Positions 1-64,000 of a stretch of 64,000 bases of DNA are shown piece after piece. A program made the position numbers and the translations under genes. A model generated the notes under the pieces. That model saw only the letters and a list, made by a program, of their open reading frames with translations. It was not told the DNA's origin and ran no database searches. The stretch covers positions 1,760,001-1,824,000 of the forward strand of contig CP170459.1 of the NCBI GenBank assembly GCA_047947115.1. The letters run 5' to 3'. Source of the stretch: Verrucomicrobiota bacterium (lineage in GTDB: Bacteria > Verrucomicrobiota > Verrucomicrobiia > Limisphaerales > AAA164-E04). Numbering within the stretch: the stretch's first letter is position 1; the number at the start of each line of letters is the position of its first letter.

Positions 1-1
1 C

Positions 2-1909
2 ACACGTTTGGATTGGATGGAGATTCGAGATTCGTTGTATGGCCAGAGCGCGAACAGGAATCTGGCAACTTACGATTATTTCAATCGTCGCAGCGAGATC
101 GTGCTGAATCAGTTCAAATCGCAGAACTGGTTGCCTTCGATTGAACCTCCCACTTTCAACCAGCATGGAGGGCGTGTCAGCGGCGATTTCCGTCTGTCCA
201 TTCAGGCTGCTGAGGCAGGGACGATATATTACACGACGGATGGAACAGATCCATTACCGGAGCTGGTAGCCGATTCCAGAATTGCTGTGGATCTGGTAGC
301 AGAGACGGCGATGAAACGGGCCATCATGCCGACGGATGATTCGCTTGAGACTGTTTGGAACAAAGTGACCTTTAATGATGCAGCCTGGACAATTGCTCGT
401 GACGGGGCGGGATATGAAAACAGTTCCGGTTATGAACCGTTTCTGGCTTCGGATTTTGATTTTGGAGATCAAGTCAGTGGAGGCGCTGTTGAGTCCATTT
501 ACATGAGAGTGGTGTTTCAGATCAGCGATCCCGCAGCACTGGATTTACTGGAGTTGGGCATGCGGTATGACGATGGGTTCATTGCCTATTTGAACGGCCA
601 GGAAATAGCACGCGCAAATGCTCCGGGTAGTGTGGGTAGGCCAGTAGCGTGGAATGCCTCCGCCTCCGGTAGTCATTCCGATGCTGCCGCTGCGGGGTTC
701 GAGATCTTTGATGTCACCGCTGCCAAGGAATTTTTAAAGGAAGGTGAGAATGTTTTGGCTATTCATGGATTGAACGTTTCTGCAAGCAGCAGCGATTTCC
801 TGATTTGGCCGATTCTCAAAGGCGTGATGGTGGAATCGGAGGAGCTTCCCACCACCGAGGCCGGAATCCAAGTCTACGAATCTCCGATTTCTCTCACTGA
901 ATCGGCCACCGTCAAAGCACGAATTCAGTTGGCCGGCGTTTGGTCTCCGATCTTATCCGCGGACTTTGTGGTGGACGCTGTCCAGGCGGATGCATCGAAT
1001 GTGGTATTATCCGCGATTCACTATCATCCGGGCGCCCCTACACGGACTGAGATGGAGGCGGGATTCGACAATCGGCGTGATTTTGAGTTTCTCAGATTGA
1101 CGAATGTCAGTGATCAAACCGTTGATTTGCGTGGAGTCACCTTTACTTCGGGAATAGATTTTGCCTTTACACCGAATGTTCCGGTGCTGGAACTGGCACC
1201 CGGTGAATCGCTCGTTTTATGTTCGAATCCGGAAGCTTATCAAGCACGCTATAGATTGGCTGATCGGTTGGCCGGGGCGTTTGAAAACGGCACCAATCTA
1301 AATAATGGAGGCGAGCGGATTACTTTGGTAAATGCCGTTGGTGAAGTGATTGCGAGTGTCACTTATGGCGATCAAGCTCCTTGGCCCAATGAAGCTGACG
1401 GGAATGGTTATTTTCTTTCATTGTTACCAGATGCGACTGGAGAAGCCGTTGCTTTGCCGGAATCTTGGATAATCGTTTCGGAACAGGATATCCGGTTGCC
1501 GAGTGGTGCATTGGCAGCATTTCGTGAATGGTTGTCGCTTTATTTCAGTTCCGATGCATTGGCGGATCCTGCCGTGACGTCCTGGACCTCCGATCCTGAC
1601 GGTGATGGAATGAATCACTTCCAGGAGTATTTCCATGGGTCCGACCCCTCCATGCCTGGTACATCACCGAATTGGCCAATGGTCGTCAATGATCCCAACG
1701 AACCTGCTGCTGGGTGGGTGTTTGAATTTACCAAATCGAATCTGTTGCCCGGTGTGACGTGGGAAGTTCAGACCTCCACCGATTTGCTCAACTGGAGCAT
1801 ATTGCCTGCCGGAGCCCCGTCGAATGTGCCAGGCGGTCAGCGGTTCAGTTGGAATGCGGCCAACTCCACCGCTCAGTATTTTCGTTTATCCATTTCGGTG
1901 TCGGAATAA
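2..1909 (+). CDS. 3' part of a large secreted multidomain protein (chitobiase/FN3-associated, galactose-binding-like and lamin-tail domains; probably CotH-associated); runs off the left edge
   Basis: Frame is open from position 2. Motifs IYYTTDGTDP, YDDGFIAYLNGQEI and IHYHP...FEFLRLTN (LTD-like), a DPDGDG repeat and a C-terminal QTSTDLLNW...YFRL tail. Confidence 0.75.
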   Translation, partial: TRLDWMEIRDSLYGQSANRNLATYDYFNRRSEIVLNQFKSQNWLPSIEPPTFNQHGGRVSGDFRLSIQAAEAGTIYYTTDGTDPLPELVADSRIAVDLVAETAMKRAIMPTDDSLETVWNKVTFNDAAWTIARDGAGYENSSGYEPFLASDFDFGDQVSGGAVESIYMRVVFQISDPAALDLLELGMRYDDGFIAYLNGQEIARANAPGSVGRPVAWNASASGSHSDAAAAGFEIFDVTAAKEFLKEGENVLAIHGLNVSASSSDFLIWPILKGVMVESEELPTTEAGIQVYESPISLTESATVKARIQLAGVWSPILSADFVVDAVQADASNVVLSAIHYHPGAPTRTEMEAGFDNRRDFEFLRLTNVSDQTVDLRGVTFTSGIDFAFTPNVPVLELAPGESLVLCSNPEAYQARYRLADRLAGAFENGTNLNNGGERITLVNAVGEVIASVTYGDQAPWPNEADGNGYFLSLLPDATGEAVALPESWIIVSEQDIRLPSGALAAFREWLSLYFSSDALADPAVTSWTSDPDGDGMNHFQEYFHGSDPSMPGTSPNWPMVVNDPNEPAAGWVFEFTKSNLLPGVTWEVQTSTDLLNWSILPAGAPSNVPGGQRFSWNAANSTAQYFRLSISVSE

Positions 1910-1920
1910 TCGATCTTCCC

Positions 1921-2745
1921 TCATGGAATCAGAAGTCGGTAAAAGACAGGTTCAGGCCCTGTGATCCATGGTTCCGAAATGGTTGTTGGTTCGTCGCCAA
2001 GCGTGATGGTTTGAATTGTTTCCCAGGACACACCATCGCGAGAAACCTGCACACTGATCTCTGAACCTGCCGTTCCTTCTGCTTGAAAGGTGAATGCTCC
2101 GTCGACCAGAGCAGGAGATGAAAGAGTCGGTGGTATCGCTGGCACTGACGCTGCTTCGATTGAATCGATGGCATTCCGGATGGTATTGATGCTTGGCCGG
2201 ATGGACTCGATATGCAGGATTTCCCATTGCTGGTGGGAGGGTGAATGATTTACGCCATTGATCACCACGAAATCCGATGCGCTGGTCCCTTCACCTCGAT
2301 TTGGAGGGAAGAACTGGTGTAGCGCCGTGTGAGCCCCGTCGTCCAGGACCAGGTCGAGGCCTGCCCGATCGGCAAAAAACAAGGAACTTCCTGTGGGCGC
2401 TCCACGATCATCTTTTTCCAGACCAATGACCTGAACGGGGATGCCGTGGGCATTGCCGCCACGTTCTTCGTAATACTGATGAATATCTTTCTCAACGACC
2501 GCTGAGTTGGCTCGGCAGGTGCCTCACCAGTAGAAAAAGAAATCCAGCAGGATGATGGACCCTTCGGCTTCGCTCAGGTTAAACGGTTCATCCGTTCTGA
2601 TATTCGTGAGTTCAAACAAGTCGGCTACTTCTCCGACACTCCTGCGAACGGATTGGGCTTGCAGGCCCGTAGCTGAGATACACACCACTGTTGCGATCGT
2701 GATTGCCAGCCATTTACCCAAAGGTTTTTTTGGTGAAATGTTCAT
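1921..2745 (-). CDS. Predicted selenoprotein: secreted TlpA/peroxiredoxin-like thioredoxin-fold protein with UxxC motif, 274 aa; TGA at 2526-2524 read as Sec
   Basis: ORFs 2524..2745 and 1921..2382 are in frame. Read-through gives IILLDFFFYW-U-GTCRANSAVVEKDIHQYYEERGGNAHGIPVQVIGL, collinear with neighbour IIVLDFFAYW-C-APCARTSPILENEIASYYASQEGNPHGIPVELIAV. N-terminal signal peptide present. Confidence 0.85.
2491..2506 (-). promoter_or_regulatory. Putative bacterial SECIS hairpin
   Basis: Minus strand CTCAGC-GGTC-GTTGAG: 6-bp stem (one G-U pair) and a GGUC loop starting 23 nt after the UGA. Resembles the GGUC-containing apical loop of the E. coli fdhF SECIS. Confidence 0.65.
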
Positions 2746-2765
2746 ATATCGTCTCCTTGAATGGA

Positions 2766-4412
2766 TTAAAACTTCACGTCAAATGCCGCCTGAAACAAGC
2801 CCCAATTTCTGTTTTGATAAATATCTTCGAAAAAAGGCGCGGCAATGTTTGCTTCTTCATATCGTGTCCAGTAAGGGCCAGCACTGACTCGCACACTGGA
2901 TTTTTCACCAACCCATCGCAAGCCCAGTCCCAAATGATAGCTCTTCAGTCCGGGAGGTGCATTGGAGGAAGGTAACGAGTTTTGTATCTCACCCGTGTCC
3001 TCGTAGAAGCGTCCGAAAAAACTCAGAAGCCATGATTCGCTCAAATCATGTTCCAGGGTCAGCCCGGTAAACCAGGAATTGAAACTCGGGTTTTCAGTTG
3101 CGGTAGCTGTTTGCCATCTCATGACCCAGGTTTCAGAAAGTGCCGCGTTGAGAGATCCTTGAAGGGACCAGCGCAGCTGTCGATCGGTCGTGTCTGTCAG
3201 TTGAAGCTCAAGCAGGGAACGCAGTCGCTTGGTCAGGACGTTTTCGGTTGCGATGCGATAAATGATGGAATCGATGCGGTCGCGTCCCAGGATGGTGACT
3301 CGTTCGAATTCCGCGCTGGGGGCGATATGATCACGGTAGAATCCTGCACCGGATTCAAGGTAACCTGATCCCGGCAGGTATTCCCACCGGGCCTGGGTGG
3401 ATAGTTGATAACCACGGGGATCGATTTCAGGATATCCGGCAAAAATGGGGAGGTTGCCGATCTGTTTGTAATACTCATGCAGCCATAGTGCGCGGTAGCT
3501 TTGGAATCCTTCGTAGTAACCTCCCTGCAGACGTAGTGTGAAATCGTCATTGATTTGCTGTGAAGCTCGTAGCTGACCGAGTATGCGTTCATTCCGAACA
3601 TTCATGGAGGTGAAAAACGGATCCGGCGAGCGCATGTCCAAATCGAATGTTTGAATCATGAGCCCCGCATCCCATTCGGTACGGCCGTAGGTATGACCGT
3701 ATCTCATATTCCATTGTGTCAGTTGATAATCATCCGTCAGAAGCGCTTCGCCGGCTGTTTCGAATGTGCGTTCTGTCAGCAGGTTTCTTTTCGAGTCAAA
3801 TTCGGGATCATTGGGTGTTTCTGCAGATGGTGTCGCGTCTGCATGTGGTTTTTCACCGATGGCATCAATCACGGATCTCAGTTGTTCGACGCCTTCAAAT
3901 CCGGCGTGTTGATAACGAATGACGAAACCGGACTCGGAACTTGTGCCGTCCAGCACCACAATCAATGGGATCCCCTGACTCTTGAATTGTTGCAGCAAAT
4001 GCCCTTCCAGGTCCTGAATCACGTGGGAAAGACCTGCACGACGGATGAACATGTCCGTCCGTCGAGGATTGGCGGACTCGACATTCACTGCGATCAATTC
4101 CACCGGGATCCCATGAGGGTTGCCTTCTTGGGAGGCGTAATAGGAGGCGATTTCGTTTTCCAGAATTGGGGACGTGCGGGCGCAAGGGGCGCACCAATAG
4201 GCAAAGAAATCCAGCACGATGATTTTCTCCTGATGTTGTTCAAAGGAAAATGTTTTCCCCGGGGAAGGAAGGAGCTCGGGTAAGTTGAGGTTGGAGAAAT
4301 CAAGGGCCACCTTCTGGCGAAGGCGGCTACTGGGGGTTGCGCTGTGGACGGGCCCGGTTGATAGCAAACTTACCAGGCACATTACGACCAAAATGAATCT
4401 TAATGGGCGCAT
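2766..4412 (-). CDS. TlpA-like thioredoxin (CAPC) fused to a DUF3570-like outer-membrane beta-barrel
   Basis: Signal peptide, LDFFAYWCAPC, Pro-rich linker, amphipathic beta-strand region and terminal ...QAAFDVKF (C-terminal Phe signature). Confidence 0.75.
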   Translation of the reverse strand: MRPLRFILVVMCLVSLLSTGPVHSATPSSRLRQKVALDFSNLNLPELLPSPGKTFSFEQHQEKIIVLDFFAYWCAPCARTSPILENEIASYYASQEGNPHGIPVELIAVNVESANPRRTDMFIRRAGLSHVIQDLEGHLLQQFKSQGIPLIVVLDGTSSESGFVIRYQHAGFEGVEQLRSVIDAIGEKPHADATPSAETPNDPEFDSKRNLLTERTFETAGEALLTDDYQLTQWNMRYGHTYGRTEWDAGLMIQTFDLDMRSPDPFFTSMNVRNERILGQLRASQQINDDFTLRLQGGYYEGFQSYRALWLHEYYKQIGNLPIFAGYPEIDPRGYQLSTQARWEYLPGSGYLESGAGFYRDHIAPSAEFERVTILGRDRIDSIIYRIATENVLTKRLRSLLELQLTDTTDRQLRWSLQGSLNAALSETWVMRWQTATATENPSFNSWFTGLTLEHDLSESWLLSFFGRFYEDTGEIQNSLPSSNAPPGLKSYHLGLGLRWVGEKSSVRVSAGPYWTRYEEANIAAPFFEDIYQNRNWGLFQAAFDVKF

Positions 4413-4646
4413 GTAGGGTGTTTACAGCATTATTGGCACGCCGTGCAACCAGCAGCTTGAGCTCCGCCTGAACCGGCCGTGCCGGGTTCGATCTGGGTGA
4501 GCACGGTGGATTGATAGGCGAATACCGGTGAATCGGAAAAGGTCATATTGTGCTTGGAAACAAGACGTTGATCCTGTAAAGGGACCGCCTTGCATCCTGA
4601 AAGGAAACCCATGGCGATCAATAACGTGATACCTGTCCAACTTTTT

Positions 4647-5994
4647 GGTTCTTCGACAAAAACAATGGAATTGAGCATTTGGAACTATCGTGAGATGATG
4701 GCTCCATGAATATTGAGAAGACCATACATGGATTGCTGGGACTAGATGAGTGTTGGGAAGTTCGAGGCGTTGACTACGATTCTGAGACGGAAAAGTTTTT
4801 CATGGTTATTACTGAAACTGACAAACTCTGGGAGAAACAAGTTTGTCCCCATCAGACCTGCAAATCGTCTGGGATTACCTGTTACGATCACACCGAAACA
4901 AGGTCTTGGCGACATATGGATGTATTTGGAAAACGATCTGAAATTCTCTGCAATGTGCCTCGCGGCAAATGCCCATCTTGTCACCGAACCTATCGGGTTA
5001 AAGTCCCCTGGGAGGGTAAGGGAAAACATTTTACTCAAGCTTTTGAAGGATTTGCATTGGCGTTGATGAGGGAGATGCCAGTTAGTAAAGCATCAGGACT
5101 GATTGGAGAGTGTGATCAACGCATGTGGCGCATTCTTTTTGCCCATGTCGACGAAGCTTATTCAAAGTTGGATATGAGTGAAGTGGTTTGGATCGGTGCG
5201 GACGAATTGTCTGCACGCAAAGGGCATGATTACCTGACGGTGTTTGCTGATTTGATGGAGAAGCGAGTCATTTTTGCCACCGAGGGCAAAGACGCTGAAA
5301 CATTCCAACGCTTTGCAGATGCGTTATATGCGCACAACGGACATCCAAAAGCGATCACTCAAGTTGCCATCGATATGAGTCCGGCCTATCAAAAGGGAGT
5401 AAGGGAGAATCTAGGCAACGCAGAGATTGTATTCGACAAGTATCATGCTGTGGCCATGGTCAATGACGCAGTCGATAAAGTGCGCAAAGCCGAAGCAAAT
5501 CAAGGAGACAAGGATTCCAAAAAGGAGCTCAAAGCAAGTCGTTGGATATTTCGTAAAAATCCCTCCAATCTAACCAAGAGTCAAACCCAGCAGCTAGAGG
5601 AATTGGATTTGAAGAATTTAGTAACCGGAATCGCCTGCCAGATGCGATTAAATTTCCAACAAGTCTATCGCAGTCGCAATGAGGTTACAGCGCGAAAAAA
5701 CATGGTCAAATGGATAGGATGGGTAAAACGAAGGGCGAAAAATTCAGGGGACTTGTTGGAACCAATGATCAAGGTGGCAAACAGTATTGAACGTCACTTG
5801 GAAGGTATACTTGCTCATTGGAAAAAGAAACTGACCACAGCGTTCATGGAAGGATTGAATAGCGTTTTCAGCGCGGTCAAGCGGAAGGCCAGAGGTTTTC
5901 GCTCATCCGTATACATGACCACTATGCTTTACTTTGTAGCCGGCAAACTCAGAATCCCGGCTTAATTTAATTCCACTGGAATTGTCGAAGAACC
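4647..5994 (+). mobile_element. Complete ISL3-family insertion sequence
   Basis: Terminal IRs GGTTCTTCGACAA (13 bp perfect, imperfect to ~26 bp). 8-bp direct repeat AACTTTTT at 4639-4646 and 5995-6002. Confidence 0.95.
4706..5965 (+). CDS. ISL3-family transposase
   Basis: N-terminal Zn-finger (CPHQTC...CPSC), IGADE, AIDMSPAY, FDKYH and EGLNS...KRKARGFR motifs. Confidence 0.95.
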   Translation: MNIEKTIHGLLGLDECWEVRGVDYDSETEKFFMVITETDKLWEKQVCPHQTCKSSGITCYDHTETRSWRHMDVFGKRSEILCNVPRGKCPSCHRTYRVKVPWEGKGKHFTQAFEGFALALMREMPVSKASGLIGECDQRMWRILFAHVDEAYSKLDMSEVVWIGADELSARKGHDYLTVFADLMEKRVIFATEGKDAETFQRFADALYAHNGHPKAITQVAIDMSPAYQKGVRENLGNAEIVFDKYHAVAMVNDAVDKVRKAEANQGDKDSKKELKASRWIFRKNPSNLTKSQTQQLEELDLKNLVTGIACQMRLNFQQVYRSRNEVTARKNMVKWIGWVKRRAKNSGDLLEPMIKVANSIERHLEGILAHWKKKLTTAFMEGLNSVFSAVKRKARGFRSSVYMTTMLYFVAGKLRIPA

Positions 5995-6174
5995 AACTTT
6001 TTCTTATCCAATTGGTTTTCATTGTTTTGATTTAAGCCCGAAATCGTTTAGGAGCTGAGCCGACTCCTTCCAGAGCATGCCAACATGATCTTATTCCCAA
6101 TTATTTTCAAATATTCCAATAAAAGCAAGATAGGCATGGGCAAACCATTGCTTACCTGGTTCGATTACGCTAGG

Positions 6175-8682
6175 ATGCAGCCCATGACTCCCCGAACCAT
6201 TTGCAGCTTGATCGTCTTGTTAAGCATGTTTTGGGGCTCTCATTCCTTGCGGTTGAATGGGGGAGACTCGTCGCTGCACTGGTCTTTCCAGACACTCAGA
6301 CCTCTGTCAGAAATCGATTCCAAACTGCAGCCCATTGATTATTTTATTCAATCCAAACTGGAGGCATACGATCTTCAATTTCAGGAACAAGCTCCACCGA
6401 GAGACCTCCTGCGCCGACTTCATTTTGACATGCATGGATTGACGCCATCATTTGAAAGGATTCGAGCATTTGAACGGGCTTGGAATCCTGATGAAGCCTA
6501 TCGTCGTGAAGTGGAAAGTGTGTTGGCCAGTCCGCGTTATGGAGAGCGTTGGGCGCAGCATTGGTTGGATCTGGTGAGGTATGCCGATACACACGGATAT
6601 GAGGTCAATACCGAACGCCCCAATGCCTGGCCTTATCGGGACTACGTGATCGACGCGTTCAATCAGGACAAGCCCTACGATCAATTTGTCTTCGAACAAT
6701 TGGCAGGCGACACGGTGGGCGCGGATGCGGCAACAGGTTTTTTGGTGGCCGCTCCCGCGTTGTTGCCCGGACAGATTGGGCAGGATGATGCGTCCAAACG
6801 CCTGGCGCGTCAGGATGCGTTGGATGAAATCATTGTCGGGACAGGGGAAACGTTTCTGGCTATCAGCATTGGTTGCGCGCGTTGCCATGAGCATAAGTTC
6901 GATCCGATATCTACCGAAGATTATTACGCTTTCCAGGCTTTCTTTGCCGGTGTGGAGTATGGGGATCGTCCCATTCGGGATCCGGAAAGGGAGCGGACGA
7001 GGAAAGCGGCCCTGAAACAGATCGATCAACAATTGGTGGACACTCAGCATCAGTTGGAAGCATCCACCCCGCTGGCCAATGCGGATGCTGCGAGCGAAAT
7101 CAAAGCACGCGAACCGGTCAACACCCTTCGAAATGTCGATCGCTTTGCTCCGGTTGAAGCGAAAATGGTTCGCTTGACCGTGCTGGCTACCATGGATGAC
7201 AATCGTCATGAGCCGTGCATAGACGAGTTGGAAGTTTTTGGCACCGGTGCGACTCCCGTCAATGTGGCGCTTGCTGATCAAGGAGGCCAACCCAGTTCTT
7301 CGGGCAATTATTCAGAGACGGGGATTCATCAGTTAAAGCACGTCAATGAAGGTTTGTATGGCAATAGTCACAGTTGGATTTCCAACGAAAAGGGCGGGGG
7401 CTGGGTGCAGATCGAATGGCCGGAAACGCAAACGATCGACCGCGTGATCTGGTCGCGTGATCGCACCGGGCAATTCAAGGATCGGTTGGCCACGCGTTAC
7501 CGAATCGAAGTGGCCACAGAACCAGGCAAGTGGACGACCGTGGCTGGTTCTTGGGATCGTGTACCTTTCGGTGCTAGTGAATCAGAACTGGAATCCTTGA
7601 ATGCACAGGCGTTGAGCGAGGACGGGAAACAAAGAAAAGCTCTACAAGCAAAGCTGGCAACACTCACCAAGGAAAAGGAAGCTTTCCAGCAACGGTCCAT
7701 GGTTTACGGAGGCACCTTCCGCGAACCGGACACCACCTACGTTCTCCATCGCGGCGATCCCGAACAACCCCGTGAAACCATTGATCCAGGGGTGGCTTCT
7801 GTCTTGGGATCAGTGGGATTGGATGCAAACGCTTCGGATGCGGAGCGTCGAAAATCCCTGGCCGAATGGATCATCCGTCAGGACAATCCACTCACTGCAC
7901 GGGTGATGGTGAACCGGATTTGGCAGTTTCATTTTGGGCGCGGTCTGGTGGATACACCGAGTGATTTCGGTATCAATGGTTCGGCTCCGACGCATCCCGA
8001 ATTGTTGGATTGGTTGGCGGGTGAATTCATTCGGAGCGGATGGTCGGTCAAGCACATGCACCGACTTATTCTGTTATCCAAGACCTACCGGCAGTCCAGC
8101 CGCGTGCACGCTGAGGGAACGCGAGTGGATGCCGATGCACGATTATTATGGCGATTTCCATCAAGGCGATTGGAAGCCGAAGCCATTCGGGACAGCATGT
8201 TGCAGGTCAGTGGTTCATTGAATTTTACCATGGGGGGCGCGGGATTTGATTTCTTTAAAACCCGTGGAGGTTTGAGCGGTTACCCACCCGTGGAACAGTT
8301 CGGAGCCGAAGGGATGCGTCGCATGATTTATGCCCACAAGGTCAGGATGGAAAGGGTGCCGGTCTTTGGGGCCTTTGATTGTCCCGATGCCGGGCAACCG
8401 ATGCCGCGCCGCAATCAATCCACTACGGCGATTCAGGCCTTGAACCTGTTCAACAGTCCCTTCGTCATGGAGCAGTCCCAAAAGTTGGCCGGCCGAATCC
8501 GAGGTGAATGGCCCGATGATGTGATGACGCACCAATTAGTTGCTCAAACGTTTCAACAAACCCTTGGGCGCGATCCCAAAGTCCAGGAACGAAACGGCGC
8601 TGTTGCGTTGGTGGAAGCCGAAGGGTTGCCGATGCTTTGTCGCGTTTTGTTCAACAGCAATGAATTCCTGTTCATCCCATGA
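6175..8682 (+). CDS. DUF1549/DUF1553 (PSD1) protein with inserted F5/8-type discoidin-like domain
   Basis: [47 protein letters not shown] and HPELLDWLA. Start uncertain (ORF open from 6085). Confidence 0.9.
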
Positions 8683-10160
8683 AGTTTTCCCGACCATCTC
8701 CCTACACTGAAGGACAACAAGGCAAGGCTTTGCTCAATCGGCGTGACTTCCTTGGGAGCACGGCGACGGGGCTGGGAGCAGTTGCCTTGACGCATCTGCT
8801 ATCACGGGATGCTTTGTTGGCCAAAGAAGTTCCATTGATTGATCCGGCACGTCCGCATCTGGCGCGAGATCCTCATTTTCCCGCGCGCGCCAAGAATGTG
8901 TTGGTGCTGTTTTGCGCCGGAGCCTGCAGTCAGTTGGAAACATGGGACTACAAACCGGAATTGTTCCGGCGCGACGGACAACCCATGCCCGGCGGACCTT
9001 CGGTGACGTTTCAGGGACCATCCGGTAACCTTGCGAAACCACAGTACGCCTTTCGTCCGCGCGGACAAACCGGCAAAATGGTTTCCGATATGTTGCCTCA
9101 TTTGGCGAAGTGGACCGATGAGCTGGCTTTCGTGCACACCCTGACCAGCAAAAGCAACACACACGGACCCGCCGAGAATTTTCTATCGACTGGTTTTGCT
9201 CTCGACGGATTTCCCAGCATTGGCGCCTGGGTGACTTATGCCTTGGGAACCGAGAATGAGAACCTTCCTGCCTTTGTGGCGATTCCCGATCCTCGTGGCG
9301 TGCCTCAGGCGAGCATCAACAACTGGGGGCCGGGATTCCTGCCGGCGGAATTTCAAGGCACGCCTTTCAATGTCAGGAATCCCATACAAAACTTGAATCG
9401 ACCTGAGAACGTCAGTGCTCAGGGAGATGTGGCAGCGAGAAACTTTTTGCGTCAGATACAGGAGGAACACCTGGCATCCAACGCCGGTGATTCGCAGTTG
9501 TCGGCAAGGATTGCCAGTTACGAACTGGCCGCCCGCATGCAATTGAGCGTGCCCGACATCATGGATCTGTCCACCGAACCGGATTACATCCTGAAGTCTT
9601 ACGGCGCGGACGATGGCGACAACAAGGTGAAAGCCGACTTTGCCAAAAACTGCATCCTGGCACGTCGATTGATCGAGAAAGGCGTGCGATTTGTTCAGTT
9701 ATTCAATGGCGCCTACGCCTCAGGTGGGGCGCTCAACTGGGATGGTCACAACAAACTGAAACCCCAATACGACGTGCACGCCGAGATCTTCGATCAGCCC
9801 GCCGCCGCCCTTCTGGAGGACCTCAAGCAGCGAGGGTTGTTGGAAGACACTTTGGTCGTATGGTGCACAGAATTCGGGCGCATGCCGATGTTCCAGAAAG
9901 GAGCCCAGGGACGTGATCACAATCCCAACGGATTCACCGCCTGGATGACCGGCGCCGGAGTGAAAGGAGGCGTCAGCTACGGCGCCACCGACGAACTAGG
10001 CTACGAAGCTGTGGAAAAGGTCAGCTCCATCCACGACCTCAACGCCACCATCCTTCACCTGCTCGGACTGGATCATGAGTTGTTGACCTATCGCCACAAT
10101 GGGTTGGAGCGGAGATTAACGGATGTGCATGGGTATGTGTTGAAGGAATTGTTGGTGTAA
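8679..10160 (+). CDS. DUF1501 family protein (Tat signal)
   Basis: NRRDFL twin-Arg motif, [28 protein letters not shown] and RLTDVHG. ATGA overlap with the upstream gene. Confidence 0.92.
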
Positions 10161-10187
10161 CGATAGCCGTTGATGAATAATTGGAAC

Positions 10188-10436
10188 ATGGAGCGAGCGA
10201 AAATCATCAATGATGGAGATGATCAGATGGTGATACTTCCACCGGAATATCATTTGGATGCGGATCACGTATTTGTAACACGTAAAGGTTCGTCTGTGAT
10301 GTTGTTGAGTAACCAGAAAGCATGGGATGTGATATTTCAGATTACCGATGAAATCACAGATGATTTTATGGAAGAACGACATCAAGTCTCCGGTAACTGT
10401 AGAAAAACCAAGTTAGATGAAAGTCAAAAGAGATAA
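10188..10436 (+). CDS. VapB/VagC-like (AbrB-fold) antitoxin, no cognate toxin adjacent
   Basis: MERAKIINDGDDQMVILPPEYHLDADHVFVTRKGSSVML resembles VagC/VapB N-termini. Confidence 0.6.
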   Translation: MERAKIINDGDDQMVILPPEYHLDADHVFVTRKGSSVMLLSNQKAWDVIFQITDEITDDFMEERHQVSGNCRKTKLDESQKR

Positions 10437-10498
10437 AAAGGCAGCAGCGATGAAAGATCCTTCAGGTGGAGTGGTACGCGTTCTTAAGGTGCGATGAT

Positions 10499-13276
10499 CT
10501 AATTTTCTTTCGTGTTATTTCTATTGTTCATTGTTCTTAGATACTCCCTAAACTCCTGCTGCATGCACCAGGCTTCGATTTCGAACCAGGAGTAGGGCCA
10601 TTCCCCCTCATTAACGTCCACTTTTCGTTTTGTGTTGGATGGCAGAAGAAACTGCCATTTGTCCAAATCATCCACTCGGTCAAGAGCGTTCAGGATGCAA
10701 AAGGAGTGAAAGCCAGCCCAAGTATCGCGTGCGCCAAACTGGGCGCTAGGACCTCCATTGATTTTGTAACGAGACTTTTTACTGCGAACGTAAAAACGTC
10801 CTTTTCCGAAATAGTTTCTTAGCAATCCTTCAATGCAGGCTTCGCGGTCAATAAAATGCAGACCTCCCGTGAGATCCAGTATGGACAGAGCTTGCCAAGT
10901 GTCCGTGAAAGGGTCGTTGTCATTCAGGAAAAACAAGCCATGCATATCCTCCAGAACAATGGGTTGATTTCTCCCAACGGAAAGTGTGGTGTCCAGATAT
11001 TGGTTGTTCGCGATAATCTTGTGAGTTTCTTCAAAGTCCAATTGTTCGAGATTGACTCGATCCTGAAGGAATAATATTTGCTTGTGCAGAGTGGAGGGCC
11101 ATATCCCAATCGAAGTATAACCTTCATATTGACCGGACATCACTACTTTCCAGTCCGGTGTTTTTTTATCCAGTATTTGAAGCCAATCTGTCTCATTCAA
11201 TTCCGGAATCTCCCAAACAGGTGAGTAGGAAATATAAGATTGTGTCATGAAGGACAGATAAACCGCGGGTTTGGTGTATGAAGTATCGATCAATCTGTCT
11301 TCCAAAAGTTTGTCGAATTCCCTTTGAAAAGTGTTGTTGACCGCTGAAAGTGCAGTTGGTGAATACATTTTTAACGTAGGTGCGGCGTGACCGAACTGAT
11401 GGAGTTGACGGTATTTTTCCCAAGCTTTTGTTCCTTTTTCACCGGGATCGGCTAAAAAATCCAAAAACTCCCGGACATCCCTCTCCTGCAGGCTGATTTC
11501 CTTCATCTGCCATAAGTCCAATGGAATGACCATTTCTTCCACCAAGAACTGAAAAAGGCAAAGAAGGGCCAGGAAAACGTTCCCACCTATTCCAAAGCGA
11601 ATGCGCATTTGATTTCCTTTGGCTTTTGCGGGTGTTACATGAAATGTTTCCGATTCGCCTCCAAGACCAAGCTCTTTTCTTGTTTGGTCTAATTCATCGC
11701 ATCGCCAATGGGTAAATGCGGAACGAATGGCAGATGTAACCAGTTGGTTGATTCTTTCCTGACCATTTTGTAGGTCACCCTTGAACAAAAAAACCGGCAG
11801 TTTTTCGATATCTTTTTGTCCCAGTTTGGCTCGGAATTCCCCGTTGTAACCCAGAAAGACCACGGAAGCCCCCTTCCACCAGAACGGGTAAAGAATGGAG
11901 GAGATGGGATTTGCTTTGTAAGGGGTTGTTCTTACCCATATTCCTTCTTTGACGGCTCGCATCGACACTACATGGAATTCCTTGGCCAGATAGGTCACGA
12001 ATGATCTGATTTCAGACTTTTGAACATTGGGCGGTTCAATCGGCACTGGTTCACATTCCGCGGACACATCATCACCGGAATGTCGGTGGGCCAGTCTGGA
12101 AAAAAGGGATAAATCCCGGCCCATGGGAAAGTTTTTTGTCGCTAATGTATTGATAAGGATAAACAGAGCAAAACAGAATTGCTGCACATAAATGGGCCAC
12201 TGCAGGAAGTGGTATCCAATCACGCCCAGTCCGAGAATGCCTAGCCCCACAGTCATCTGCAAATACATGGAATGTCTCATGGCGGGACCTTGGGTGATGA
12301 GCGGTATGATTGGTAAGATCACAAAAATGCAAGAAAATGCTGCATAGAATTGCATGCCGTCTAGCCGTGCTGCGATTTAAGCAAGGAACATGAATAGGAT
12401 CGACATTCCAAGAACCATAAGAAGATTCCATTTTGACTGTGAACGAAATGACTGCGCTTCGTACCCAGTCTGGTCCTTGAAATTTCGCATGACCAGTCGG
12501 TCATACCATTTCCACAAAAGCGTCATGGGCAGCAAACTCAATAACTGGGCTCCGAACAAGAACCAGTTCAGCACCGGCAGGCTTGCGACACTCATTCCAA
12601 ATGCCTTCAGTCCATACGAACCCGGTGTCTTCAACATGACGGCTGCCATGATTGCATGTCTGGCCTTTTCCGATGGTTTCAGTTTTTTGAGTTGGGTTTC
12701 GATGTGGTGTTCCAGTTGGGTGCGGAGAGCGGTGCGGGCCCGGTGGAGGCGGGTTTTGAAATTGCCGGGGGTGATGTTCAGCGATTGTGCCGAGGCTTCG
12801 ATGCTTTTGCCTTCCAGATAAAACAAGGTCAGGCATTCACGGTAGGAACCCCGCATGCCGGACATGATCTCGCTGAGTGTTTCCTTGTTGACGGGTTCCC
12901 CGGAATCATTGGATTCCTCCGTTTCGGATAATTCTTCTGTCGGCGTGGGTTGTTCAAACGCCCAGCGGCGGCGCTTCTTCAGTTCGTTCCGGTGTCGGAT
13001 GCCCAGGTTGATCGCCGTGTTCCTTGCGATGCGCACAATCCAGGAGAGAAACTTGGACGGATCCTTCAACTGGTTCAATCGTTGGTAACCTTGAATGAAG
13101 GTTTCCTGAACAACCTCCTCCGCCAGGTGCCGGTCGCCCAGACGACTCCACGCCACCGCGTAGACCTTGTCGGAATGACGATCCACCAGATCGTGATATC
13201 GCTCCCGTTGACCGCCGAGAACGGCTTCGATCACTTCAGCTGCTTCTGTCTGTATCTTATCCCTGGAATGCTCCAT
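10499..13276 (-). pseudogene. ECF sigma factor with multi-pass membrane and C-terminal extension, split by an in-frame TAA (12379-12377)
   Basis: Sigma-70 regions 2 and 4 (AEEVVQETFIQGY, WIVRIARN, FKTRLHRAR). ORF 10499..12355 is in the same frame 7 sense codons after the stop: MFLA*IAARLDGMQFY. Confidence 0.75.
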
Positions 13277-13291
13277 AAAACGTTACCCCAA

Positions 13292-13318
13292 AGACATGCG
13301 ACCGTCCAAAAGGTTACA
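13292..13318 (-). promoter_or_regulatory. Probable autoregulatory ECF promoter
   Basis: Minus strand TGTAACC-N15-TGTCT (AAC-N17-GTC), 15 nt upstream of the sigma ATG at 13276. Confidence 0.5.
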
Positions 13319-13493
13319 GTTTGTCATGAGGTTTGAAACGTTTACGAATGATGCAGGAAATTCAATGACAAGGAAATCCAGAAAATGTCCTTGGCTTTGC
13401 GATAAAAACAAAAAGGAATGAAGTGAGGTATGCCTCTCGAAGTTTAATTCTAAAAAAAGAACTCAGTATTTGAACTGAGCAGTTATGTATTTA

Positions 13494-13520
13494 CGACATT
13501 AGGTATTAAAACGCGACATT
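13494..13520 (+). promoter_or_regulatory. Candidate regulator site AAAACGCGACAT upstream of module gene A0
   Basis: CGACATT direct repeat with 20-bp period. The same 12-mer lies upstream of A1 (55701-55712, minus) and a variant upstream of A3. Confidence 0.4.
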
Positions 13521-13887
13521 TTTACCTGCACGTAGCAAATAGGTTGTGCAGGAAGGTGGAAAAAACAATAAAGATCACCGAATCTCTTGACTGTCATTAT
13601 GGTTGTTGGTATCTACGTCGTATTGCGATACCAAATAGCCGGGTTTTGCCTCAATCCGATCGATAGGAAATCGATAGCTTTCTGCAAGGTTCCAGCAATT
13701 GGAACGATTGGTGATTCGCAAAGAAGAGGGCGTGTTTATGGAGGAGATTCCTCCCTCATCGAAGCTGTATCCTTGGGATACTTTGTGGTTTTCGCACACA
13801 ACAGCGAACGACCCGGTGATATTCCATTGGACCTCATTCCGTGTTGTGAAACATGGGGGTTATAAATCAAACAAAAGGTAAATCACG

Positions 13888-14940
13888 ATGAAACACACGC
13901 AACTCAGTAAAATGGCCATCACCCTGTTGATTGGCTCGATACTCACCTCCGTCACCCTACAAGCCGGATGGATCAAAGGCGCCAAGTATGCCTACAACGT
14001 TCTGGACGGTTTCGGTACCTGGTCCTTCTACTCTGAACTGCTTGAAAATGAAATCTTCAAACCAAATCGCGCGGAAGCCAAACTCCGTGCAAGGCCTGAT
14101 CTCTACACCTATGAAAAAACGACGACCAGTGGAGCATACCATGGAAAAGCACTCGAAGAATCCGAAGCGGGAGCATTCGGCCAAACTCATAATGTTCACA
14201 ACTACGCTGGAAATTATGCGGAATACATCATTCATTGGATCATTGTGGAGTACGATGAGGAAGATGAAGAACATTACGTGGTCAATGGGGCGGGAGGAGC
14301 CTCCAACGGTCCTCATTGGTGGTCGAAAAGCATCTGGGAAAGTTTCGTTGACTCACCTGCAGCTGCCAAAGAAAGCAGTTGGTGGGAAGCCATGATGACC
14401 GGAGACAATTGGTCACGCACAGGTTTCTGGATCACCATCGGCAGTTCCGTCAAGCTGGAATACCCTGACGTCACCATCAAGTCGGATGTCTGGAATCCTG
14501 CACCATTTGGAACCGTCCTCGACGGCCAACTCGTCAACACCGCCAAAAACTTCGGCGGGACTGGACTCAATTACACCGCAAAGGTGCATTTTGAACTGCA
14601 AAAACTAACATGGATTTCTGGCCCCAATGGCACGGGTTACTGGACTAATACAGATTGGAAAACTAATATTGCAGACAAGTTCACGCATGTTTTTCCTGGT
14701 TACCAAGATTCTTCTACAACCAAGTCGCTTTGTCCCCAAAATCATCGTATCCGGCGCGAGGAAGTCAAAGGTGGAATGGATATATGGTGGAACCAAAACA
14801 TTAGCTATTCCAATGCAACTGTTGAGACTCAGGAACTCGATGAGCAAGGCAACCGAACGGGACCAATCGAAACACATACTGGATACATACAGAAGAACAT
14901 CGATTATGTTATAGATTTCAGCACTGAATCACCAGATTGA
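13888..14940 (+). CDS. Secreted hypothetical protein (module gene A0)
   Basis: 350-aa ORF with a clear Sec signal (MKHTQLSKMAITLLIGSILTSVTLQA), Trp/Tyr-rich; 18 bp upstream of a family-B gene. Confidence 0.8.
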   Translation: MKHTQLSKMAITLLIGSILTSVTLQAGWIKGAKYAYNVLDGFGTWSFYSELLENEIFKPNRAEAKLRARPDLYTYEKTTTSGAYHGKALEESEAGAFGQTHNVHNYAGNYAEYIIHWIIVEYDEEDEEHYVVNGAGGASNGPHWWSKSIWESFVDSPAAAKESSWWEAMMTGDNWSRTGFWITIGSSVKLEYPDVTIKSDVWNPAPFGTVLDGQLVNTAKNFGGTGLNYTAKVHFELQKLTWISGPNGTGYWTNTDWKTNIADKFTHVFPGYQDSSTTKSLCPQNHRIRREEVKGGMDIWWNQNISYSNATVETQELDEQGNRTGPIETHTGYIQKNIDYVIDFSTESPD

Positions 14941-14958
14941 TCCATTATTTACACGATC

Positions 14959-16179
14959 ATGAAACGAAAACAAATTTTCCAGGTTTTGGTTTTGATTCCT
15001 CTGGCCATCCTTTGTGGTCTGATCATCAGGGATCGTAGCCCTTATTTTACCCCGATGGTTATTGACTCCTTCAGAGAGGAACCTGATATTCCCACGCCCT
15101 TGCCGCAGAAAAAGTGGAAACCCTTGTCCCAACGTCTGAGTGAGTCGGGGCTTCTAGCCGAGAAACCCGAAAAAGTTGAAGAGATCCGTTTGGCCAAATG
15201 GAAAGCAGAGTTCCCTTGGAAACCAACCCATGACCCAAAATTAGAATTCGATCCAGACCGACATTTCGAAAACCGTGCTTTGGGAAATAAGAGTAACACC
15301 GAATGGGCTACGAGGTTTAACCATACTTATTTGAAAAAGTTCTTTCAAAATGATGAGCGCTTCCTGCCTCAGTTTGAAAAGTTTTACCGGATACTGAAAG
15401 AGTATGATCGAGGCCATAACCCAGTCATGGTAGGAAGGGCATTTTGGGCTTTTAGGCATTACCATCACGCCGCCTTTGAGCGTGATCCAGATGAATACGT
15501 TCTATCAAATGGAAAAAAGGTTAGAAACGGTCTTTTTAGTTACCTGACCTGGGGAGATGAAGTTTCAGGCTATCATGAGAGTCTACGAGGATATTTAAGG
15601 GATTGGGAGTGGTTACGTCCTTCATTTGAAACGATAGAAGGTAAGTTCAATGCAAATGCGTTAATTGAAAAACTCGTGGCTGAAATTGATGGAATGGAGA
15701 CATTGCCCCTAGATGTCATGACCAGTGGAGGTCCTTTGTTAGATTCCTATCCTGATGCCGAAGCACTACTTTCCGGTGAAGAAGAACTGCTGGTTCCCTA
15801 TGCCGGTTGGAATGAGGAGAGCGAGCGCTATTGGGGGGAGCAGACGCGTCAGTTTGAAAAGAGTTACGCAGAAGGAGATCCATCCCTTAAAGCGGCCGCT
15901 CCGGAGCTTTTCCCGCCGGTGGGTGTGAAAGATGGGCAATTGGTGGACAAGGACGGCGATCCGGTGCAATGGCGGGAAGGCACCGATATCGTCCTTGTCA
16001 ATGAACGTGGCGAACGCGTCCCGGTGATCATTGAGGATGATGGAACCATCAGTCTTCCTTCGCCCGAGGACGTCGCCGTTATGCGCGAGAACGGCCAGGT
16101 TCAAAGTGCTGATTTCAATGATCTGCCTCCTGAAATGGCTGAGGCGATTTTAAAGGAAAAAGCAGCAGAGAGTCCATAG
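14959..16179 (+). CDS. Membrane-anchored hypothetical protein, family B (copy B0a)
   Basis: N-terminal TM helix; family motifs WKAEFPWKPTHDP..FDP.R, NH.YL..FF, FEKFY..L.E.DR..NP...G..F and TWGD. Confidence 0.85.
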   Translation: MKRKQIFQVLVLIPLAILCGLIIRDRSPYFTPMVIDSFREEPDIPTPLPQKKWKPLSQRLSESGLLAEKPEKVEEIRLAKWKAEFPWKPTHDPKLEFDPDRHFENRALGNKSNTEWATRFNHTYLKKFFQNDERFLPQFEKFYRILKEYDRGHNPVMVGRAFWAFRHYHHAAFERDPDEYVLSNGKKVRNGLFSYLTWGDEVSGYHESLRGYLRDWEWLRPSFETIEGKFNANALIEKLVAEIDGMETLPLDVMTSGGPLLDSYPDAEALLSGEEELLVPYAGWNEESERYWGEQTRQFEKSYAEGDPSLKAAAPELFPPVGVKDGQLVDKDGDPVQWREGTDIVLVNERGERVPVIIEDDGTISLPSPEDVAVMRENGQVQSADFNDLPPEMAEAILKEKAAESP

Positions 16180-16195
16180 ACGGTGGTGCCATATC

Positions 16196-17415
16196 ATGAA
16201 ACGGAAACGCTGCTTGCAAATCGTGGTTTTGCTACCTCTGGCCATCCTTTGTGGTCTGATCATCAGGGATCGTAGCCCTTATTTTACCCCGATGGTTATT
16301 GACTCCTTCAGAGAGGAACCTGATATTCCCACGCCCTTGCCGCAGAAAAAGTGGAAACCCTTGTCCCAACGTCTGAGTGAATCGGGGCTTCTAGCCGAGA
16401 AACCCGAAAAAGCGGAAGAGATCCGTTTGGCCAAATGGAAAGCAGAGTTCCCTTGGAAACCCACCCATGATCCCAAACTTCAATTTGATCCTATTAGGCA
16501 TTTTTCAAATCGAGCTTTGGGCAACAAAAGCAACACGGATATGGAGACAAGAATCAATCACTCATATCTGAGAAAGTTCTTTCAAAGTGATGAGCGATTC
16601 CTTCCTCAATTTGAAAAGTTTTATAGGATCATGGCCGAGCATGACAGAGGACACAACCCAGTCATGGTGGGGCGGTGTTTTTGGGCTTTCAAACATTACT
16701 ACAATGCCGCCTTTGAGCATGATGCTGAGGATTATGTTTTTGAGAATGGTGAAAAGGTGAAGAAAGGATTGTTTAGCTATTTGACTTGGGGAGATGAGGT
16801 TGAAGGATATAGGGAAAGTCTCTGTGGGTATTTACAGCATTGGGCGTGGTTAAATCCGACATTTAAAACGGATAAGGGTGAAGCGGATGCTTATTCATTA
16901 ATCAACCGTTTGGTTTCTGAAATTGATGGTATGGAGCTATTACCAATTAACGTCATGAGTGGTGAACGAATATTATGGGATGAACACCCCGATGCCCAAG
17001 AGCTTCTTTCCGGCGAAAAGGAGCTCTTGGTTCCCTATGCAGGTTGGAACGAGGAAAGTGAACGATACTGGGGGAGCAGACGCGTCAGTTTGAAAAGAGT
17101 TATGCCGAGGGAGACCCTTCCCTCAAGGCGGCCGCTCCGGAGCTTTTTCCACCGGTTGGTTTCAAAGATGGGCGATTGGTGGATAAAGATGGAGATCCTG
17201 TGCAATGGCAAGAAAGCACCGACATTGTCCTTGTCAATGAGCGTGGCGAACGCGTCCCGGTGATCATTGAGGATGATGGAACCATCAGTCTTCCTTCGCC
17301 CGAGGACGTCGCCGTTATGCGCGAGAACGGCCAGGTTCAAAGTGCTGATTTCAATGATCTGCCTCCTGAAATGGCTGAGGCAATTCTGAGGGAAAGAGCT
17401 GAAGGTGAACAATAA
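16196..17415 (+). pseudogene. Family B tandem duplicate (B0b) with -1 frameshift in a G tract
   Basis: G5 at 17070-17074 versus G6 at 15833-15838 in B0a. Adding one G gives 406 aa, the same length as B0a; ORF 17176..17415 is the displaced C-terminus. Confidence 0.85.
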
Positions 17416-17560
17416 ACAATCGATAGGGTTTCATGTTGCCTGGCATCCCTTACTTCCCCTTACCTTCCGTCAATGCGCGAAGCCTAAAGAGTTTGATCGG
17501 GGCGTCGGATCATCGATTTTGAACTTGAAGATTATCTTGGAATGTCTGGTTTAAGTAGAC

Positions 17561-17803
17561 ATGGAAGCTTCGGTTGATGATTTGAGATATCATATGAAAG
17601 ATGTACTACAGGCTTTGGGAAGGAATGAAGAAGTCAAGGTGCTCCACCGAGGGACACTCATAGGGGCCATTGTGCCTGCAAAATCAAAAAGAAAGGGTAT
17701 GCTTGTGCAAGATCATCCGCTATTTGGTTGTCAAACGAAGTCCCGGAAAACGGTGGAAGAGATCATAGACGAACTAAGAGAGCCCAGTTACCGTGATATT
17801 TGA
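17561..17803 (+). CDS. Phd/YefM-type antitoxin
   Basis: MEASVDDLRYHMKDVLQALGRNEEVKVLHRGTLIGAIVP fits the Phd fold pattern. Confidence 0.7.
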   Translation: MEASVDDLRYHMKDVLQALGRNEEVKVLHRGTLIGAIVPAKSKRKGMLVQDHPLFGCQTKSRKTVEEIIDELREPSYRDI

Positions 17804-17810
17804 TACCGAC
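17793..17810 (+). pseudogene. Remnant start of a VapC/PIN toxin (MIFDTD)
   Basis: GTG ATA TTT GAT ACC GAC overlaps the antitoxin stop; similarity to a PIN domain ends immediately afterwards. Confidence 0.45.
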
Positions 17811-17852
17811 TCATTCAAACCTGCCTTCAATTGCGGTGCTCATAAGGTGCAA

Positions 17853-17983
17853 TTTTGGACTACGGTGTGCAGCACCCCTTTGGATACGCAAGGGAAGGGT
17901 TATGGGCTCGCTTCTGCAATTTGAGCAACACCTTTGCATGCGGACAGTATCCAAAGCGATGTCGTGACCACCGCAATCCAAAA
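17853..17983 (+). repeat. REP/MITE-like element with imperfect terminal inverted repeats
   Basis: Left TTTTGGACTACGGTGTGCAGCACCCCTTTGGATAC; right (revcomp) TTTTGGATTGCGGTGGTCACGACATCGCTTTGGATAC. Confidence 0.65.
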
Positions 17984-18109
17984 AGGTGTTGGATATTCCC
18001 GGGTTGCTCGATGCTTTACCTCTGTTTTTTAACCTTTATCCTAGCGGGATCTCAGTTCTGAAAGAAATGAAGAAGTGACTATTGTTTTGATTGAAGTAAA
18101 ATCGTCTTC

Positions 18110-18475
18110 ATGGAACAGACCGTTGCCGTCATTGGAGCGAGTGACAAACCGGATCGATATGCCTACAGGGCGGCCGAGATACTGGAAGCGCATGGGCATC
18201 AGGTCGTGTTGGTGAATCCTTTCAAAGAGTTGATTAATGGAGAACCTTGCTTGAAAGATGTTTTACAGTTTGATGGCGCATTGGACACGGTGACCGTGTA
18301 TGTCAATGCCAAGCGATTCCAGGAACATCTGGCGTCCATCTTGGAAAAGAAACCCCGACGCATCATTTTTAATCCGGGAGCGGAAGCTCCCGAGGCCTAT
18401 CCGCTGATCGAAAGGGAAGGGGTTCTGGTGGAAGAGGCCTGTACTTTGGTGTTATTGAACACTGGACAGTTTTGA
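18110..18475 (+). CDS. CoA-binding protein (YccU-like)
   Basis: VAVIGASDKPDRYAY, VNP, IIFNPGAE and EACTLV. Confidence 0.9.
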   Translation: MEQTVAVIGASDKPDRYAYRAAEILEAHGHQVVLVNPFKELINGEPCLKDVLQFDGALDTVTVYVNAKRFQEHLASILEKKPRRIIFNPGAEAPEAYPLIEREGVLVEEACTLVLLNTGQF

Positions 18476-18483
18476 AGAGGTGC

Positions 18484-20169
18484 TCAGGAAACGCCTACCA
18501 GTTCGATGGAGAACTCGGTTCCTTGGCCTTCTTTGCTGACGACTGAGATGGTGCCTTTCATGGCTTTGATCAGTGATTTCGTCAACGTCAGGCCCAATCC
18601 ACTGCCTTCGATGTGGGATTGTTCCCTTTCTGCATCCAGGCGGTAGAAGGGTGAAAACAAGCGTTCGATCTTGGATTCAGGAATTCCGATCCCGGTATCT
18701 GCAATTCTTACTTTGACCCGTTTGTCCGGCAGTAGTTCGACGCTCAAAGTGAGTGAACCTTGCGGTTTGTTATACTTGATTCCGTTGGAAATCAAATTTT
18801 GGAAGACTTGGAGCAAGTAGTCATGGTGAGCCCAAACGCTTAGATTCTGGCTTGGAAGTTTCTCGACCTTAATGCCAACTTCCTTCTCACTCGCCAAAGG
18901 GTTCATGGCAGCGATCGCTTTGTCGAATACGGACGTCAACGGTATGGGTTCCAGGTGAATTTCTTTTTGGTGGTGATCAAGTTTTGAGATATTCATGACC
19001 TCATTGATCATCCGCAACAGATGCTTGCCGGAACGTTGGATTCGGTCGACATTTTCTTTGTTTTTGGGGGAAAGGTTTTCCATACCCAACAGTGTTGAAA
19101 AGCCGAGGATTCCATTGAGAGGGGTGCGTAATTCATGACTCATACGCGAGAGAAATTGGGTTTTGGCTTGGTTGGCTTCCTCTGCTTTTTTGCGGGCGGT
19201 GATGAGCAGTCTTTCCGTTTCCTTGCGTTCGCTGATATCCCGCACAAGACCGACAAAGAACCTATTGTCTTTATCTTTAAACTCTCCAAGTGCCAGTTCC
19301 ATGTCAAAGGTGGTGCCATCTTTTCGACATCCAACCACTTCACGGTATCCGCCCATAATGTGTTTGGTGCCGGTTTGGCGATACCGGTGCAGATACTGGT
19401 CATGCTGGCCCTTGTCAGGTTCGGGCATGAGCATGGAAACATTTTTGCCTATTGTCTCGCTTGACTGGTAACCAAAGATCCGTTCCGCGGCCTGATTGAA
19501 TTCCAGGATGCATCCGTAAGCATCAATGCAAACAATACCTTCGACAACATTTTCGAATATGGACTGGAACTTTTCTTCACTGGCTTTTGCCAAATTAATC
19601 GCTTCTGCGGCGATTTGATTACTCCTGGCGATGCCAACGGAGTGATTCAGGGCCAGGACGATGATTGTCAGCAGCGCCAACACAGTGCTTATCATGATCA
19701 GAATGGCGGTTCGCGTTTGTCCATAGGAAGACAATGCTTCCTGTCCATTGATTTCGGCTATTAGTCCAATTTCCAGATGCTCATCCCATTGCCAGGCGCT
19801 GAGCACACGAATACCTCTATAGTCCCTGATTCCGCTCAGGCTTTCTCCGTTTTCCTGCTTGATGACGCTTGATGCAGCCTCGGTCCAAGGCCACGCATCT
19901 CTTTGTTCGGGAAGGCTGTGTCCTTTCGGCAAAAGGGCCCCGGGATCTTTTGCTTCGAGGTTGAAAATGATCGGTTCATCAGGATCAACCAGTCCCAGGT
20001 GATGGAGATCCTCTGTGAATCGGCTGGGCGAGACGAAGCGTCCGGTTTTATCTATGGCATACGTTTCACCTGTTCGCCCCATGCGGCCGGCCTGGATGAT
20101 GCCGATAAAATCCTTATACGGATCGATGGAATAAGCCATGATTGCGACCACTTCATTTTCCGGAGTCAT
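18484..20169 (-). CDS. PAS-domain sensor histidine kinase, apparently 5'-truncated (partial Cache domain, single TM)
   Basis: H-box FLSRMSHELRTPLNG, N/G boxes (NLISNGIKYN, DTGIGI, GSGLGL) and FixL-like PAS. The frame closes near 20235 with no first TM helix. Confidence 0.8.
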   Translation of the reverse strand: MTPENEVVAIMAYSIDPYKDFIGIIQAGRMGRTGETYAIDKTGRFVSPSRFTEDLHHLGLVDPDEPIIFNLEAKDPGALLPKGHSLPEQRDAWPWTEAASSVIKQENGESLSGIRDYRGIRVLSAWQWDEHLEIGLIAEINGQEALSSYGQTRTAILIMISTVLALLTIIVLALNHSVGIARSNQIAAEAINLAKASEEKFQSIFENVVEGIVCIDAYGCILEFNQAAERIFGYQSSETIGKNVSMLMPEPDKGQHDQYLHRYRQTGTKHIMGGYREVVGCRKDGTTFDMELALGEFKDKDNRFFVGLVRDISERKETERLLITARKKAEEANQAKTQFLSRMSHELRTPLNGILGFSTLLGMENLSPKNKENVDRIQRSGKHLLRMINEVMNISKLDHHQKEIHLEPIPLTSVFDKAIAAMNPLASEKEVGIKVEKLPSQNLSVWAHHDYLLQVFQNLISNGIKYNKPQGSLTLSVELLPDKRVKVRIADTGIGIPESKIERLFSPFYRLDAEREQSHIEGSGLGLTLTKSLIKAMKGTISVVSKEGQGTEFSIELVGVS

Positions 20170-20557
20170 GATTGGAGACAGGAGAAATATGGCAGGTGCT
20201 TGCAGGGTGTGTTTTGATAGACCAGCGGCGGTTCATGTTCAAAGCTGATTCTGATATGGTTTGAAACTTGAAATGCCGCTCATTCAACAACAATGGAGAG
20301 GCCGGTTCCACACGGCTCCCAAGCATTTTCCTTGAAACCATTCCTAAGCAAAAGATGTGGAGCGAGGGAAGCTATCTGTGTGGTTAGAATTATGGCGTTT
20401 CCATGGCTTCATGAAAGCCGTATGCATGCACTGGGGATGGAAGTGGGTGTGAGGTGGAATTTACTCCTTTGACCAAGTGTGTCGGAAATCGAGCATTCTT
20501 TGCTTGGTTTCAATTTACAGGATTGTTTGTTTCAGCGATTTGTTTCAAGTTAGGCAC

Positions 20558-20917
20558 ATGTCGAAGCGATATCAAATGGTGCAGTTGGATGAGGTGGAAG
20601 CAGTGCGTTGTCCTTGTGGTTTTGCGAAACGTGCCTTTGCTTCTCCGGAGAACAAAACGGCGACCTTGCACATGGTGGATATTCAATCCGATTCCAGAAC
20701 CCATTATCATAATAAACTCACCGAGATCTATCTGGTGCTGGAAGGGGAGGGGGAAATGGAATTGGACGGCGAACGGTTTCCGGTACGCCCGATGAGTGCG
20801 GTCATGATTCAGCCCGGTTGCCGGCATCGCGCGATTGGTAAATTGAAAATCATCAACATTCCCGTCCCGGCATTTGATCCGGAAGACGAATGGTTTGATG
20901 ATGAAAATGAGTCATAG
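20558..20917 (+). CDS. Cupin domain protein
   Basis: HYHNKLTEIYLVLEGEG and IQPGCRHRAIG cupin motifs. Confidence 0.88.
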   Translation: MSKRYQMVQLDEVEAVRCPCGFAKRAFASPENKTATLHMVDIQSDSRTHYHNKLTEIYLVLEGEGEMELDGERFPVRPMSAVMIQPGCRHRAIGKLKIINIPVPAFDPEDEWFDDENES

Positions 20918-20938
20918 TTCTTGATACAATTTGCATTC

Positions 20939-21652
20939 ATGAAAAACGGAATCTTTTTAACGCTGGCGATCTGTCTGGCTTCTTTCATGTTCCCGGTTCA
21001 TGCACAGGAAACAGGACACGCCAAGGAAGCAGTCACCGGGACCTGGAGCTGGACGACACGTCAGAGTAATGGGGAATTGTATTCCAGTGTCATGGACATT
21101 GAACTCAATGATGCTGGCAATTTGGCTGGAGCACTTCGGCATGCGTCAGGGGACAGGATTGCATTTGAATCGGTCCACTGGTCGGACAGCACCATCAAGT
21201 TTCTATTATCTTATGAAGTTCTTGGTCATCCATTTCAGGCAGAATACGAAGGGAGACTGACAAAGGACGCCTTGGAAGGGATTGTTCGAATAAAGTTTGT
21301 TGAGCGTACGATTGAGCGGAGCTGGAAGGCTGTTCGTGTTCAAGATTACCCTCTGGATGGTGAGTGGGATTGGAAGCTCCAAACGCCGGATGGGAACGAA
21401 CTCAAAGCAGTGTTGCGCATTCATCACACCAAAGATGGCGTGGGAGGAAGGCTGGTCTCGGATCAGTTTGATTCGGAACTCAACAATGCGAGATTCTCTC
21501 AAGGGGTGTTGCAATTCACGACCACCAGTCAGGATGGCAACACGACCTATGCCTCCAAAGGCAAGTGGCACGGCAATCGTCTTGTGGGTGAAGTGGGATC
21601 CCCTTCGTTTGGTGATGATTTGAAACTGACGTGGGAAGCTGTGAAACGGTGA
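20939..21652 (+). CDS. Secreted protein with two internal beta-rich (lipocalin-like) repeats
   Basis: Signal peptide; repeats VTGTWSW...WKAVR and LDGEWDW...WEAVKR. Confidence 0.75.
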   Translation: MKNGIFLTLAICLASFMFPVHAQETGHAKEAVTGTWSWTTRQSNGELYSSVMDIELNDAGNLAGALRHASGDRIAFESVHWSDSTIKFLLSYEVLGHPFQAEYEGRLTKDALEGIVRIKFVERTIERSWKAVRVQDYPLDGEWDWKLQTPDGNELKAVLRIHHTKDGVGGRLVSDQFDSELNNARFSQGVLQFTTTSQDGNTTYASKGKWHGNRLVGEVGSPSFGDDLKLTWEAVKR

Positions 21653-21677
21653 TTGTTTATCCGCAGATTTTGCTTTG

Positions 21678-21818
21678 GGTAGATAGGATCGTCTCGATCC
21701 GCCCGCGAGCGCCAGCGATGCGGATGTGGGGCGTTGGGAGCTGAGGGGGTATCCTTCTTCAAATGAAAAGCAGGGGATGGAAGCCTCAAGGGTTCGCGTC
21801 GAGACGACCCGATCTACC
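21678..21818. repeat. GTAG-type REP doublet / MITE-like element
   Basis: Ends GGTAGATAGGATCGTCTCGA and (revcomp) GGTAGATCGGGTCGTCTCGA; homologous copy at ~50145-50251. Confidence 0.75.
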
Positions 21819-21920
21819 TTTTGTGCCTGGATAAAATCTGCGTTCATCTGCGAAATCTCGAAGATCCCGCTCCCGCGGTGGTGCGGTTCATAAACTCTCC
21901 AACAATCCCATTTTCCTGTC

Positions 21921-23855
21921 TCAGAAAACAGGTTCGCCGAATTCGCAGTTGTAGATGGTCCCGCATTGGGTGCATTCGGCGTCGAGGATGTTGAGCTCGG
22001 GGGTCCATCGATAGGCCTCACCGCATTTCGGGCAGGAAACTTTGTATCCTTTGACACGATCTTGTTTCTGGAGGACTTCCTTTGGGAGATTCGTTAGATC
22101 GCTGTCGTGGAGGGTGACCAGATCGTTTTGTTCCGGTTCATCGATTTCCGCCAGGCGGTTGGCTTGGGCGTTGACGACTTGTTCGAAGCAGTTTCTCACC
22201 AGACGTGCGTTGCCGAAGTGTTCCTCTTTATCTTCGTGCAGCAGGTGGAAGTAATGCAGGAGTTGTGTTTTCAGTTGGGGCGAAAGCCGGAGGTCGTTGC
22301 GTCGACAGAGCAGGCTGAAGATGCGGCAAAGTTCAGTGGGATCATAGTCTGGAAATTCCACAAAACGCGTGAACCGACTGTGCAAGCCCGGGTTCGAATG
22401 CACGAAGTCTTCCATTTCCGCCGGATAACCCGCCACGATCACGATGAGCCGATCGCGATCGTCTTCCATACGTTTGAGCAAGGTGTCGATGGCTTCTCTG
22501 CCGAAGTCCTGATCCTGCTTGGCTAGGGTGTAGGCTTCGTCAATAAACAGGATGCCATCCAGTGCCGCATCGATCATGCGGTTGGTTTTGATAGCGGTCT
22601 GACCAACGTATTCGGCGACCAACGAGGAACGGTCGCATTCCACCAGATGCCCTTTTTTCAAAACTCCGAGCGCTTTGTAAATGCGGGCCATTAATCTGGC
22701 TACTGTGGTTTTACCGGTGCCGGGGTTGCCGGTATAAACGGCGTGGTAGCTTGTAGGTATGGACTTGAGTCCACGGGACAAACGCATCTGTTGCATCTTG
22801 GCGAAGTTGGCGGTTTGACGGACTTTGTCCTTCACCTCGTGAATACCGATCAGATCGTCCAGTTCGGCCAAAACCTGGGCGAGATCTTCTGCGGAGCCTC
22901 GGTGTTGACTGGATTGTGATTCGTCATGTTCGGCGCATACGTCGTTGATCTGTTTCAAAAGGTAACTGATGAAGCGGTGCTCTTTGGACGATAGCGATCC
23001 GTCGATGTGTGAAAATGCATAGCACACCTCTTGGGTCAGGTGGGCCAGGAAGAAGAGAATCCCCGGGGGGAGTTCCAGTTTTTTGAGGATGTGAGCGGCA
23101 TCCAGAAAAAACTTGTCGAGTCCCAGTTTGATGTTTTCCTGTACCGCATCCTGCAGTGTGATGAATCGTTCCTGTGAATTTTCGATGTATTCGGAAATGG
23201 CGTCCTGCAGCCGCATGCCGCTTTTGCGGATTTTTCCGCGATCCAATGACAGGAAGCGATCGCGATGGGGGGCGAAAAAATAGCCTTGGAAGGCCTGCAG
23301 CATGTCCTCAGGGCGGTTATTGTAGAGGCATGCCGTCCAGAACTGTGCGGTGGCATCCGCCACCAACCCAAATTCCTCACGAGGAAAAAAAACGCCCCAT
23401 GCACCGCCGACAATCTTTCGAAAGAGGTCCGATAGATCCTGAAGTAGATCCTGAGTACCTTCCGGTGTTTTCTCGTAGGAAAGCTCTGGCGGTATCAGGA
23501 CTTCCATGTATTCCCAAAGCAAGCGGCCGGCAAATAAAGAGCGGGCCAGTTGTTTGACTGAGATTTCTTCCGCATTGGTGACCTGGGCAATTTCGGGGAT
23601 CTTTTGTTCTAGTTTTTTAAAGGATTGAAGAAAGCGTTCTTCGATTTGCTGCAATCGACTGAATTGATCCTCGTGAAGGAGTCCGCTTTCGGAGAGCCAT
23701 TTTAAATTTTCTTCGGTGGTTCTATGATTGGCGCTTACCAATGTTTCATGCAGGATTGGGAACTCACGACGCGAGCTCGGGGTGCCCGCGAGCGAAACCA
23801 ACACGGATCCGGGAATCAGTGTGTGATGGGAAAAGTCTTTGACCAGATTCTTCAT
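21921..23855 (-). CDS. CbbX/SpoVK/EccA-like AAA+ ATPase with long N-terminal region and C-terminal Zn ribbon
   Basis: Walker A GNPGTGKT, LVAEYVGQTA, Walker B ILFIDEAY, NPGLHSRF, FGNARLVRN; CPKC...CTQC at the C-terminus. Confidence 0.9.
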   Translation of the reverse strand: MKNLVKDFSHHTLIPGSVLVSLAGTPSSRREFPILHETLVSANHRTTEENLKWLSESGLLHEDQFSRLQQIEERFLQSFKKLEQKIPEIAQVTNAEEISVKQLARSLFAGRLLWEYMEVLIPPELSYEKTPEGTQDLLQDLSDLFRKIVGGAWGVFFPREEFGLVADATAQFWTACLYNNRPEDMLQAFQGYFFAPHRDRFLSLDRGKIRKSGMRLQDAISEYIENSQERFITLQDAVQENIKLGLDKFFLDAAHILKKLELPPGILFFLAHLTQEVCYAFSHIDGSLSSKEHRFISYLLKQINDVCAEHDESQSSQHRGSAEDLAQVLAELDDLIGIHEVKDKVRQTANFAKMQQMRLSRGLKSIPTSYHAVYTGNPGTGKTTVARLMARIYKALGVLKKGHLVECDRSSLVAEYVGQTAIKTNRMIDAALDGILFIDEAYTLAKQDQDFGREAIDTLLKRMEDDRDRLIVIVAGYPAEMEDFVHSNPGLHSRFTRFVEFPDYDPTELCRIFSLLCRRNDLRLSPQLKTQLLHYFHLLHEDKEEHFGNARLVRNCFEQVVNAQANRLAEIDEPEQNDLVTLHDSDLTNLPKEVLQKQDRVKGYKVSCPKCGEAYRWTPELNILDAECTQCGTIYNCEFGEPVF

Positions 23856-23917
23856 GCGCCCTTTGAGGTGGTTATCTTAAGACGTGAGGCGGGGCATGGC
23901 CAGTCCAATAAAAAAGA

Positions 23918-23945
23918 AAAGGGACGCAATGACTTGCGTCCCTTT
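23918..23945 (-). terminator. Intrinsic terminator hairpin
   Basis: AAAGGGACGCAA-TGAC-TTGCGTCCCTTT with an A-run on the left, downstream of the minus-strand oxidoreductase. Confidence 0.8.
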
Positions 23946-23976
23946 GTGTTTGATTTGCTGAAGCCGAATGTCCAGA

Positions 23977-25380
23977 TTATGCGCTGGCAGCTTCCTGGTA
24001 TTCGCGATCGCGAACAATACCCGGTTGTGGGATGGGGTATCGGCCGTCCGGATTCTTGGCTAGAGGGGCATCGGATTGCAGAGTCAGCTTGTCTGCATTC
24101 GGTGCGAATTCGTGATCGTGGTTGTAGATCTGATCATAGGTGATTTCCTGCCCTGTGTGAGCGGCCATACGGCCCATGGAAGAAACCAGGCTGGCGGTGG
24201 CGCCGCGTTTGACTTCGTTGTAAGGCTTGTCGTTGCGGATGGCGTCCAGCAAGTCATCCCATTCCAATTGGTAAGGGTTCTGCTCAGGCTGCGGGAAGGC
24301 CCAGATCATGTCGCGACGGCTCATGTTTTGTCCGTTGAAAGTGCGGCAGCGGCCTGGAGAGTGGGATGAGGTGGAAACAATCCCCAAACCTTTGGTTCCG
24401 TGTACATAACTTGCAAAGTTGTCGTGACATCCGATCATGGTGCGTCCGTTCAACTGGAACTTGGAACCATCTTTGAAGGTGTACTCCACCGCGTAGTTGT
24501 CGAAATTTTGATCGACGGCCTCTTCGTCACGATAGTGGCGTCCACCCAGTGCATGGGCTTTAATCGGCCAGTCGTTTTTCATCCAACAGCATTCGTCGAC
24601 CTGGTGAATATAGAAATCGTTGAACAAACCACCGCTGGCCCACAGGAAGCTGTGGAAACGGCTGATTTGATACATCAAGTCGGACATGTTGCCGGGGTTC
24701 GGGCCGGAGAAGGCGGAACCAACGGGGCCGTGCATACGATAGGCGCGCATGTTGAGGATGTCGCCGATCTCACCGTCTTGAATGCGCTTGTAAAGTTCCT
24801 GACGCGCACGGCAGTGACGCACCATGAGGCCGACCCCGACCTTCAGGTTTTTCTCTGTGGCTTTGTCAGCGAGAGCAATCATGCGGCGAGTGGTTGGGCC
24901 GTCCGCGGTCAATGGTTTTTCCATGAACACGTTGACGCCTTTTTCAATCGCGTAGGTGAAGTGCACCCAACGGAAAGCGAGAGGAGTGGTGAAGATGGCC
25001 ACATCGCCCGGGTTGAGGGCGTCGATCGCGTGTTTGTAGGCATCAAAACCGATGAACTGGCGATCGATGGGTACTTCCATCTTGTCTTCATACCGCTTGT
25101 TAAGCGTGTTGAAACTGCCGTCCAAACGGTGTTGGAATACGTCCGCCATGGCGACCAGCTTGGTAGGCCCATTTGAAACGGACAAGGCATTCGCTGCGGC
25201 ACCCGTTCCACGTCCGCCGCAGCCGATGAGGGCGACCTGGACGGTTTCACTGCTCTGTGCGTGTACGTGTGGCAAAGCGACGCTGGCCAATGCGCTGGCA
25301 GCGGTCACTTTGCTCGTGTTTTTGATAAACTCACGACGCGAAGACTGTTTCGCGTCCATTGGATTTGATGATTTATTCAT
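23977..25380 (-). CDS. Gfo/Idh/MocA family oxidoreductase (Tat-exported)
   Basis: SRREFIK twin-Arg motif, VALIGCGGRGTGA and VFMEKP. Confidence 0.92.
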   Translation of the reverse strand: MNKSSNPMDAKQSSRREFIKNTSKVTAASALASVALPHVHAQSSETVQVALIGCGGRGTGAAANALSVSNGPTKLVAMADVFQHRLDGSFNTLNKRYEDKMEVPIDRQFIGFDAYKHAIDALNPGDVAIFTTPLAFRWVHFTYAIEKGVNVFMEKPLTADGPTTRRMIALADKATEKNLKVGVGLMVRHCRARQELYKRIQDGEIGDILNMRAYRMHGPVGSAFSGPNPGNMSDLMYQISRFHSFLWASGGLFNDFYIHQVDECCWMKNDWPIKAHALGGRHYRDEEAVDQNFDNYAVEYTFKDGSKFQLNGRTMIGCHDNFASYVHGTKGLGIVSTSSHSPGRCRTFNGQNMSRRDMIWAFPQPEQNPYQLEWDDLLDAIRNDKPYNEVKRGATASLVSSMGRMAAHTGQEITYDQIYNHDHEFAPNADKLTLQSDAPLAKNPDGRYPIPQPGIVRDREYQEAASA

Positions 25381-25481
25381 GATGATTTCGTTTACTGATA
25401 TGAAACCTAAAAGTGCTTATGGGATCTGACGGGATTATCCCGTGAAACATTCAGACTTGGCAAGGGATTTGTTGAAAACAT

Positions 25482-27197
25482 ATGATGCGGCTCATGATTC
25501 CCAAAATCTTGCTCAAGGAGTCCATCGTGGCGCCTCCCGGTTTCAACCGTTGGCGTGTACCTCCGGCCTCCATCGCCATCCATTTATGCATCGGATCCGT
25601 TTATGCGTGGAGCATTTTCAATCCGGCTCTTATCCGTGAACTTGGCGTGGTCGGATCTTCAGCTGGGGACTGGACGCTGAGTTCGGTGGTGTGGATCTTT
25701 TCCGTTGCCATTGTGTTTCTGGGCTTGGCGGCTGCCGTTGCCGGCAAATGGCTGGAACGTGTCGGGCCACGTTGTGTTGGTGTGACGGCCGCGATTCTTT
25801 GGGGGGGAGGTTTTGTTATTGGCAGTATGGGGGTGGCAATGCATCAGCTCTGGCTGATCTACCTGGGTTACGGGGCCCTGGGGGGCTGCGGACTTGGGTT
25901 GGGGTATGTCTCGCCGGTCAGTACGCTGATTAGGTGGTTCCCGGATCGAAGGGGATTGGCCACCGGCCTGGCCATCATGGGGTTTGGCGGTGGGGCGATG
26001 ATTGGCGCTCCGGTCAAAGAAGCTCTCTTAAAAGCTTTTTTTAAAGCCCCGGACTACGTAGGCGCCGAATCAGATGTTACCATGAAAACAGAAGAGGGTA
26101 AACGATTTGTGCAGGTGGATGGTGATTGGAAGGAGGCCGTTCTGGCCACGTCATCTGATATTGCGAAACTTCCCGATCCAAACCTGCAGGAGGGAGCTTA
26201 TCTGGTGGGTACGGGTAACACGGGGGCGGCCGGCACGTTCATGACCTTGGGGGTTGTCTACTTTCTGGTGATGATGGTGGCATCATTTTCATATCGAGTT
26301 CCGGCAGCGGATTGGCGTCCGGATGGTTGGGAACCTCCCACCGACACGGAATCCAGCAAACGCATGATTACCACAGGCAATGTCGATATGGATCAGGCCT
26401 TGAAAACGCCGCAGTTCTACTTCCTGTGGATTGTGCTTTGTTTCAACGTTACGGCAGGCATCGGAGTGATCGGTGTGGCCAAGACCATGATGAATGAGAT
26501 TTTCGGAACCACTCTGCCGGCGGTGGTGAATGGGGCCTTTGCTGCGACGTACGTGCTGATGATTTCCGTATTTAATATGTTGGGACGCATCATTTGGGCC
26601 AGCGCCTCGGATTACATTGGGCGCAAAAACACCTATCATTGCTTCTTTGTGCTGGGAACATTGCTTTATTTATCGATTCCGTGGACCGCCGGGCAGGTAA
26701 GTGCTTCCCCGGCAGTGACCTGGTTGGTGATGTTCTACGGCGCGACGATGATCATCTTCACCATGTATGGAGGTGGATTTGCGACGATTCCGGCCTATCT
26801 GGCTGATATTTTCGGCATGAGATTTGTCGGCGCCATTCATGGGCGTCTGTTGACGGCATGGAGCACAGCGGGTGTGTTGGGGCCTCTGGCCATCACTAAG
26901 TTACGTCAGGCTTCGGTTGATGATTCCATTCGGGATCTGGCCACCAAAGTTGACGATCGCCTGTTTATACAAACTTTTGGGGCTGGGAAAGATCAGATTG
27001 AATCCCTGATGGCCGCGAAGACTGTTACCGTCTCCAAGTTGATGTCGATTGTTCCGGACGGAACCATTGATCCAACATCAGGACTATACAATTCAACCAT
27101 GTATGCCATGGCAGCCTTATTGGTGGTGGCCTTTTTCGCGAATCTGGCCATTAAACCCGTGGCCAGCCATCATCATATCAAAGGCGAAACAAACTAA
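25482..27197 (+). CDS. OFA-family MFS transporter (oxalate/formate or lactate type)
   Basis: IHLCIGSVYAWS, YVSPVSTLIRWFPDRRGLATG, YGGGFATIPAY and GAIHGRLLTAWS. Confidence 0.92.
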   Translation: MMRLMIPKILLKESIVAPPGFNRWRVPPASIAIHLCIGSVYAWSIFNPALIRELGVVGSSAGDWTLSSVVWIFSVAIVFLGLAAAVAGKWLERVGPRCVGVTAAILWGGGFVIGSMGVAMHQLWLIYLGYGALGGCGLGLGYVSPVSTLIRWFPDRRGLATGLAIMGFGGGAMIGAPVKEALLKAFFKAPDYVGAESDVTMKTEEGKRFVQVDGDWKEAVLATSSDIAKLPDPNLQEGAYLVGTGNTGAAGTFMTLGVVYFLVMMVASFSYRVPAADWRPDGWEPPTDTESSKRMITTGNVDMDQALKTPQFYFLWIVLCFNVTAGIGVIGVAKTMMNEIFGTTLPAVVNGAFAATYVLMISVFNMLGRIIWASASDYIGRKNTYHCFFVLGTLLYLSIPWTAGQVSASPAVTWLVMFYGATMIIFTMYGGGFATIPAYLADIFGMRFVGAIHGRLLTAWSTAGVLGPLAITKLRQASVDDSIRDLATKVDDRLFIQTFGAGKDQIESLMAAKTVTVSKLMSIVPDGTIDPTSGLYNSTMYAMAALLVVAFFANLAIKPVASHHHIKGETN

Positions 27198-27268
27198 ATC
27201 CGGGCAAAATTGCGCTCGACGACAAGATGATCCTGTGATTTGATCCTCAGTCAAATTCCACTCAATTT

Positions 27269-28609
27269 ATGAAGATGCAAAACATGACTCGTTCCGTATG
27301 TGGTGCAGTGGCTGTCACCTTGGTGACATCCCTTGCGACCTTGGCACAATCCAACACTGCTCGACCCGGTGGTAAACTTTCCCATGATGTGGCCATTCAC
27401 CTGGAAAAAGTTGCGGGCGGTTTCGCCGATCCCATCAATGTGGTGAGTCCCAAAGACGGAACCGAACGACTTTTTGTTGTCGAACGTCCCGGAGTGGTGA
27501 AGATCGTTGACAAAGATGGCGAGGTTTTGCGTCGTCCGTTTCTTGACATCAAGGAAACAGTGGTCAGTTCTTTTCTGGAACAAGGGCTGTATGACTTGGA
27601 ATTTCATCCTGACTTCAAGAATAACCGCAAATTCTATGTTCACTATTCCGACATGTGGTTCAACGGGGATTCTTTCATCGTGGAATACCAGGCATCCGCC
27701 GACAACCCGAACCGCACCGATCCGGATTCCGTGCGGGTGGTGATGCAGATCGAACAGCCTTACTCCAATCATAACGGTGGTGAACTGGTGTTTGGTCCGG
27801 ACGGCTACCTTTATATTGGTAGTGGTGATGGAGGATGGGAAGGGGACGTGCTTGGAGCGGGGCAGGACTTGAGCACTTTGCTGGCGAAAATCCTTCGAAT
27901 TGACGTGAATACCAGGACTGCCGAGAAGGGCTATGGGATTCCCAAGGATAATCCTTTTGTCACACCATTGCAGCAGATGGTCTTGTTTGGTGTGTCCGAA
28001 GAACGTTTTGCGGAAATACACCCGAATGCGCGTCCTGAGATATGGGCCTACGGTGTGCGTAATCCCGTCAAGATGACTTTCGATTACAAAACCGGCGATC
28101 TTTACATCGCTGATGTTGGACAGAACCACTGGGAAGAAATCAACTTCCAACCCGGCTCCAGCAAGGGCGGCGAAAACTACGGATGGAAGTTCATGTGCGG
28201 CACGCATCCGTTTCCCATCTCAGCCAAGGATGCTCCGCAGGTGGGAGTGCTTCCGATTGGGGAATATTCTCATGTGACGGATGGCATCTGTGTGATTGGC
28301 ATTGGTGTTTATCGAGGCACCAAATACGAATCACTGGACGGTGTTTACTTTGTGGCCGACTGGGGTTCCGGCAAGATCTGGGGCATGGAACGTGACAAGG
28401 ATGGCAAGTGGCAGATGCAGGAAATGCTGGATACTCAGTTGCGTCCGACTGGTGCTGGCGAGGGTGAAGACGGAACGCTTTACGTCACGACCGCAACACC
28501 CAATTACGGTGGTCCGGTCAACCCATACGATAACGAGCCGGGTTCACTCTGGCGATTGGTTGAGAAATCCAAGGTTGCCGACGGAGTCGAGACTGTGCCT
28601 TTGGACTAA
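27269..28609 (+). CDS. PQQ-dependent sugar dehydrogenase (GSDH beta-propeller)
   Basis: Signal peptide; EQGLYDLEFHPDF, NHNGGELVFGPDGYLYIGSGDGG, EIWAYGVRNP and ADVGQN. Confidence 0.9.
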   Translation: MKMQNMTRSVCGAVAVTLVTSLATLAQSNTARPGGKLSHDVAIHLEKVAGGFADPINVVSPKDGTERLFVVERPGVVKIVDKDGEVLRRPFLDIKETVVSSFLEQGLYDLEFHPDFKNNRKFYVHYSDMWFNGDSFIVEYQASADNPNRTDPDSVRVVMQIEQPYSNHNGGELVFGPDGYLYIGSGDGGWEGDVLGAGQDLSTLLAKILRIDVNTRTAEKGYGIPKDNPFVTPLQQMVLFGVSEERFAEIHPNARPEIWAYGVRNPVKMTFDYKTGDLYIADVGQNHWEEINFQPGSSKGGENYGWKFMCGTHPFPISAKDAPQVGVLPIGEYSHVTDGICVIGIGVYRGTKYESLDGVYFVADWGSGKIWGMERDKDGKWQMQEMLDTQLRPTGAGEGEDGTLYVTTATPNYGGPVNPYDNEPGSLWRLVEKSKVADGVETVPLD

Positions 28610-28658
28610 TCGTTTTCTGGGAAAATACCAAATTTAGAATCAGGGTGTCAGTTAGATC

Positions 28659-29258
28659 ATGAAGCATTTGATGTATTGGTTAAGAGTTTCATTGTTTGTT
28701 TCCGTGTTGGCTGCGGGCGTCTTCTCTGTGGAGGTGGGCGGCCTGAACGTTCTGGCCGCAGATGCGGGCCACGGAGACCATCCGGCAACCGGAAGAAAGA
28801 TTCCTTCGCCCGGCCCGGATGATGTTGAAAAGTTCATCAAAGTTGATCGAGATGCCAAGCATGTCATCTTTCCACTTACGGCGACTTTCAATGACGCCAA
28901 TCATGGCATGAACTTCAATGGTCACTTCAAGGGGCGGGCTGTCTACACGGTTCCCAAAGGGTGGAAGGTCACATTCGAATTCAAAAACATGAGCCCTGTT
29001 CCGCATAGCGCGGTGGTGGTGGAAGCCTACATGGCGCGTAAACTCCAGGTCGGGGAACCTTACTTCGACGGAGCCTCCACGACGGATCCGTTGAAAGGGC
29101 TCAAGAAGGAAGAGAAATTTACCTTTGAAGTGGACGAAGCGGGCAAGTTTGCCGTTGCCTGTGGATTTCCCGCGCATTCCGCAAGTGGTCATTGGTTGTC
29201 CTTCAATGTCAGCAAGGACGCGGAGGTTCCCAGTATTGAATTCCCCATACGGCCCTGA
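28659..29258 (+). CDS. Sulfocyanin (SoxE)-like cupredoxin
   Basis: NFNG...VPKGWKV...N...PHS and the C-terminal loop CGFPAHSASGHW. Confidence 0.75.
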   Translation: MKHLMYWLRVSLFVSVLAAGVFSVEVGGLNVLAADAGHGDHPATGRKIPSPGPDDVEKFIKVDRDAKHVIFPLTATFNDANHGMNFNGHFKGRAVYTVPKGWKVTFEFKNMSPVPHSAVVVEAYMARKLQVGEPYFDGASTTDPLKGLKKEEKFTFEVDEAGKFAVACGFPAHSASGHWLSFNVSKDAEVPSIEFPIRP

Positions 29259-29270
29259 GGCTTCGCCTCT

Positions 29271-29373
29271 GGTAGGGCCCCGCTGCCGCGGGGCCGCGAG
29301 CGCGCAATGGATTTGGGAATGATAATGGCGGGATGCGGACACGTTGGCGGACGCTCGGCAGCGCATGCCTACC
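29271..29373. repeat. GTAG-type REP doublet between convergent genes
   Basis: Left GGTAGGGCCCCGCTGCCGCGGGGCCGC; right (revcomp) GGTAGGCATGCGCTGCCGAGCGTCCGC. Confidence 0.7.
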
Positions 29374-29388
29374 GCGGCAGCCGCCGTT

Positions 29389-30285
29389 TTATTCACTTTC
29401 TCGCGATACGTGCGAGCCGCTCCACTGCATTTTTTGGCGAAGGGTGTTGAAGAATGCGTTCTCCGGAAGGTTTAACAGGTTGACCTGATCGGGTATGGAC
29501 TGGATTTGGATACGGTCATGGGGAGCGACATCGATCTGTTTTTGCCCGTCCGCTGTAAGCACTGTTTCCACATCACGGCTGAGGATGCTTACCTCGATGT
29601 TTGCCTGCATATCCACGATGACGGACCGGTTCGAAAGTGTATGTGGGCAGATGGGGGTGAGGGTAAACACTTTTGCGTTCGGGGAAACAATCGCTCCGCC
29701 GGCCGAGAGCGAGTAGGCGGTCGAGCCGGTCGGACTGCTGATGATGAATCCGTCACAACGAAAATGGGTCAATAATTGTCCGTCCACCCTTACTTCCAAC
29801 TCAATCATGCGGGAAGCCATGCCACGACTGATGACGATGTCGTTGACGGCGATGAGTTCCGTTGATGCATCTTGATTCACCACCGACCGGATGAACGGTC
29901 GTGTGTCATGAATGAGTTCTTCCTTCCAGACCCTTTCCAGCGTTGTTTCCAGAGCTTCGACCGGGGCAGCTGTCAGGAATCCAAGTCCACCGGTGTTGAT
30001 TCCCAAAAGCGGAATGGGGTTTCCCTGCAACGAGCGGGCCACGTGCAGCATGGTGCCGTCGCCGCCGAATACGATCAGGATATCTGATTGAGCTGCTGTT
30101 TCGCGGATGGCATCGACGCCTTCGGTACGGAAGGATTCGAGCGTTTGTGCCCTGTCAATGTGTACTACAGAGCGGCCAGTTCGTTCAATCAGCTCCCGCG
30201 CGGTGGCGATCGCAGATTTCCAAACGGGCTTCTCCGGGTTGGCCACAAGACCGATGCGGCTGAGGTTGAGTTTAGTGTTTTTCAA
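29389..30285 (-). CDS. nadK: NAD(+) kinase
   Basis: GGDGTML, GINTGGLGFL, ND motif, DGFIISSPTGSTAYSLSAGG and PICPHTL. Confidence 0.96.
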   Translation of the reverse strand: MKNTKLNLSRIGLVANPEKPVWKSAIATARELIERTGRSVVHIDRAQTLESFRTEGVDAIRETAAQSDILIVFGGDGTMLHVARSLQGNPIPLLGINTGGLGFLTAAPVEALETTLERVWKEELIHDTRPFIRSVVNQDASTELIAVNDIVISRGMASRMIELEVRVDGQLLTHFRCDGFIISSPTGSTAYSLSAGGAIVSPNAKVFTLTPICPHTLSNRSVIVDMQANIEVSILSRDVETVLTADGQKQIDVAPHDRIQIQSIPDQVNLLNLPENAFFNTLRQKMQWSGSHVSRESE

Positions 30286-31015
30286 GCCAGACTAAAAATT
30301 CTTTGTTTCCTGCGGGGCCAAGTATGGGGGATTCAATCACGCCATGCCAGTCCAGAGGTAGTTCATTTGTGGCAAATGTTTGCAACGATTCGATGACCTG
30401 TTGGTGAATCTTTGAATCTGTGATCACACCACGTCCCTTATCGGCTTCTTCTTTGCCGGCTTCGAACTGGGGTTTGATCAGGGCCACGATGCTGCCGCCG
30501 GACTCGAGCAGATTCACGGCAGAAGGAAGAATGTGTTTGAGACTGATAAAAGAGCAGTCCACTGCAATCAGATCAACTGGCTCATCCAGTTGATCCTTCT
30601 TCAAGTGGCGTGCATTGGTTTTTTCCATAACCACCACTCGTTCATCGGTGCGGAGCTTCCAGGCCAACTGGCCTTGTCCGACATCAATGGCGAACACTTT
30701 CTTCACGCCGCGTTGGAGCAGGCAATCTGTAAATCCACCAGTGGAAGCTCCCAGATCGGCGGCAATCCTGCCACGCACATCCATGTCAAAGTGCGTCAGG
30801 GCGTGATCGAGTTTAAGTCCACCCCTGGAGACGAAAGGATCGGATTCCTTTAGACGAATGACCACATCGGGCTTGATCTGCTGTCCGGGTTTTGTGGCGG
30901 GTTGATCATTCAAAAGAACGAGTCCGGCCATGACCGCCCGTTTGGCGCGTTCGCGGCTTTCATAATGGCCGCGTTCCACCAGGACCTGATCCAGTCTTTT
31001 TCGTTGAGCGCTCAT
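30272..31015 (-). CDS. tlyA: TlyA-family RNA 2'-O-methyltransferase
   Basis: S4 domain KRLDQVL, FVSRGGLKL, DLGASTGGFTDCLL, LIKPQFE and SPILGPAGNKEFL. Confidence 0.96.
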   Translation of the reverse strand: MSAQRKRLDQVLVERGHYESRERAKRAVMAGLVLLNDQPATKPGQQIKPDVVIRLKESDPFVSRGGLKLDHALTHFDMDVRGRIAADLGASTGGFTDCLLQRGVKKVFAIDVGQGQLAWKLRTDERVVVMEKTNARHLKKDQLDEPVDLIAVDCSFISLKHILPSAVNLLESGGSIVALIKPQFEAGKEEADKGRGVITDSKIHQQVIESLQTFATNELPLDWHGVIESPILGPAGNKEFLVWLEKH

Positions 31016-31126
31016 GTGTTCGCTGTTCCGCGAGCTTAAAGATCCTGACGCTTTCGTGCAATGTATGGTTGTGAATATATCCTTTCATCCCCGGGCTGAG
31101 TTATGAGACGATGTCGGCACTTTTCC

Positions 31127-32551
31127 ATGAAAACGATTTCTCTTTTATTAGCGTTATTATGCTGCCTGGCTGGAGGCACGACTGTCCGTGGTGATCAGGC
31201 AAGGCCGAATGTTTTGTTGATTTGTGTGGATGACTTGCGGCCTGAACTCAACTGTTTCGGTCAATCCTACATCTACTCCCCGAATATCGATCGTCTAGCC
31301 GCTGCCGGGCGCATCTTTCGCAGTCATTATGTGCAGGCTCCAACTTGTGGCGCTTCCCGCAACACGCTGCTCACCGGCAGGTATGGCAGTGCCGGAAACG
31401 ATGCTCTGTTCCGGCGTGCCGCTGCCCTGAAGAAGCAGCCGGACTCTTATCCCCCGAGTATGCCTGAATGGTTTCGTCAACATGGATACACCACCGTTTC
31501 CGTTGGAAAAGTGTCGCATCATCCCGGCGGTTGGGGAGGGGAGGATTGGGATGACCTGACCCAGATCGAGATGCCCGGTGCCTGGTCCAGGCAGTTGCTT
31601 CCGTCCGGACCCTGGCAGCATCCGCGCGGATGGATGCATGGGCTTGCGAACGGGGAGATTCGCGTGAAAGCAGGAGATATGGATTTGTTCCAATCCGAAG
31701 AGGGATCGGATTCGATCTATCCGGATGGCATCTCGGTGGATGAAGCATTGCGGCAGATGGACAGCTTGGCCTCCGATGCGGACCATCCATTCTTTCTCGC
31801 CGTAGGTATCCTGCGACCTCACCTGCCGTTCGGGGCGCCCGCAAAATACATGACCCATTACAAAGATGCCGAGCTTCCGGCGACACTGCACCCATCCAAA
31901 CCGGAAGGGCGCACGACTTGGCATCGGTCCGGAGAATTCATGAAATACAATCGGTGGGGGCGCAATCCGAATGACGATGACACGTTTGCAGTGGAGGTGC
32001 GAAAACACTATGCGGCCTGTGTGAGCTATGCCGACGCGCAAGTGGGTAAATTACTCCAAAGGCTCGATGAAACGGGCATGCGTCAAAACACGGTGATCGT
32101 GCTTTGGGGGGATCACGGCTGGCATCTGGGGGAACATGCCATTTGGGGCAAACATGCCTTGTTTGAGGAATCCTTGCGCTCGCCTTTGATTATTTCACAC
32201 CCCGAGATGAGTGATCCCGGGAGTGCCACCGATTCGATTGTGGAAACATTGGACCTTTTTCCGACGCTCTGTGATCTCACCGGAGTGTCGATTCCGGATT
32301 TTGCACATGGTGTGTCCCTGGTTCCCATGTTGGAAGATCCGGCGCATGGCGGGCATCCTGCCATTTCCTATACAGGGAACGCTCAAACGATTCGAACCGA
32401 CACTCATCGGATGATCCTGCACAAGGATGGTTTCGTAGAGCTATATGATCACCGAACACCAGATGGCGAGACGCGGAATGTGGCAGGTGAACACCTTGGG
32501 TTGGTTGGCAATCTGACCATTAAGTTGCAACAAAGATTGAAATTGAATTGA
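31127..32551 (+). CDS. Sulfatase (iduronate-2-sulfatase-like)
   Basis: [17 protein letters not shown] formylglycine motif, [16 protein letters not shown]. Confidence 0.92.
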
Positions 32552-32586
32552 AGGAATAGATCTCTTGCCTATTCCCTCTCAATCAT

Positions 32587-33525
32587 ATGGCCGGACCAAG
32601 ACAACATGGATGGCAGGAAAGGCATGGATTTACTTTGATAGAACTATTGGTGGTGATTGCAGTCATTGCCATACTGGGTTCACTTTTGTTGCCTACTCTT
32701 TCGAATGCCAAAAGTAAAGCCGAGGAGATTGTCTGCGTGAATAACGTCCGGCAAATGATGGTCGGTGTCAGGATGTATGTGGATGAAGCAGGGCATTATC
32801 CGGGGCTGGTTGACAGCAGAAATCCCACAGACCGGAAATACTGGTTTGACTTTCTTGAGCCTTACTTGGATCAGGATTGGCCCGAGTCTAGATTGAGCGC
32901 TCCTGGATCAAGTTTTTCTTGTCCGTCTTATACGCGGTTGGGGGGGAATTACTCCGCTCACAAACCTTATTTCGCTCAACGCTTGAATCGTGATGGCAAT
33001 CCGATCGGTGAGGGAATTCCGATGGAATTGTCCATGGGAGCATATGCATACAACGGCTCGGGGACTGGGGTCACTTACCGCGATGTATCTCAAGGACGGA
33101 ATTTAGGATTGCGAGGTGATTGGCCCGATTGGAAAGATCCCTCTTACCATATCCCAGTCTCCGAATCGCGCATTGTTCAACCTTCTGGATTGATCGCTTT
33201 AGGGGATGCTCCGGTTTACAGTGGATCAACCCTGACCTCTTCAGGTATCCTTGATCAGGACAGGAGGCAATTATCCGGTCGACTTGCTTTTGGATTGTTC
33301 CATCGAAATGATGTTGAAAACGTTTTCTTTTCTTCGCTCAGCATCTTAGAAGAGGCTACGGAATACTATGCTGTCGGCTTCCAGGCCATGAAAAGAAGGC
33401 ATCGGGCCAAACAATCCATGGGTTTTGCGGACGGCCACGTTGAAATCAAATCGATTCCAAAATTCAATGACCTTGGAATCAAAAGCATTCGGCGACTCTG
33501 GAACACCGATCATCAACCTCATTGA
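32587..33525 (+). CDS. Prepilin-type N-terminal cleavage/methylation protein with H-X9-DG motif
   Basis: GFTLIELLVVIAVIAIL at the N-terminus; HRAKQSMGFADGH near the C-terminus. Confidence 0.9.
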   Translation: MAGPRQHGWQERHGFTLIELLVVIAVIAILGSLLLPTLSNAKSKAEEIVCVNNVRQMMVGVRMYVDEAGHYPGLVDSRNPTDRKYWFDFLEPYLDQDWPESRLSAPGSSFSCPSYTRLGGNYSAHKPYFAQRLNRDGNPIGEGIPMELSMGAYAYNGSGTGVTYRDVSQGRNLGLRGDWPDWKDPSYHIPVSESRIVQPSGLIALGDAPVYSGSTLTSSGILDQDRRQLSGRLAFGLFHRNDVENVFFSSLSILEEATEYYAVGFQAMKRRHRAKQSMGFADGHVEIKSIPKFNDLGIKSIRRLWNTDHQPH

Positions 33526-33729
33526 GCTTCCTTCTCTGCTTAATAATTGCTGAATATCTTACTTCAGACATAAGAAAAACAACAATTATTTACAGAGAGA
33601 TACACTCCTGTTCAAGATCGCTCAATCCTACCGTACTATTTTCCTGGAGGGAGTTCATCATGCTCGGGAATTCATTTTTTGCCAATACGAACTGGCCATT
33701 GATTTGTTCTTTGTTCATGATCACGGGAG

Positions 33730-35196
33730 ATGTCCATTTTTAGTTTCAGTTTTCGATTTGCCTTACTGTGGGCGGTTGTATTGGGTGGTGTTTCGGTGAA
33801 AGCGGCGAGTGGCGATCGCAAACCCAATTTTATTTTCATACTGAGCGATGATATCGCCCAAGGAGATCTCGGGTGTTACGGGCAAAAACTGATTCAGACA
33901 CCTCGCCTGGACGCAATGGCTGCGCAGGGAACGCGTTATTTGCAGGCTTATTGTGGCACCAGTGTGTGCGCGCCGAGTCGTTCTTCGTTTTTTAGCGGGT
34001 TGCACACAGGGCACTGTCCAGTGCGCGGTAATTATGAAGTGCCACCGGAAGGTCAGTTGCCTCTGCCCAACGCGACTGTCACCATCGCCGAAGTGGCCAA
34101 ATCCGCAGGTTATGCCACTGCCACGTTTGGCAAATGGGGGATGGGTTTCTTCGACACAGAGGGAAGTCCGTTCAACCAGGGTGTCGACCACTTTTACGGG
34201 TACAATTGTCAGCGGCATGCTCACTCCTATTTCCCAACCTATCTTTACGACGACGCTCAACCTTTTGTTCTACCAGGAAATGATGGTCAAACGGTTGGAG
34301 AAACGTATGCTCAGGCGTTGATCCAGGATGATTTGATTCGGTGGGTGAGGGCCAATGCTGAAAACCCGTTTTTATTGTTCTATGCGATAACCTTGCCTCA
34401 TGGACGGCATGAAATCGATGATTACGGGATCTACGAAGACATGCCCTGGACCGACAAGCAAAAGGCTTATGCGGCGCAAGTGACCCGGATCGATGCCGAT
34501 ATCGGGGAACTGGTGGATACGTTGAAATTGCTCGGAATCGCCGAAGATACGTTGATTGTATTCAGTGGTGACAACGGATCATCGTTTGACCCGAAGTCTG
34601 AGATCGGAAGGCGATTTGATCAGGCCAGCAACGGATTACGAGGATACAAACGGGGTATGTATGAAGGAGCCATGCGGCAGGCTGCATTTGCCTGGTGGCC
34701 CGGGACTGTGACGGCTGGACGCGTGGATGATCAGCCATGGGCTTTTTGGGACTTGATGCCGACTTTTGTGGAAATGAGTGGTGTCGTTCCGCCAAAAGGG
34801 TATGAGACCGATGGATATTCACTTTTGAGTTATCTCAAGGGAGGTGATGCGCCTAAGCGTGATTATTTTTATTGGGAACTGCATCTTGGTGACAATCCTG
34901 TTCAGGCTGCCCGGTTTGGTGATTGGAAAGCGGTCCGCAATGGAGTTCACAAAGCCATCGAGATTTATGATTTGTCACAAGATCCCGGCGAGACGAAAAA
35001 TTTGGCTTCCAGTCGTTCCGATCTGGTTCAAAAAGCTGAAGCCATTTTTAAGGAAGCTCATCGGCCTGACCCTAATTGGCCGTTGGATCATCGAACGGAG
35101 ATGCACAAACAAAGCGCGGCCAAGGCTTGGGAAATAAAGCGCAACCGCGACAAGAACCGTTGGATTCCTGAAAATGCCATCCATCCAACAAATTGA
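33730..35196 (+). CDS. Arylsulfatase
   Basis: [19 protein letters not shown] and SGDNG. Confidence 0.93.
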
Positions 35197-35204
35197 ATCT
35201 GATC

Positions 35205-38200
35205 ATGAAACAAATCATTGCTCTCACTTTTGTCATCGCACAGGTAGCTATCCTGCCAGCTTCCATTTGGGGTGCCGCCAAGACCACAAAGGCTGGGCCA
35301 CATGCTGAATTTCCTGAACCATCCGATGCCTTATGGGTACGATCGCAGGCTTTGCAATCACCGAACAAAGGCGAGAGTGTTGTTTTTATTGGCAATGGTT
35401 TGGCCGAACGCGATGTTTGGTACAGCCGTTTGGAGACCGAATTGCACATGCGGTTCCCTGATCAGGAATTGTTTGTACGCAACATGGGCAAGCCCGGTGA
35501 CACGCCTGGTTTCCGTCCGCATGCCTCGCGTGGTTCTCAATGGGCGTTTCCGGGCGCCGAAAAATTTCACCCCAATCATCAGCATCATGAGGGGATCGGT
35601 TTTTTCCCAACTCCGGATCAATGGTTGACCCATTTGCAGGCCGATACCATCGTCGCCTTTTTTGGACACAATGAATCGTTCGCGGGTGAAGCAGGTCTCT
35701 CCAATTATGAAGCCGAACTGACTGCTTGGGTGAAACATACTTTCACAAAAGCTTATAATGGAGAATACGCCCCGCGATTGGTGTTGGTTTCGCCGATTGC
35801 TTTTGAGGACTTGTCCGATCACCGTCACCTGCCCGATGGGCAAAAGGAAAATGCCAATTTGAAACTCTACACAACCGCCATGGACCGCGTGGCGAAACAA
35901 TTCGGTTTGACTTTTGTGAATCTCTTTGACCGCACGAAGGGTTTCTATGAACGGCAGGATGAACCCTTCACGATCAATGGATTTGCTCCCACCGAAGCCG
36001 GATATCAACAGATCGCCAAATGGTTGGCGGACGATCTTTTTGGGGAAGCGCCCCGAGTATCCAGAGCGGATCCTGAACTAGTGCATGCCGCCGTGAAACA
36101 AAAGGATTGGATGTGGAACAATGATTACAATCTGGTGAACGGTGTGCACACTCACGGTCGTCGCTACAACCCCTACGGACCACAAAACTATCCGGATGAA
36201 CTTAAAAAGACACGAGAGATGGCCTACCTCAGGGACGATCGCATCCACCTGATTGCCCAAGGTAAATCGCATTCCCTGGAGATCAACGACGCCCGAACCC
36301 ATGAGTTGCCCACCGTGCCGACTAATTTTAAACAAAACGATGAGCGGGGTAAAATGGGCAGCACGAGCTACCAGGATGGAGAGGAAGCCATCAAGGATCT
36401 CACTATGGCAGAAGGTTTCCAGGTGGAGCTATTTGCATCGGAAAAACAATTTCCGGATTTGAAAAATCCCGTGCAGATGTCTTTTGACAACAAAGGTCGT
36501 CTATGGGTGGCTGTGATGCCAACGTATCCACATTGGAAACCGGGTGATTCCATGCCGAACGACAAGTTGATCATTCTCGAAGACACCGATCACGATGGAC
36601 GTGCCGATAAACAAATCACATTCGCAGACGGACTCAATTTGCCGATCGGTTTTGAGATTGAACCGGACGGGGTTTATCTTTCCCAGGAACCAAACCTTGC
36701 CCGGCTGGTTGATGAGGACAATGACGACCATGCCGATCGCATGGATTTGCTGTTGCACGGTTTTGATTCGCACGACACCCATCATGCCATTTCGGCTTAT
36801 TGCGCCGATGCATCCGGATCATTTTATATGGGCGAAGGGCGGTTTTTACATAGTCAGGTGGAAACTCCCTACGGCGCCCAGCGCTGTAATGACGGTGGCG
36901 TATGGCGGTTTGATCCGGTGACGTTCCGTTTGATTCGTTACAGCCAGACCGATTTCTCGAATCCCTGGGGTGTGGCATTTGATTACTGGGAACAGTGTTA
37001 TATTGCCGATGGTTCACCCGGGAAAAGTTGGTGGGGATTACCTATTTCCGCCAAGATGCCCTATGGGGTGGAAATACCAAAGATCAATACCTTTGTTCCC
37101 AAGCGCGCGCGTCCCACTTCCGGAACAGAATTTGTCAGTTCACGTCATTTTCCCGAGGAATGGCAGGGGGCATTCATGATCTGCAACAGTATCGGATTTC
37201 TTGGCATCAGCGTAGCGAAAGTTCAGGAAGATGGCGCGGGATATAAGGGAGAGTTGATCGCTGATCTTATCTCTTCAAGCGATCGAAATTTTCGCCCGGT
37301 GGACCTGGAATTTGCGCCTGATGGATCGCTCTACTTTGTGGATTGGCAAAACACCTTGATCGGTCATATGCAGCACAATGCCCGTGATCCCAATCGTGAT
37401 CATGACCACGGTCGCATCTACCGCATCACGCACAAAACACGGCCGTTGGTGCAGCCTGCCAAGGTTGCCGGCGCTTCGATTTCCGAGCTGTTGGAAAACC
37501 TCAAACTCCCCGAGTACCGCACACGCTATCGCTGCCGACGTGCATTGCGGGGCAGGTCAGCAGGCGAAGTGCTGCCAGCCGTCAAAGAATGGGCGAACAA
37601 TCTGGACCGCCAGGATCCCGGTTATGAGCACCATCTGTGCGAAGCCTTGTGGGTGACTTGGGGGCAGCGAAAGGTCGATATGGACATCCTGCAAAAATGC
37701 CTCCATGCCCGTTCACATCAGGCTCGGGCGGCAGCTGTCAGTGTCCTGCGATTTTCACATCAGGACCTGCCGAACACCATGAACCTGTTCTTGCAGGCGG
37801 CTCATGACACACATCCACGTGTGCGATTGGAAGCCATCGTGGCGGCGTCATGGATCGATACCCCGGAAGCGGCACAGATCGTGTTGGAAGCTTTGCGGTA
37901 TCCGTTTGATGAATGGACCGGGCCCGTTACCCAAACCATCCTCAACGAAACACTCGCCGAAGATGTGCAAATGTTGTTGAAACGAGAAGAGAATCCTTAC
38001 CCCATTGCCCGAAACGAGCGCGCCCGTCAATTCCTGGCAGGCGAACTGGACTTGACCAAGGGTTTCGAATCCGAGGCGGACAAACGTTATGGCCCCACTT
38101 CGCCTTTGAGTGTCGCACAGATGAAACAATATGAGTTGGGACGTGAAGTGTTTCGTCGGGATGCGCATTGTTCGACCTGTCATCAGGCCAACGGCAAGGG

Positions 38201-38588
38201 CGTACCCTCCATTTATCCACCTTTGGAAATGACGGACAATCCGTGGTTGAAAGATGATAACGATCGATTGATCAAGGTGGTTTTGAAAGGATTGTGGGGG
38301 CCGATGCAATTGAAAGGCCAGACATTTGACCCGAGCAAAGGGGTGCCACCCATGCCGGGATTTGCGCCCTTATTGAGTGATGAAGAAGTTGCGGCGGTGA
38401 TCAACTATGTCCGCAATTCATTCGGCAACGAATCCGAGTTCATTCAGGCCGATCAAGTCGCCCGAATTCGCCAAAGTATCGAAGGAAGACAGGACTTTTA
38501 CCGCATTGAAGAAATTATGGGAGAACACCCGATTCAAGGGTGGGAAGCATGGAGCAAGGAAGCTGGTACTTACCAGGCTTTCGAGTGA
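35205..38588 (+). CDS. PVC-type membrane-associated dehydrogenase-like protein (SGNH + beta-propeller + HEAT repeats + cytochrome c)
   Basis: VFIGNGLAER, FRPVDLEFAPDGSLYFVDW, HEAT-like repeats and heme motif CSTCH with distal MPGF. Confidence 0.9.
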   Translation: MKQIIALTFVIAQVAILPASIWGAAKTTKAGPHAEFPEPSDALWVRSQALQSPNKGESVVFIGNGLAERDVWYSRLETELHMRFPDQELFVRNMGKPGDTPGFRPHASRGSQWAFPGAEKFHPNHQHHEGIGFFPTPDQWLTHLQADTIVAFFGHNESFAGEAGLSNYEAELTAWVKHTFTKAYNGEYAPRLVLVSPIAFEDLSDHRHLPDGQKENANLKLYTTAMDRVAKQFGLTFVNLFDRTKGFYERQDEPFTINGFAPTEAGYQQIAKWLADDLFGEAPRVSRADPELVHAAVKQKDWMWNNDYNLVNGVHTHGRRYNPYGPQNYPDELKKTREMAYLRDDRIHLIAQGKSHSLEINDARTHELPTVPTNFKQNDERGKMGSTSYQDGEEAIKDLTMAEGFQVELFASEKQFPDLKNPVQMSFDNKGRLWVAVMPTYPHWKPGDSMPNDKLIILEDTDHDGRADKQITFADGLNLPIGFEIEPDGVYLSQEPNLARLVDEDNDDHADRMDLLLHGFDSHDTHHAISAYCADASGSFYMGEGRFLHSQVETPYGAQRCNDGGVWRFDPVTFRLIRYSQTDFSNPWGVAFDYWEQCYIADGSPGKSWWGLPISAKMPYGVEIPKINTFVPKRARPTSGTEFVSSRHFPEEWQGAFMICNSIGFLGISVAKVQEDGAGYKGELIADLISSSDRNFRPVDLEFAPDGSLYFVDWQNTLIGHMQHNARDPNRDHDHGRIYRITHKTRPLVQPAKVAGASISELLENLKLPEYRTRYRCRRALRGRSAGEVLPAVKEWANNLDRQDPGYEHHLCEALWVTWGQRKVDMDILQKCLHARSHQARAAAVSVLRFSHQDLPNTMNLFLQAAHDTHPRVRLEAIVAASWIDTPEAAQIVLEALRYPFDEWTGPVTQTILNETLAEDVQMLLKREENPYPIARNERARQFLAGELDLTKGFESEADKRYGPTSPLSVAQMKQYELGREVFRRDAHCSTCHQANGKGVPSIYPPLEMTDNPWLKDDNDRLIKVVLKGLWGPMQLKGQTFDPSKGVPPMPGFAPLLSDEEVAAVINYVRNSFGNESEFIQADQVARIRQSIEGRQDFYRIEEIMGEHPIQGWEAWSKEAGTYQAFE

Positions 38589-38623
38589 TAACAAATCTGC
38601 TTGGAATTCCTACGATCGAAACG

Positions 38624-38651
38624 AGGCGTCGCTCAGGAATGGGCGACGCCT
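38624..38651. terminator. Hairpin between convergent genes
   Basis: AGGCGTCGCTC-AGGAAT-GGGCGACGCCT. Confidence 0.65.
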
Positions 38652-38679
38652 TTCCTTGGTCTGTACCAAAAGTTACTTG

Positions 38680-39420
38680 TTACCGGTAAGGTTGGTTCAA
38701 TGCCACTTTGGTTTCCTTGCGTCGTTTGCGGAGTTTCATGTTGATGAATTCAACTCCAAGCGAGAAAGCCATCGCGAAGTAGATGTAGCCTTTTTCCACA
38801 TGTTTGCCCAGACCTTCCAGGGTGAGGACAAATCCTATCAGGATAAGAAAGCTCAGGGCCAACACTTTGAGAGTGGGGTGGGCGTCGATGAAACGACTGA
38901 CGGCGTTGACGAAGAAAAACATGACCGCCATGGCGATCACGACAGCGGTGATCATGATGGAGATCTCACGAACCATCCCGACGGCGGTGATCACCGAATC
39001 CAATGAAAATACCACATCGAGCAACATAATCTGAACCAGCACACTGGCGTAGCTGACTTTCATCGCATTGGTCTTTTCTCCATCCTCGCCTTCAAGTTTG
39101 CTATGAATCTCGTGAGTAGCTTTGGCGATGAGAAACAAGCCTCCGATGAGTAGGATCAGATCTCGACCGGAAATCGATTTGCCCATGACGGCGAACAGAG
39201 GGTCGGTCAGTTTCGCCATCCAGGCAATTCCCATGAGCAGGATCACGCGGGTGATCAGCGCCAGGGCCAGGCCCGTTTTTCGTGCTTTGTCCTGTTGTTC
39301 CTTGGGGAGTTTTCCGGCAAGGATCGAAATAAAGACGATATTGTCGATGCCAAGAACGATTTCAAGGAGTGTCAAGGTCAGCAAACTGACCCATGCTTCG
39401 GGTGAGGAGATCCATTCCAT
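38680..39420 (-). CDS. TerC family membrane protein
   Basis: LEIVLGIDNIVFI and DVVFSLDSVITAVG. Confidence 0.93.
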   Translation of the reverse strand: MEWISSPEAWVSLLTLTLLEIVLGIDNIVFISILAGKLPKEQQDKARKTGLALALITRVILLMGIAWMAKLTDPLFAVMGKSISGRDLILLIGGLFLIAKATHEIHSKLEGEDGEKTNAMKVSYASVLVQIMLLDVVFSLDSVITAVGMVREISIMITAVVIAMAVMFFFVNAVSRFIDAHPTLKVLALSFLILIGFVLTLEGLGKHVEKGYIYFAMAFSLGVEFINMKLRKRRKETKVALNQPYR

Positions 39421-39489
39421 GTATGTTTCGAAATTTCTTTTCTTGATTCAATGATTACTGGGAGGCTGCCACAAAACAGAAGATTGTCA

Positions 39490-40527
39490 TCAAAACAAAT
39501 TTCCGACCGCCATGCCAATCACACTCATAGGGCCCTGGTCTTCCAGGCTTTCGGTGGCTTTGTCCACTTTTTGAAGTGTCGTGGTGGCGTTGTTGAGCAA
39601 GGCTGGGTCGTTGATGAGCATGCCGATGCTGCCTTTGCCTTGATTCAACTTTTCGAGCACTTCGCGTAGATTCATCATAGCGGTGGTCGTTTCATTGTAG
39701 AGAGTCGGATCACTCGTCAATTTGCCAAGTGTGCCCTCCCCCTGATTCAGTTTGGCGACGACGCTACGGGCTTCCGCCAAGGTCTCGGTGATTTGGTCGG
39801 TTGATTTTTTGAGCTTGTCGACCGTTGCGATCGCGGAGTCGTATAGCTCACGATCAGAGATCAGTTTGCCCACGGTGCCTTCCCCATTGGCTATGTCTCC
39901 GGAAACTTTTTCGAGGTTCGTCAGCATGTTGCTCAGTTTGTCCTTGTTTTGCTGGATCAAATCTCCAAGGGGGCCCAGGATGTCCCCGAAGGTGTCGCCG
40001 GAAAAGGATGAAGTCATGTTTTCCACGCCCTCCGCCACGCCCTCCAGCTTGGCCATCAGTGTGCTGAGATCAGGTTGTTCCAGCGTGACCAGTTCGGTAC
40101 CGTTTTCTATGGGGACACCGGCTTCACCGAACTTGACCGCCACATAGTGCTGGCCCATGAGTCCTTCGAATTGGATGGACGCTTCACTGTCGGTGCGGAT
40201 GGCCGCCTGTTTGTCCTGGTCGATTTCAAGCTCCACCAGAACCTTGTTCGAGTCAAAAGCAATGGTCGCCACGCGTCCCACCTGCACGCCGGCCACCTTG
40301 ACGGGGTCTCCCTTTTTAAGGTCTTTGATGTTCTCAAACCGGGTTCGGACCGTGACAATATCCGAAAAGAGACTGACGGATCCTGCTACTTCCATGAGGA
40401 TGAATGCGGCCACCAGGGCCAGGATCACAAACAAGCCCACCTGTGCTTCGGACGTCCCACGGTTTTTACGTGGGGGGATCGCTGATGGGGTGGGTTTAGC
40501 ATCGGGGTGTTGTTTTGGTGCGTTCAT
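39490..40527 (-). CDS. mlaD: MCE/MlaD family protein with long helical extension
   Basis: TM helix, LKKGDPVKVAGVQVGRV, GLMGQHYV and repeated GEGT(V/L)GKL. Confidence 0.88.
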   Translation of the reverse strand: MNAPKQHPDAKPTPSAIPPRKNRGTSEAQVGLFVILALVAAFILMEVAGSVSLFSDIVTVRTRFENIKDLKKGDPVKVAGVQVGRVATIAFDSNKVLVELEIDQDKQAAIRTDSEASIQFEGLMGQHYVAVKFGEAGVPIENGTELVTLEQPDLSTLMAKLEGVAEGVENMTSSFSGDTFGDILGPLGDLIQQNKDKLSNMLTNLEKVSGDIANGEGTVGKLISDRELYDSAIATVDKLKKSTDQITETLAEARSVVAKLNQGEGTLGKLTSDPTLYNETTTAMMNLREVLEKLNQGKGSIGMLINDPALLNNATTTLQKVDKATESLEDQGPMSVIGMAVGNLF

Positions 40528-40540
40528 GTTGCCAATCGGG

Positions 40541-41314
40541 TTATTGGGTCTTGTTTTGATAATCTTGAATACTTCCCGCGTTCAGGAAGCGGATTGTTTC
40601 TTCGTCGGAATGCTGAGTGATTTCTTCTGGTGAGCGTGGTTCGGTCAGTACCCCGTTTTTCATAAATGCGATCTTGTGGCCAATGCCGAAAGCCAGATCA
40701 CGGTCATGGGTCACGACGATGGAGGTAGTTCCGTATTCCTGGTTCAAGTGCTGGATTTCCTTGCCGATGGTGACAGCGCTCAAGGGATCCAGTTCACTGG
40801 TGGGTTCATCGTAGAAAATCATTTGTGGATTAATCGCCAGGGCGCGCGCGATGGCCACACGTTTTTTCATTCCTCCTGAGAGCGCGCTCGGCATCTTGTG
40901 CTTGTCGATATCGACACTCAGCCCCACTTTTTCCAAGGAATTGTTGACGATGGGATCAATGTCGGTGTCCCGCATGCACTTGGTTTCCTTGAGATACAAT
41001 CCAACGTTTTCACCGACAGATAGTGAATTGAGGAGTCCGCCTGACTGAAAAACAATGGCCAGTTCAAGCTTCTCCCGGGTGGCGGGATCATGGATGGATG
41101 CATCGTTCATCAGTACCTCACCGGAGTCGGGGACTTCCAAACCGATGAGATGGCGTAGCAATACACTTTTTCCGCTGCCGCTTGGTCCCATGATGACGAA
41201 GATAGTGTGAGCTTCGGCGACAAAGTCGATCCCCTTCAGTACAAGATTACCGTCGTAGGATTTTTTCAGCCCGCGCACTTTCAGATCCACAGAGTTGTTG
41301 CTGGAAGAGGTCAT
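40541..41314 (-). CDS. mlaF: MlaF-like ABC ATPase
   Basis: GPSGSGKS, LSGGMKKRVAIARA, YDEPTSELDP and VTHD. Start set at the ATGA overlap with mlaE. Confidence 0.9.
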   Translation of the reverse strand: MTSSSNNSVDLKVRGLKKSYDGNLVLKGIDFVAEAHTIFVIMGPSGSGKSVLLRHLIGLEVPDSGEVLMNDASIHDPATREKLELAIVFQSGGLLNSLSVGENVGLYLKETKCMRDTDIDPIVNNSLEKVGLSVDIDKHKMPSALSGGMKKRVAIARALAINPQMIFYDEPTSELDPLSAVTIGKEIQHLNQEYGTTSIVVTHDRDLAFGIGHKIAFMKNGVLTEPRSPEEITQHSDEETIRFLNAGSIQDYQNKTQ

Positions 41315-42054
41315 TCGAAATATACAAACAGCCGTGTGACGAAATAGTCCAGGATCAGGATAAAGACGATTGATTTGACAACGGATTGCGTGACCGATGC
41401 GCCGATGGCTCGCGGTCCTCCTGACGTTTGCATACCCTGGTAGCAACTCACAAGCCCTATGACGACTCCAAATATCGTGCTTTTGCTGACTCCGTGGATC
41501 AGATCAGGCCATCCCACCGCGATGCGAAGGTTGCTCATGTAGGATTGATAACTGATCCCGATATCATGGTTCATGACGGAGACCAGACCGCCGCCGAGCC
41601 AGCCTACCAGGATGGCAAAGATGACCAACATGGGAAGCGCCGCCGAAATGGCGATCATGCGCGGCAGTACGAGGTATCTGATCGGATCAATTTTCATGGT
41701 CTTGAGAGCGTCGATTTCCTGGTATACCTGCATCGAACCTATCTCCGCTGTCATGGCCGAACCGACTCGGCCGGCGATCAGTATGGACATCATGACGGGG
41801 GCGAGTTCCTTGCACATCGAGAGTCCGACGAGTTGACCAATCACAAACGGCAGGCCACGTTCGACCAGAACCGGACCGGATTGAAGAGCGAGCACCCCAC
41901 CAATGAACAACGAAAGGATACAGCTCATCAATAACGACGCGTTGCCGATTTCGAAAAAAGCCGACAGCACCTTGTCGCGTTGTCGCCAGGCATGGGGCAG
42001 AGCCTGCAGCGTTTGCCACCCCAGCAAGATCATGGCTCCGATAGACCGAATCAT
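41311..42054 (-). CDS. mlaE: MlaE-like ABC permease
   Basis: KELAPV, AGRVGSAMTAEIGSM, EIDAL and YLVLPR. Confidence 0.93.
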   Translation of the reverse strand: MIRSIGAMILLGWQTLQALPHAWRQRDKVLSAFFEIGNASLLMSCILSLFIGGVLALQSGPVLVERGLPFVIGQLVGLSMCKELAPVMMSILIAGRVGSAMTAEIGSMQVYQEIDALKTMKIDPIRYLVLPRMIAISAALPMLVIFAILVGWLGGGLVSVMNHDIGISYQSYMSNLRIAVGWPDLIHGVSKSTIFGVVIGLVSCYQGMQTSGGPRAIGASVTQSVVKSIVFILILDYFVTRLFVYFE

Positions 42055-42108
42055 ATCATTAGAAAATACATTTCAATGGAGATATCCAAGCATCTTATGC
42101 CGCAATGA

Positions 42109-43557
42109 TCAAGGGGTAGACGAACTTGTTCTGAATGGAATGAAAAACAGGCGCCATTGACGTTTGCTTTCCTTCCGTTGGTATTGAACGAGCCCGAAGC
42201 AGAAGGAAACCTTGTGCGAGTGCTCGGTCGTTTCAGAACGAAACAGGTTCCAGAAAAGCGATCGACTGGATTTGCCTGTTTCACCGTTCGTTTCTGAACG
42301 CCAGATCGACCAGGCGTGTGAAAAATTACGTTCGATACTTTCATTCCCGGGAAGAATGGGCTCCAGTAACGCCAGGGCCTGAAATCGGCGATCGCCATTT
42401 TGCTTGCGCTCGGTGGTCAGGAACGGCCAAAAGCTCCAGCGTTCGTAGGTGGTTTCTCCCGAGTCGAGAAGACGCTCTTCCACATGTTGATAGAGATAGA
42501 GAAGGAGTTGGTGTCGTCCGCGAACGGTCACTTGCGTTTTCCGTTCCCGGTATCGAAAGAGAGGCCAGAGAGCGAAGTCGCTTCGCAATGAGTCGTTGTA
42601 GCTCAGTCCAAAGAGCGGCCAAAATCGGCGTGTTGTCTTACCTTCTCCATTTGCCCAAACCACAATCGGCCACGGAAATCCATACTCGCGATACTGTTTC
42701 TCCCTATCATGTGTAAGTGTGAAACCGAGGGGCCACGGGGCGGTGATGGAATCACGATTCGGGGATTTCAGGTAACTGTAAAAAGGTACAAAGGCGCTTT
42801 GTTGCTGTGGATTTTCAGTTCCGATCCCGTTTTTTTGAGTGAAAAAGAAAGGCCAGAAGAGAGTGAGTCTGCGGTGGCCGCCGATGGTTTCCTCTTCGCC
42901 ATTCATCAAGGTGCGTGTCGTTGGCTCCTTGGTTTCCCAGCCAGCAAATGGCCAAACCTGCCAACCCTGCAACGCGTTTCCCTTGCGGAAATGGATCAAT
43001 GGCGCCAGATAGTTGCGCGTGATGATATCCTTTTTGCGGGTTTTTACATACATGGGCCACAACACGAAATCGATTTCATCCCGCAACAGTTTGTTTTTCA
43101 TGTGTCCATAAAAGGGGAGAAACGCGGTGTAGTTGTCCTCTGGTCGTGTGCTGCGTTGTTGAAAATAGAAAGGAAAGGCGGCGAAACGTTGCGCGTCGGA
43201 TTGGTCTCTGCCCTTTCCTCCGTGAGCATTGATGAACTGGAGCAACTGCAGACGGTATTCCTTACCGAAACGATCGTAGCCGAGCAGGGGATAAAACAGA
43301 TCCCATTCGTCGGAGTCCACATCCGAGTTCTGGCTACGCGTGTAAACAAAAGGGATTCCCTGGGTGCGGGTGGCTCCGTAGGACTCCTGATACAATAAAG
43401 GGCCAAAGTATTCCTCTCTCAACCCTTCATTGAGCGTGGACTCAAAGGACTGCGCCAGAGGGCCGAAGGACGAGCCAGCTTCCCCTTTAAAAGAAAAGCC
43501 AATCGCCAAACAAGCCATCATCCATCCAATGAGTTTGTTGTGTGTCGGGAAGTTCAA
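42109..43557 (-). CDS. Secreted hypothetical protein with many aromatic (F/L/V)-W-P-(F/L) repeats, first gene of the mla operon
   Basis: Signal-like N-terminus; about 14 recurrences such as LFYPLL, FLPFY, VLWPMY, VWPF, LFWPFF, RFWPLF, ALWPLF and SFWPFL. Confidence 0.75.
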   Translation of the reverse strand: MNFPTHNKLIGWMMACLAIGFSFKGEAGSSFGPLAQSFESTLNEGLREEYFGPLLYQESYGATRTQGIPFVYTRSQNSDVDSDEWDLFYPLLGYDRFGKEYRLQLLQFINAHGGKGRDQSDAQRFAAFPFYFQQRSTRPEDNYTAFLPFYGHMKNKLLRDEIDFVLWPMYVKTRKKDIITRNYLAPLIHFRKGNALQGWQVWPFAGWETKEPTTRTLMNGEEETIGGHRRLTLFWPFFFTQKNGIGTENPQQQSAFVPFYSYLKSPNRDSITAPWPLGFTLTHDREKQYREYGFPWPIVVWANGEGKTTRRFWPLFGLSYNDSLRSDFALWPLFRYRERKTQVTVRGRHQLLLYLYQHVEERLLDSGETTYERWSFWPFLTTERKQNGDRRFQALALLEPILPGNESIERNFSHAWSIWRSETNGETGKSSRSLFWNLFRSETTEHSHKVSFCFGLVQYQRKESKRQWRLFFIPFRTSSSTP

Positions 43558-43685
43558 TTATGATTCAGTTTGATGCCATTTTATAGCTGCCCGGACTTCG
43601 GTCAAGCGCCCTCAGCGGATCCTGATAACATCACAGGAATGCTTTCATGGGCTGTGAAGACTCATCAAGGATCGTGAGCCCGGAC

Positions 43686-43719
43686 AAAAAAATCCCCGCC
43701 ATCCATGAGGTTGGCGGGG
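43686..43719 (-). terminator. Intrinsic terminator of infC
   Basis: CCCCGCCA...TGGCGGGG stem with A7 on the left (U-tract on the minus strand). Confidence 0.75.
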
Positions 43720-43753
43720 TGAAAGTGATAACGGTGATGAATCTGAATGTGGG

Positions 43754-44548
43754 TCAATTGGATTTGGTCTCCGCAGTCTCTTCCTGCGTTTCGTCCTCGT
43801 CATGCAATTCGGCTTCATCGTGCAATTCGCCCTCGTCGTGCAATTCGCCCTCGTCGTGCAATTCGCCCTCGTCGTGCAATTCGCCCTCGTCGTGCGGTTC
43901 CAGATCGTCATGGTGTCCATCCTCCTCCGGATGTTCATCCACATCACCTTCGTCCGCTTCAAGTGCTTCTTCAGAAAGATGTTTGAGATGCTTATCGAAC
44001 TTCCGCTCCTGTTGCTGTTTGGGGAGTGGTGAAAGCGTCATGGAGATGCGTTTTCCGCGCAGATTGGGGCGTACATCGACTTTGCCCATGGTTTCCAGAT
44101 CGTCACAAACCCGGTTCATCATGTCGAATCCCAGATTGCGGTGAGCGTTCTCGCGGCCTCGGAACCTTAATTGCACCAGTAGTTTATCCCCGTGAGCCAG
44201 GAATCGCTCGGCGCGGGCCAATTTGATGCCGTAATCATGTTCATCAATGGCGATGCGAAGCTGGATCTCCTTGGTTTTTTGTTTGTGTGTGTCGGCTGCT
44301 TTCTTTTTCTTGGATTGCTCGTATTTATATTTGCCGTACTCGATGATCTTACAGACGGGGGGGGTGGCATTTCCTGCTATTTCCACCAAGTCCATACCGG
44401 CATTTTTAGCCAGTGCGATTGCTTCACGCGTGTCCATGACGACATTTTTATCACCATGCACCACCCTGACCTCACGAGCGCGAATCCGGTGATTCACCCG
44501 GGTTCTATCCTGAAATCTCTTACGGAAAAACTTCTTTTTACCTTTAAT
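43754..44548 (-). CDS. infC: Translation initiation factor IF-3 with ATT start and acidic His-rich tail
   Basis: NHRIRAREVRVV, DLVEIA...PPVCKI and FRGRE. In-frame ATT at 44548 lies 6 nt after AGGAG, extending the ORF by 17 codons (MKGKKKFFRKRFQDRTR). Confidence 0.93.
   Translation of the reverse strand: MKGKKKFFRKRFQDRTRVNHRIRAREVRVVHGDKNVVMDTREAIALAKNAGMDLVEIAGNATPPVCKIIEYGKYKYEQSKKKKAADTHKQKTKEIQLRIAIDEHDYGIKLARAERFLAHGDKLLVQLRFRGRENAHRNLGFDMMNRVCDDLETMGKVDVRPNLRGKRISMTLSPLPKQQQERKFDKHLKHLSEEALEADEGDVDEHPEEDGHHDDLEPHDEGELHDEGELHDEGELHDEGELHDEAELHDEDETQEETAETKSN
43819..43890. repeat. 18-bp coding tandem repeat (HDEGEL)n within infC
   Basis: CGTGCAATTCGCCCTCGT x4 perfect, plus degenerate HDEAEL and HDEDET units. 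Confidence 0.95.
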
Positions 44549-44848
44549 AACCGACTCCTAATTAATGTATCCAGTTGAAACCCCTAGTCCAGAGGTCGGT
44601 GCAGTCTCCCAAACATTTTTGCAAGGATCAAGCCTGAATGAGGTTTTTGTGTGTTTGTGTGGTGTGATTCAAAGTGGCGGAATACCGGCTTTGTTTCGTT
44701 GGGTGACATCCCTGTTGAAAGGTTTGATCACTTTGGTGCGTGTCACCGGCCAGTGTTTATTGATGTTCGACCGGGATCCTGATTCTTGCGGTCTGCTCTC
44801 AGACCAGGGTTGCCATTCTTGCCAAAGCGGTCTATAAGCTCTGTGTCA

Positions 44849-47710
44849 ATGTTCATCTCCAATTTCAAATTTCTTTCGTGGCGCATGGTTTGCGGCGTGG
44901 CTGTGACGATGTCTTCCGCAATGTTGAACGCGGAACCTATCGATTTCTCGCGCCAGATTCTCCCCATTCTCTCCGAAAACTGTTTCGTTTGTCACGGACC
45001 TGACACGCGCAATGAAAAGGATTTGCGCTTGGACTCCAGAGAGGCGGCGACGAGGGATCTGGGCGGCTATCATGCATTGGACCCAGATCACCCCGAACAA
45101 AGTGAAATCCTGACACGCCTTCGTGACAAGGACGACCCCATGCCGCCCAAAGACGCCGAGAAGCAATTGACCGAAGCACAGAAGCAGTTGCTGGAACAAT
45201 GGGTTAAAGAAGGTGGCGCATATGACCTGCACTGGGCATTCAAAAAGCCGGTCAAGAATCAGGCATGGGTTGACGCCCAAAAGGTAGATTATCCCAATCC
45301 AATTGATGCCTTTATAGCAGCCGGAATGCGTGAAAATGAGGCTGACTTTGCTCCTGAAGCAGATAAGTCGGTTCTGGCAAGGCGTGCAGCGTTGACCTTG
45401 ACCGGGTTGCCTCCCGAGTTGTCCGACCTCTCCCTGCACATGGCCGACGCGACGGAAGAAGCCTACGGGAAATGGATTGATCAATTGCTGAAAGATCCCA
45501 AGTATGGGGAACATCAGGCGCGTTACTGGCTAGATGCCATTCGTTACGGAGACACGCATGGGTTGCATCTCGATAATCGGCGAGGTATTTATCCTTTCCG
45601 TGACTGGGTGGTTCGGGCTTTCAACGACAACATGGCGTTTGATCAGTTCATCACCTGGCAGTTGGCCGGGGATTTGTTGCCTGATCCCACACTTGAGCAA
45701 CAGCTGGCTACCGGATTCGTGCGTATGAATCCCACAACCTCCGAGGGGGGGGTTATTCCTGCTGAATTCCAAGCCAAGAATAATTTCGATCGCGTTGAAA
45801 CATTCGGGACCGTATTTCTCGGCATGACCATGGTCTGCGCCCGTTGTCACACCCACAAATATGACCCCATAACCCAGAAGGAATATTACGAACTCCTCGC
45901 CTTTTTTAACAGCACGTCCGAAAATCCACTCGACGGAAACGCCTATCTGTATGGACCCACCTTGAATGTTCCGGAAAACCAGCCGGCTTGGCACGAATGG
46001 CTCGAATTGAGCACCCGGCAGGATGCGCTGTTGAAGGGGGTTGACGCCGATACCGTAACCAAATCTCTCGGCAGTTTAGAGAAATTTGGAGATTGGGAAG
46101 CAGAAGAGTGGAAACGTTCCAAATCGGTTTCCGTGGACGCGGTGGTTCCGGATGATTCGGCGTTTGAAGAACTGAAGGCTGAACACAAGGGTTATAAAAA
46201 GGATCGCCTGGGTTTTGTGAATGAAGCGGTCTGGGTGAAGTTCCGACTTCGATCACCCGTTGCACAGACCTTGTGGCTGACTTTCTCCGGAGGCACGGAT
46301 TCCGCCGTTTTCCTGGATGGCAATCCAATCGCTTCTCCCACACGCCAATTACCGGATCAACGTTTCGTGAGTCTGCCACTCGTGGTGAATCAAGGTGAGC
46401 AGGAAGTCATCGTAAAAATGTCCGGCACCGAAGTTCATGTAGCCCAGGAAGTGCGCATTGAAACTCCCTGGAAATCCTGGTCGGGCAAAAAGGATTGGGC
46501 GGCTTGTGGAGCCGCTGACCAACTTCGTATGCTGGCGGATTCAAAGGGGCCTCTAGCCGGTATGAAGGGGCGTATGGAGGCCTTTGAACTGGCTCGTCGC
46601 TTGGCCATGGCAGAGGCCAATTTCACGACCACACTCGTCGCCAAAGATCTGAAGGAACCTCGCGAAACAAGATTGCTCAATCGCGGGGAATACGATCAGC
46701 CAACGGGAGACCCTCTAACTCCGAACGTGCTTTCCGTCATGGGAGCTCTGCCTGCGTCCGCTCCCAAGAATCGCCTTGGCCTGGCTCAATGGCTGACCTC
46801 CCGGGACCACCCTGTCGTGGCGCGTGTCTTGATCAACCAGCTTTGGCAACGCGTTTTCGGTGTTGGGCTGGTGCGCACTCCCGAAGATTTCGGATTACAG
46901 GGACAACAACCTACGCATCCCGAATTGCTCGACTGGTTGGCCGTGGAATTTCAAGACAGTGGTTGGGATCTTCAACACATGATCCGCCTGATGATGACCA
47001 GTCGGACTTACCGGCAGGATTCCTCCTGGCGTCCTGATGTCAGTGATCCCGAGAACCGTTTGTTTGCGCGAGGGCCGAGTTACCGTCTGGATGCTGAAGT
47101 CATCCGCGACACAGGATTGTGGGCCGCTGATATCCTGGACCCGCACATGGGCGGTGAAGGGGTCAAGCCCTATCAACCCAGCGGCATGTGGATGGCCATG
47201 GCACACCCGGCCAGCAACACCAAACTCTACGAACGTGATCGTTCGCATCGAGCTTATCGCCGCAGTCTCTATGTCTATTGGAAACGCACCAGTCCGCATC
47301 CGATGATGACTCTATTCGATGCTCCAAGTCGCGAGGTGAGTTGTGTTCGACGATCGCGTACGAATACCTCTTTGCAGTCGCTTGGATTGTTGAATGAAAC
47401 TCAACGCACCGAAATGGCGCGTATGCTTGCGGGACGTTTGATCACCGAACGGTTTTCGGATCAGGAACGATTGGATTACCTGTTCGGTCTCCTTGCAAGC
47501 CGTCCCGCCAATCAAGCCGAGCACAAAGCTTGTCTGGACCTCCTCAGCAACATGCGTGAGCGATATGCCAATGATGAAGAAAGCGCCCGCAGCTTGATTT
47601 CGGTCGGTGATTTGCCCAGTGAATATGATTTGCCCGCCGTGGAACATGCTGCCTGGACCCAGGTCGCCACCATCGTATTGGCCAGCGATTCGGCAATCAT
47701 GCTTTATTAA
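44849..47710 (+). CDS. PSD1/DUF1549/DUF1553 protein with planctomycete cytochrome c domain
   Basis: CFVCHGPD, YGEHQARYWLDAIRYGDT, CARCHTHKYDP and HPELLDWLA. Start uncertain. Confidence 0.92.
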   Translation: MFISNFKFLSWRMVCGVAVTMSSAMLNAEPIDFSRQILPILSENCFVCHGPDTRNEKDLRLDSREAATRDLGGYHALDPDHPEQSEILTRLRDKDDPMPPKDAEKQLTEAQKQLLEQWVKEGGAYDLHWAFKKPVKNQAWVDAQKVDYPNPIDAFIAAGMRENEADFAPEADKSVLARRAALTLTGLPPELSDLSLHMADATEEAYGKWIDQLLKDPKYGEHQARYWLDAIRYGDTHGLHLDNRRGIYPFRDWVVRAFNDNMAFDQFITWQLAGDLLPDPTLEQQLATGFVRMNPTTSEGGVIPAEFQAKNNFDRVETFGTVFLGMTMVCARCHTHKYDPITQKEYYELLAFFNSTSENPLDGNAYLYGPTLNVPENQPAWHEWLELSTRQDALLKGVDADTVTKSLGSLEKFGDWEAEEWKRSKSVSVDAVVPDDSAFEELKAEHKGYKKDRLGFVNEAVWVKFRLRSPVAQTLWLTFSGGTDSAVFLDGNPIASPTRQLPDQRFVSLPLVVNQGEQEVIVKMSGTEVHVAQEVRIETPWKSWSGKKDWAACGAADQLRMLADSKGPLAGMKGRMEAFELARRLAMAEANFTTTLVAKDLKEPRETRLLNRGEYDQPTGDPLTPNVLSVMGALPASAPKNRLGLAQWLTSRDHPVVARVLINQLWQRVFGVGLVRTPEDFGLQGQQPTHPELLDWLAVEFQDSGWDLQHMIRLMMTSRTYRQDSSWRPDVSDPENRLFARGPSYRLDAEVIRDTGLWAADILDPHMGGEGVKPYQPSGMWMAMAHPASNTKLYERDRSHRAYRRSLYVYWKRTSPHPMMTLFDAPSREVSCVRRSRTNTSLQSLGLLNETQRTEMARMLAGRLITERFSDQERLDYLFGLLASRPANQAEHKACLDLLSNMRERYANDEESARSLISVGDLPSEYDLPAVEHAAWTQVATIVLASDSAIMLY

Positions 47711-47734
47711 CCTTTTGAAACACGATTACTTATC

Positions 47735-49249
47735 ATGATGGACTCATTTCATCCCCTGCGAGAACACGATTTGATGATGACTCGCCGGCAATTGTTCGGT
47801 CGCGCTGCCCTGGGGCTTGGGACCGCCGCGATGGCAAACGTTCTCAGCCCGTCCATGCTGGCCCAGGGCGGAGCCCGACTTGGCGCCGAAGGCACTCATC
47901 ACAAAGCCAAAGCCAAACGCGTCATTTACCTGTTCATGAGCGGGGGGCCGAGTCACCTCGATCTTTGGGATTACAAGCCAAAGATGCAGGATATGTTCAA
48001 CGAACAGCTGCCGGACCATGTGCGCAGCGGCCAGCGCGTGACCGGCATGACGGCCAACCAAAAGAATGGCCTGCCCCTGGCTCCGAGCAAATACAAATTT
48101 ACACTTCACGACAACAATGATCGCGGCCTTTGGGTGAGCGAACTACTGCCCCACACTGCCACCGTGGCAAAGGAGCTATGCGTGGTGCATTCCACGTATA
48201 CTGAAGCGATCAATCATGACCCGGCCATCACGTTCATTCAGACAGGGAGTCAGGTGCCGGGACGTCCAAGTTTGGGCGCATGGTTGAGCTATGGTTTGGG
48301 CAAGATGAACGAGAATCTTCCCAGCTATGTCGTCATGCACGCCCGCACCAATTTCGCCGAACAAAGTCTCTTTGCGCGTCTTTGGGGAACAGGTTTCATG
48401 CCTTCGGATCATCAGGGTATTTTGTTGCGAAGCGAAGGAGATCCGGTGTTGTATCTCAACAACCCTGCAGGTGTCTCCGGAAAAGACCGTCGCAAGCAAT
48501 TGGACGCTCTTGCTGCACTGAACCAGCAACACTACCAACAGTTCAGCGATCCCGAAGTGCTTTCACGCATTCGTCAGCATGAAATGGCTTATAAGATGCA
48601 GACTTCCGTGCCTGAACTCATGGATCTTTCCGATGAAAGCGAGGATACCTTTGAGCTTTACGGCGAAGAAGCAAAGCAACCCGGAACCTTTGCCGCCTGT
48701 TGTTTGAACGCACGACGCCTTGCCGAGCGGGGCGTTCGCAACATTCAGATTTTCCACCGGGGATGGGATGCTCATGGCAACCTTCCCAAGGAACACGAAT
48801 CTCAATGCAAAGACATCGATCAGGGCTCCGCTGCACTTATCAAGGATTTGAAACGGCGAGGCATGCTCGATGACACACTCGTTGTTTGGGGGGGCGAATT
48901 TGGCCGCACTGCTTATTGTCAAGGTGGATTGACACGCCAAAACTACGGACGCGATCATCATCCAAGATGTTTCTCCATCTGGATGGCTGGCGGCGGGGTG
49001 AAACCCGGCATCACCTACGGTCGCACCGATGACTACGGATACAACATTACCGATGCCGATGGCAACACGTTGGACCCCCAGCCTACGCCTGGCAAATTCA
49101 CCCCCGGCACCATGCATATCCACGACCTGAATGCCACCATCCTGCACCTGCTCGGCATCGATCATAAACGCCTGACCTATCGCTACCAGGGCCGCGACTT
49201 CCGATTAACGGACGTGCACGGCCACGTTGTTCATGACATCGTGGCATAG
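47735..49249 (+). CDS. DUF1501 family protein (Tat)
   Basis: TRRQLF, LFMSGGPSHLD, EFGRT, GRDHHP and RLTDVHG. Confidence 0.93.
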   Translation: MMDSFHPLREHDLMMTRRQLFGRAALGLGTAAMANVLSPSMLAQGGARLGAEGTHHKAKAKRVIYLFMSGGPSHLDLWDYKPKMQDMFNEQLPDHVRSGQRVTGMTANQKNGLPLAPSKYKFTLHDNNDRGLWVSELLPHTATVAKELCVVHSTYTEAINHDPAITFIQTGSQVPGRPSLGAWLSYGLGKMNENLPSYVVMHARTNFAEQSLFARLWGTGFMPSDHQGILLRSEGDPVLYLNNPAGVSGKDRRKQLDALAALNQQHYQQFSDPEVLSRIRQHEMAYKMQTSVPELMDLSDESEDTFELYGEEAKQPGTFAACCLNARRLAERGVRNIQIFHRGWDAHGNLPKEHESQCKDIDQGSAALIKDLKRRGMLDDTLVVWGGEFGRTAYCQGGLTRQNYGRDHHPRCFSIWMAGGGVKPGITYGRTDDYGYNITDADGNTLDPQPTPGKFTPGTMHIHDLNATILHLLGIDHKRLTYRYQGRDFRLTDVHGHVVHDIVA

Positions 49250-49274
49250 AGCTAACGGTTGATCGGATCAGTAT

Positions 49275-49309
49275 TGAATAGTGAATAGTGAATTTAGAAT
49301 GGTGAATTG
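49275..49309. repeat. Short 7-bp period intergenic repeat (TGAATAG-like)
   Basis: TGAATAG TGAATAG TGAATTT AGAATGG TGAATTG. Confidence 0.55.
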
Positions 49310-49316
49310 AGTGTGG

Positions 49317-50045
49317 TTAGTGTTCCGAGACCATTAGCCATTTCCAACGAACAAACACCACCGGCCTTTCAAACCATGAGTTTGTGCTAGGGATTTTTTC
49401 TACGATGACTTTGTGTTGATCGGGATCGGCTTCTATCCAGGTTTCGTCACCGATATAGGCAAATGCATGAATTCCGTCTGCGGTGATGGCTACATCACCC
49501 ACTTGCAGCAACGAGTGATCTGTCTGGTTGATGCTCTTACTTTCGAACAGGCGGGTTGTCCAGTCACGGTAGCCATGTAAGAGTGCATCCGCTGAACCGT
49601 CATACCACCATAGTTCCAGGGCTTCCCGAATTGGGAGTCCATTGAATGTTCGTAATCCGTATCTGACCTGAGCCCAAAAAAGGCCTTTTCTGACCAAGCC
49701 TGAACAATCGATACCAACAAGATTTTCGCCACCCCAGACATATCGGGTTCCATGAAACCATCTCAATGATCGGGTATAATCCTTTTCAAGTTCTTCAGGT
49801 GATACTTTCCTTCCCGGTAGACAAAGCAAAATAAGCAGTAAACAAATTGGAACAATGAAACAAAAACGAATCCACTTTTGATGCCACCAAAGAATGACTC
49901 CACCACCGACGGTTGCAACGAGACCAAATACAAACAGGATACGGGTCAACTGGTATTCAATGGGATAAACCCAAACCAACAGCGTCGCGATGAGTATCCA
50001 TGTCCACAGACGTTTAAAGATCGGTTTGAACTGTTTCTCGGGCAT
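49317..50045 (-). CDS. Membrane-anchored NlpC/P60 family peptidase
   Basis: Three N-terminal TM segments; YVWGGE..GIDCSGLV and a downstream HAFAY. Confidence 0.85.
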   Translation of the reverse strand: MPEKQFKPIFKRLWTWILIATLLVWVYPIEYQLTRILFVFGLVATVGGGVILWWHQKWIRFCFIVPICLLLILLCLPGRKVSPEELEKDYTRSLRWFHGTRYVWGGENLVGIDCSGLVRKGLFWAQVRYGLRTFNGLPIREALELWWYDGSADALLHGYRDWTTRLFESKSINQTDHSLLQVGDVAITADGIHAFAYIGDETWIEADPDQHKVIVEKIPSTNSWFERPVVFVRWKWLMVSEH

Positions 50046-50144
50046 GGAACTCTTCAGCCTTTCTCTTCATTTTGCTTCCTGATGAATCTTCACTATCACT
50101 GCCCCTAACTCTCGAGTCCAGAAAATCGGGATGGGCGTGAGTTT

Positions 50145-50251
50145 CGTCAATACGGATATGGGGTGTCGGATACTGTTGGGTTTTCCATTGTGGAGTGAAA
50201 TGCAGGGGATGGACGCCACAAGGTTGCGCGTCGAGACGACCCGATCTACCT
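50145..50251. repeat. Second, partly degenerate copy of the 21.7-kb REP/MITE element
   Basis: 25-bp identity CGCGTCGAGACGACCCGATCTACCT with 21795-21819, plus GAAA.GCAGGGGATGGA.GCC.CAAGG upstream. It supplies the amidohydrolase stop codon. Confidence 0.75.
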
Positions 50252-52003
50252 GTTGGTTGAGTCAAATACCATTTTGCCGTTCACAAATGTGCGCAACACC
50301 TGGATGTCTCGGATGTCATTTTCCGGGCAGGTGAGGATGTTGCGGTCGAGTTCGATGAGGTCGGCGAGTTTGCCGGGTTCCAGTGATCCGGTTTCGTTTT
50401 CCAGGAACATGAGTTGGGCGTTGTTCATGGTGTAGAACCGGATGGCCTGCATGCGGGTGAGTCCGTGTTCGGCATGCATCCGGCCCTCGTAATCGAGCGC
50501 CTTGCGCGTGATGGCTACCCAAATGCCGAGAAAGGGATTGTAGGGATTGATGGATCGTAGCCCGCCGATTTTTTGCATGTGATCGCTGCCTCCACCCGTC
50601 AGGACACCCGCTTCAAACATGGGGCGCAAGGGTTGGAAATACTCCATGCGATGATAGGGGAATTGTTTGCTCAGGGTTCGACTGTCGAGATAGAGCCAGA
50701 CTGGTTGGATGTCGGCGGATATGCCTAGAGCGGCCATGTGGTCAATAGCTTCCGGCGACATGAAATTACAGTGAGTAATATTGGGGCGTGTGGACTGAAT
50801 CGGGTTTGTCTGATTTACAAATGCGTAGGCTTCGATGAGGGCATGCACTGCTCCATCGCCTACACTGTGAGCCGTGAATTGAAGTCCGCCTTGTACCGCT
50901 GCCTTTATCGCCGCGCGCAGGGATTCATCTGAAATGAACCGAATACCGTGGTAATGCGGATCATCGATTCCATAAATGTCGCTGGTGCCCCAAGGTTCGA
51001 GCAGGAAAGCGCTGCCCGTGAGCATGCCTCCGTCTAGAAACATCTTTACTCCGATGGTGCGTAAAAATGGATCCCGATTCGTGTGCAAGGGTTCGTTCGC
51101 GATGTTTTGAATGCGATCCACCAATCCTTCGGGATCCAATTGATTGCTGACGGACCTGGAAAGAGCTACACGCACCGATAATTGATTGCTTTCTTGTATC
51201 CGTTTGTAAATTTTTACCGCGCTGTCCGAAGCGTTGCGATCCACGATGCCGGTGATGCCATTGGCGTTGTAATCGCGCATCAGTTCGATCAATCGTGTTT
51301 GGCGATCCTTGTCGGTCGGGCTCTTACCGGTGGACGGAATGCTCAACAACCGACTCCAACCACGAAGGATCCCTGAGGGTTCGCCGGTTTCGGGATTGGT
51401 TTCCACCTTGCTGCCTTCCGGCACATCCATGTCCTTTCGAATGCCTGCTCTTTCAATAGCGAGTGTGTTGAGCGACGCATCCGGACCCGTTCTGAAAATG
51501 ACCGGATGGTTTGGAGCCACTCTGTCCATTTCCTGGCGCGTTGGATAGCGGCGTTCTTTCAGTCTCGTGATGAACACTTGTTGGATGACGATCCAATCGC
51601 CTTCGGGAACGGTCTGGGTTCTGGATGCGATATATGCCAGCACATCGGATATTTGATGCAGGTTCGGGATGGCGTGATCAAATTCGATCATGGCCGCACC
51701 GAGAGGGTGGGTGTGGGAATCGATCAGACCCGGAAGCACGGACCGGCCTCCCAGATCGATGATTTCAGTGGAGGAATCAGCCAGTTTGAGAATGGTCTGA
51801 TTATTGCCCGTAGCCAGGATGTTGTTTCCGCCAATGGCGATGGCCTCCGTAATGGTTTCGTTCCCATCCATCGTCACGACGGATCCGTTGTGGTAAATCA
51901 GATCCGGAGCGACGGCCGAACATGACGGACCAACCCAAAACAAATGTCCGAGGATAAACGACAGCGCGATGCTGATGACATGATGGAATGCCGTTGGGCT
52001 CAT
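50246..52003 (-). CDS. Amidohydrolase (YtcJ-like)
   Basis: VLPGLIDSHTH, KMFLDG, AHSVGD, GGSD and GSLEPGKLADL. Start uncertain. Confidence 0.92.
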   Translation of the reverse strand: MSPTAFHHVISIALSFILGHLFWVGPSCSAVAPDLIYHNGSVVTMDGNETITEAIAIGGNNILATGNNQTILKLADSSTEIIDLGGRSVLPGLIDSHTHPLGAAMIEFDHAIPNLHQISDVLAYIASRTQTVPEGDWIVIQQVFITRLKERRYPTRQEMDRVAPNHPVIFRTGPDASLNTLAIERAGIRKDMDVPEGSKVETNPETGEPSGILRGWSRLLSIPSTGKSPTDKDRQTRLIELMRDYNANGITGIVDRNASDSAVKIYKRIQESNQLSVRVALSRSVSNQLDPEGLVDRIQNIANEPLHTNRDPFLRTIGVKMFLDGGMLTGSAFLLEPWGTSDIYGIDDPHYHGIRFISDESLRAAIKAAVQGGLQFTAHSVGDGAVHALIEAYAFVNQTNPIQSTRPNITHCNFMSPEAIDHMAALGISADIQPVWLYLDSRTLSKQFPYHRMEYFQPLRPMFEAGVLTGGGSDHMQKIGGLRSINPYNPFLGIWVAITRKALDYEGRMHAEHGLTRMQAIRFYTMNNAQLMFLENETGSLEPGKLADLIELDRNILTCPENDIRDIQVLRTFVNGKMVFDSTNR

Positions 52004-52054
52004 GGAGCGAGAATACCACCCGTTCATGTGATTCGCACAGTAATTTATTGGTTG

Positions 52055-52085
52055 TCTCACACAAAGACTCCAAGCCGCGAAGGAA
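52055..52085 (+). repeat. CACACAAAG-family palindromic repeat, left arm only
   Basis: CTCACACAAAGACTCCAAGCCGCGAAGGAA, 29/30 identical to 55752-55781. Confidence 0.8.
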
Positions 52086-52200
52086 GCGGAAAGTGACATG
52101 ATTACAAGCCCCTATTGTTGGGAATAAAACAACAGGTCAGGGTTCCAGTAATGGAGGTTATCGCATACTTGCGCATCTCATTTTGGCTTGATGAGTTGAG

Positions 52201-53136
52201 TCAGCGAATCAATAACTTATCTCCTGGTTTTAAGGCTTTTTCTGCACTGTCATGATAGGCGAAGGCCCCGATATCACCATTTGGTAAGTGGATAATAGGT
52301 TGCATCTTCACAAAGTTTTCGGACGGTATTTCATTGATGAGCCGGTCTCTGAAGGCGCGCGCCACATCGGCATCCAACAGTTCCTTGTTTGGCCAATACA
52401 TCGAACGGACGAGCAAACCCACAATGGCATCATGATAGCTTTTAGCTTGGTCGCCCCAAGTGGTTTTGCCGTCAATCGGTACAAGAACGGGAACCATTTT
52501 ACCTGGCGGATCGGATTCGTTCGTGGAAGGTACATATGTCTTCTTTGAATAGAGTGCATTTTGATCCTTCCGTTTGCATTGGTGATAGCATCTAAGATTT
52601 GAGAAGATATCTCCAGTGATCATCGGGTTTTCTGCTCGGTCGATTTCCTTTAGCATATGATAGAGTTGCTCAAATTCGGCGGTATAGATTTGAGGGTTGT
52701 TGTAAAATGCGACCATGTATCCATGATTTTTAACCGCTGTTTCCATTTCTGGATCTCCGGTGAAGGTTGCAGGATTGTTCGGATCGTACCTCGAAGGATC
52801 ATATTTGAGCGTCTGATGATAGGTTGGTTCGTAAGGAAAATTGGCTTTCCAATTTTCCAAACGCTGTTTTTCGGTAGCTTCCTCGACATTTTGCTTTTCA
52901 AGTGCTCTTGCTTCTTGCTCCTGTAGTCTTCGGTATATGGCAATGCCATTACGTGCATCGATGGATGTCTTGTTGTTAAACGAAGGATTGTTGGATTGCT
53001 CTTTCGACCATTCATTCTTGTTGTTGAAGTCTAGCCTTGTTTTCGGTTCAGGATCCTTTGGCCAAAAATAAACGAACAGGATAACCAGAAAAGCGAGAAC
53101 ACCGAGAGCAGCTTGCTTCTTATTTAAATTTTTCAT
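52201..53136 (-). CDS. Membrane-anchored hypothetical protein, family B (B1)
   Basis: TM anchor; WKANFPYEPTYH..LKYDPSRY, VKNHGYM, FEQLYHML.EIDRAENP, TWGD and LKPGDKLLIR. Confidence 0.88.
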   Translation of the reverse strand: MKNLNKKQAALGVLAFLVILFVYFWPKDPEPKTRLDFNNKNEWSKEQSNNPSFNNKTSIDARNGIAIYRRLQEQEARALEKQNVEEATEKQRLENWKANFPYEPTYHQTLKYDPSRYDPNNPATFTGDPEMETAVKNHGYMVAFYNNPQIYTAEFEQLYHMLKEIDRAENPMITGDIFSNLRCYHQCKRKDQNALYSKKTYVPSTNESDPPGKMVPVLVPIDGKTTWGDQAKSYHDAIVGLLVRSMYWPNKELLDADVARAFRDRLINEIPSENFVKMQPIIHLPNGDIGAFAYHDSAEKALKPGDKLLIR

Positions 53137-53237
53137 GAAAAATTTCTTTCAGTAATAATTTTAACACTTGCCAGATTAAAAAGTGCCGTAATCAAGATCA
53201 TATTCATAAACCACCCATTGGTGTTCGTTGATAAGGG

Positions 53238-54708
53238 GAACGGTGTCAAAAGAGTGAAGCCAAATTTGCCGCCTGAAACCGGGTTCCTGCGATGTGTTTC
53301 AGTTGTCTGATTCGGTTCTTTTCAAGGGTTTCAAAATGATTAAAATGCTCTAAAACAGAGAATTTAGCCGGTTTTTGTGCGATTAAAGTTGACTCTAGCG
53401 CTCTGACCCCAAAAAATTTTCATGCCAAGAGCTCTATTAACTGATAATAAGATATTTACAGCATTCTTCAAGCCTTTATTTGACGCCTTGAATCGAGCTG
53501 TTCACACTCGCCAATGTAATGAATTACCCGACCAGCATTGGCTTGAATTAGGAGTCACCCGAATTCTTATGGAATCCCCCAGCGGCCGGGGGTTTCTCCA
53601 GCAATACGGCCCCCACTTTCAGAGTGATATTTCTGTGGGGCTTTATTTCGAATCTCTCAAAAGTAACCGACGCCTCCTTCTTGCCGATGAATTAAATGAT
53701 AGTATTTGCGCTAAAGCAGCCAAAGAACTTAATGACCCTCTTCAGGATTTTGAGGAACTAAAAAAATATGACATCTATGCCGCTGATGGCCATTGGCATG
53801 GTGCTTCGGCTCATGAAGTACGCAAGAATGAAAAGAAATGGGCTCCCGGTTACTTCTACGCCCTGAATCTGAGATCCCATGCAATCAAGTTGCTGGATAC
53901 AGCCGATGAGGTTCATCGTAAGCATGAGCATGACATGCGAGCCCTCAAAAGGATGGGTATCGAAACACTCAGGCAGGGTGCCAAGACGGGACGCAAAGTT
54001 CTCTATGTGTATGACTCTGCGTCCATCGATTTCAATGAGTGGGATTGGTGGAAATCACGAGGTGGAATTTATTTCGTTTCCCGCATGAAAGACGGAACTG
54101 CCTATGAATGTCTGGATGAACTGGAAGTCGATCATGAAAATGGTATCAATCACGGAATCACGTCCGATGAAAAAATCATAGTCAATAACCAGAGCATTCT
54201 TCGACGAATCGTATGTGTCGATCCGCAAACTGGGAAGGAACACGTTTTGATCACCAACCAATTGACGATTTCGCCAGGTTTGTTAGCACAGCTCTATCGG
54301 ATGCGTTGGGATATTGAGAAGGTATTCGATGAGTTTAAAAATACACTTCAGGAGAAAAAGGCATGGGCCGGATCAGTCCGGGCCAAGAAGATTCAAGCCA
54401 ACTTTCTTTGCCTGGCACATAACCTCTGTCTCTTGATGGAGCATGATTTGGAAAAGGATTACGGAGTGAGCAACGAAGCAGAAATTCGTCGACGTCAAAT
54501 TCGCTTTGAAGCAATGAAAAACGCTGCCAAAGAAGCCGGGAGAAAATGGTCAACGGTGTACGAATGCGTCCAGCGCTACTCCAAGCGAAGCGTAAAGTTT
54601 ATCCGGTGCTTGAGATCATTTTTCTTTTTAGAAAAGCCCCTAATTGACATGGCGGCTCATCTCATCCGTTTATATGCGAAGTTATGATTGACTTTTTTGA
54701 CACCGTTC
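53238..54708 (+). mobile_element. Complete IS4-family insertion sequence
   Basis: IRs GAACGGTGTCAAAA(G/A)AGT (17/18). 8-bp TSD GATAAGGG at 53230-53237 and 54709-54716. Confidence 0.93.
53422..54687 (+). CDS. IS4-family DDE transposase
   Basis: AADG, VYDSA, FVSRMK and the Y-2-R-3-E-6-K motif YRMRWDIEKVFDEFK. Confidence 0.9.
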   Translation: MPRALLTDNKIFTAFFKPLFDALNRAVHTRQCNELPDQHWLELGVTRILMESPSGRGFLQQYGPHFQSDISVGLYFESLKSNRRLLLADELNDSICAKAAKELNDPLQDFEELKKYDIYAADGHWHGASAHEVRKNEKKWAPGYFYALNLRSHAIKLLDTADEVHRKHEHDMRALKRMGIETLRQGAKTGRKVLYVYDSASIDFNEWDWWKSRGGIYFVSRMKDGTAYECLDELEVDHENGINHGITSDEKIIVNNQSILRRIVCVDPQTGKEHVLITNQLTISPGLLAQLYRMRWDIEKVFDEFKNTLQEKKAWAGSVRAKKIQANFLCLAHNLCLLMEHDLEKDYGVSNEAEIRRRQIRFEAMKNAAKEAGRKWSTVYECVQRYSKRSVKFIRCLRSFFFLEKPLIDMAAHLIRLYAKL

Positions 54709-55678
54709 GATAAGGGTGTCTATAAGTTCTTTCGGATTGTGCATTGCCAGGGATGTCCAGTTGAGGAGGTTGCTATTTGGCCATTGAGCTTTCCATTTAC
54801 GTTTGCATGTACCATGTGCGCTGGGACCTGAAATAATTTCGGTGTTTTCAGGAAGTAGGTCAACATTGGTGACCTTGTCTGCCTGGATTTTGCTGACTTG
54901 AACCACTCTTCTTGTTTCCTTGCTTCTTTCAACGCTCGTGAGTCCTTCAGCCAACGTATAATCCAGATCTGCAAGTTTGTATCTTATTTCGAGAGCAAAA
55001 TCTCCTTGTAGATTTCTGAGGCCTTCACCTCCGTTGTTTGAATAGTTTGAAAAGATGACATATTTGGCGTCCCAGAATTTGATGGTTCCCGTTCCGATCC
55101 AGGTTTCATCATCATTGACCACCGTAACAATTCCTTTTCCCGCGACTTGTGATCGAGTGATGATTTTTCCCGATTCATCGATATTGTAGACATGCCAGTG
55201 GTGATACGAAAATTCACGATCAAGGAGTTCAAATCCTCCGTTTGCGTGTTCTTCTCCTCGCAGGTGGTTTTGTTGATAGGTCTGTTGGTAGCCAGAAAAC
55301 TCATCCGCATACCAGTTGGCGTTGACCGAATTGCCATAATCCATCCAAACGGCACCGGCGCTGGCAATGGATTCCCCTTCACGTGTAACCATGCGTTCGG
55401 CGGCGTCCATGACCGCGCCGTCAATGCCTTCGATGACTTTCCCCATGATGTAGTCTCCTGCTTTGATCAGGACATCGTAAAGATCTGCCTTTGCTGTCAT
55501 ATGAGTTAAAAATAAGCAGGTGGCTAAAATGAATGTTTTTCCTGCTTTAGGGTAAACTCCTGATTGCTTTCTCATCTTCTTTTCCTTTTTTGATTTGTTC
55601 CTTCTTCACTTGAGACCATTGTGATGGATTAATTTTACTGGGTGAGGGAGGGAATGCAAAAGAGGATGCTTTTTGGGA

Positions 55679-55715
55679 GTGATTTTTTGGGAGTAATTAG
55701 ATGTCGCGTTTTGGT
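55679..55715 (-). promoter_or_regulatory. Candidate regulator site upstream of A1
   Basis: Coding strand ACCAAAACGCGACATCTAATTACTCCCAAAAAATCAC; variants at 62140-62174 and 62402-62439. Confidence 0.45.
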
Positions 55716-55751
55716 GATGGCTATTACTGAAATAATCTTGTGGTTGATATG

Positions 55752-55827
55752 CTCACACAAAGACTCCAAGCCACGAAGGAAACCGTTCTTGGAAAGCAAA
55801 AAATTCGTGTTCTTCGAGGCTTAGTGT
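55752..55827. repeat. CACACAAAG-family palindromic repeat
   Basis: Left arm CTCACACAAAGACTCCAAGCCACGAAG; degenerate right arm TTCGTGTTCTTCGAGGCTTAGTGT. Confidence 0.75.
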
Positions 55828-55832
55828 TTGGT

Positions 55833-57002
55833 TTATTTGGTTTCTTCTCCAAATCTCCATTGAAAGGGGCTCAGTGTATCTGGGGTGGTATTCTCGGTGA
55901 GTGCTCTGGATAGCACTTCTCCGATGCCTGCTGAATGTTTGAAACCGTGTCCCGAGCAGGGTGAGGCGATCCATACTTTATTGTTTTCGGGGTGGTGATC
56001 GATGAGGAATCCGAAGTCCGGTGTGACCGTGTATTGGCAGGCTACAGAACGAATGCACTTTGCCCTGATGCGCAGGTGGGAGCTGGCGGATTCGAACATT
56101 GTTTGTGTTTCTTCACTGGTAACCGTTTGGTTCAGAAGATCAGGATTGCATGGTATATCAAATTGTTCGCCGGCAATTTTGAGCCCTTTGCCGGAACCGC
56201 CCAACTCAGGGAATCCGTAAAACATGGAATGAGTGGCATCCGGTACCCGGATGTAAATGGGCATGTTTTCGGGAGTGAACATGTCTTTCGGTCCATCGGT
56301 TTGGAACCAATGTAACAACTGTCGGTAAGTGCGGGTGACGGGTTGCCATTCCGGGACTAGTTTGCCGATCCATGGTCCGGCTGTAAGGACGATGCGTTCA
56401 GTCCGGTACGTACATTGATCTGTCTTTATGCAAAATCCCTCTCCATTCTTTCTCGATGAGTGAAATGATTCGTTAAAGCGAATGCCTGCCCCCAGAATCC
56501 TTGCCTGGTCCAACTGGGCTTGAATGCAGGCCTCGGGGCGTACATAGCCGGCTTCAGGTTCGTAATATCCGGATTCACCTGAGTGAAACTTGAATTGAGG
56601 AAATCGCTCCGACATTTCATCCGTGGTCAGACGTTCATGTTGAATCTGATGTTTGGCGGCAACTTCGCATGTTGTCTTCAGAAAATCTTCAGCACCATGT
56701 GCCGCCTTGCGGCCGTTTGAGCCCGCAAAGATCAGGCCTCCGACTTGGTGCAGTAACGAACTGCCGGTGGCGGATTCCAACTCCCGCCAGATTTCGTGGG
56801 ATCGTTTGACCAGCGGGACATAGGCCTCGTCTTCTCCCAAGGCCAGGCGGGTAATGCGTGTTTCACCGTGGGAAGAGCCACGGTTGTGCGGTGGCTGAAA
56901 TTGATCAATGCCCAAAGCATGCACTCCCGCTTTCGCCAACTGGTAAAGAGTGGCGCTACCCATGGCACCAAGACCGATCACGACAACTTCCGGAGATCGC
57001 AT
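55833..57002 (-). CDS. solA: N-methyl-L-tryptophan oxidase / monomeric sarcosine oxidase family
   Basis: VIGLGAMGSA, GSSHGETRITR, CQYTVTPD and CSGHGFKHS. Confidence 0.9.
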   Translation of the reverse strand: MRSPEVVVIGLGAMGSATLYQLAKAGVHALGIDQFQPPHNRGSSHGETRITRLALGEDEAYVPLVKRSHEIWRELESATGSSLLHQVGGLIFAGSNGRKAAHGAEDFLKTTCEVAAKHQIQHERLTTDEMSERFPQFKFHSGESGYYEPEAGYVRPEACIQAQLDQARILGAGIRFNESFHSSRKNGEGFCIKTDQCTYRTERIVLTAGPWIGKLVPEWQPVTRTYRQLLHWFQTDGPKDMFTPENMPIYIRVPDATHSMFYGFPELGGSGKGLKIAGEQFDIPCNPDLLNQTVTSEETQTMFESASSHLRIRAKCIRSVACQYTVTPDFGFLIDHHPENNKVWIASPCSGHGFKHSAGIGEVLSRALTENTTPDTLSPFQWRFGEETK

Positions 57003-57016
57003 AGGTGTGGCAGGAA

Positions 57017-58003
57017 TTAATCGGATAAGGCTCCCGTGCAACTGCTACCAGCCCCGGCGCAGCAGGCCAGGCAATGGTTTCCCGTCTGAATGTCGATCTT
57101 CATCCATGTCTCCGGATCAATGTCCCAAAGATAGAGAGGTTTGCCATTTCTCAGTTGCATGTTGAGCATTTGATTGAAATCACAATCATATACTTCGCCC
57201 AGGTATCCAACGCTGATCGTACTGCGGCACATCAGGCCGGTTACAGTCGCCGGGTTGAAAGACTGCACCAACAAGTCCATGTAAGCTTCGAGTTGGCCAC
57301 TGGTTTTCAAATCTTCAGCAAAGCGGGCGATGGGTTGGTTGGTGATGGTGAATAGTTGGTCGAATACGATTCCGAATTCCTTCTTGAGAGCTTCTTTGTA
57401 ATCTTGTTCCAGTTCGGCTTGTGGTCCGGGTAATTTGGGGCCGAGCGGATTGTAAACCAGATTCAGTTTGAGTGTCCCCGATCCGTAGCCGGCACGGTTC
57501 AATTTTTGGAGACCGCGAATGCTCTTTTCAAAAACGCCATGGCCTCGTTGTTTGGAGACATTGTCGGCGGTGTAACAGGGCAAGGAGGCGATGACTTCGA
57601 CTTCATGGTCAGCCAGGAATTGATCCAAATCTTCAAAGCCGGGTTCTTCCAGGATGGTCAAATTGTTGCGATCCATGACGTGGCATCCCGCTTCTTTGGA
57701 TGCTTTGACCAATGGACGAAAGAATTCGCTTAGTTCGGGCGCACCTCCCGTGATATCGACCTTGGCGGGGCGATACTGGTCAATCCAGTGAGAGATCTTT
57801 TCGAAGGTAACGGCATCGATGGTTTCCGTCCGCCACGGGGCGGCGTCCACATGACAATGTCGACAGGCCTGATTGCATTGGCGACCGACATTGATTTGCA
57901 ATGTGTTCAACTGTCCCCTCTGCAAATGAATCTCATGCGCCGCCAATTTATGTTCAAACTGATTCATGGTAACCAGAGCGACCATACACGGAGCATATTC
58001 CAA
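57017..58003 (-). CDS. Radical SAM / Cys-rich DUF3641 protein (ArsS-like)
   Basis: CNQACRHC, DITGGAPE, SLPCY, YDCDFNQML and C-terminal HCLACCAGAGSSCTG. Confidence 0.88.
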   Translation of the reverse strand: MEYAPCMVALVTMNQFEHKLAAHEIHLQRGQLNTLQINVGRQCNQACRHCHVDAAPWRTETIDAVTFEKISHWIDQYRPAKVDITGGAPELSEFFRPLVKASKEAGCHVMDRNNLTILEEPGFEDLDQFLADHEVEVIASLPCYTADNVSKQRGHGVFEKSIRGLQKLNRAGYGSGTLKLNLVYNPLGPKLPGPQAELEQDYKEALKKEFGIVFDQLFTITNQPIARFAEDLKTSGQLEAYMDLLVQSFNPATVTGLMCRSTISVGYLGEVYDCDFNQMLNMQLRNGKPLYLWDIDPETWMKIDIQTGNHCLACCAGAGSSCTGALSD

Positions 58004-58049
58004 AAGCGATGGTTTTTGAGAAGGAATCGTATGTGTAGGTATGATATTT

Positions 58050-58142
58050 TCTCACACGAAGCCACTCAGACACGAAGGCTTTTTTATTATGCCAAATGTT
58101 TCCTTCCGTTAAATCCTAGTGGCTTCGTGTCATTGTGTGAGA
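58050..58142. repeat. CACACAAAG-family palindromic repeat
   Basis: TCTCACACGAAGCCACTCAGACACGAAGG...CCTAGTGGCTTCGTGTCATTGTGTGAGA, ending 5 bp from the B2 stop. Confidence 0.8.
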
Positions 58143-58147
58143 TCATT

Positions 58148-59071
58148 TCAGCGGTAGAGTAGCTGGTCACCTGATTTTAATGCTTTCTCAGCATCGTCAT
58201 AGTAGCCGAATGCACCGATCTGACCGTTGGGGAGTTCCACTACATCCCTCATTTCGAAGAGATTATCTGATGGGATTTCGTCCAGGAAACGGTCTCTAAT
58301 CGTTCTTGCCGTTTCCGCGCTCATTTCTTCCTTATTCGGCCAGCATTTTTTCAAGGCAAGTAATCCAACAATAGAATCCCTGTATCCTTCCATCTTGTCG
58401 CCCCATGTCGTTTTTCCATCAATGGGAACACGAGCCTCTGTCATTCCTTGCGACGATTCATTCATGGTATCGTTTTGAACAAGGCCTGGTCGGGACCACA
58501 GATCTGTAGGGGCGAAGCGTTGGCTTTTGTAGTAGTGAATCAGCATGTTGAAAATACGCCCTGTCATAATGGGATTGTCTGCCCGATCCACTTCTTCCAG
58601 CATGTGATATAACTGTTCGAACTCGGAGCTATAGATGTTTGGGTTATTGTAAAAAGCCACCAGAAATCCATGATTCTTCACCGCTGTTTCCATCTCGAGA
58701 CCACCGTGGAAGGTTGAAGGATTACCCGGATCATACCTCGTTGGATCATAAGTTAATGTGGGGTGATGGGGCGGCTGGTAAGGAAAGTTTTCCTCCCAAC
58801 GTTGTCTCCGTAATGCTTCAGCCTCCTCTGCTTTTGTTTTGTCCTCCTTTTTTTCCTGCATTTGTCTGTGTGATTCTATATTCGCGTTCAGGTTAGCCAA
58901 AGCAGGTAGCGGTGTGGTCGACCGAGTGGCGGGAATTTCTTGCGCTTCAGGTTCCAGGTTTGGTTTGGAAACGGTTTGGCGGTTTGTTGTGCTCTGACGG
59001 AACAAAATACAAACCGCCAATGCCAAAAGCGCCAACCCTGTTTTCATTCGTTTGAGCTTGGATTTGTTCAT
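58148..59071 (-). CDS. Membrane-anchored hypothetical protein, family B (B2)
   Basis: Same motifs as B1 (WEENFPYQP, VKNHGFL, FEQLYHML, TWGD, LKSGDQLLYR). Confidence 0.88.
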   Translation of the reverse strand: MNKSKLKRMKTGLALLALAVCILFRQSTTNRQTVSKPNLEPEAQEIPATRSTTPLPALANLNANIESHRQMQEKKEDKTKAEEAEALRRQRWEENFPYQPPHHPTLTYDPTRYDPGNPSTFHGGLEMETAVKNHGFLVAFYNNPNIYSSEFEQLYHMLEEVDRADNPIMTGRIFNMLIHYYKSQRFAPTDLWSRPGLVQNDTMNESSQGMTEARVPIDGKTTWGDKMEGYRDSIVGLLALKKCWPNKEEMSAETARTIRDRFLDEIPSDNLFEMRDVVELPNGQIGAFGYYDDAEKALKSGDQLLYR

Positions 59072-59109
59072 GATCGTTTACATGTTCTATTTACGATTTG
59101 TTTTGAAGC

Positions 59110-59880
59110 TCAATTCCATCCGTAATCGACTTGGTATTCGTACATGCCCCACTCGCTTTCACTGATCACTGCGTCAAAGAATCCTTCCCGATCAAAAAGT
59201 ATCATTCTTGCCCATTCCTCCACGCTGTAATTGGGCATGTTGCGTTTATAAACACGTTTGCACTTTCCGTATGCGGCGGGACCTTCAAAGATTTCGGTGT
59301 CATTTTCCAGAGGGTCGACATTTGTGACATTCTCAGCTTGTATTTTACTCACTCTGACATAGCGATAGTCCTCCCTAGCGCGTTCAGAGCTTGTTAATCC
59401 GTATTCGGCTGAGTAATCCAAATCAGCCAGTCTGTATTCAATTTTGGGGTTGAAATCACCCCCGGGGCGTCTGAGTAATTCTCCTCCCGTGTTTGAGTAG
59501 TTGGAGCTGATAACTTAACTGGTGTCCCAATGCTTGACCGTTCTTGAGCCGATCCATGTGTCCTCACTATTGACAACCACCACAAATCCGGTTCCAGCTA
59601 TGAGCTCCTGATTTTGTAATAGCAGGGGATCTTCCAGGGTTCCTAAACCTTCCTCATCCCATACCTCCCAGTCATGATAGGAAAAGTTTCTGTCAAGAAG
59701 CTTGAAGCTACCGTTGATGTGCTCCTCCCCCTAGAGATGGTTTTGTTGGATGGTTTGGTGGTAGTTGCCGAACTCATCGGCATACCAATACGCTTCCAGA
59801 GCAGTGCCATAATCCATCCAGATGGCACTCGCACTTTCACTGGATTCGCCGTCGCGAGTGATGAATCCTTTGATTTAATT
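59110..59880 (-). pseudogene. Family A copy A2: 5'-truncated with in-frame stops
   Basis: Collinear with A3 from N*IKGFITRDGES onward. Stops at 59877-59875 (TAA), 59733-59731 (TAG, CAG in A3) and 59517-59515 (TAA, TAT in A3); no signal peptide region. Confidence 0.88.
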
Positions 59881-59980
59881 CTATCAGGTCTTGGGGACTG
59901 CAAATTTACCTCCCGTCGTTTACTGGACGTATACTGTCGGTTGTGTTGTTACGTTCATCTATGAAGCTTTTTTCATTGTG

Positions 59981-60916
59981 TCAGCGGTAGAGCAGTTGAT
60001 CGCCTGGTTTGAGGTTTCTCATGGTTTGGCCAACGTATCCAAATGTTCCGATTTGGCCGTTTTGCAATTCAACAACATCCTGCATCTTGATCAGGCTTTC
60101 AGATGGGATTTCCTCGATCAGTCTGTCTCTGAAGGCCCGAGCAGTATCTGGAGTTATTTGTTCCTTGTCAGGCCAATATTTGTCTAACACCAATAACCCC
60201 ACAATACCGTTTCGATAAGTTTCCGCCCGCTCCCCCCAGGTTCTTTTTCCATCTGGTGTCAATCGCAACTCTTTCAAGGAGCCAAGTTCATTGGGAGCTG
60301 TAGCATTAGATTCGTATTTCATTTTTTTAAGCAAGGCGTTTGAATCGTTTAGACAGCTTTTGTGATAATGGATCAATAGATTGAAAATTTTTCCTGTGAT
60401 GATGGGCTGATCAGCTCGGTCAATGCTTTCCAGCATTTGATAAAGCTGTTGAAATTCGGCGCTGTAGATTTGGGGGTTATTGTAAAAAGCAACCAGATAG
60501 CTGTGGTTTTTTACAGCCATCTCCATTTCTGGATCATTTCTAAAGGTTGCAGGATTGTTTGCGTCATAGCGAGTAGGGTCATGCGTAAGTGTAGGATGAA
60601 AAGTTGGTTTGTATGGGAAATCCTTTATCCAATGTTCCTTTCGTAGATTTTCCTCATCCGTTTCTCTTTGCACAGCAAGGCTGTTCTCGATCTCCTGTTC
60701 CCTTGCCTTGCGATGACGTTCGATGCTTGAGTGTAAATTTGCAAGTGCGGGCAAGGCAGTTTCTGAAGAGTTTGTAAGTTGGGGGAATTCTTTTGGATTA
60801 CTGTCTTCTATGGCTGCTTCTTTGTTGGTGTTGGAACGTTGGAGAAATACCAGTAAGCCTGTTACAGCAACAAGGACTAAAGCAATGGCTGCTCTCCTGA
60901 TCTTTGGATCATTCAT
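59981..60916 (-). CDS. Membrane-anchored hypothetical protein, family B (B3)
   Basis: Same motifs (WIKDFPYKPTFH, VKNHSYL, TWGE, LKPGDQLLYR). Confidence 0.88.
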   Translation of the reverse strand: MNDPKIRRAAIALVLVAVTGLLVFLQRSNTNKEAAIEDSNPKEFPQLTNSSETALPALANLHSSIERHRKAREQEIENSLAVQRETDEENLRKEHWIKDFPYKPTFHPTLTHDPTRYDANNPATFRNDPEMEMAVKNHSYLVAFYNNPQIYSAEFQQLYQMLESIDRADQPIITGKIFNLLIHYHKSCLNDSNALLKKMKYESNATAPNELGSLKELRLTPDGKRTWGERAETYRNGIVGLLVLDKYWPDKEQITPDTARAFRDRLIEEIPSESLIKMQDVVELQNGQIGTFGYVGQTMRNLKPGDQLLYR

Positions 60917-60953
60917 GATATTTTCGTTTTGAATTGTTTGGTTTTAGAAGATG

Positions 60954-61871
60954 CTATTCCCATCCATAGTCGATCTGGTGTTCGTAGAATCCCCATTTCG
61001 TTTCATTAAGCACCACGTCGAAAAATCTCTCCTGATCCAGAAAAATCATTCCAGCCCACTCTTTGGCAGAATAATTGGGTAGTATGCGTTTATAGACGCG
61101 TTTGCATTTTCCGTATGCGACGGGTCCTTCCACCATTTCAGTCCCATATGGCAACAAATCTATGTTTGAGACTTTGTCGGGCTGCACTTTGCTGACCCTT
61201 TCTACATGCCACCCATAATCATCGCGTTCGCTGCTCACCAAGCCGTGGTTTTTCGAGTAGTCCAGATCGGCCAATCTGTATTCAATTTTGATGTTGAAAT
61301 CACCCCCGGGGCGTCTGAGTAGTTCTCCTCCTGTGTTTGAGTAGTCCGACTTGATAACATAGCTGGCGTCCCAATGCTTGACGGTACCTGAGCCGATCCA
61401 TGTGTCCTCATTGTTGACAATCACAACAAATCCGTTTCCGGCAATTCGCTCGTAATTCTGTAATAGCAGAGGGTCTTCCAATGTCCCTAAACCTTCCTCA
61501 TCCCATACCTCCCAGTCATGATAGGAAAAATTTCTGTCAAGAAGCTCGAATCCCCCATTGATATGCTCTTCGCCCTGGAGATGGTTTTGCTGGATGGTTT
61601 GATGATAGTTGCCGAACTCATCGGCATACCAGTATGCTTCGATGGCAGTGCCATAATCCATCCAGACGGAGCCCGCGCTGGCGATGGACTCGCCGTCGCG
61701 AGTAACAAAGCCTTTTAATTCATTCACAAACGCCCCTTCGATCACACCTGCTATTCGGTTTAAAATGTAACCGGGTAGTGATGCGTGTGCCTGGTTATTT
61801 CATGCAAAAAGCAGCATGAAGACGGTTAGTAATTTTCCTGTAGCGATTCGGTTGCCTGATTTTTTATTCAT
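60954..61871 (-). pseudogene. Family A copy A3 with in-frame TGA in the signal peptide (codon 24)
   Basis: ATG at 61871 after AAGGA: MNKKSGNRIATGKLLTVFMLLFA*NNQAHASLPGYILNRIAGVIEGAF..., TGA at 61802-61800. The rest of the frame is intact. Confidence 0.8.
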
Positions 61872-62219
61872 TGTTATTCCTTACTATAATATTGATCTGA
61901 TTTGTTCACCCCTGATTCCCGTGTTGTTTATGGGTTTCCCCAATATCCTCTCAATATTCAGGCTCTTTCTGAAGGATCGCTTGGGGAGGGGCGGTTTTGG
62001 TTTTTGGTGGCGTGCGGCGGGAAGTTTTGCTGCCACGCTAACCGGAAGAACCGTCCTGCTATCTCTTCGGGTTTTGTATTGATATGAAAAATCTAACCGG
62101 AAGGAGCCTGGAAGACAAATGAGAAGTCATGGAAGGGGTGCGATTTTTGCGGTACTTGGATGTCGCTTTTTGGTAACGCTTTTATCAATGGTGTTACTTC
62201 AACATGGGAGTGCTTTTTT

Positions 62220-62288
62220 TCTCACTACAAGGCACAAAGTCACAAAGAAGGGGGATAAAACTTTGTGTCCTGGTGTCTTTGTGTGAGA
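62220..62288. repeat. CACACAAAG-family palindromic repeat
   Basis: TCTCACTACAAGGCACAAAGTCACAAAG...CTTTGTGTCCTGGTGTCTTTGTGTGAGA. Confidence 0.8.
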
Positions 62289-62507
62289 AAGATTTGGTGC
62301 TGGTTCAATCTGAAAGGCTACCCGACTACCTCACAGGGTTTTGTTCTGGTGTGATCATCATAATGTTCAAATAAAAAGGGGACAAACGTGGAGTTCTTCA
62401 GGTGATCTTTTTTCTGATACTCAGATGTCTTGTTTTGGTATGTGGATTGGGGGGAGTATTTCCTTTTGTTTCGGTTCTTTCGTAGTTAGTTTGTCATGTA
62501 AGCAAGT

Positions 62508-64000
62508 ATGAAAAGGACTCAGAAAATGAGAAGCATGTGTCAGGAGATTACGCAGAGGCTGTTTTGTGGGATCTTTGCGATTGGTTTAGCTGGGGCGGCA
62601 ATGTCTCAGCAGCAAAGTGACTGGGCTAATAAAGAGGGTCGTGAGGAGATGATTCTCATTTACGATCAGAAGCTGGACGAGGCGATTCAGCTTTATGGAA
62701 AAAGGTTGGAGGATGATCCGAATCGTCAGGAGGCTTTGTTTGGTTTGGCGGTGGCTCATGCTGCCAGGGGGGAAGGGGAACTGGCGATGGATTTTGTCAA
62801 ACGCGCACTGGTTGCCGGGTTGCCTTTCGAACGATTCCTGGTGGGACCGCGTGAGATACTGAAACCACTCAATATGCTCTCGGCTTTTCGGAATTTGGCA
62901 GCGGAACAGCAGGCACTCCTGATACACGGTCCAATGTTGGGCGCGGTGACGGATCATTCGGCCCGGTTTTGGGTGAGGACTCATCGAGAGGCTTCGTTCG
63001 CGGTGGAGCTGTTTCCAATTCGTCAGGGACGTTTCAGCGAATCGGTCCTTTCTGATAGGGTGCACACTTCATCCGCGAACGATTTCACTGGTGTGGTCGA
63101 AGTGGACGGTCTCAAAGCGGATCAAGCTTATCGATATCGTCTCATTCTGGATGGCGAGAAATATTCGGATTATTACGATTTTAAAACTTTTCCAAAAAGG
63201 AATCGACCTGCGGTTTTCAATGTGGTCTTTGGTGGCGGAGCGGCTTACACACCGGAATACGAACGTGTCTTCACGACTATCAAGAGTCACTTCCCGCTCG
63301 CCTTTCTGCAACTCGGGGACAATGTTTACGTGGATCAACCTGAGAAACGGGCCATACAACGGTATTGCTATTATCGACGTCAATCTTCAGTTCCTTACCG
63401 ATCTCTGGCGGCGTCCGTGAACATCGCTTCCATTTGGGATGATCACGATTTTGGAGACGATGATTGCTGGTATGGGGATGATCCTGATTCCCCTGCATGG
63501 AAACGTACGGTGTTGAAGACATTTCAAGAGAATTGGAATAATCACTCTTACGGCCATGGAGATCGTATGCCGGGTTGTTTTCATGATTTCTACATTGGGG
63601 ACGTTCATTTTATCATGCTGGATTGCCGTTATTATCGAACAAACCCCAGGGAAGCCAACGGGCGCACCATGTTGGGCACGCATCAGAAGCAGTGGTTGTT
63701 CGATACCCTGGAGCGGTCCAGAGGAACTTTCAAGATCATCGCCTCTTCAGTACCCTTTGCGTCGGGAGTAAAACCGGGGAGTCGGGATCCCTGGGACGGT
63801 TATCCGGAAGAGCGTGCGGAAATTTTCGAATTTATTCGAAAAGAACGAGTGGAAGGTGTGGCTCTGATCGCGGCCGATCGTCATCGGTCGGACATCTGGC
63901 GTATCGAACGTCCGGAGGCCTATCCTCTTTACGAATTCATGTCCTCGCGCCTGACCAATATCCATATTCACAAGGTCATGGAAAAAAGTATGTATGGCTA
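62508..64000 (+). CDS. phoD: PhoD-family alkaline phosphatase/phosphodiesterase (partial, runs off the right edge; absent from the ORF track)
   Basis: Manual translation shows HGPMLGAVTDHSARFWVRT, FLQLGDNVYVD, IWDDHDFG, MLDCRYYR, WDGYPEER and ADRH. Confidence 0.9.
   Translation, partial: MKRTQKMRSMCQEITQRLFCGIFAIGLAGAAMSQQQSDWANKEGREEMILIYDQKLDEAIQLYGKRLEDDPNRQEALFGLAVAHAARGEGELAMDFVKRALVAGLPFERFLVGPREILKPLNMLSAFRNLAAEQQALLIHGPMLGAVTDHSARFWVRTHREASFAVELFPIRQGRFSESVLSDRVHTSSANDFTGVVEVDGLKADQAYRYRLILDGEKYSDYYDFKTFPKRNRPAVFNVVFGGGAAYTPEYERVFTTIKSHFPLAFLQLGDNVYVDQPEKRAIQRYCYYRRQSSVPYRSLAASVNIASIWDDHDFGDDDCWYGDDPDSPAWKRTVLKTFQENWNNHSYGHGDRMPGCFHDFYIGDVHFIMLDCRYYRTNPREANGRTMLGTHQKQWLFDTLERSRGTFKIIASSVPFASGVKPGSRDPWDGYPEERAEIFEFIRKERVEGVALIAADRHRSDIWRIERPEAYPLYEFMSSRLTNIHIHKVMEKSMYG

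Follow-up and report, generated by a model that had tools for sequence, protein, structure and literature searches.

A candidate exported UxxC selenoprotein in a three-gene envelope cassette of a Verrucomicrobiota bacterium

The window that we analysed is a stretch of 64,000 nucleotides from a Verrucomicrobiota genome. Near its beginning, three genes lie on the same strand with gaps of 20 and 17 nt: a gene with an in-frame TGA that very likely encodes a selenoprotein, a 548-aa gene and a small lipoprotein gene (Table 1). On the opposite strand, positions 2-1909 encode a large lamin-tail/Fn3-associated protein, convergent with the selenoprotein gene across a gap of 11 nt. Its product ends in QYFRLSISVSE, resembling the tail family described below, and is absent from the matches of the tail profile.

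Table 1. Features of the locus in window coordinates
Feature	Position	Strand	Basis or detail
Predicted selenoprotein gene	1921..2745	-	274 codons + stop; TlpA/ResA-like domain with UxxC
In-frame TGA, codon 74, inferred selenocysteine; partner Cys77	2524..2526	-	context FFFYW-U-GTC
Predicted SECIS hairpin: 6-bp stem, GGUC loop at 2500-2497, 23 nt after UGA	2491..2506	-	
Likely cleaved signal peptide, ~residues 1-30; cleavage site judged by eye	2656..2745	-	hydropathy
Thioredoxin-fold domain, ~residues 37-198	2152..2637	-	model, fold search, profile matches
Ser157-Asp158, column where other relatives carry Pro (inferred cis-proline position)	2272..2277	-	alignment
C-terminal all-beta tail domain, ~68 aa, ends FYRLLIP	1924..2127	-	model, genome profile search
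548-aa gene: N-terminal TlpA-like domain (WCAPC) fused to predicted 16-strand outer-membrane beta-barrel (2769-3776), terminal Phe	2766..4412	-	
Small lipoprotein gene body: lipobox-like SGC, Gly-rich tail, terminal CxxC	4430..4646	-	called ORF 4430-4678 starts inside IS
ISL3 element, transposase 4706-5965, in first codons of lipoprotein gene	4647..5994	+	8-bp target duplication 4639-4646 / 5995-6002
Native start and first codons of lipoprotein gene, severed by IS	6003..6022	-	comparison with L070; joint 4636-5993 in 4/4 runs

The first-pass annotation, which gave no strand, had proposed that two separately called open reading frames (ORFs) are one frame broken only by TGA. This is correct for the minus strand, where positions 2745-1921 form a single frame of 274 codons and a final TGA, and codon 74 is the sole internal TGA. 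The plus-strand reading of the same interval was ruled out, as it contains 8 TGA codons and another stop. Calling with table 11 gives two ORFs over the frame, 2524-2745 (73 aa) and 1921-2382 (153 aa). The TGA was also correctly placed at the first Cys of the redox motif. Splitting by automated pipelines, likewise anticipated, can be seen in the databases, where six representatives of the selenocysteine (Sec) clade are C-terminal fragments starting past the TGA. Contigs of two other sequencing runs (X16 and X18) span the TGA codon with identical letters, all their listed differences being elsewhere, which argues against an assembly error. Contigs of the RNA runs cover 24-27 of the 30 bins into which the 20 kb examined was divided, a coverage too general to indicate transcription of the locus. 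A promoter scan at the locus gave 0 sites, and terminators were at chance level. Judged from sequence, it is very likely that the interval is one gene whose internal UGA is decoded as Sec.

The genome (6.08 Mb, one contig, 95.8% complete) encodes the machinery that this decoding requires. A genome search for the Sec genes, a check proposed in the first-pass annotation, found selA (462 bits), selB (302), selD (398) and the selC product, tRNA-Sec (61.9), all above cut-off. The genome's selD gene itself bears a TGA. Among the 14 genomes with TGA copies of the selenoprotein gene, selA and selD were above cut-off in 13; one genome that is 85% complete (G019) has the TGA gene and neither a selA nor a selD match. 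Both genomes with a Cys copy retain the Sec machinery. Within the family, selD differs between genera: in two of them the matches carry a TGA in frames of ~360-400 codons, and in a third they are TGA-free, with frames of 758-876 codons.

A stem-loop with a GGUC loop 23 nt past the UGA had been noted before, and it is present as CUCAGC-GGUC-GUUGAG at 2506-2491, with a spacing from UGA to loop of exactly 23 nt. The geometry matches the bacterial SECIS (bSECIS) consensus, which has a loop of 3-9 nt, a stem of 4-16 pairs, G at the start of the loop and a spacing of 16-37 nt, and which comes with a limit of -7.5 kcal/mol (section 5 in the available part of PMC13188914). The hairpin alone folds at -5.6 to -6.7 kcal/mol and misses this limit, which is reached only with flanks: the UGA plus 36-57 nt folds at -10.7 to -11.4 kcal/mol. 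The folding energy of the hairpin is not above chance (z -0.24 to -1.60), and we discarded it as proof of a SECIS. The loose bSECIS pattern is also present after 240 of the 1543 TGA codons that end ordinary long ORFs. A version with a GGU loop, chosen after the hairpins had been seen, follows 5 of the 1543.

The hairpin stands above chance by its conservation, that is, by pairing and synonymous constraint, and not by energy. Over 17 sequences, 101 of 102 pair cells are paired, as against 30-54% in slid controls, and two of the six pairs have compensatory changes on both sides. Covariation was 0.284, compared with 0.141 in shuffled alignments; as the sequences are related by descent, the counts from shuffling cannot be taken as probabilities. 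RNAalifold found the helix of the hairpin and no other. Of the 134 six-codon windows in the region compared, the one at codons +6 to +11 has the highest synonymous identity (0.87 versus 0.41 elsewhere). One of the two Cys copies (L051) has a loop changed to GGTT and has lost the outer pair; the other (L026) retains a perfect hairpin. GGU-type loops also occur 17-26 nt downstream of the TGA in four other read-through candidates of the genome.

Searching 60 relatives, we found 19 close copies including that of the window, in 15 genomes that all belong to the same family. At the redox position, 17 have TGA and two have Cys (TGC), which is the alternation that the first-pass annotation had suggested looking for. 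The pattern it had named as contrary evidence, with Cys in all close homologues and no conserved hairpin, was not observed. Coding constraint is seen on both sides of the UGA, as had also been proposed for checking: dN/dS is 0.04-0.19 upstream, and 0.00, 0.28, 0.20 and 0.20 downstream of the hairpin in four of seven pairs, the other three being saturated. Machinery, Sec/Cys alternation, SECIS covariation and purifying selection before and after the UGA thus support the selenoprotein assignment.

We aligned 123 domains, of which 101 are Cys rows, and built a careful tree from 52 rows picked by hand: all 20 Sec rows, both Cys rows of the clade and 30 others. This tree is rooted at its midpoint, its bootstrap is not fully settled, and long branches lead to L040 and L058. 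All 19 copies group in a single clade (100/99, branch 1.0), with both Cys copies nested inside. Three further Sec rows (L040, L058 and L187) sit among Cys rows and have different hairpins, pointing to separate Cys-to-Sec gains in distant members of the family. The tree needs six Cys/Sec changes, four of them forced by starred branches, with two Sec rows on long branches and a midpoint root. Read in this way, Sec appears to have been acquired at the base of a single clade that is limited to the family, with about two reversions to Cys, and this clade lost the active-site proline. Two second Sec copies differ strongly in their C-termini. One (L054:1191-7367) is a frame of 2058 codons, and the other (L052:4792-5955) has a long Pro-Glu repeat linker ahead of the tail.

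The AlphaFold2 model of the selenoprotein (pLDDT 86) has a helix at residues 10-25, then a core with the thioredoxin fold and, at 207-272, an all-beta domain. The core shows an N-terminal hairpin and a strand-helix insertion, with UxxC at helix 1. The best fold matches are ResA, DsbE and DipZ (Foldseek E 1e-9, target TM 0.67-0.80), ahead of BCP/AhpE, and profiles match solved ResA/DsbE structures. All matches to curated families are below cut-off, the best being 19 bits in Pfam (cut-off 26) and 25 bits in NCBIfam (cut-off 170). The N-terminus has a basic start and a hydrophobic stretch at 12-27, without a lipobox. By hydropathy, which is the evidence behind the signal peptide claimed earlier, it is likely to be a cleaved signal peptide.

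The active site of the clade departs from that of its relatives. In the column just before strand 158-163, which we placed from alignment and secondary structure, Ser157 is present in each of the 19 clade rows, while 103 of the 104 others have Pro; Asp158, directly after it, is invariant in the clade. Among 150 representatives, the same column has 141 Pro, seven Ser (all from the Sec clade) and two Thr (both in CxxC proteins). The distant Sec row L058 has Thr there, and two other Sec rows keep Pro. Cys77 is retained in 19/19 clade rows. According to the available part of PMC2757866, the cis-proline of the thioredoxin fold is more conserved than CxxC and may help to bind peptide substrates and to keep metals from binding; peroxiredoxins have Arg in its place. 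The apparent loss of this proline argues against a classical protein-disulfide reductase.

The C-terminal tail, described in the first-pass annotation as sorting-like, proved to be a domain common to many proteins of the genome. A tail profile, iterated once, matched 41 ORFs with a median of 637 aa, and 37 of the 45 matches end within 15 aa of the C-terminus. Pfam and NCBIfam gave no match on the tail domain. Its occurrence on 41 ORFs, mostly at the C-terminus, fits a predicted sorting domain.

The gene directly upstream of the selenoprotein gene (4412-2766) contains the segments FFAYW-C-APC and YY..GNPHGIPV, and its product aligns with the selenoprotein at 31% identity over 181 aa (BLASTP, E 8e-18). 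It had been described as an adjacent Cys paralogue. The homologous segment with Cys is indeed there, but the gene is really a TlpA-barrel fusion of 548 aa whose domain belongs elsewhere in the tree: barrel-fused TlpA domains, this one among them, form a separate clade (100/100). The upstream neighbour is therefore an old paralogue and not the parent. Since its domain falls in another clade and is absent from some cassettes, the true Cys orthologues are the last genes of the cassette in other Verrucomicrobiota. The C-terminal 336 aa are modelled as a barrel of 16 strands (pLDDT 94) ending in Phe, for which Foldseek gave only generic barrels (FadL, OmpG, TM ~0.5) and no close relative. The barrel has no conserved Cys, and 44 of 57 rows are Cys-free. 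The genome holds one barrel of this cassette family.

Among 301 genomes of the order, 49 have the lipoprotein, whose two terminal Cys are invariant in 57 rows. In the assembly, an ISL3 element, of which the genome has 10 near-full copies, parts the cassette from its native start, and the end of the element provides an in-frame ATG at 4678. The empty site occurs in a related genome (G001) and in contigs of 4/4 runs.

A family pattern retrieved 74 loci, of which 54 match all three cassette profiles and 61 match that of the barrel. Four of these loci duplicate other loci examined, and in two the sole thioredoxin domain seen is the one fused to the barrel. The pattern demanded Trp-Cys, so Sec forms are under-counted among the 74 loci. 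The order is lipoprotein, barrel, last gene. According to their record titles, the loci are nearly all from Verrucomicrobiota, including the cultured Pelagicoccus, and nearly all have Cys. The product of the last gene extends ~180 to 1400 aa past the domain start, with varied C-terminal parts. Clade members in two genomes (G011 and G014) and second copies in two (G014 and G018) have no barrel or lipoprotein within the 10-15 kb examined, and in G013 and G015 the barrel comes without a TlpA domain. Such solitary Sec copies and TlpA-free barrels indicate that the coupling of the cassette is not obligatory. A sample of 401 genomes of the phylum gave four profile matches at 1e-20; six candidates were scored per genome, so this is not a measure of range. 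A DsbD-type gene is present elsewhere in the genome.

We think it likely that the last gene encodes an exported TlpA/ResA-type oxidoreductase with Sec, which would act at the outer end of an envelope redox cassette of three genes. Almost certainly, SelB would bind the GGUC hairpin 23 nt downstream of the UGA and insert Sec74. The signal peptide would, with high probability, take the protein across the inner membrane, and there is an even chance that the C-terminal tail would route it to or beyond the outer membrane. Sec74 would probably be the attacking residue and Cys77 the resolving one, such that an oxidised substrate is reduced in the envelope or at the surface.

How the enzyme would be re-reduced is a more tentative matter. 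Gene context and anatomy suggest a path, which we consider doubtful, from a DsbD-type membrane protein to the periplasmic TlpA domain, then to the lipoprotein CxxC and finally to the selenoenzyme. A barrel without conserved Cys means that any thiol path through it must come from a partner, for which the lipoprotein tail is a candidate; its terminal CxxC, on a flexible Gly-rich tail, would reach through the barrel. We infer such a thiol relay through the barrel only tentatively. The broadest version of the idea, which is rather improbable, is a thiol wire across the outer membrane of Verrucomicrobiota, running from the periplasmic TlpA domain by way of the lipoprotein CxxC through the 16-strand barrel to a surface-sorted enzyme. 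The version of the marine/estuarine family would then be a selenoenzyme with a proline-less site and new chemistry.

Two alternatives dispute the Sec codon itself. If the TGA were a true stop, whether in a pseudogene, between two genes or through an assembly error, the two ORFs of table 11 and the chance-level energy of the hairpin would be expected, and the insertion might have left the cassette of this strain silent. We regard this as highly improbable, given that the TGA is kept in 17 homologues down to ~45% identity and always at the redox Cys column, that purifying selection downstream comes with a synonymous peak at the hairpin, and that independent runs carry the same letters. The probability is smaller still, and practically negligible, that UGA is read as Trp or Cys under a changed genetic code, as has been reported for some Verrucomicrobiota; the available part of PMC13462651 names the phylum among those with UGA-to-Trp. 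However, TGA is the commonest stop in this genome and ends 1543 of the 3065 ORFs of >=300 aa, and hence does not serve as a sense codon genome-wide, and ORFs of this size called with table 11 span 0.83 of the genome. A code with UGA as sense was ruled out on these two grounds. Moreover, tRNA-Trp has the CCA anticodon only, the sole tRNA with a UCA anticodon is tRNA-Sec, and the codon aligns with Cys, not Trp.

The other alternatives accept an exported selenoprotein and concern its function. It might not be a classical disulfide reductase, its remodelled site serving instead as a peroxidase on small oxidants or as a soft-metal binder through Se and S. This would account for Ser157-Asp158 in place of Pro throughout the clade, for the clade-specific Glu110, Lys111 and Arg150, and for the Thr of the distant Sec row, and it would agree with the suggested roles of the proline and its replacement in peroxiredoxins. 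Nevertheless, we think it rather unlikely: Cys77 is kept throughout the clade, ResA/DsbE folds rank ahead of BCP/AhpE, two other Sec rows keep Pro and two CxxC representatives have Thr. In addition, the clade lost the proline in one event, so that its link to Sec is not statistical, and the column comes from alignment and secondary structure rather than superposition. We are more sceptical again of a reading in which the barrel is a Slam-like export or assembly pore for the product of the last gene, with the lipoprotein and TlpA domain keeping the active site of the cargo reduced and no lasting relay. A fixed order of lipoprotein, barrel and cargo, cargo C-termini that differ greatly in length, and a barrel without conserved Cys are all compatible with it, and a Slam-family cluster is among the barrel's language-model neighbours (0.94). 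However, only 161 of 256 features are common to the barrel and that cluster, a match that serves as a lead, and no Slam family appears in the Pfam matches of 57 rows. The tail occurs on 41 ORFs against one barrel of the family in the genome, which fits a separate, general route. An exported, Sec-containing member of the TlpA/ResA type at the end of the cassette is the reading that we prefer.

We noticed at least these further read-through candidates in the genome (L075, L076, L077, L078, L079 and L010): a Trx7/PDZ protein (NF041199 above cut-off), two peroxiredoxin-like proteins with W-U-PFC, a PrdB/GrdB-like protein with U-PMC, a deiodinase-like protein with C-LT-U, and selD. Two more genes (L074:583-4344, minus strand, and L098) have an in-frame TGA at DL-U-S and a hairpin ~17 nt downstream. 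They encode large TlpA and TPR proteins, which we take to be FG-GAP/ASPIC-UnbV-like. The DL-U-S TGA is at the same column in 29/29 loci (28 genes), in 16 of 61 genomes, and the table of PMC13188914, in its available part, has no row for this type. In another genome (G022, contig C19, L094), one of these TGA-bearing propeller genes has selD and a fragment of selA no more than 3 kb away. The genome-wide TGA scan is a lower bound, having missed selD and the second ASPIC copy.

To our knowledge, little is known of thiol-based delivery of reducing power beyond the outer membrane. A compact cassette with Cys versions in cultured organisms (the Pelagicoccus records) makes such delivery testable. The clade also offers a natural experiment, in which a gain of Sec from Cys goes with the loss of the most conserved proline of the fold, Cys reversions occur in genomes that keep the Sec machinery, and the same family has separate Sec gains. 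For annotation, the analysis restores a gene cut in two by callers in at least 14 genomes, and it adds an unmodelled selenoprotein subfamily in a phylum with 0 occurrences in the available text of the 2026 catalogue.

Among known systems, the cassette is most readily compared with the clusters of DUF3570, DUF4266, thioredoxin-like proteins and ApbE (PMC8238504 and bioRxiv 2023.06.07.544157, each in its available part). As in those clusters, a small secreted Cys-tailed protein accompanies a large partner and a thioredoxin-like protein. DUF4266 has no match in the window's genome, and 16 of 57 lipoproteins match it below threshold (E up to 1, best 1.3e-4). However, profile alignment shows no relation between the cassette barrel and 24 DUF3570 proteins (hhalign probability 1.8%); DUF3570 has no match in the window's genome, and one of 57 barrel rows matches it at E 0.015. 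The cassette lipoprotein has a tail CxxC, not CxC. The [ST]GA[ST] motif of flavinylation clusters is absent in 56/57 barrels. The apbE matches of the genome are at 1.11, 3.76, 4.70 and 5.50 Mb, with the window at 1.76 Mb and so no apbE nearby. Lacking alignment, motif and a nearby apbE, membership of the barrel in such clusters was rejected; by these comparisons, the cassette works like a DUF3570-type cluster at most and is not a member.

Within a coverage of mostly open-access main texts, we found no published description of the subfamily, tail, proline loss or cassette; the supplements of PMC8238504 and of selenoprotein surveys may include such genes. None of the table rows in the available part of PMC13188914 names the tail domain, the cassette or a proline loss, and it is by these table descriptions that the protein is set apart. 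The protein also differs from the catalogued UxxC TlpA/redoxin selenoproteins in that all its Pfam and NCBIfam matches are below cut-off. From ResA, DsbE and TlpA it differs in having Sec in place of the first Cys, Ser where these have the conserved Pro, a likely cleaved signal instead of a membrane anchor, an extra C-terminal beta domain and 13-21% identity. Its hairpin, unlike the E. coli fdhF-type element and the consensus bSECIS, is without a lower stem joining the UGA, and is by itself weaker than the -7.5 kcal/mol limit.

The modelled fold, the W-x-x-x-C active site and the likely export signal are shared with the extracytoplasmic oxidoreductases ResA, DsbE and TlpA (PDB 1su9, 3gl3, 2ls5). 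With its 4-nt loop, 6-bp stem, 23-nt spacing and a G in the first two loop positions, the hairpin resembles fdhF-type SelB/SECIS decoding and the consensus bSECIS (PMC13188914, available part). Table 1 of that paper, in the part available, lists UxxC selenoproteins of the cd02966, PF08534 and PF00578 kinds, and the predicted protein shares with them the thioredoxin fold, Sec as the first residue of UxxC and a SECIS inside the ORF. As far as that table goes, a UxxC TlpA/redoxin selenoprotein is an already known kind.

What the first reader, a model, noticed from the sequence alone, without database searches (positions are those of the whole stretch)
13888..61871. Undescribed repeated two-gene system: secreted protein A plus membrane-anchored partner B (4 A-position genes, 5 B genes)
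Seen: five proteins (14959, 16196, 52201, 58148, 59981) share an N-terminal TM anchor, a variable linker and conserved motifs W..(E/N/D)FP(W/Y).P, DP.R, NH.(Y/F), F..(F/L)Y...E.DR..(N/Q)P...G..F, TWG(D/E) and L..EI. Each locus has a 300-350-aa protein-coding region 18-40 bp upstream in the same orientation, with a signal peptide where the 5' end survives. A1-A3 are clear homologues; A0 is at most distantly similar (HW-containing strand, C-terminal Y.(I/L/V)D(Y/F)-like end). A1 and A3 start with an amphipathic-looking helix followed by aromatic, beta-rich sequence. I recognise no known domain in either family. Inference: a lineage-specific polymorphic module, either exported toxin (possibly membrane-active) with periplasm-facing immunity protein, or secreted cargo with a dedicated Lif-like anchored chaperone.
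Basis: partly seen in the sequence, partly recalled or inferred. Interest (0 to 1): 0.85.

Follow-up and report, generated by a model that had tools for sequence, protein, structure and literature searches.

The report
New toxin-immunity-like gene pair family
One family of Verrucomicrobiota bacteria carries up to dozens of co-diversifying two-gene units, a predicted secreted protein followed by a predicted membrane-anchored partner, neither matching any catalogued family or fold searched, that likely form a new membrane-attacking toxin and its protective partner.

Summary
Observation confirmed and extended. The five B genes are homologues. A0 and A1-A3 are one superfamily, linked through an intermediate class. 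The A-B pair is typical of one Verrucomicrobiota family (17 of 21 relatives), reaches 55-81 B matches in three genomes, and also sits on a mobile contig elsewhere. 88 of 130 collected B genes have A directly upstream, 11 have another B, and B phylogeny separates four A classes with the minimum three changes. Confident models (pLDDT 88.5 and 94.5) match no solved fold. A has a signal peptide, a Gly/Ala-rich hydrophobic mature N-terminus and an elongated beta body. B has a membrane anchor, a variable linker and a helical domain. Toxin-immunity-like signs: tandem divergent B strings, a 5'-less A2 remnant with its own B, one 3'-third-plus-B swap, leaders shared with helical Gly-rich secreted proteins, and presence/absence between strains. 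B's topology equally matches Lif-type foldases. Best reading: secreted membrane-active antibacterial toxin with a tethered immunity/holdase partner (0.5). Main rival: non-toxic cargo plus steric foldase (0.27).

The parts
13888..14940 (+). A0, intact 350-aa class IV A protein: signal peptide, hydrophobic Gly-rich mature N-terminus, elongated beta-rich body
14959..16179 (+). B0a, 406-aa B protein: N-terminal membrane anchor, linker, helical domain plus C-terminal extension
16196..17415 (+). B0b, tandem second B (77% identical to B0a over 295 aa). Frameshifted near 17070 in this assembly (ORF stops at 17263); the frameshift is not seen in contigs of 2 of 4 runs laid
52056..52086 (.). Left copy of a 31-bp imperfect direct repeat bounding the A1-B1 unit
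52201..53136 (-). B1, 311 aa, intact
53176..53237 (-). 3' piece of A1 beyond the IS
53238..54708 (+). Insertion sequence (DDE_Tnp_1 transposase at 53422-54687) with terminal inverted repeats and an 8-bp target duplication; absent in contigs of 2 of 4 runs laid
54709..55575 (-). 5' part of A1 (class III A)
55752..55782 (.). Right copy of the 31-bp direct repeat; one contig joins across both copies, skipping the whole A1-B1 unit
58148..59071 (-). B2, 307 aa, intact; orthologue of the B at this site in G001
59110..59874 (-). A2, remnant lacking its 5' end, with two in-frame stops; its 3' third is closest to the G001 A
59981..60916 (-). B3, 311 aa, intact
60954..61871 (-). A3 (class III A); stop at codon 24 in this assembly only

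Best explanation
A is predicted to be a Sec-exported, likely membrane-attacking antibacterial toxin of a fold not matched in the PDB, and B is predicted to be its inner-membrane-tethered, periplasm-facing partner that likely binds the cognate A and protects the cell. Shown: adjacency, co-diversification, tandem B strings, a truncated A remnant with its own B, signal-peptide and anchor features, and a hydrophobic Gly/Ala-rich mature N-terminus. Inferred steps: (1) A crosses the inner membrane by Sec and loses its signal peptide. (2) B, held on a flexible linker, binds A in the periplasm, masks the hydrophobic N-segment and may also help A fold. (3) A leaves through a type II secretin system. 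(4) On a related cell lacking a matching B, the beta body docks and the N-segment inserts into a membrane. (5) Extra, divergent B copies protect against relatives' A alleles. New units arise mainly by whole-unit duplication or transfer, and occasionally by replacement of A's 3' third together with B.
For: Pairing: 88 of 130 B genes have an A directly upstream and 11 of 130 another B. A B tree needs the minimum 3 changes for 4 A classes (shuffled mean 38.1; 0 of 200 shuffles as low). A and B identities correlate, Mantel rho 0.47, 0 of 500 permutations. B surplus: 13 B domains against 7 A or A fragments in G000. Tandem B copies are only 35-54% identical in the 895-903 kb array, whose head A is 42% identical to the A at the same site in G001 while the last B is shared (64%) and the flanks are 81-90% identical in DNA. 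Cassette-like swap: the single G001 A matches A3 best over its 5' 600 nt (77-94%) but A2 over its 3' 300 nt (76-79% against 61-68%), and its B matches B2. This fits the organisation described for polymorphic toxins (PMC3482391, passages) and for strings of non-identical immunity genes (PMC9484751, abstract). Membrane-active feature: the mature N-segment is the most hydrophobic 32-mer in 63 of 77 A proteins and has low confidence in the monomer model. Shared leaders: one extended leader sits on A classes I and II (14 loci). Of its 30 best loci, 23 are A; 5 others are helical, Cys- and Gly-rich secreted proteins, several followed by another anchored protein (judged by eye). Mobility: the unit is absent in one strain's contig, and three A classes lie within 13 kb on a plasmid-like contig in another family. 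Export: secretins were found in 5 of 5 genomes and VipB in 0 of 5.
Against: No toxin fold was matched: best Foldseek E 3.9e-3 with TM 0.12 (Dln1); best VIA Z 3.8-4.0 on an Ig-like part. B has exactly the anchor, variable linker and helical domain layout of Lif foldases (PMC13381987, passages). A is under ordinary purifying selection (dN/dS 0.10-0.15, neighbours 0.09-0.11). Across the family B does not track A's C-terminal third better than its N-terminal third, except in class II; only 3 of 581 within-class pairs look mosaic. Orphan B2 shows no purifying signal within the species (5 synonymous against 15 non-synonymous differences over two comparisons). The A1 and A3 breaks are strain-specific, so they do not show B outliving A. 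Strict linkage alone would also give congruent trees.
Confidence: 0.5

Rival explanations
1. A is a non-toxic secreted or surface protein (adhesin, binding protein or host-interaction factor), and B is its dedicated steric foldase, a new class next to the lipase and protease foldases. Extra B copies are duplication debris or serve paralogous A proteins.
For: B has an N-terminal anchor (net positive charge before it in 92 of 108; lipobox in 0; AxA in 1), a variable linker and a helical domain. This is the topology given for LipH, encoded in one operon with its client and serving type II secretion (PMC13381987, passages). Secretins are present. One natural in-frame A-B fusion exists (L140). Both genes are under purifying selection. 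A contains an Ig-like sandwich part.
Against: B's model did not match any foldase structure (best Z 5.7). A dedicated foldase gives little reason for strings of up to five divergent B domains behind one A, or for B behind 5'-less A remnants. It also does not explain the leader shared with helical Gly-rich proteins.
Confidence: 0.27
2. A is the subunit of a variable surface fibre or oligomer assembled through its hydrophobic N-terminal extension (donor-strand or pilin-like), and B is the anchored assembly chaperone. Polymorphism serves kin recognition or phage/predator evasion.
For: Elongated model with very long strands, and a low-confidence hydrophobic N-extension next to the C-terminal strands. 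5'-less copies resemble silent cassettes (recalled analogy, no call).
Against: No pilin or fimbrial fold among the listed matches. No recurring transporter, usher or peptidase gene among neighbours within 3 kb. Dozens of unlinked variants per genome, each with its own B, would be unusual.
Confidence: 0.12
3. A is a membrane-active protein aimed at eukaryotes (protist grazers or a host), and B only shields it during export.
For: The top Foldseek rows are aerolysin-type lectin toxins (Dln1, lamprey immune protein), though weak. The largest expansions are confined to a few genomes of one genus, whose habitat I did not determine.
Against: Those matches have TM 0.12-0.13 and are not among the 50 entries listed by VIA. 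The window's organism occurs in marsh, estuary and seawater runs. Orphan B strings are hard to explain without attack by relatives.
Confidence: 0.1

Closest known systems
Polymorphic toxin-immunity loci, Sec/T2SS-exported type (Zhang et al. 2012, PMC3482391; passages read)
   Same: Signal peptide; toxin-position gene followed closely by a partner gene; truncated cassette plus partner behind a full gene; 3' replacement bringing in a new partner; shared leaders on different bodies.
   Different: No separate conserved trafficking domain and no known toxin or immunity domain. The whole mature A is one homologous superfamily, and diversification is mostly by whole-unit duplication.
Lipase-specific foldase systems, LipA-LipH/Lif (PMC13381987; passages read)
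   Same: Secreted client and partner in one operon; partner has an N-terminal membrane helix, a variable linker and a helical periplasmic domain; type II secretins present.
   Different: A has no lipase or protease match, and B has no Lif sequence or fold match. B occurs in divergent tandem strings, and the pair reaches dozens of copies per genome.
Glycine-zipper membrane toxins with membrane immunity: Caulobacter CdzC/D-CdzI (PMC5380434, passages read) and S. aureus EsxX-ExiA-D (PMC12744356, abstract read)
   Same: Gly/Ala-rich hydrophobic segment; inner-membrane partner; orphan partner genes (EsxX system).
   Different: Cdz toxins are about 85-aa peptides exported by type I secretion, and EsxX is a type VII substrate. 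A is about 300 aa with a large beta body and a Sec signal, and B is single-pass with a large soluble domain.
Tandem T7SS immunity strings esaG/tsaI/tipC (PMC9484751; abstract read)
   Same: Strings of non-identical partner genes that vary in number between strains.
   Different: Gram-positive type VII context; unrelated proteins.
Aerolysin-type beta pore-forming toxins (Dln1, lamprey immune protein, Cry51, epsilon toxin)
   Same: Secreted, about 300 aa, elongated beta-rich model; weak top Foldseek rows.
   Different: TM 0.07-0.13, and not among the 50 VIA entries shown. A's hydrophobic segment is N-terminal with no beta periodicity.

Membership tests
Polymorphic toxin-immunity system | Exported protein gene immediately followed by a cognate partner gene | tested here: met
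   88 of 130 B have A directly upstream; congruent tree; [AVST]xA cleavage motif in 46 of 64 A
Polymorphic toxin-immunity system | Truncated cassettes and surplus or orphan partner genes | tested here: met
   A2-B2, the A4' fragment before B4b, B strings; 13 B domains against 7 A in G000
Polymorphic toxin-immunity system | Constant N-terminal part with exchangeable C-terminal toxin tip | tested here: inconclusive
   One clear case in the window and shared leaders, but no family-wide bias and only 3 of 581 pairs mosaic
Polymorphic toxin-immunity system | Recognisable toxin domain or demonstrated toxicity neutralised by the partner | not testable with these tools
   No family or fold hit; needs an experiment
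Lipase-specific foldase (Lif) system | Partner with N-terminal membrane helix, variable linker and helical periplasmic domain, in one operon with the client | tested here: met
   definition from PMC13381987
Lipase-specific foldase (Lif) system | Client is a lipase and partner is homologous to Lif | tested here: not met
   No Pfam or NCBIfam lipase or chaperone hit in A or B members; no PDB sequence hit; the A model is nearly all beta
Lipase-specific foldase (Lif) system | Partner binds and folds its client | not testable with these tools
Aerolysin-type beta pore-forming toxin | Aerolysin core fold with an internal beta-hairpin stem | tested here: inconclusive
   Weak Foldseek rows (E 3.9e-3, TM 0.12); not among the listed VIA entries, best Z 4.0
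Cdz-type glycine-zipper bacteriocin | 5-10 kDa peptides exported by type I secretion | tested here: not met
   A is about 300-350 aa with a Sec-type signal; no recurring transporter among neighbours
T6SS effector-immunity pair | Type VI machinery in the genome | tested here: not met
   VipB (PF05943) not found in 5 of 5 genomes searched, 90-96% complete

The most novel reading that the evidence does not exclude
A is a new fold of membrane-inserting toxin, and B is a new class of membrane-tethered steric chaperone that doubles as its immunity protein. In one Verrucomicrobiota family this pair has radiated into one of the largest Sec-exported antagonism arsenals per genome (dozens of cognate pairs), within a wider repertoire of leader-marked secreted toxins that each have their own anchored partner.
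Probability: 0.3. Interest if true: 0.85.

Novelty: new variant of a known kind. Interest (0 to 1): 0.7.

Why it matters
Two protein families with confident models and no detected sequence or fold relatives form a strictly paired, heavily expanded module in an uncultured marine lineage. If toxin-immunity, it adds a new membrane-active toxin fold and a Sec/type II route to interbacterial conflict in genomes where no type VI marker was found. If client-foldase, it adds a class to the only two steric foldase classes named in PMC13381987. Either way, the 71 natural cognate pairs in four classes make specificity directly testable in E. coli with intact natural genes.

Tried and rejected
Family and sequence searches: no Pfam or NCBIfam family for A or B. 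Best scattered member hits were 1-4 of 103-128 members with E 8e-4 or weaker, plus one weak FlgF hit far below cut-off. PDB sequence search gave 0 hits for the A profile and 3 chance hits (E about 0.5) for the B profile. The ESM Atlas gave no usable hit for either.

Fold searches: B, Foldseek no E<=0.001 and VIA best Z 5.7. A, none in PDB or BFVD at E<=0.001, VIA best Z 3.8 and 4.0 on about 65-97 residues, weak cytolysin domain-2-like rows at Z 2.5-3.6. Absence of a match does not prove new folds; domains were not folded separately.

Inter-protein mutual information on 45 pairs was no higher than within-class shuffles (26 of 30 shuffles at or above observed), which is underpowered and uninformative.

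Ideas dropped: 'B outlives broken A' as a statistical argument, because A2 has only two stops and the A1 and A3 breaks are strain-specific. A family-wide C-terminal swap. A phage origin: 0 of 214 pattern matches in viral contigs confirmed. The protein upstream of three short B-like genes at G000 5.51 Mb was not shown homologous to A (hhalign at most 3.6%).

Expression: contigs of three RNA-library runs cover parts of A0 and B0 but also the neighbours, so transcription is not shown.

Literature: seven searches found no description of this pair. Supplements were not searched and most subscription papers are outside the library. Earlier scan findings by place and sequence gave nothing on this family.

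Limits of the data: the careful tree did not finish, so the quick tree was used. Loci were chosen from the best B hits, so integrity counts are biased and no family-wide pseudogene rate is claimed.
Full report
OBSERVATION. The window is G000:C1:1760001-1824000. Homologues are labelled Verrucomicrobia subdivision 3, Limisphaerales or Verrucomicrobiota, and runs holding the A0-B0 stretch are marsh, estuary and seawater metagenomes (14 rows with half or more of the words). The five B ORFs are homologous and carry the motifs named. A1-A3 are 46-75% identical; A0 has no BLASTP link to them. In this assembly A1 is split by an IS, A3 has a stop at codon 24, B0b is frameshifted, and A2 lacks its 5' end and has two stops. 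Contigs of other runs lack the A1, A3 and B0b breaks; A2 is also broken in L235.

DISTRIBUTION. G000 holds 13 B domains and 7 A genes or fragments by HMM, at 505 kb, 895-903 kb, the window and 5.51 Mb. B0a matches 17 of 21 other genomes of the family and 1 of 39 genomes of other families in the order. A B profile matches 1 of 400 sampled genomes of the phylum, with at most 6 candidates scored each. Within the family, B matches number 1-7 in most genomes but 14, 23, 35, 55, 70 and 81 in G015, G014, G009, G017, G013 and G016; matches are not copy numbers. An A profile (classes II-IV) matches 15 of 21. Against 1.84 billion representatives the A profile finds only 143 proteins; of 9 inspected, 2 were spurious repeats. 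The B profile finds 67 proteins among 7,998 scored candidates, none with Pfam and all named hypothetical or unnamed. A pattern scan of 185,579 genomes gave 71 loci, nearly all titled Limisphaerales or Verrucomicrobiota, plus one Opitutales and one Lentisphaeria title; the latter's pair scores identically to one in G130:C2 and is counted once. No viral contig was confirmed.

PAIRING. From 103 sources chosen around the best B hits I collected 130 B genes (a few are near-identical duplicates). 88 have an A within 400 bp upstream, 11 have a B, and 31 have neither (fragments, IS-split or other genes). 90 of 96 A ORFs of 150 aa or more have a B behind them. 71 of 77 distinct upstream ORFs of 200 aa or more fall into four classes of 25, 19, 14 and 13, linked by profile comparison: II-III 98.6%, II-IV 98.8%, I-III 97.1%, I-IV 93.4%, III-IV 18.6%. 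So A0 (IV) and A1-A3 (III) are one superfamily. On a quick IQ-TREE tree of the 71 cognate B proteins, the A class changes 3 times, the minimum possible (0 of 200 shuffles). A and B identities correlate (Mantel rho 0.47, 0 of 500; same nearest neighbour in 45 of 69), with A diverging faster. This shows inheritance as a unit, which linkage alone can give.

ANATOMY. B: net positive charge before a hydrophobic helix in 92 of 108, lipobox in 0, AxA in 1, median linker 63 aa, so a single-pass anchor with the domain outside is inferred. The B0a domain model is mostly helical, pLDDT 94.5, with no Foldseek hit and best VIA Z 5.7. A: signal peptide with an [AVST]xA motif in 46 of 64, then a Gly/Ala-rich segment that is the most hydrophobic 32-mer in 63 of 77 sequences, without beta periodicity and not unusually amphipathic. 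The A0 model (pLDDT 88.5) has strands of up to 25 residues and a low-confidence first 30 residues. Conserved positions are mostly Gly, aromatic and small residues, with no evident catalytic set (my reading). Foldseek's top rows are aerolysin-type proteins at E 3.9e-3 and TM 0.12; VIA finds only an Ig-like part, Z up to 4.0. Neither protein hits Pfam, NCBIfam, PDB sequences or the Atlas.

DYNAMICS. At the 58-62 kb site G001 has one A-B unit. Its A follows A3 in the 5' 600 nt and A2 in the 3' 300 nt, and its B follows B2. I infer that a new 3' third plus B3 entered behind the shared 5' part and displaced A2-B2 downstream. At 895-903 kb, G001 has a different head A (42%) and first B (52%) but shares the last B (64%). 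One contig skips the whole A1-B1 unit between 31-bp repeats, another extends the B0 string, and a plasmid-like contig carries three A classes. One extended leader heads A classes I and II and has 23-27 matches per genome in three genomes. 23 of its 30 best loci are A; the others include helical Gly-rich secreted proteins with other anchored partners. Against this reading: A and B are both under purifying selection like their neighbours (dN/dS 0.09-0.21 against 0.09-0.11); orphan B2 shows 5 synonymous and 15 non-synonymous within-species differences; and C-terminal swapping is not family-wide (3 of 581 pairs, though all three keep the N-third and change the C-third).

MECHANISM. Export by Sec and then type II secretion is inferred from signal peptides, 4-10 secretin matches per genome and no VipB in 5 genomes. 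I commit to a secreted, membrane-active antibacterial A with a tethered B that binds it in the periplasm and gives immunity, possibly also acting as holdase (0.5). The deciding features are the surplus of divergent B genes, truncated A remnants with their own B, allele replacement at fixed sites and the company of other toxin-like secreted proteins. The steric-foldase reading (0.27) fits B's topology equally, and the two are not exclusive. Fibre subunit (0.12) and eukaryote-directed protein (0.10) remain.

COMPARISON AND NOVELTY. The module works like a polymorphic toxin-immunity locus (PMC3482391, passages; PMC9484751 and PMC12744356, abstracts; PMC5380434, passages) and is built like a client-foldase operon (PMC13381987, passages). 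It is a member of no named family tested. Seven literature searches found no description; supplements and most subscription journals were not seen. Earlier scan notes had nothing on it. Verdict: a real, undescribed pair of protein families following a known logic; new variant of a known kind; interest 0.7.

Noticed in passing
G000:C1:895124-902643 (L001): Second class IV array in the same genome: A4, B4a, a hybrid ORF (B-like anchor fused to an A C-terminal fragment), B4b, two B domains fused in one 778-aa ORF, B4e. It lies directly downstream of a gene that looks by eye like a GspE/PilB-type ATPase.
   Followed up: partly
G000:C1:5512699-5515674: Secreted 256-aa protein followed by three short anchored B-like genes (two by HMM, one by eye); homology of the upstream protein to A not shown.
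   Followed up: partly
L140:2835-5225 (G011): Single 797-aa ORF fusing an A domain and a B domain in frame.
   Followed up: partly
L300, L304, L289, L295, L296 (G013, G016, G017): The extended leader of A also heads helical, Cys-paired, Gly-rich secreted proteins, single or in pairs, several followed by an anchored partner unrelated to B. No Pfam family; candidate further toxin-partner families.
   Followed up: partly
L103:2227-6313, L026:316-2256, L042:4797-6934: Other secreted-protein plus anchored helical-partner pairs (partner recalls Lif-like repeats; recalled, no Pfam hit) sit interleaved with A-B units.
   Followed up: partly
G130:C2 (L255-L258): 76-kb plasmid-like contig with ParB-like, resolvase-like, terminase-like, IS and CRISPR-associated genes (labels by eye) carrying A-B pairs of classes II, III and IV; part of the contig is duplicated.
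   Followed up: partly
L259 (G030), L179, L189: A fifth, divergent A class (92% hhalign to class III) with B, sitting just upstream of TRAP-transporter-like genes in all three loci.
   Followed up: partly
window 52056-52086 and 55752-55782: 31-bp imperfect direct repeat bounding A1-B1, with two more degenerate copies elsewhere in the genome; may be an attachment site or a dispersed repeat.
   Followed up: partly
window 17399 to 14987 (run X16): A contig joins the end of B0b to the start of another B0-like gene, suggesting a longer B string in another strain.
   Followed up: no
window 10499-13276: 299-aa ECF sigma factor with a C-terminal hydrophobic extension, followed by a 618-aa protein with no Pfam or NCBIfam hit, divergent from A0.
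   Followed up: no
window 4706-5965: ISL3-family transposase.
   Followed up: no

Follow-up and report, generated by a model that had tools for sequence, protein, structure and literature searches.

Three neighbouring gene pairs in a 64,000-nucleotide stretch of Verrucomicrobiota bacterium contig CP170459.1 (hereafter the window) raise the question whether a gene can be worth keeping after its partner has been lost. Each pair joins an A gene, for a secreted protein, to a B gene, for a protein with a predicted membrane anchor. In this strain all three A genes are broken and all three B genes are open over their full length (311, 307 and 311 aa), as a first-pass annotation of the window had stated. 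That annotation concluded that B is useful without its own A, and preferred an immunity role to that of a private chaperone. Here we ask whether the lesions are real, whether the same direction of loss is found in related genomes and which functions of A and B would fit it.

Table 1. Features of the A-B loci in the window (window coordinates).
Feature	Position	Strand	Remark
A6, distant intact A paralog, 350 aa	13888..14940	+	same window, outside 52201..61871
B9, intact, 406 aa, and tandem copy B10	14959..17412	+	B10 frameshifted in C-terminal extension
30-bp direct repeat, downstream bracket of A1-B1 cassette	52056..52085	+	REP-like family
B1, intact, 311 aa	52201..53136	-	transmembrane helix at the N terminus, then linker, long stalk helix and helical domain
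A1 3' tail, 17 codons and stop, severed by IS	53176..53229	-	matches end of intact allele P0041
8-bp target duplication of IS4-family element	53230-53237 and 54709-54716
IS4-family element, 1471 bp, strain-specific	53238..54708	+	transposase 53422-54687
A1, first 289 codons with signal peptide	54709..55575	-	frame terminates within IS
30-bp direct repeat, upstream bracket of A1-B1 cassette	55752..55781	+
FAD oxidoreductase (PF01266) and radical SAM/DUF3641 genes	55833..58003	-	unrelated, between cassettes
B2, intact, 307 aa	58148..59071	-
A2 remnant without first ~49 codons, in-frame stops	59110..59886	-	silent-cassette-like
B3, intact, 311 aa	59981..60916	-
A3, 305 codons, TGA at codon 24	60954..61871	-	polymorphic within species

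The lesions and their reality

The three A genes are broken in three different ways, as had been reported. In A1 an IS4-family element with terminal inverted repeats and a target duplication is positioned after codon 289; the genome holds five identical copies of this element and two more at 97% identity. The residues before the insertion are identical to those of the 306-aa allele P0041 (289/289). The severed tail contains the last strand of the predicted sandwich (residues 263-268 of the mature chain), from which we infer that the insertion inactivates A1. A2 begins at the equivalent of A3 codon ~50, with neither start codon nor signal peptide, and carries two stops within its clearly homologous part (TAG at 59733-59731, TAA at 59517-59515). 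The three stops first described for A2 are reached if a TAA at its 5' edge (59877) is counted. In A3 the TGA (61802-61800) falls within the signal peptide, and a downstream GTG would open a 263-aa frame without one.

These lesions are more than simple sequencing errors, an explanation that we reject because the same stops appear in independent contigs beyond the one assembly. A contig of run X1 covers the A3 stop and a contig of run X4 covers the A2 TAG and 5' junction, each with 0 differences, and JGI contig L216 has the same internal TAA of A2. The A2 5' junction is crossed without a gap by contigs of all four DNA runs compared. An alternative genetic code for the A3 TGA was likewise rejected, since B1-B3 themselves use TGA as their stop and the alleles of conspecifics carry a sense codon at this position.

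The two genes between the first and second cassettes keep their synteny in the sister species and are outside the A-B system. A fourth pair in the window consists of an intact A6 with two B genes behind it, of which the first is intact and the second frameshifted; two further intact A-B pairs lie elsewhere in the genome.

Variation within the species

That all three A genes are inactivated holds for this strain, but A1 and A3 are intact in conspecific records and also in the sister species. The insertion is skipped in two of the four DNA runs and two of the four RNA runs compared (X2, X8, X15, X16), and in contig L219. The A1 and A3 lesions are thus recent, polymorphic and strain-level, and for this reason the window alone says little about B. 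The whole A1-B1 cassette varies by presence and absence between its direct repeats, and run X15 has the empty site (joint 52055 to 55752). These 30-bp repeats belong to a dispersed family with 17 copies genome-wide, five of them in this 10 kb, and none in a shuffled sequence, which weakens their candidacy as a cassette-specific att site.

Measured per 60 bases, the identity of A2 and A3 is 77-92% as far as one codon, and past this codon it is 55-77%. Full-length alleles with an A3 front (196/205 or 178/187) and an A2 back (96-97/100) are on record (P0069 in 11 contigs, P0072, P0075 and P0077), and for this reason A2-B2 looks like a silent cassette. The sister species has the same A3-front/A2-back form, followed by a B2 orthologue, and forms of A2 that lack the 5' part and yet are open over 235 aa are also found (P0008, P0071, P0073, P0081). 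B2, the partner of the oldest lesion, shows signs of decay: it has a frameshift at codon 289 in one contig of run X2, and in another population contig nine nonsynonymous against two synonymous changes.

A comparison of dN/dS in A and B had been suggested as a check on retention of B, and it gave no contrast. Against the sister species the A genes have values of 0.10-0.14 and the B genes of 0.09-0.21 (B1: 93% identity, dN/dS 0.091), which points to past purifying selection on A as on B. A promoter scan returned 17 sites where shuffles gave 14.1 +/- 3.0, an uninformative excess.

The order of gene loss across the family

A and B are nearly confined to one marine Verrucomicrobiota family, with a few to dozens of cassettes per genome, and the largest expansions are found in a few genomes of one genus. 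We surveyed 106 pairs of an A and the first B behind it in 11 genomes, with statuses curated by eye from script output; B is immediately downstream of A in all of them by construction of the census. Both genes are intact in 65 pairs, A is broken and B intact in 24, both are broken in 16, and a single pair has an intact A with a broken B. When the census is clustered at 85% DNA identity the ratio is 22 to 1 (p 6e-6 against 50:50), and at 75% it is 17 to 1 (p 1e-4). Without the three pairs of the window the count is 21 to 1. Four other genomes show the same direction (2:0 in G009, 6:0 in G013, 7:0 in G016 and 6:1 in G017). The sole exception is locus L201 of G017, in which B is truncated. Its paralog in the same genome, locus L060 at 72% identity, has a frameshifted A and an intact B. 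The survey of intact and broken genes that the first-pass annotation proposed came out on its side. Its refuting case, B decaying as often as A, is opposed by the 24 to 1, although the 16 doubly broken pairs show that B does decay after A has gone, and B-only remnants are numerous in G017 and G009. A count of the order of loss is a test from sequence that can separate protective partners from mere helpers.

A-centred searches of nine genomes left B undetected only for broken A genes or for A genes at contig ends, and several loci have extra tandem B copies behind one A. There are also intact B genes that stand alone, with no A in the 1.5 kb upstream: four of the five B matches in G011 and several in G014. 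One example follows dnaN at a distance of 22 bp, and another follows a DUF1501 gene at 48 bp. In solo subfamilies common to these two genomes pN is 0.21-0.28 and pS 0.77-0.84, indicating that some solo B genes are under purifying selection. At the level of the family, the loss order, the solo B genes and the intact B of L060, the paralog of the exception L201, favour the view that B is useful without its own A, a view for which the window by itself offers weak grounds.

The predicted proteins

A is a beta-rich protein of about 300 aa with a signal peptide, predicted to form an Ig-like beta-sandwich that carries an inserted beta-sheet and has a helix at either terminus. Its members align over their full length. 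Conservation is highest in the C-terminal sandwich, and A is otherwise hypervariable, above all in the inserted sheet (median identity 0.12). The first 40 residues of the mature protein are hydrophobic or amphipathic in 34 of 51 members, a count that has an internal control only. B has a hydrophobic helix at residues 6-23 after basic residues, then a soluble domain, and the predicted fold consists of the anchor, a low-confidence linker, a stalk and a helical head, placed in the periplasm by an orientation read from charge. Its length is 300-480 aa; most CdiI proteins are smaller. B is far more conserved than A, with a median pairwise identity of 0.31 against 0.10-0.18.

The models of the two proteins are confident (pLDDT 93.6 and 90.5), and neither protein had an informative family match in Pfam, NCBIfam, PADLOC, the PDB by sequence or the ESM Atlas, which makes both of them structural targets in their own right. 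CdiA, Rhs or toxin families of Pfam gave no match in 66 and 100 A members, and no search returned a hydrolase match that would make A a lipase or protease. Fold searches (PDB Foldseek, VIA wide, VIA second look and a viral library) stayed at background level throughout, and a family missing from their results is not thereby excluded. The top Foldseek rows for A name a viral fusion protein (E 0.007) and the lamprey immune protein LIP, which is aerolysin-like (E 0.008, TM 0.15, rmsd 26 A), and the best VIA hit of A is to adhesin Ig/FN3 repeats (Z 3.9, rmsd 2.9, 86 residues). For B the best hits are unrelated helical bundles (Z 6.2), with no Lif structure among the fold matches listed, and 107 B members had no Pfam match to the Lif family.

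Complex prediction suggests, weakly, that A binds B. The ipSAE is 0.60 (runs 0.60, 0.79 and 0.00) and that of the best of three controls 0.00, with a partner pLDDT of at least 73 and agreement between runs in at least 0% of contacts; in the benchmark 18 of 157 solved complexes scored 0.60 or under, as did both passing mismatches of 215. In G011 a 797-codon frame fuses an A-like motif (hhalign E 2.4e-4, probability 44%) to a B domain without anchor. Longer B fusions were absent among proteins of 847-2415 aa, a result of little weight, and the 761-aa fusion falls short of this range.

What A and B might do

We put at about even the chance that A serves in antagonism by attacking membranes, with B as its protector in the periplasm. 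A would leave the cell by Sec and probably a type II secretion system and act on related cells. Its first helix, rich in glycine and alanine and either hydrophobic or amphipathic, would insert in the target membrane. B, anchored in the inner membrane and facing the periplasm, would bind A and keep it harmless. Loss of B would be harmful while A works, so that A would be lost first and B would linger, sometimes long enough to protect against the A of neighbours. In this strain three A genes are off, two of them through recent private lesions, and A2-B2 would be an orphan module of greater age, open to activation by recombination with A3. In favour of this reading are the order of loss, the solo and tandem B genes, the alleles with an A3 front and an A2 back, the weakly supported complex, the fusion in G011, the hydrophobic or amphipathic start of mature A and a type II secretin (GspD) in the genome. 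Several points speak against a toxin and its antidote. No known toxin matches A in sequence or fold, and the conservation of B over A would suit a general folding partner as well as an antidote. The doubly broken pairs, the B-only remnants and the B2 frameshift are cases of B decaying after A, and the same loss order would be expected if an A without its chaperone were merely costly. A bolder version, which we hold less likely than not, makes A a pore-forming kin-discrimination toxin of new fold that leaves by type II secretion, with the same B escorting its export and neutralising it. The dozens of dispersed cassettes, the silent swap cassettes and the solo B genes would then act as barcodes of self-identity in marine Verrucomicrobiota without type VI secretion, one conserved B scaffold neutralising a family of hypervariable toxins. 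If B were escort and antidote in one, it would link type II secretion chaperones and immunity proteins, which are usually treated apart. A targeted literature search, covering few subscription journals and no supplements, did not find a comparable interbacterial weapon in Verrucomicrobiota. Natural intact A alleles with cognate and non-cognate B are on record, which makes the central claim testable in E. coli.

B could instead be a substrate-specific, foldase-like type II secretion chaperone for a secreted A that is non-toxic or directed at a host, a reading that we hold possible but short of probable. An unchaperoned A would be a burden and be silenced quickly, and a spare B would be cheap and may serve a related A in trans. 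The single N-terminal transmembrane helix, low-confidence linker and helical periplasmic domain of a protein encoded beside A agree with the chaperone features described in PMC4713064, a type II secretin (GspD, above the NCBIfam cut-off) is encoded in the genome, and the fusion is easier to explain for a chaperone. A conserved B beside a variable A would suit it too. Similar pairs of a secreted and an anchored helical protein also lie within the same arrays (L076, L123, L214). A strictly private chaperone, however, predicts first losses about equal in A and B, far from the ratio seen; G011 keeps its four solo B genes although the fusion is its only A-like match, and B has no Lif family match. 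Immunity, which the first-pass annotation preferred to a private chaperone, remains favoured but is not established, given the chaperone-like sequence features of B and an A without toxin match. We think it unlikely that A is a surface adhesin or antigen of variable make-up which B anchors or presents, with A silenced under phage, grazer or host pressure and B a harmless passenger. The hypervariable sheet, the weak alignment with adhesin repeats and the concentration of the largest expansions in one genus would suit it, but if display needs B, breaking B would hide A equally and no loss order would be expected, and the conserved solo B genes would be left unexplained. It also seems improbable that accessory genes have merely decayed by chance in a single strain, so that the pattern says nothing on B. 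The three lesions differ, A1 and A3 are intact in relatives, three other A genes of the genome are intact, and RNA contigs of four runs give thin, patchy cover of A and B (levels are absent and DNA carry-over is possible). This reading, which concerns the window only, is weakened by the census, with its same direction of loss in four other genomes.

Comparison with known systems

For the systems below we draw on excerpts of the cited sources. Orphan cdiA-CT/cdiI and Rhs-CT/RhsI modules consist of a 5'-truncated toxin-side gene without start and an intact partner, downstream of a full copy, and a shared upstream stretch lets recombination swap the C-terminal part together with its partner (PMC3150448). 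A2-B2 behind A3-B3 resembles them: at this locus the translation start is lacking, the partner is intact and there is homology for recombination, swapped alleles are on record, and B lies directly downstream of A. Unlike those modules as described, it lacks both a CdiA/Rhs carrier and a VENN-type boundary and has no mutually unrelated toxin domains at the C terminus, and A2 retains five sixths of the protein, homologous to A3 throughout. The full-length alignment of A is at odds with a conserved N-terminal delivery region bearing interchangeable C-terminal toxins; A is a Sec-type protein of about 300 aa, and both its toxicity and the immunity given by B are putative.

Type II secretion chaperones are defined as adjacent to the secreted protein, anchored in the membrane at the N terminus, with a periplasmic domain, and needed for T2SS export of their cognate protein, and LipB serves a distant lipase (Harding et al., PMC4713064). 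B shares with Lif/LipH/LipB and CpaB the adjoining secreted protein, the anchor, flexible linker and periplasmic domain, and the secretin (PMC4713064, PMC13381987). No Lif family matches it in sequence, and A is neither lipase nor protease by search. Paralogous pairs dispersed in their dozens, partner genes standing alone and a strict order of loss go undescribed for chaperones in the excerpts of those two accounts.

The sitAI toxin-immunity genes form two-gene cassettes that are restricted by lineage, occupy many loci (more than 80 in some myxobacteria) and can be present in one strain and absent from its close kin (PMC10047993); lineage restriction, many loci and such variation are features that the A-B cassettes share. 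SitA proteins, which are lipoproteins, carry nuclease toxins and are delivered through TraA/TraB outer-membrane exchange (PMC10047993), whereas A forms a single beta-rich family whose signal peptide looks ordinary, and B has a membrane anchor and a predicted place in the periplasm; homology of A-B to sitAI was not found. Bacteroidales orphan immunity genes, of the acquired interbacterial defence type, guard against T6SS effectors (bioRxiv 10.1101/471110) and are, like B, retained without the toxin-side gene. In contrast to that defence, TssC (PF05943), the one component searched, with one model and a positive E. coli control, was absent from all 22 genomes of the family.

Beta-pore formers offer weak structural hints only, in the length of their strands and in a sandwich of Ig-like type into which a beta element is inserted: the aerolysin-like LIP (E 0.008) and Dln1 (E 0.12), with TM about 0.15 and the whole chain folded and not single domains, the MspA rim (Z 3.4, rmsd 4.6, 106 residues) and the iota toxin Ib pore (Z 2.3, rmsd 8.2, 152 residues). 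As no Z reaches 5 and TM is 0.17 or less, we do not claim homology. A and B make up an unnamed two-gene family that is toxin-and-antidote-like.

Lesions in the window and their age

On the minus strand the genes lie in the order A3-B3-A2-B2, then two unrelated genes, then A1-IS-B1 (A, secreted beta-rich protein; B, its membrane-anchored helical partner). The first-pass annotation described all three A genes as inactivated, each differently, beside intact B genes, and the sequence bears this out throughout. An IS4-family element (1471 bp, 8-bp target duplication) splits A1 after codon 289, leaving 17 codons beyond it. A2 lacks its first ~49 codons and carries in-frame stops, of which two fall within the region of homology and the third lies on its border; A3 has a TGA at codon 24, within the signal peptide. 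B1, B2 and B3 are open frames of 311, 307 and 311 aa.

The stops were checked over 52000-62300 in contigs from four of the 20 runs with matches, all four being DNA runs and each from a different study. Contigs of runs X1 and X4 cross the A3 stop and the A2 TAG with its 5' junction, respectively, with 0 differences. The junction is ungapped in contigs of all four runs, and the A2 TAA recurs in contig L216, together with an extra frameshift. Since the same lesions stand in the X1, X4 and L216 contigs, sequencing errors can be ruled out as the source of the stops.

The IS is missing from runs X2, X8, X15 and X16 and from contig L219. An intact 306-aa A1 allele (P0041) is found on 13 contigs, and intact 305-aa A3 alleles (P0059, P0063, P0066) match two parts of A3 at 197-198/205 and 99-100/100. 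The sister species G001 holds two intact pairs at the matching place. A proposed comparison of dN/dS did not set A apart from B: against G001 we obtained 0.138 for A1, 0.105 for A2 and 0.096 for the A3 front, like the 0.091 of B1 and 0.208 of B2, with 0.095 and 0.11 for two neighbour genes. A was therefore maintained until recently. Two of the three A lesions are too young for B decay under any hypothesis.

Features with coordinates (window positions unless a contig is named)
Feature	Location	Observation
Distant fourth A-B-B locus	13888-17412	A and first B intact; second B (B10) near-identical to the first, frameshift in C-terminal extension
IF-3-like gene (translation initiation factor, named by eye)	43754-44497	C-terminal tail acidic, tandemly repeated
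NlpC/P60 gene	49317-50045	Many RNA-run contigs stop or diverge at both edges (49274-50260), which suggests a variable insertion between flanking repeats
REP-like repeat copies	52056, 55752, 58051, 58119, 62265	Cluster around A-B cassettes
L002	G000:C1:895121-902790	A, then four B, including a double B of 778 aa; 167-aa ORF among them weakly matches the A C-terminal part; directly behind a GspE/PilB-like ATPase gene (named by eye); another such gene lies near the A4-B4 locus (L001)
L096	G000:C1:5512700-5514940	256-aa secreted protein, then two short distant B-like genes (239, 236 aa)
B genes of G110	G110:C2:25000-63500	2-Mb genome of another family; four full-length B, at least two with A upstream
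A-B fusion (G011)	L197:520-2910	One 797-codon frame: long secreted A-like region and anchor-less B

Order of loss in related genomes

The census began from DNA flanking B matches: every one of the 39 merged loci in G017, most of those in G009, and 20 stretches at the strongest matches in G016. Fetching around A matches was added for G013, G016, G011, G015, G018 and G020, with lists for G017 and G009, because a B-centred search would show only loci with a good B. A was scored broken if it carried a stop, a frameshift or an IS or had lost its signal peptide, and B if a lesion fell in anchor or core, the variable tail being ignored. Six statuses were altered by eye from script output: G001 A1 and L082 became intact, and broken was assigned to window A1, L146, L151 and L158. 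The count omits contig-end pairs, four broken A genes without a detected B, a partial A of 167 aa, the second B of tandem copies, remnants holding B only, and the genomes G011, G014, G030 and G110.

Both genes are intact in 65 pairs and both broken in 16; A alone is broken in 24 and B alone in 1. Clustering related loci gives 22 or 17 A-first losses against 1. At an expected B share of 0.4 this corresponds to p of 1e-4 and 1e-3, approximate values because kin genomes are not independent. Assembly frameshifts do not explain the direction, since both genes would be hit alike. In the genome of the lone locus with intact A and broken B, a paralog locus of 72% identity shows the opposite state, A broken and B intact.

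In the surveyed genomes B thus does not decay as often as A. It does decay, as the 16 doubly broken pairs show. Many B fragments occur in G017 and G009, and one X2 contig (depth 6.7) has a B2 frameshift at codon 289 that removes a conserved motif. Nonsynonymous against synonymous changes in B2 number 9 to 2 in L216 and 6 to 3 in L215, both small counts, and B10 has its tail frameshift. This decay counts against a simple orphan-immunity story. As to expression, contigs of 4 RNA runs give thin, patchy coverage of the A and B genes.

G011 (4 of its 5 matches) and G014 carry intact solo B genes, in some cases immediately after a housekeeping gene; their cross-species pairs have pN far below pS. 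They may serve very divergent A clients elsewhere in the same genomes.

Recombination and cassette loss

The A2 5' truncation is common to several populations, and 235-aa versions without internal stops exist (P0008, P0071, P0073, P0081). Per 60 bases, A2-A3 identity runs at 77-92% before a single point and at 55-77% after it. In four records (P0069, P0072, P0075, P0077), full-length or nearly so, the front is that of A3 and the back that of A2; P0069 is on 11 contigs, and in G001 this form is followed directly by a B2 orthologue. The A2 end may be switched on by A3 x A2 recombination, with removal of B3, or the A2-end form may instead have been displaced by an A3-end/B3 module; assembly chimeras are a less likely source of these records.

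Two 30-bp direct repeats bracket A1-B1. In an X15 contig they are joined and 3696 bp are absent, so A1-B1 is also lost as a unit. Deletion is the more likely origin of the empty site, because G001 holds the cassette and both repeats. A pattern search finds 17 copies of a REP-like short dispersed repeat across the genome and 0 in a shuffle; G001 has copies at matching places.

Family spread and predicted structures

Six clear A genes and some twelve B matches lie in the genome under study, a single contig of 6.08 Mb. Of the family's other genomes, 17 of 21 contain B1 relatives, as does 1 of 19 genomes taken from the order's other families. Among 400 further phylum genomes (5 candidates scored per genome), only G110 gave full-length matches, reflecting either horizontal transfer or a mis-binned contig. 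The B profile matches 35 times in G009, 51 in G017 and 80 in G016, which are matches and not copy numbers. The A profile found 152 clusters among 1.84 billion representatives; every taxon name given for the 10 looked up is that of a Verrucomicrobia MAG. Runs with matching contigs are estuarine, seawater and marsh metagenomes, plus a few that are urban or unspecified. Neither A nor B matched Pfam, NCBIfam, PADLOC or PDB sequences.

Near-identical cassettes lie at distant sites of G017, G013 and G016 (L078/L079, with an exact 3.3-kb block in common, L148/L149, L160-L163, L188/L189), some copies already broken. In L075 (G017) a secreted collagen-repeat protein (PF01391) replaces A directly upstream of an intact B. 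The same arrays hold other unannotated pairs (L076, L123, L214, L118, L101), in which a secreted protein (cysteine-rich and helical in some cases) precedes another kind of membrane-anchored helical protein. These had no Pfam match above cut-off and may be additional systems built alike. The 2947-aa P0245 has seven weak matches to the A C-terminal motif (E 2e-7), probably repeats.

AlphaFold2 models used our own alignments, with the sister-species A1 orthologue as mature A (pLDDT 93.6; B1 90.5). In the A model, two N-terminal helices precede very long strands (up to 23 residues), with helices again at the C-terminus. Fold matches, every Z below 4, place an Ig-like sandwich at 38-275 with an inserted sheet at 49-141; the top Foldseek rows are a class III viral fusion protein and the aerolysin-like LIP, at TM of at most 0.15. 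The B model comprises a transmembrane helix, disordered linker, 43-residue stalk and helical head (best fold Z 6.2). W96, F100, P101, H138, F144, F155 and G305 of B are conserved in at least 90% of 107 sequences; no A residue reaches the 90% level. In 34 of 51 members, mature A begins with a hydrophobic or amphipathic stretch. Complex prediction gave 0.60 for A-B (runs 0.60, 0.79, 0.00) and 0.00 for controls, which the tool rates as weak support.

Discussion

From the loss order it follows that A is costly when B is absent, that B is useful when A is absent, or that both hold. Such an order is what an antidote predicts. We give roughly even chances to A being a secreted membrane-attacking antagonism protein and B a periplasmic protector against it, possibly also its escort. 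The proposal that B is useful without its own A is partly supported: the family evidence, namely loss order and solo B genes, speaks for it, and the three window genes say less.

It is possible, if doubtful, that B is instead a type II secretion chaperone for A. B fits the sequence parts of that definition (PMC4713064), and GspD is found in the genome under study. A plain private chaperone predicts no order, against 24 to 1, and with a cross-acting one the easier loss should be that of B. A chaperone of a burdensome unfolded client predicts A-first loss too, but explains the solo B genes less well. That A is a surface adhesin seems improbable to us, and we place little weight on chance.

TssC was found in none of 22 family genomes, and by its architecture A-B does not belong to CDI or Rhs. 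On the antagonism reading, A-B would function as sitAI or orphan-CDI toxin-immunity cassettes do, with A predicted to be toxic. The position of A2-B2 behind A3-B3 is the layout that orphan cdiA-CT/cdiI modules have, as described in PMC3150448. Unlike the modules described there, A2 and A3 are homologous along their whole length.
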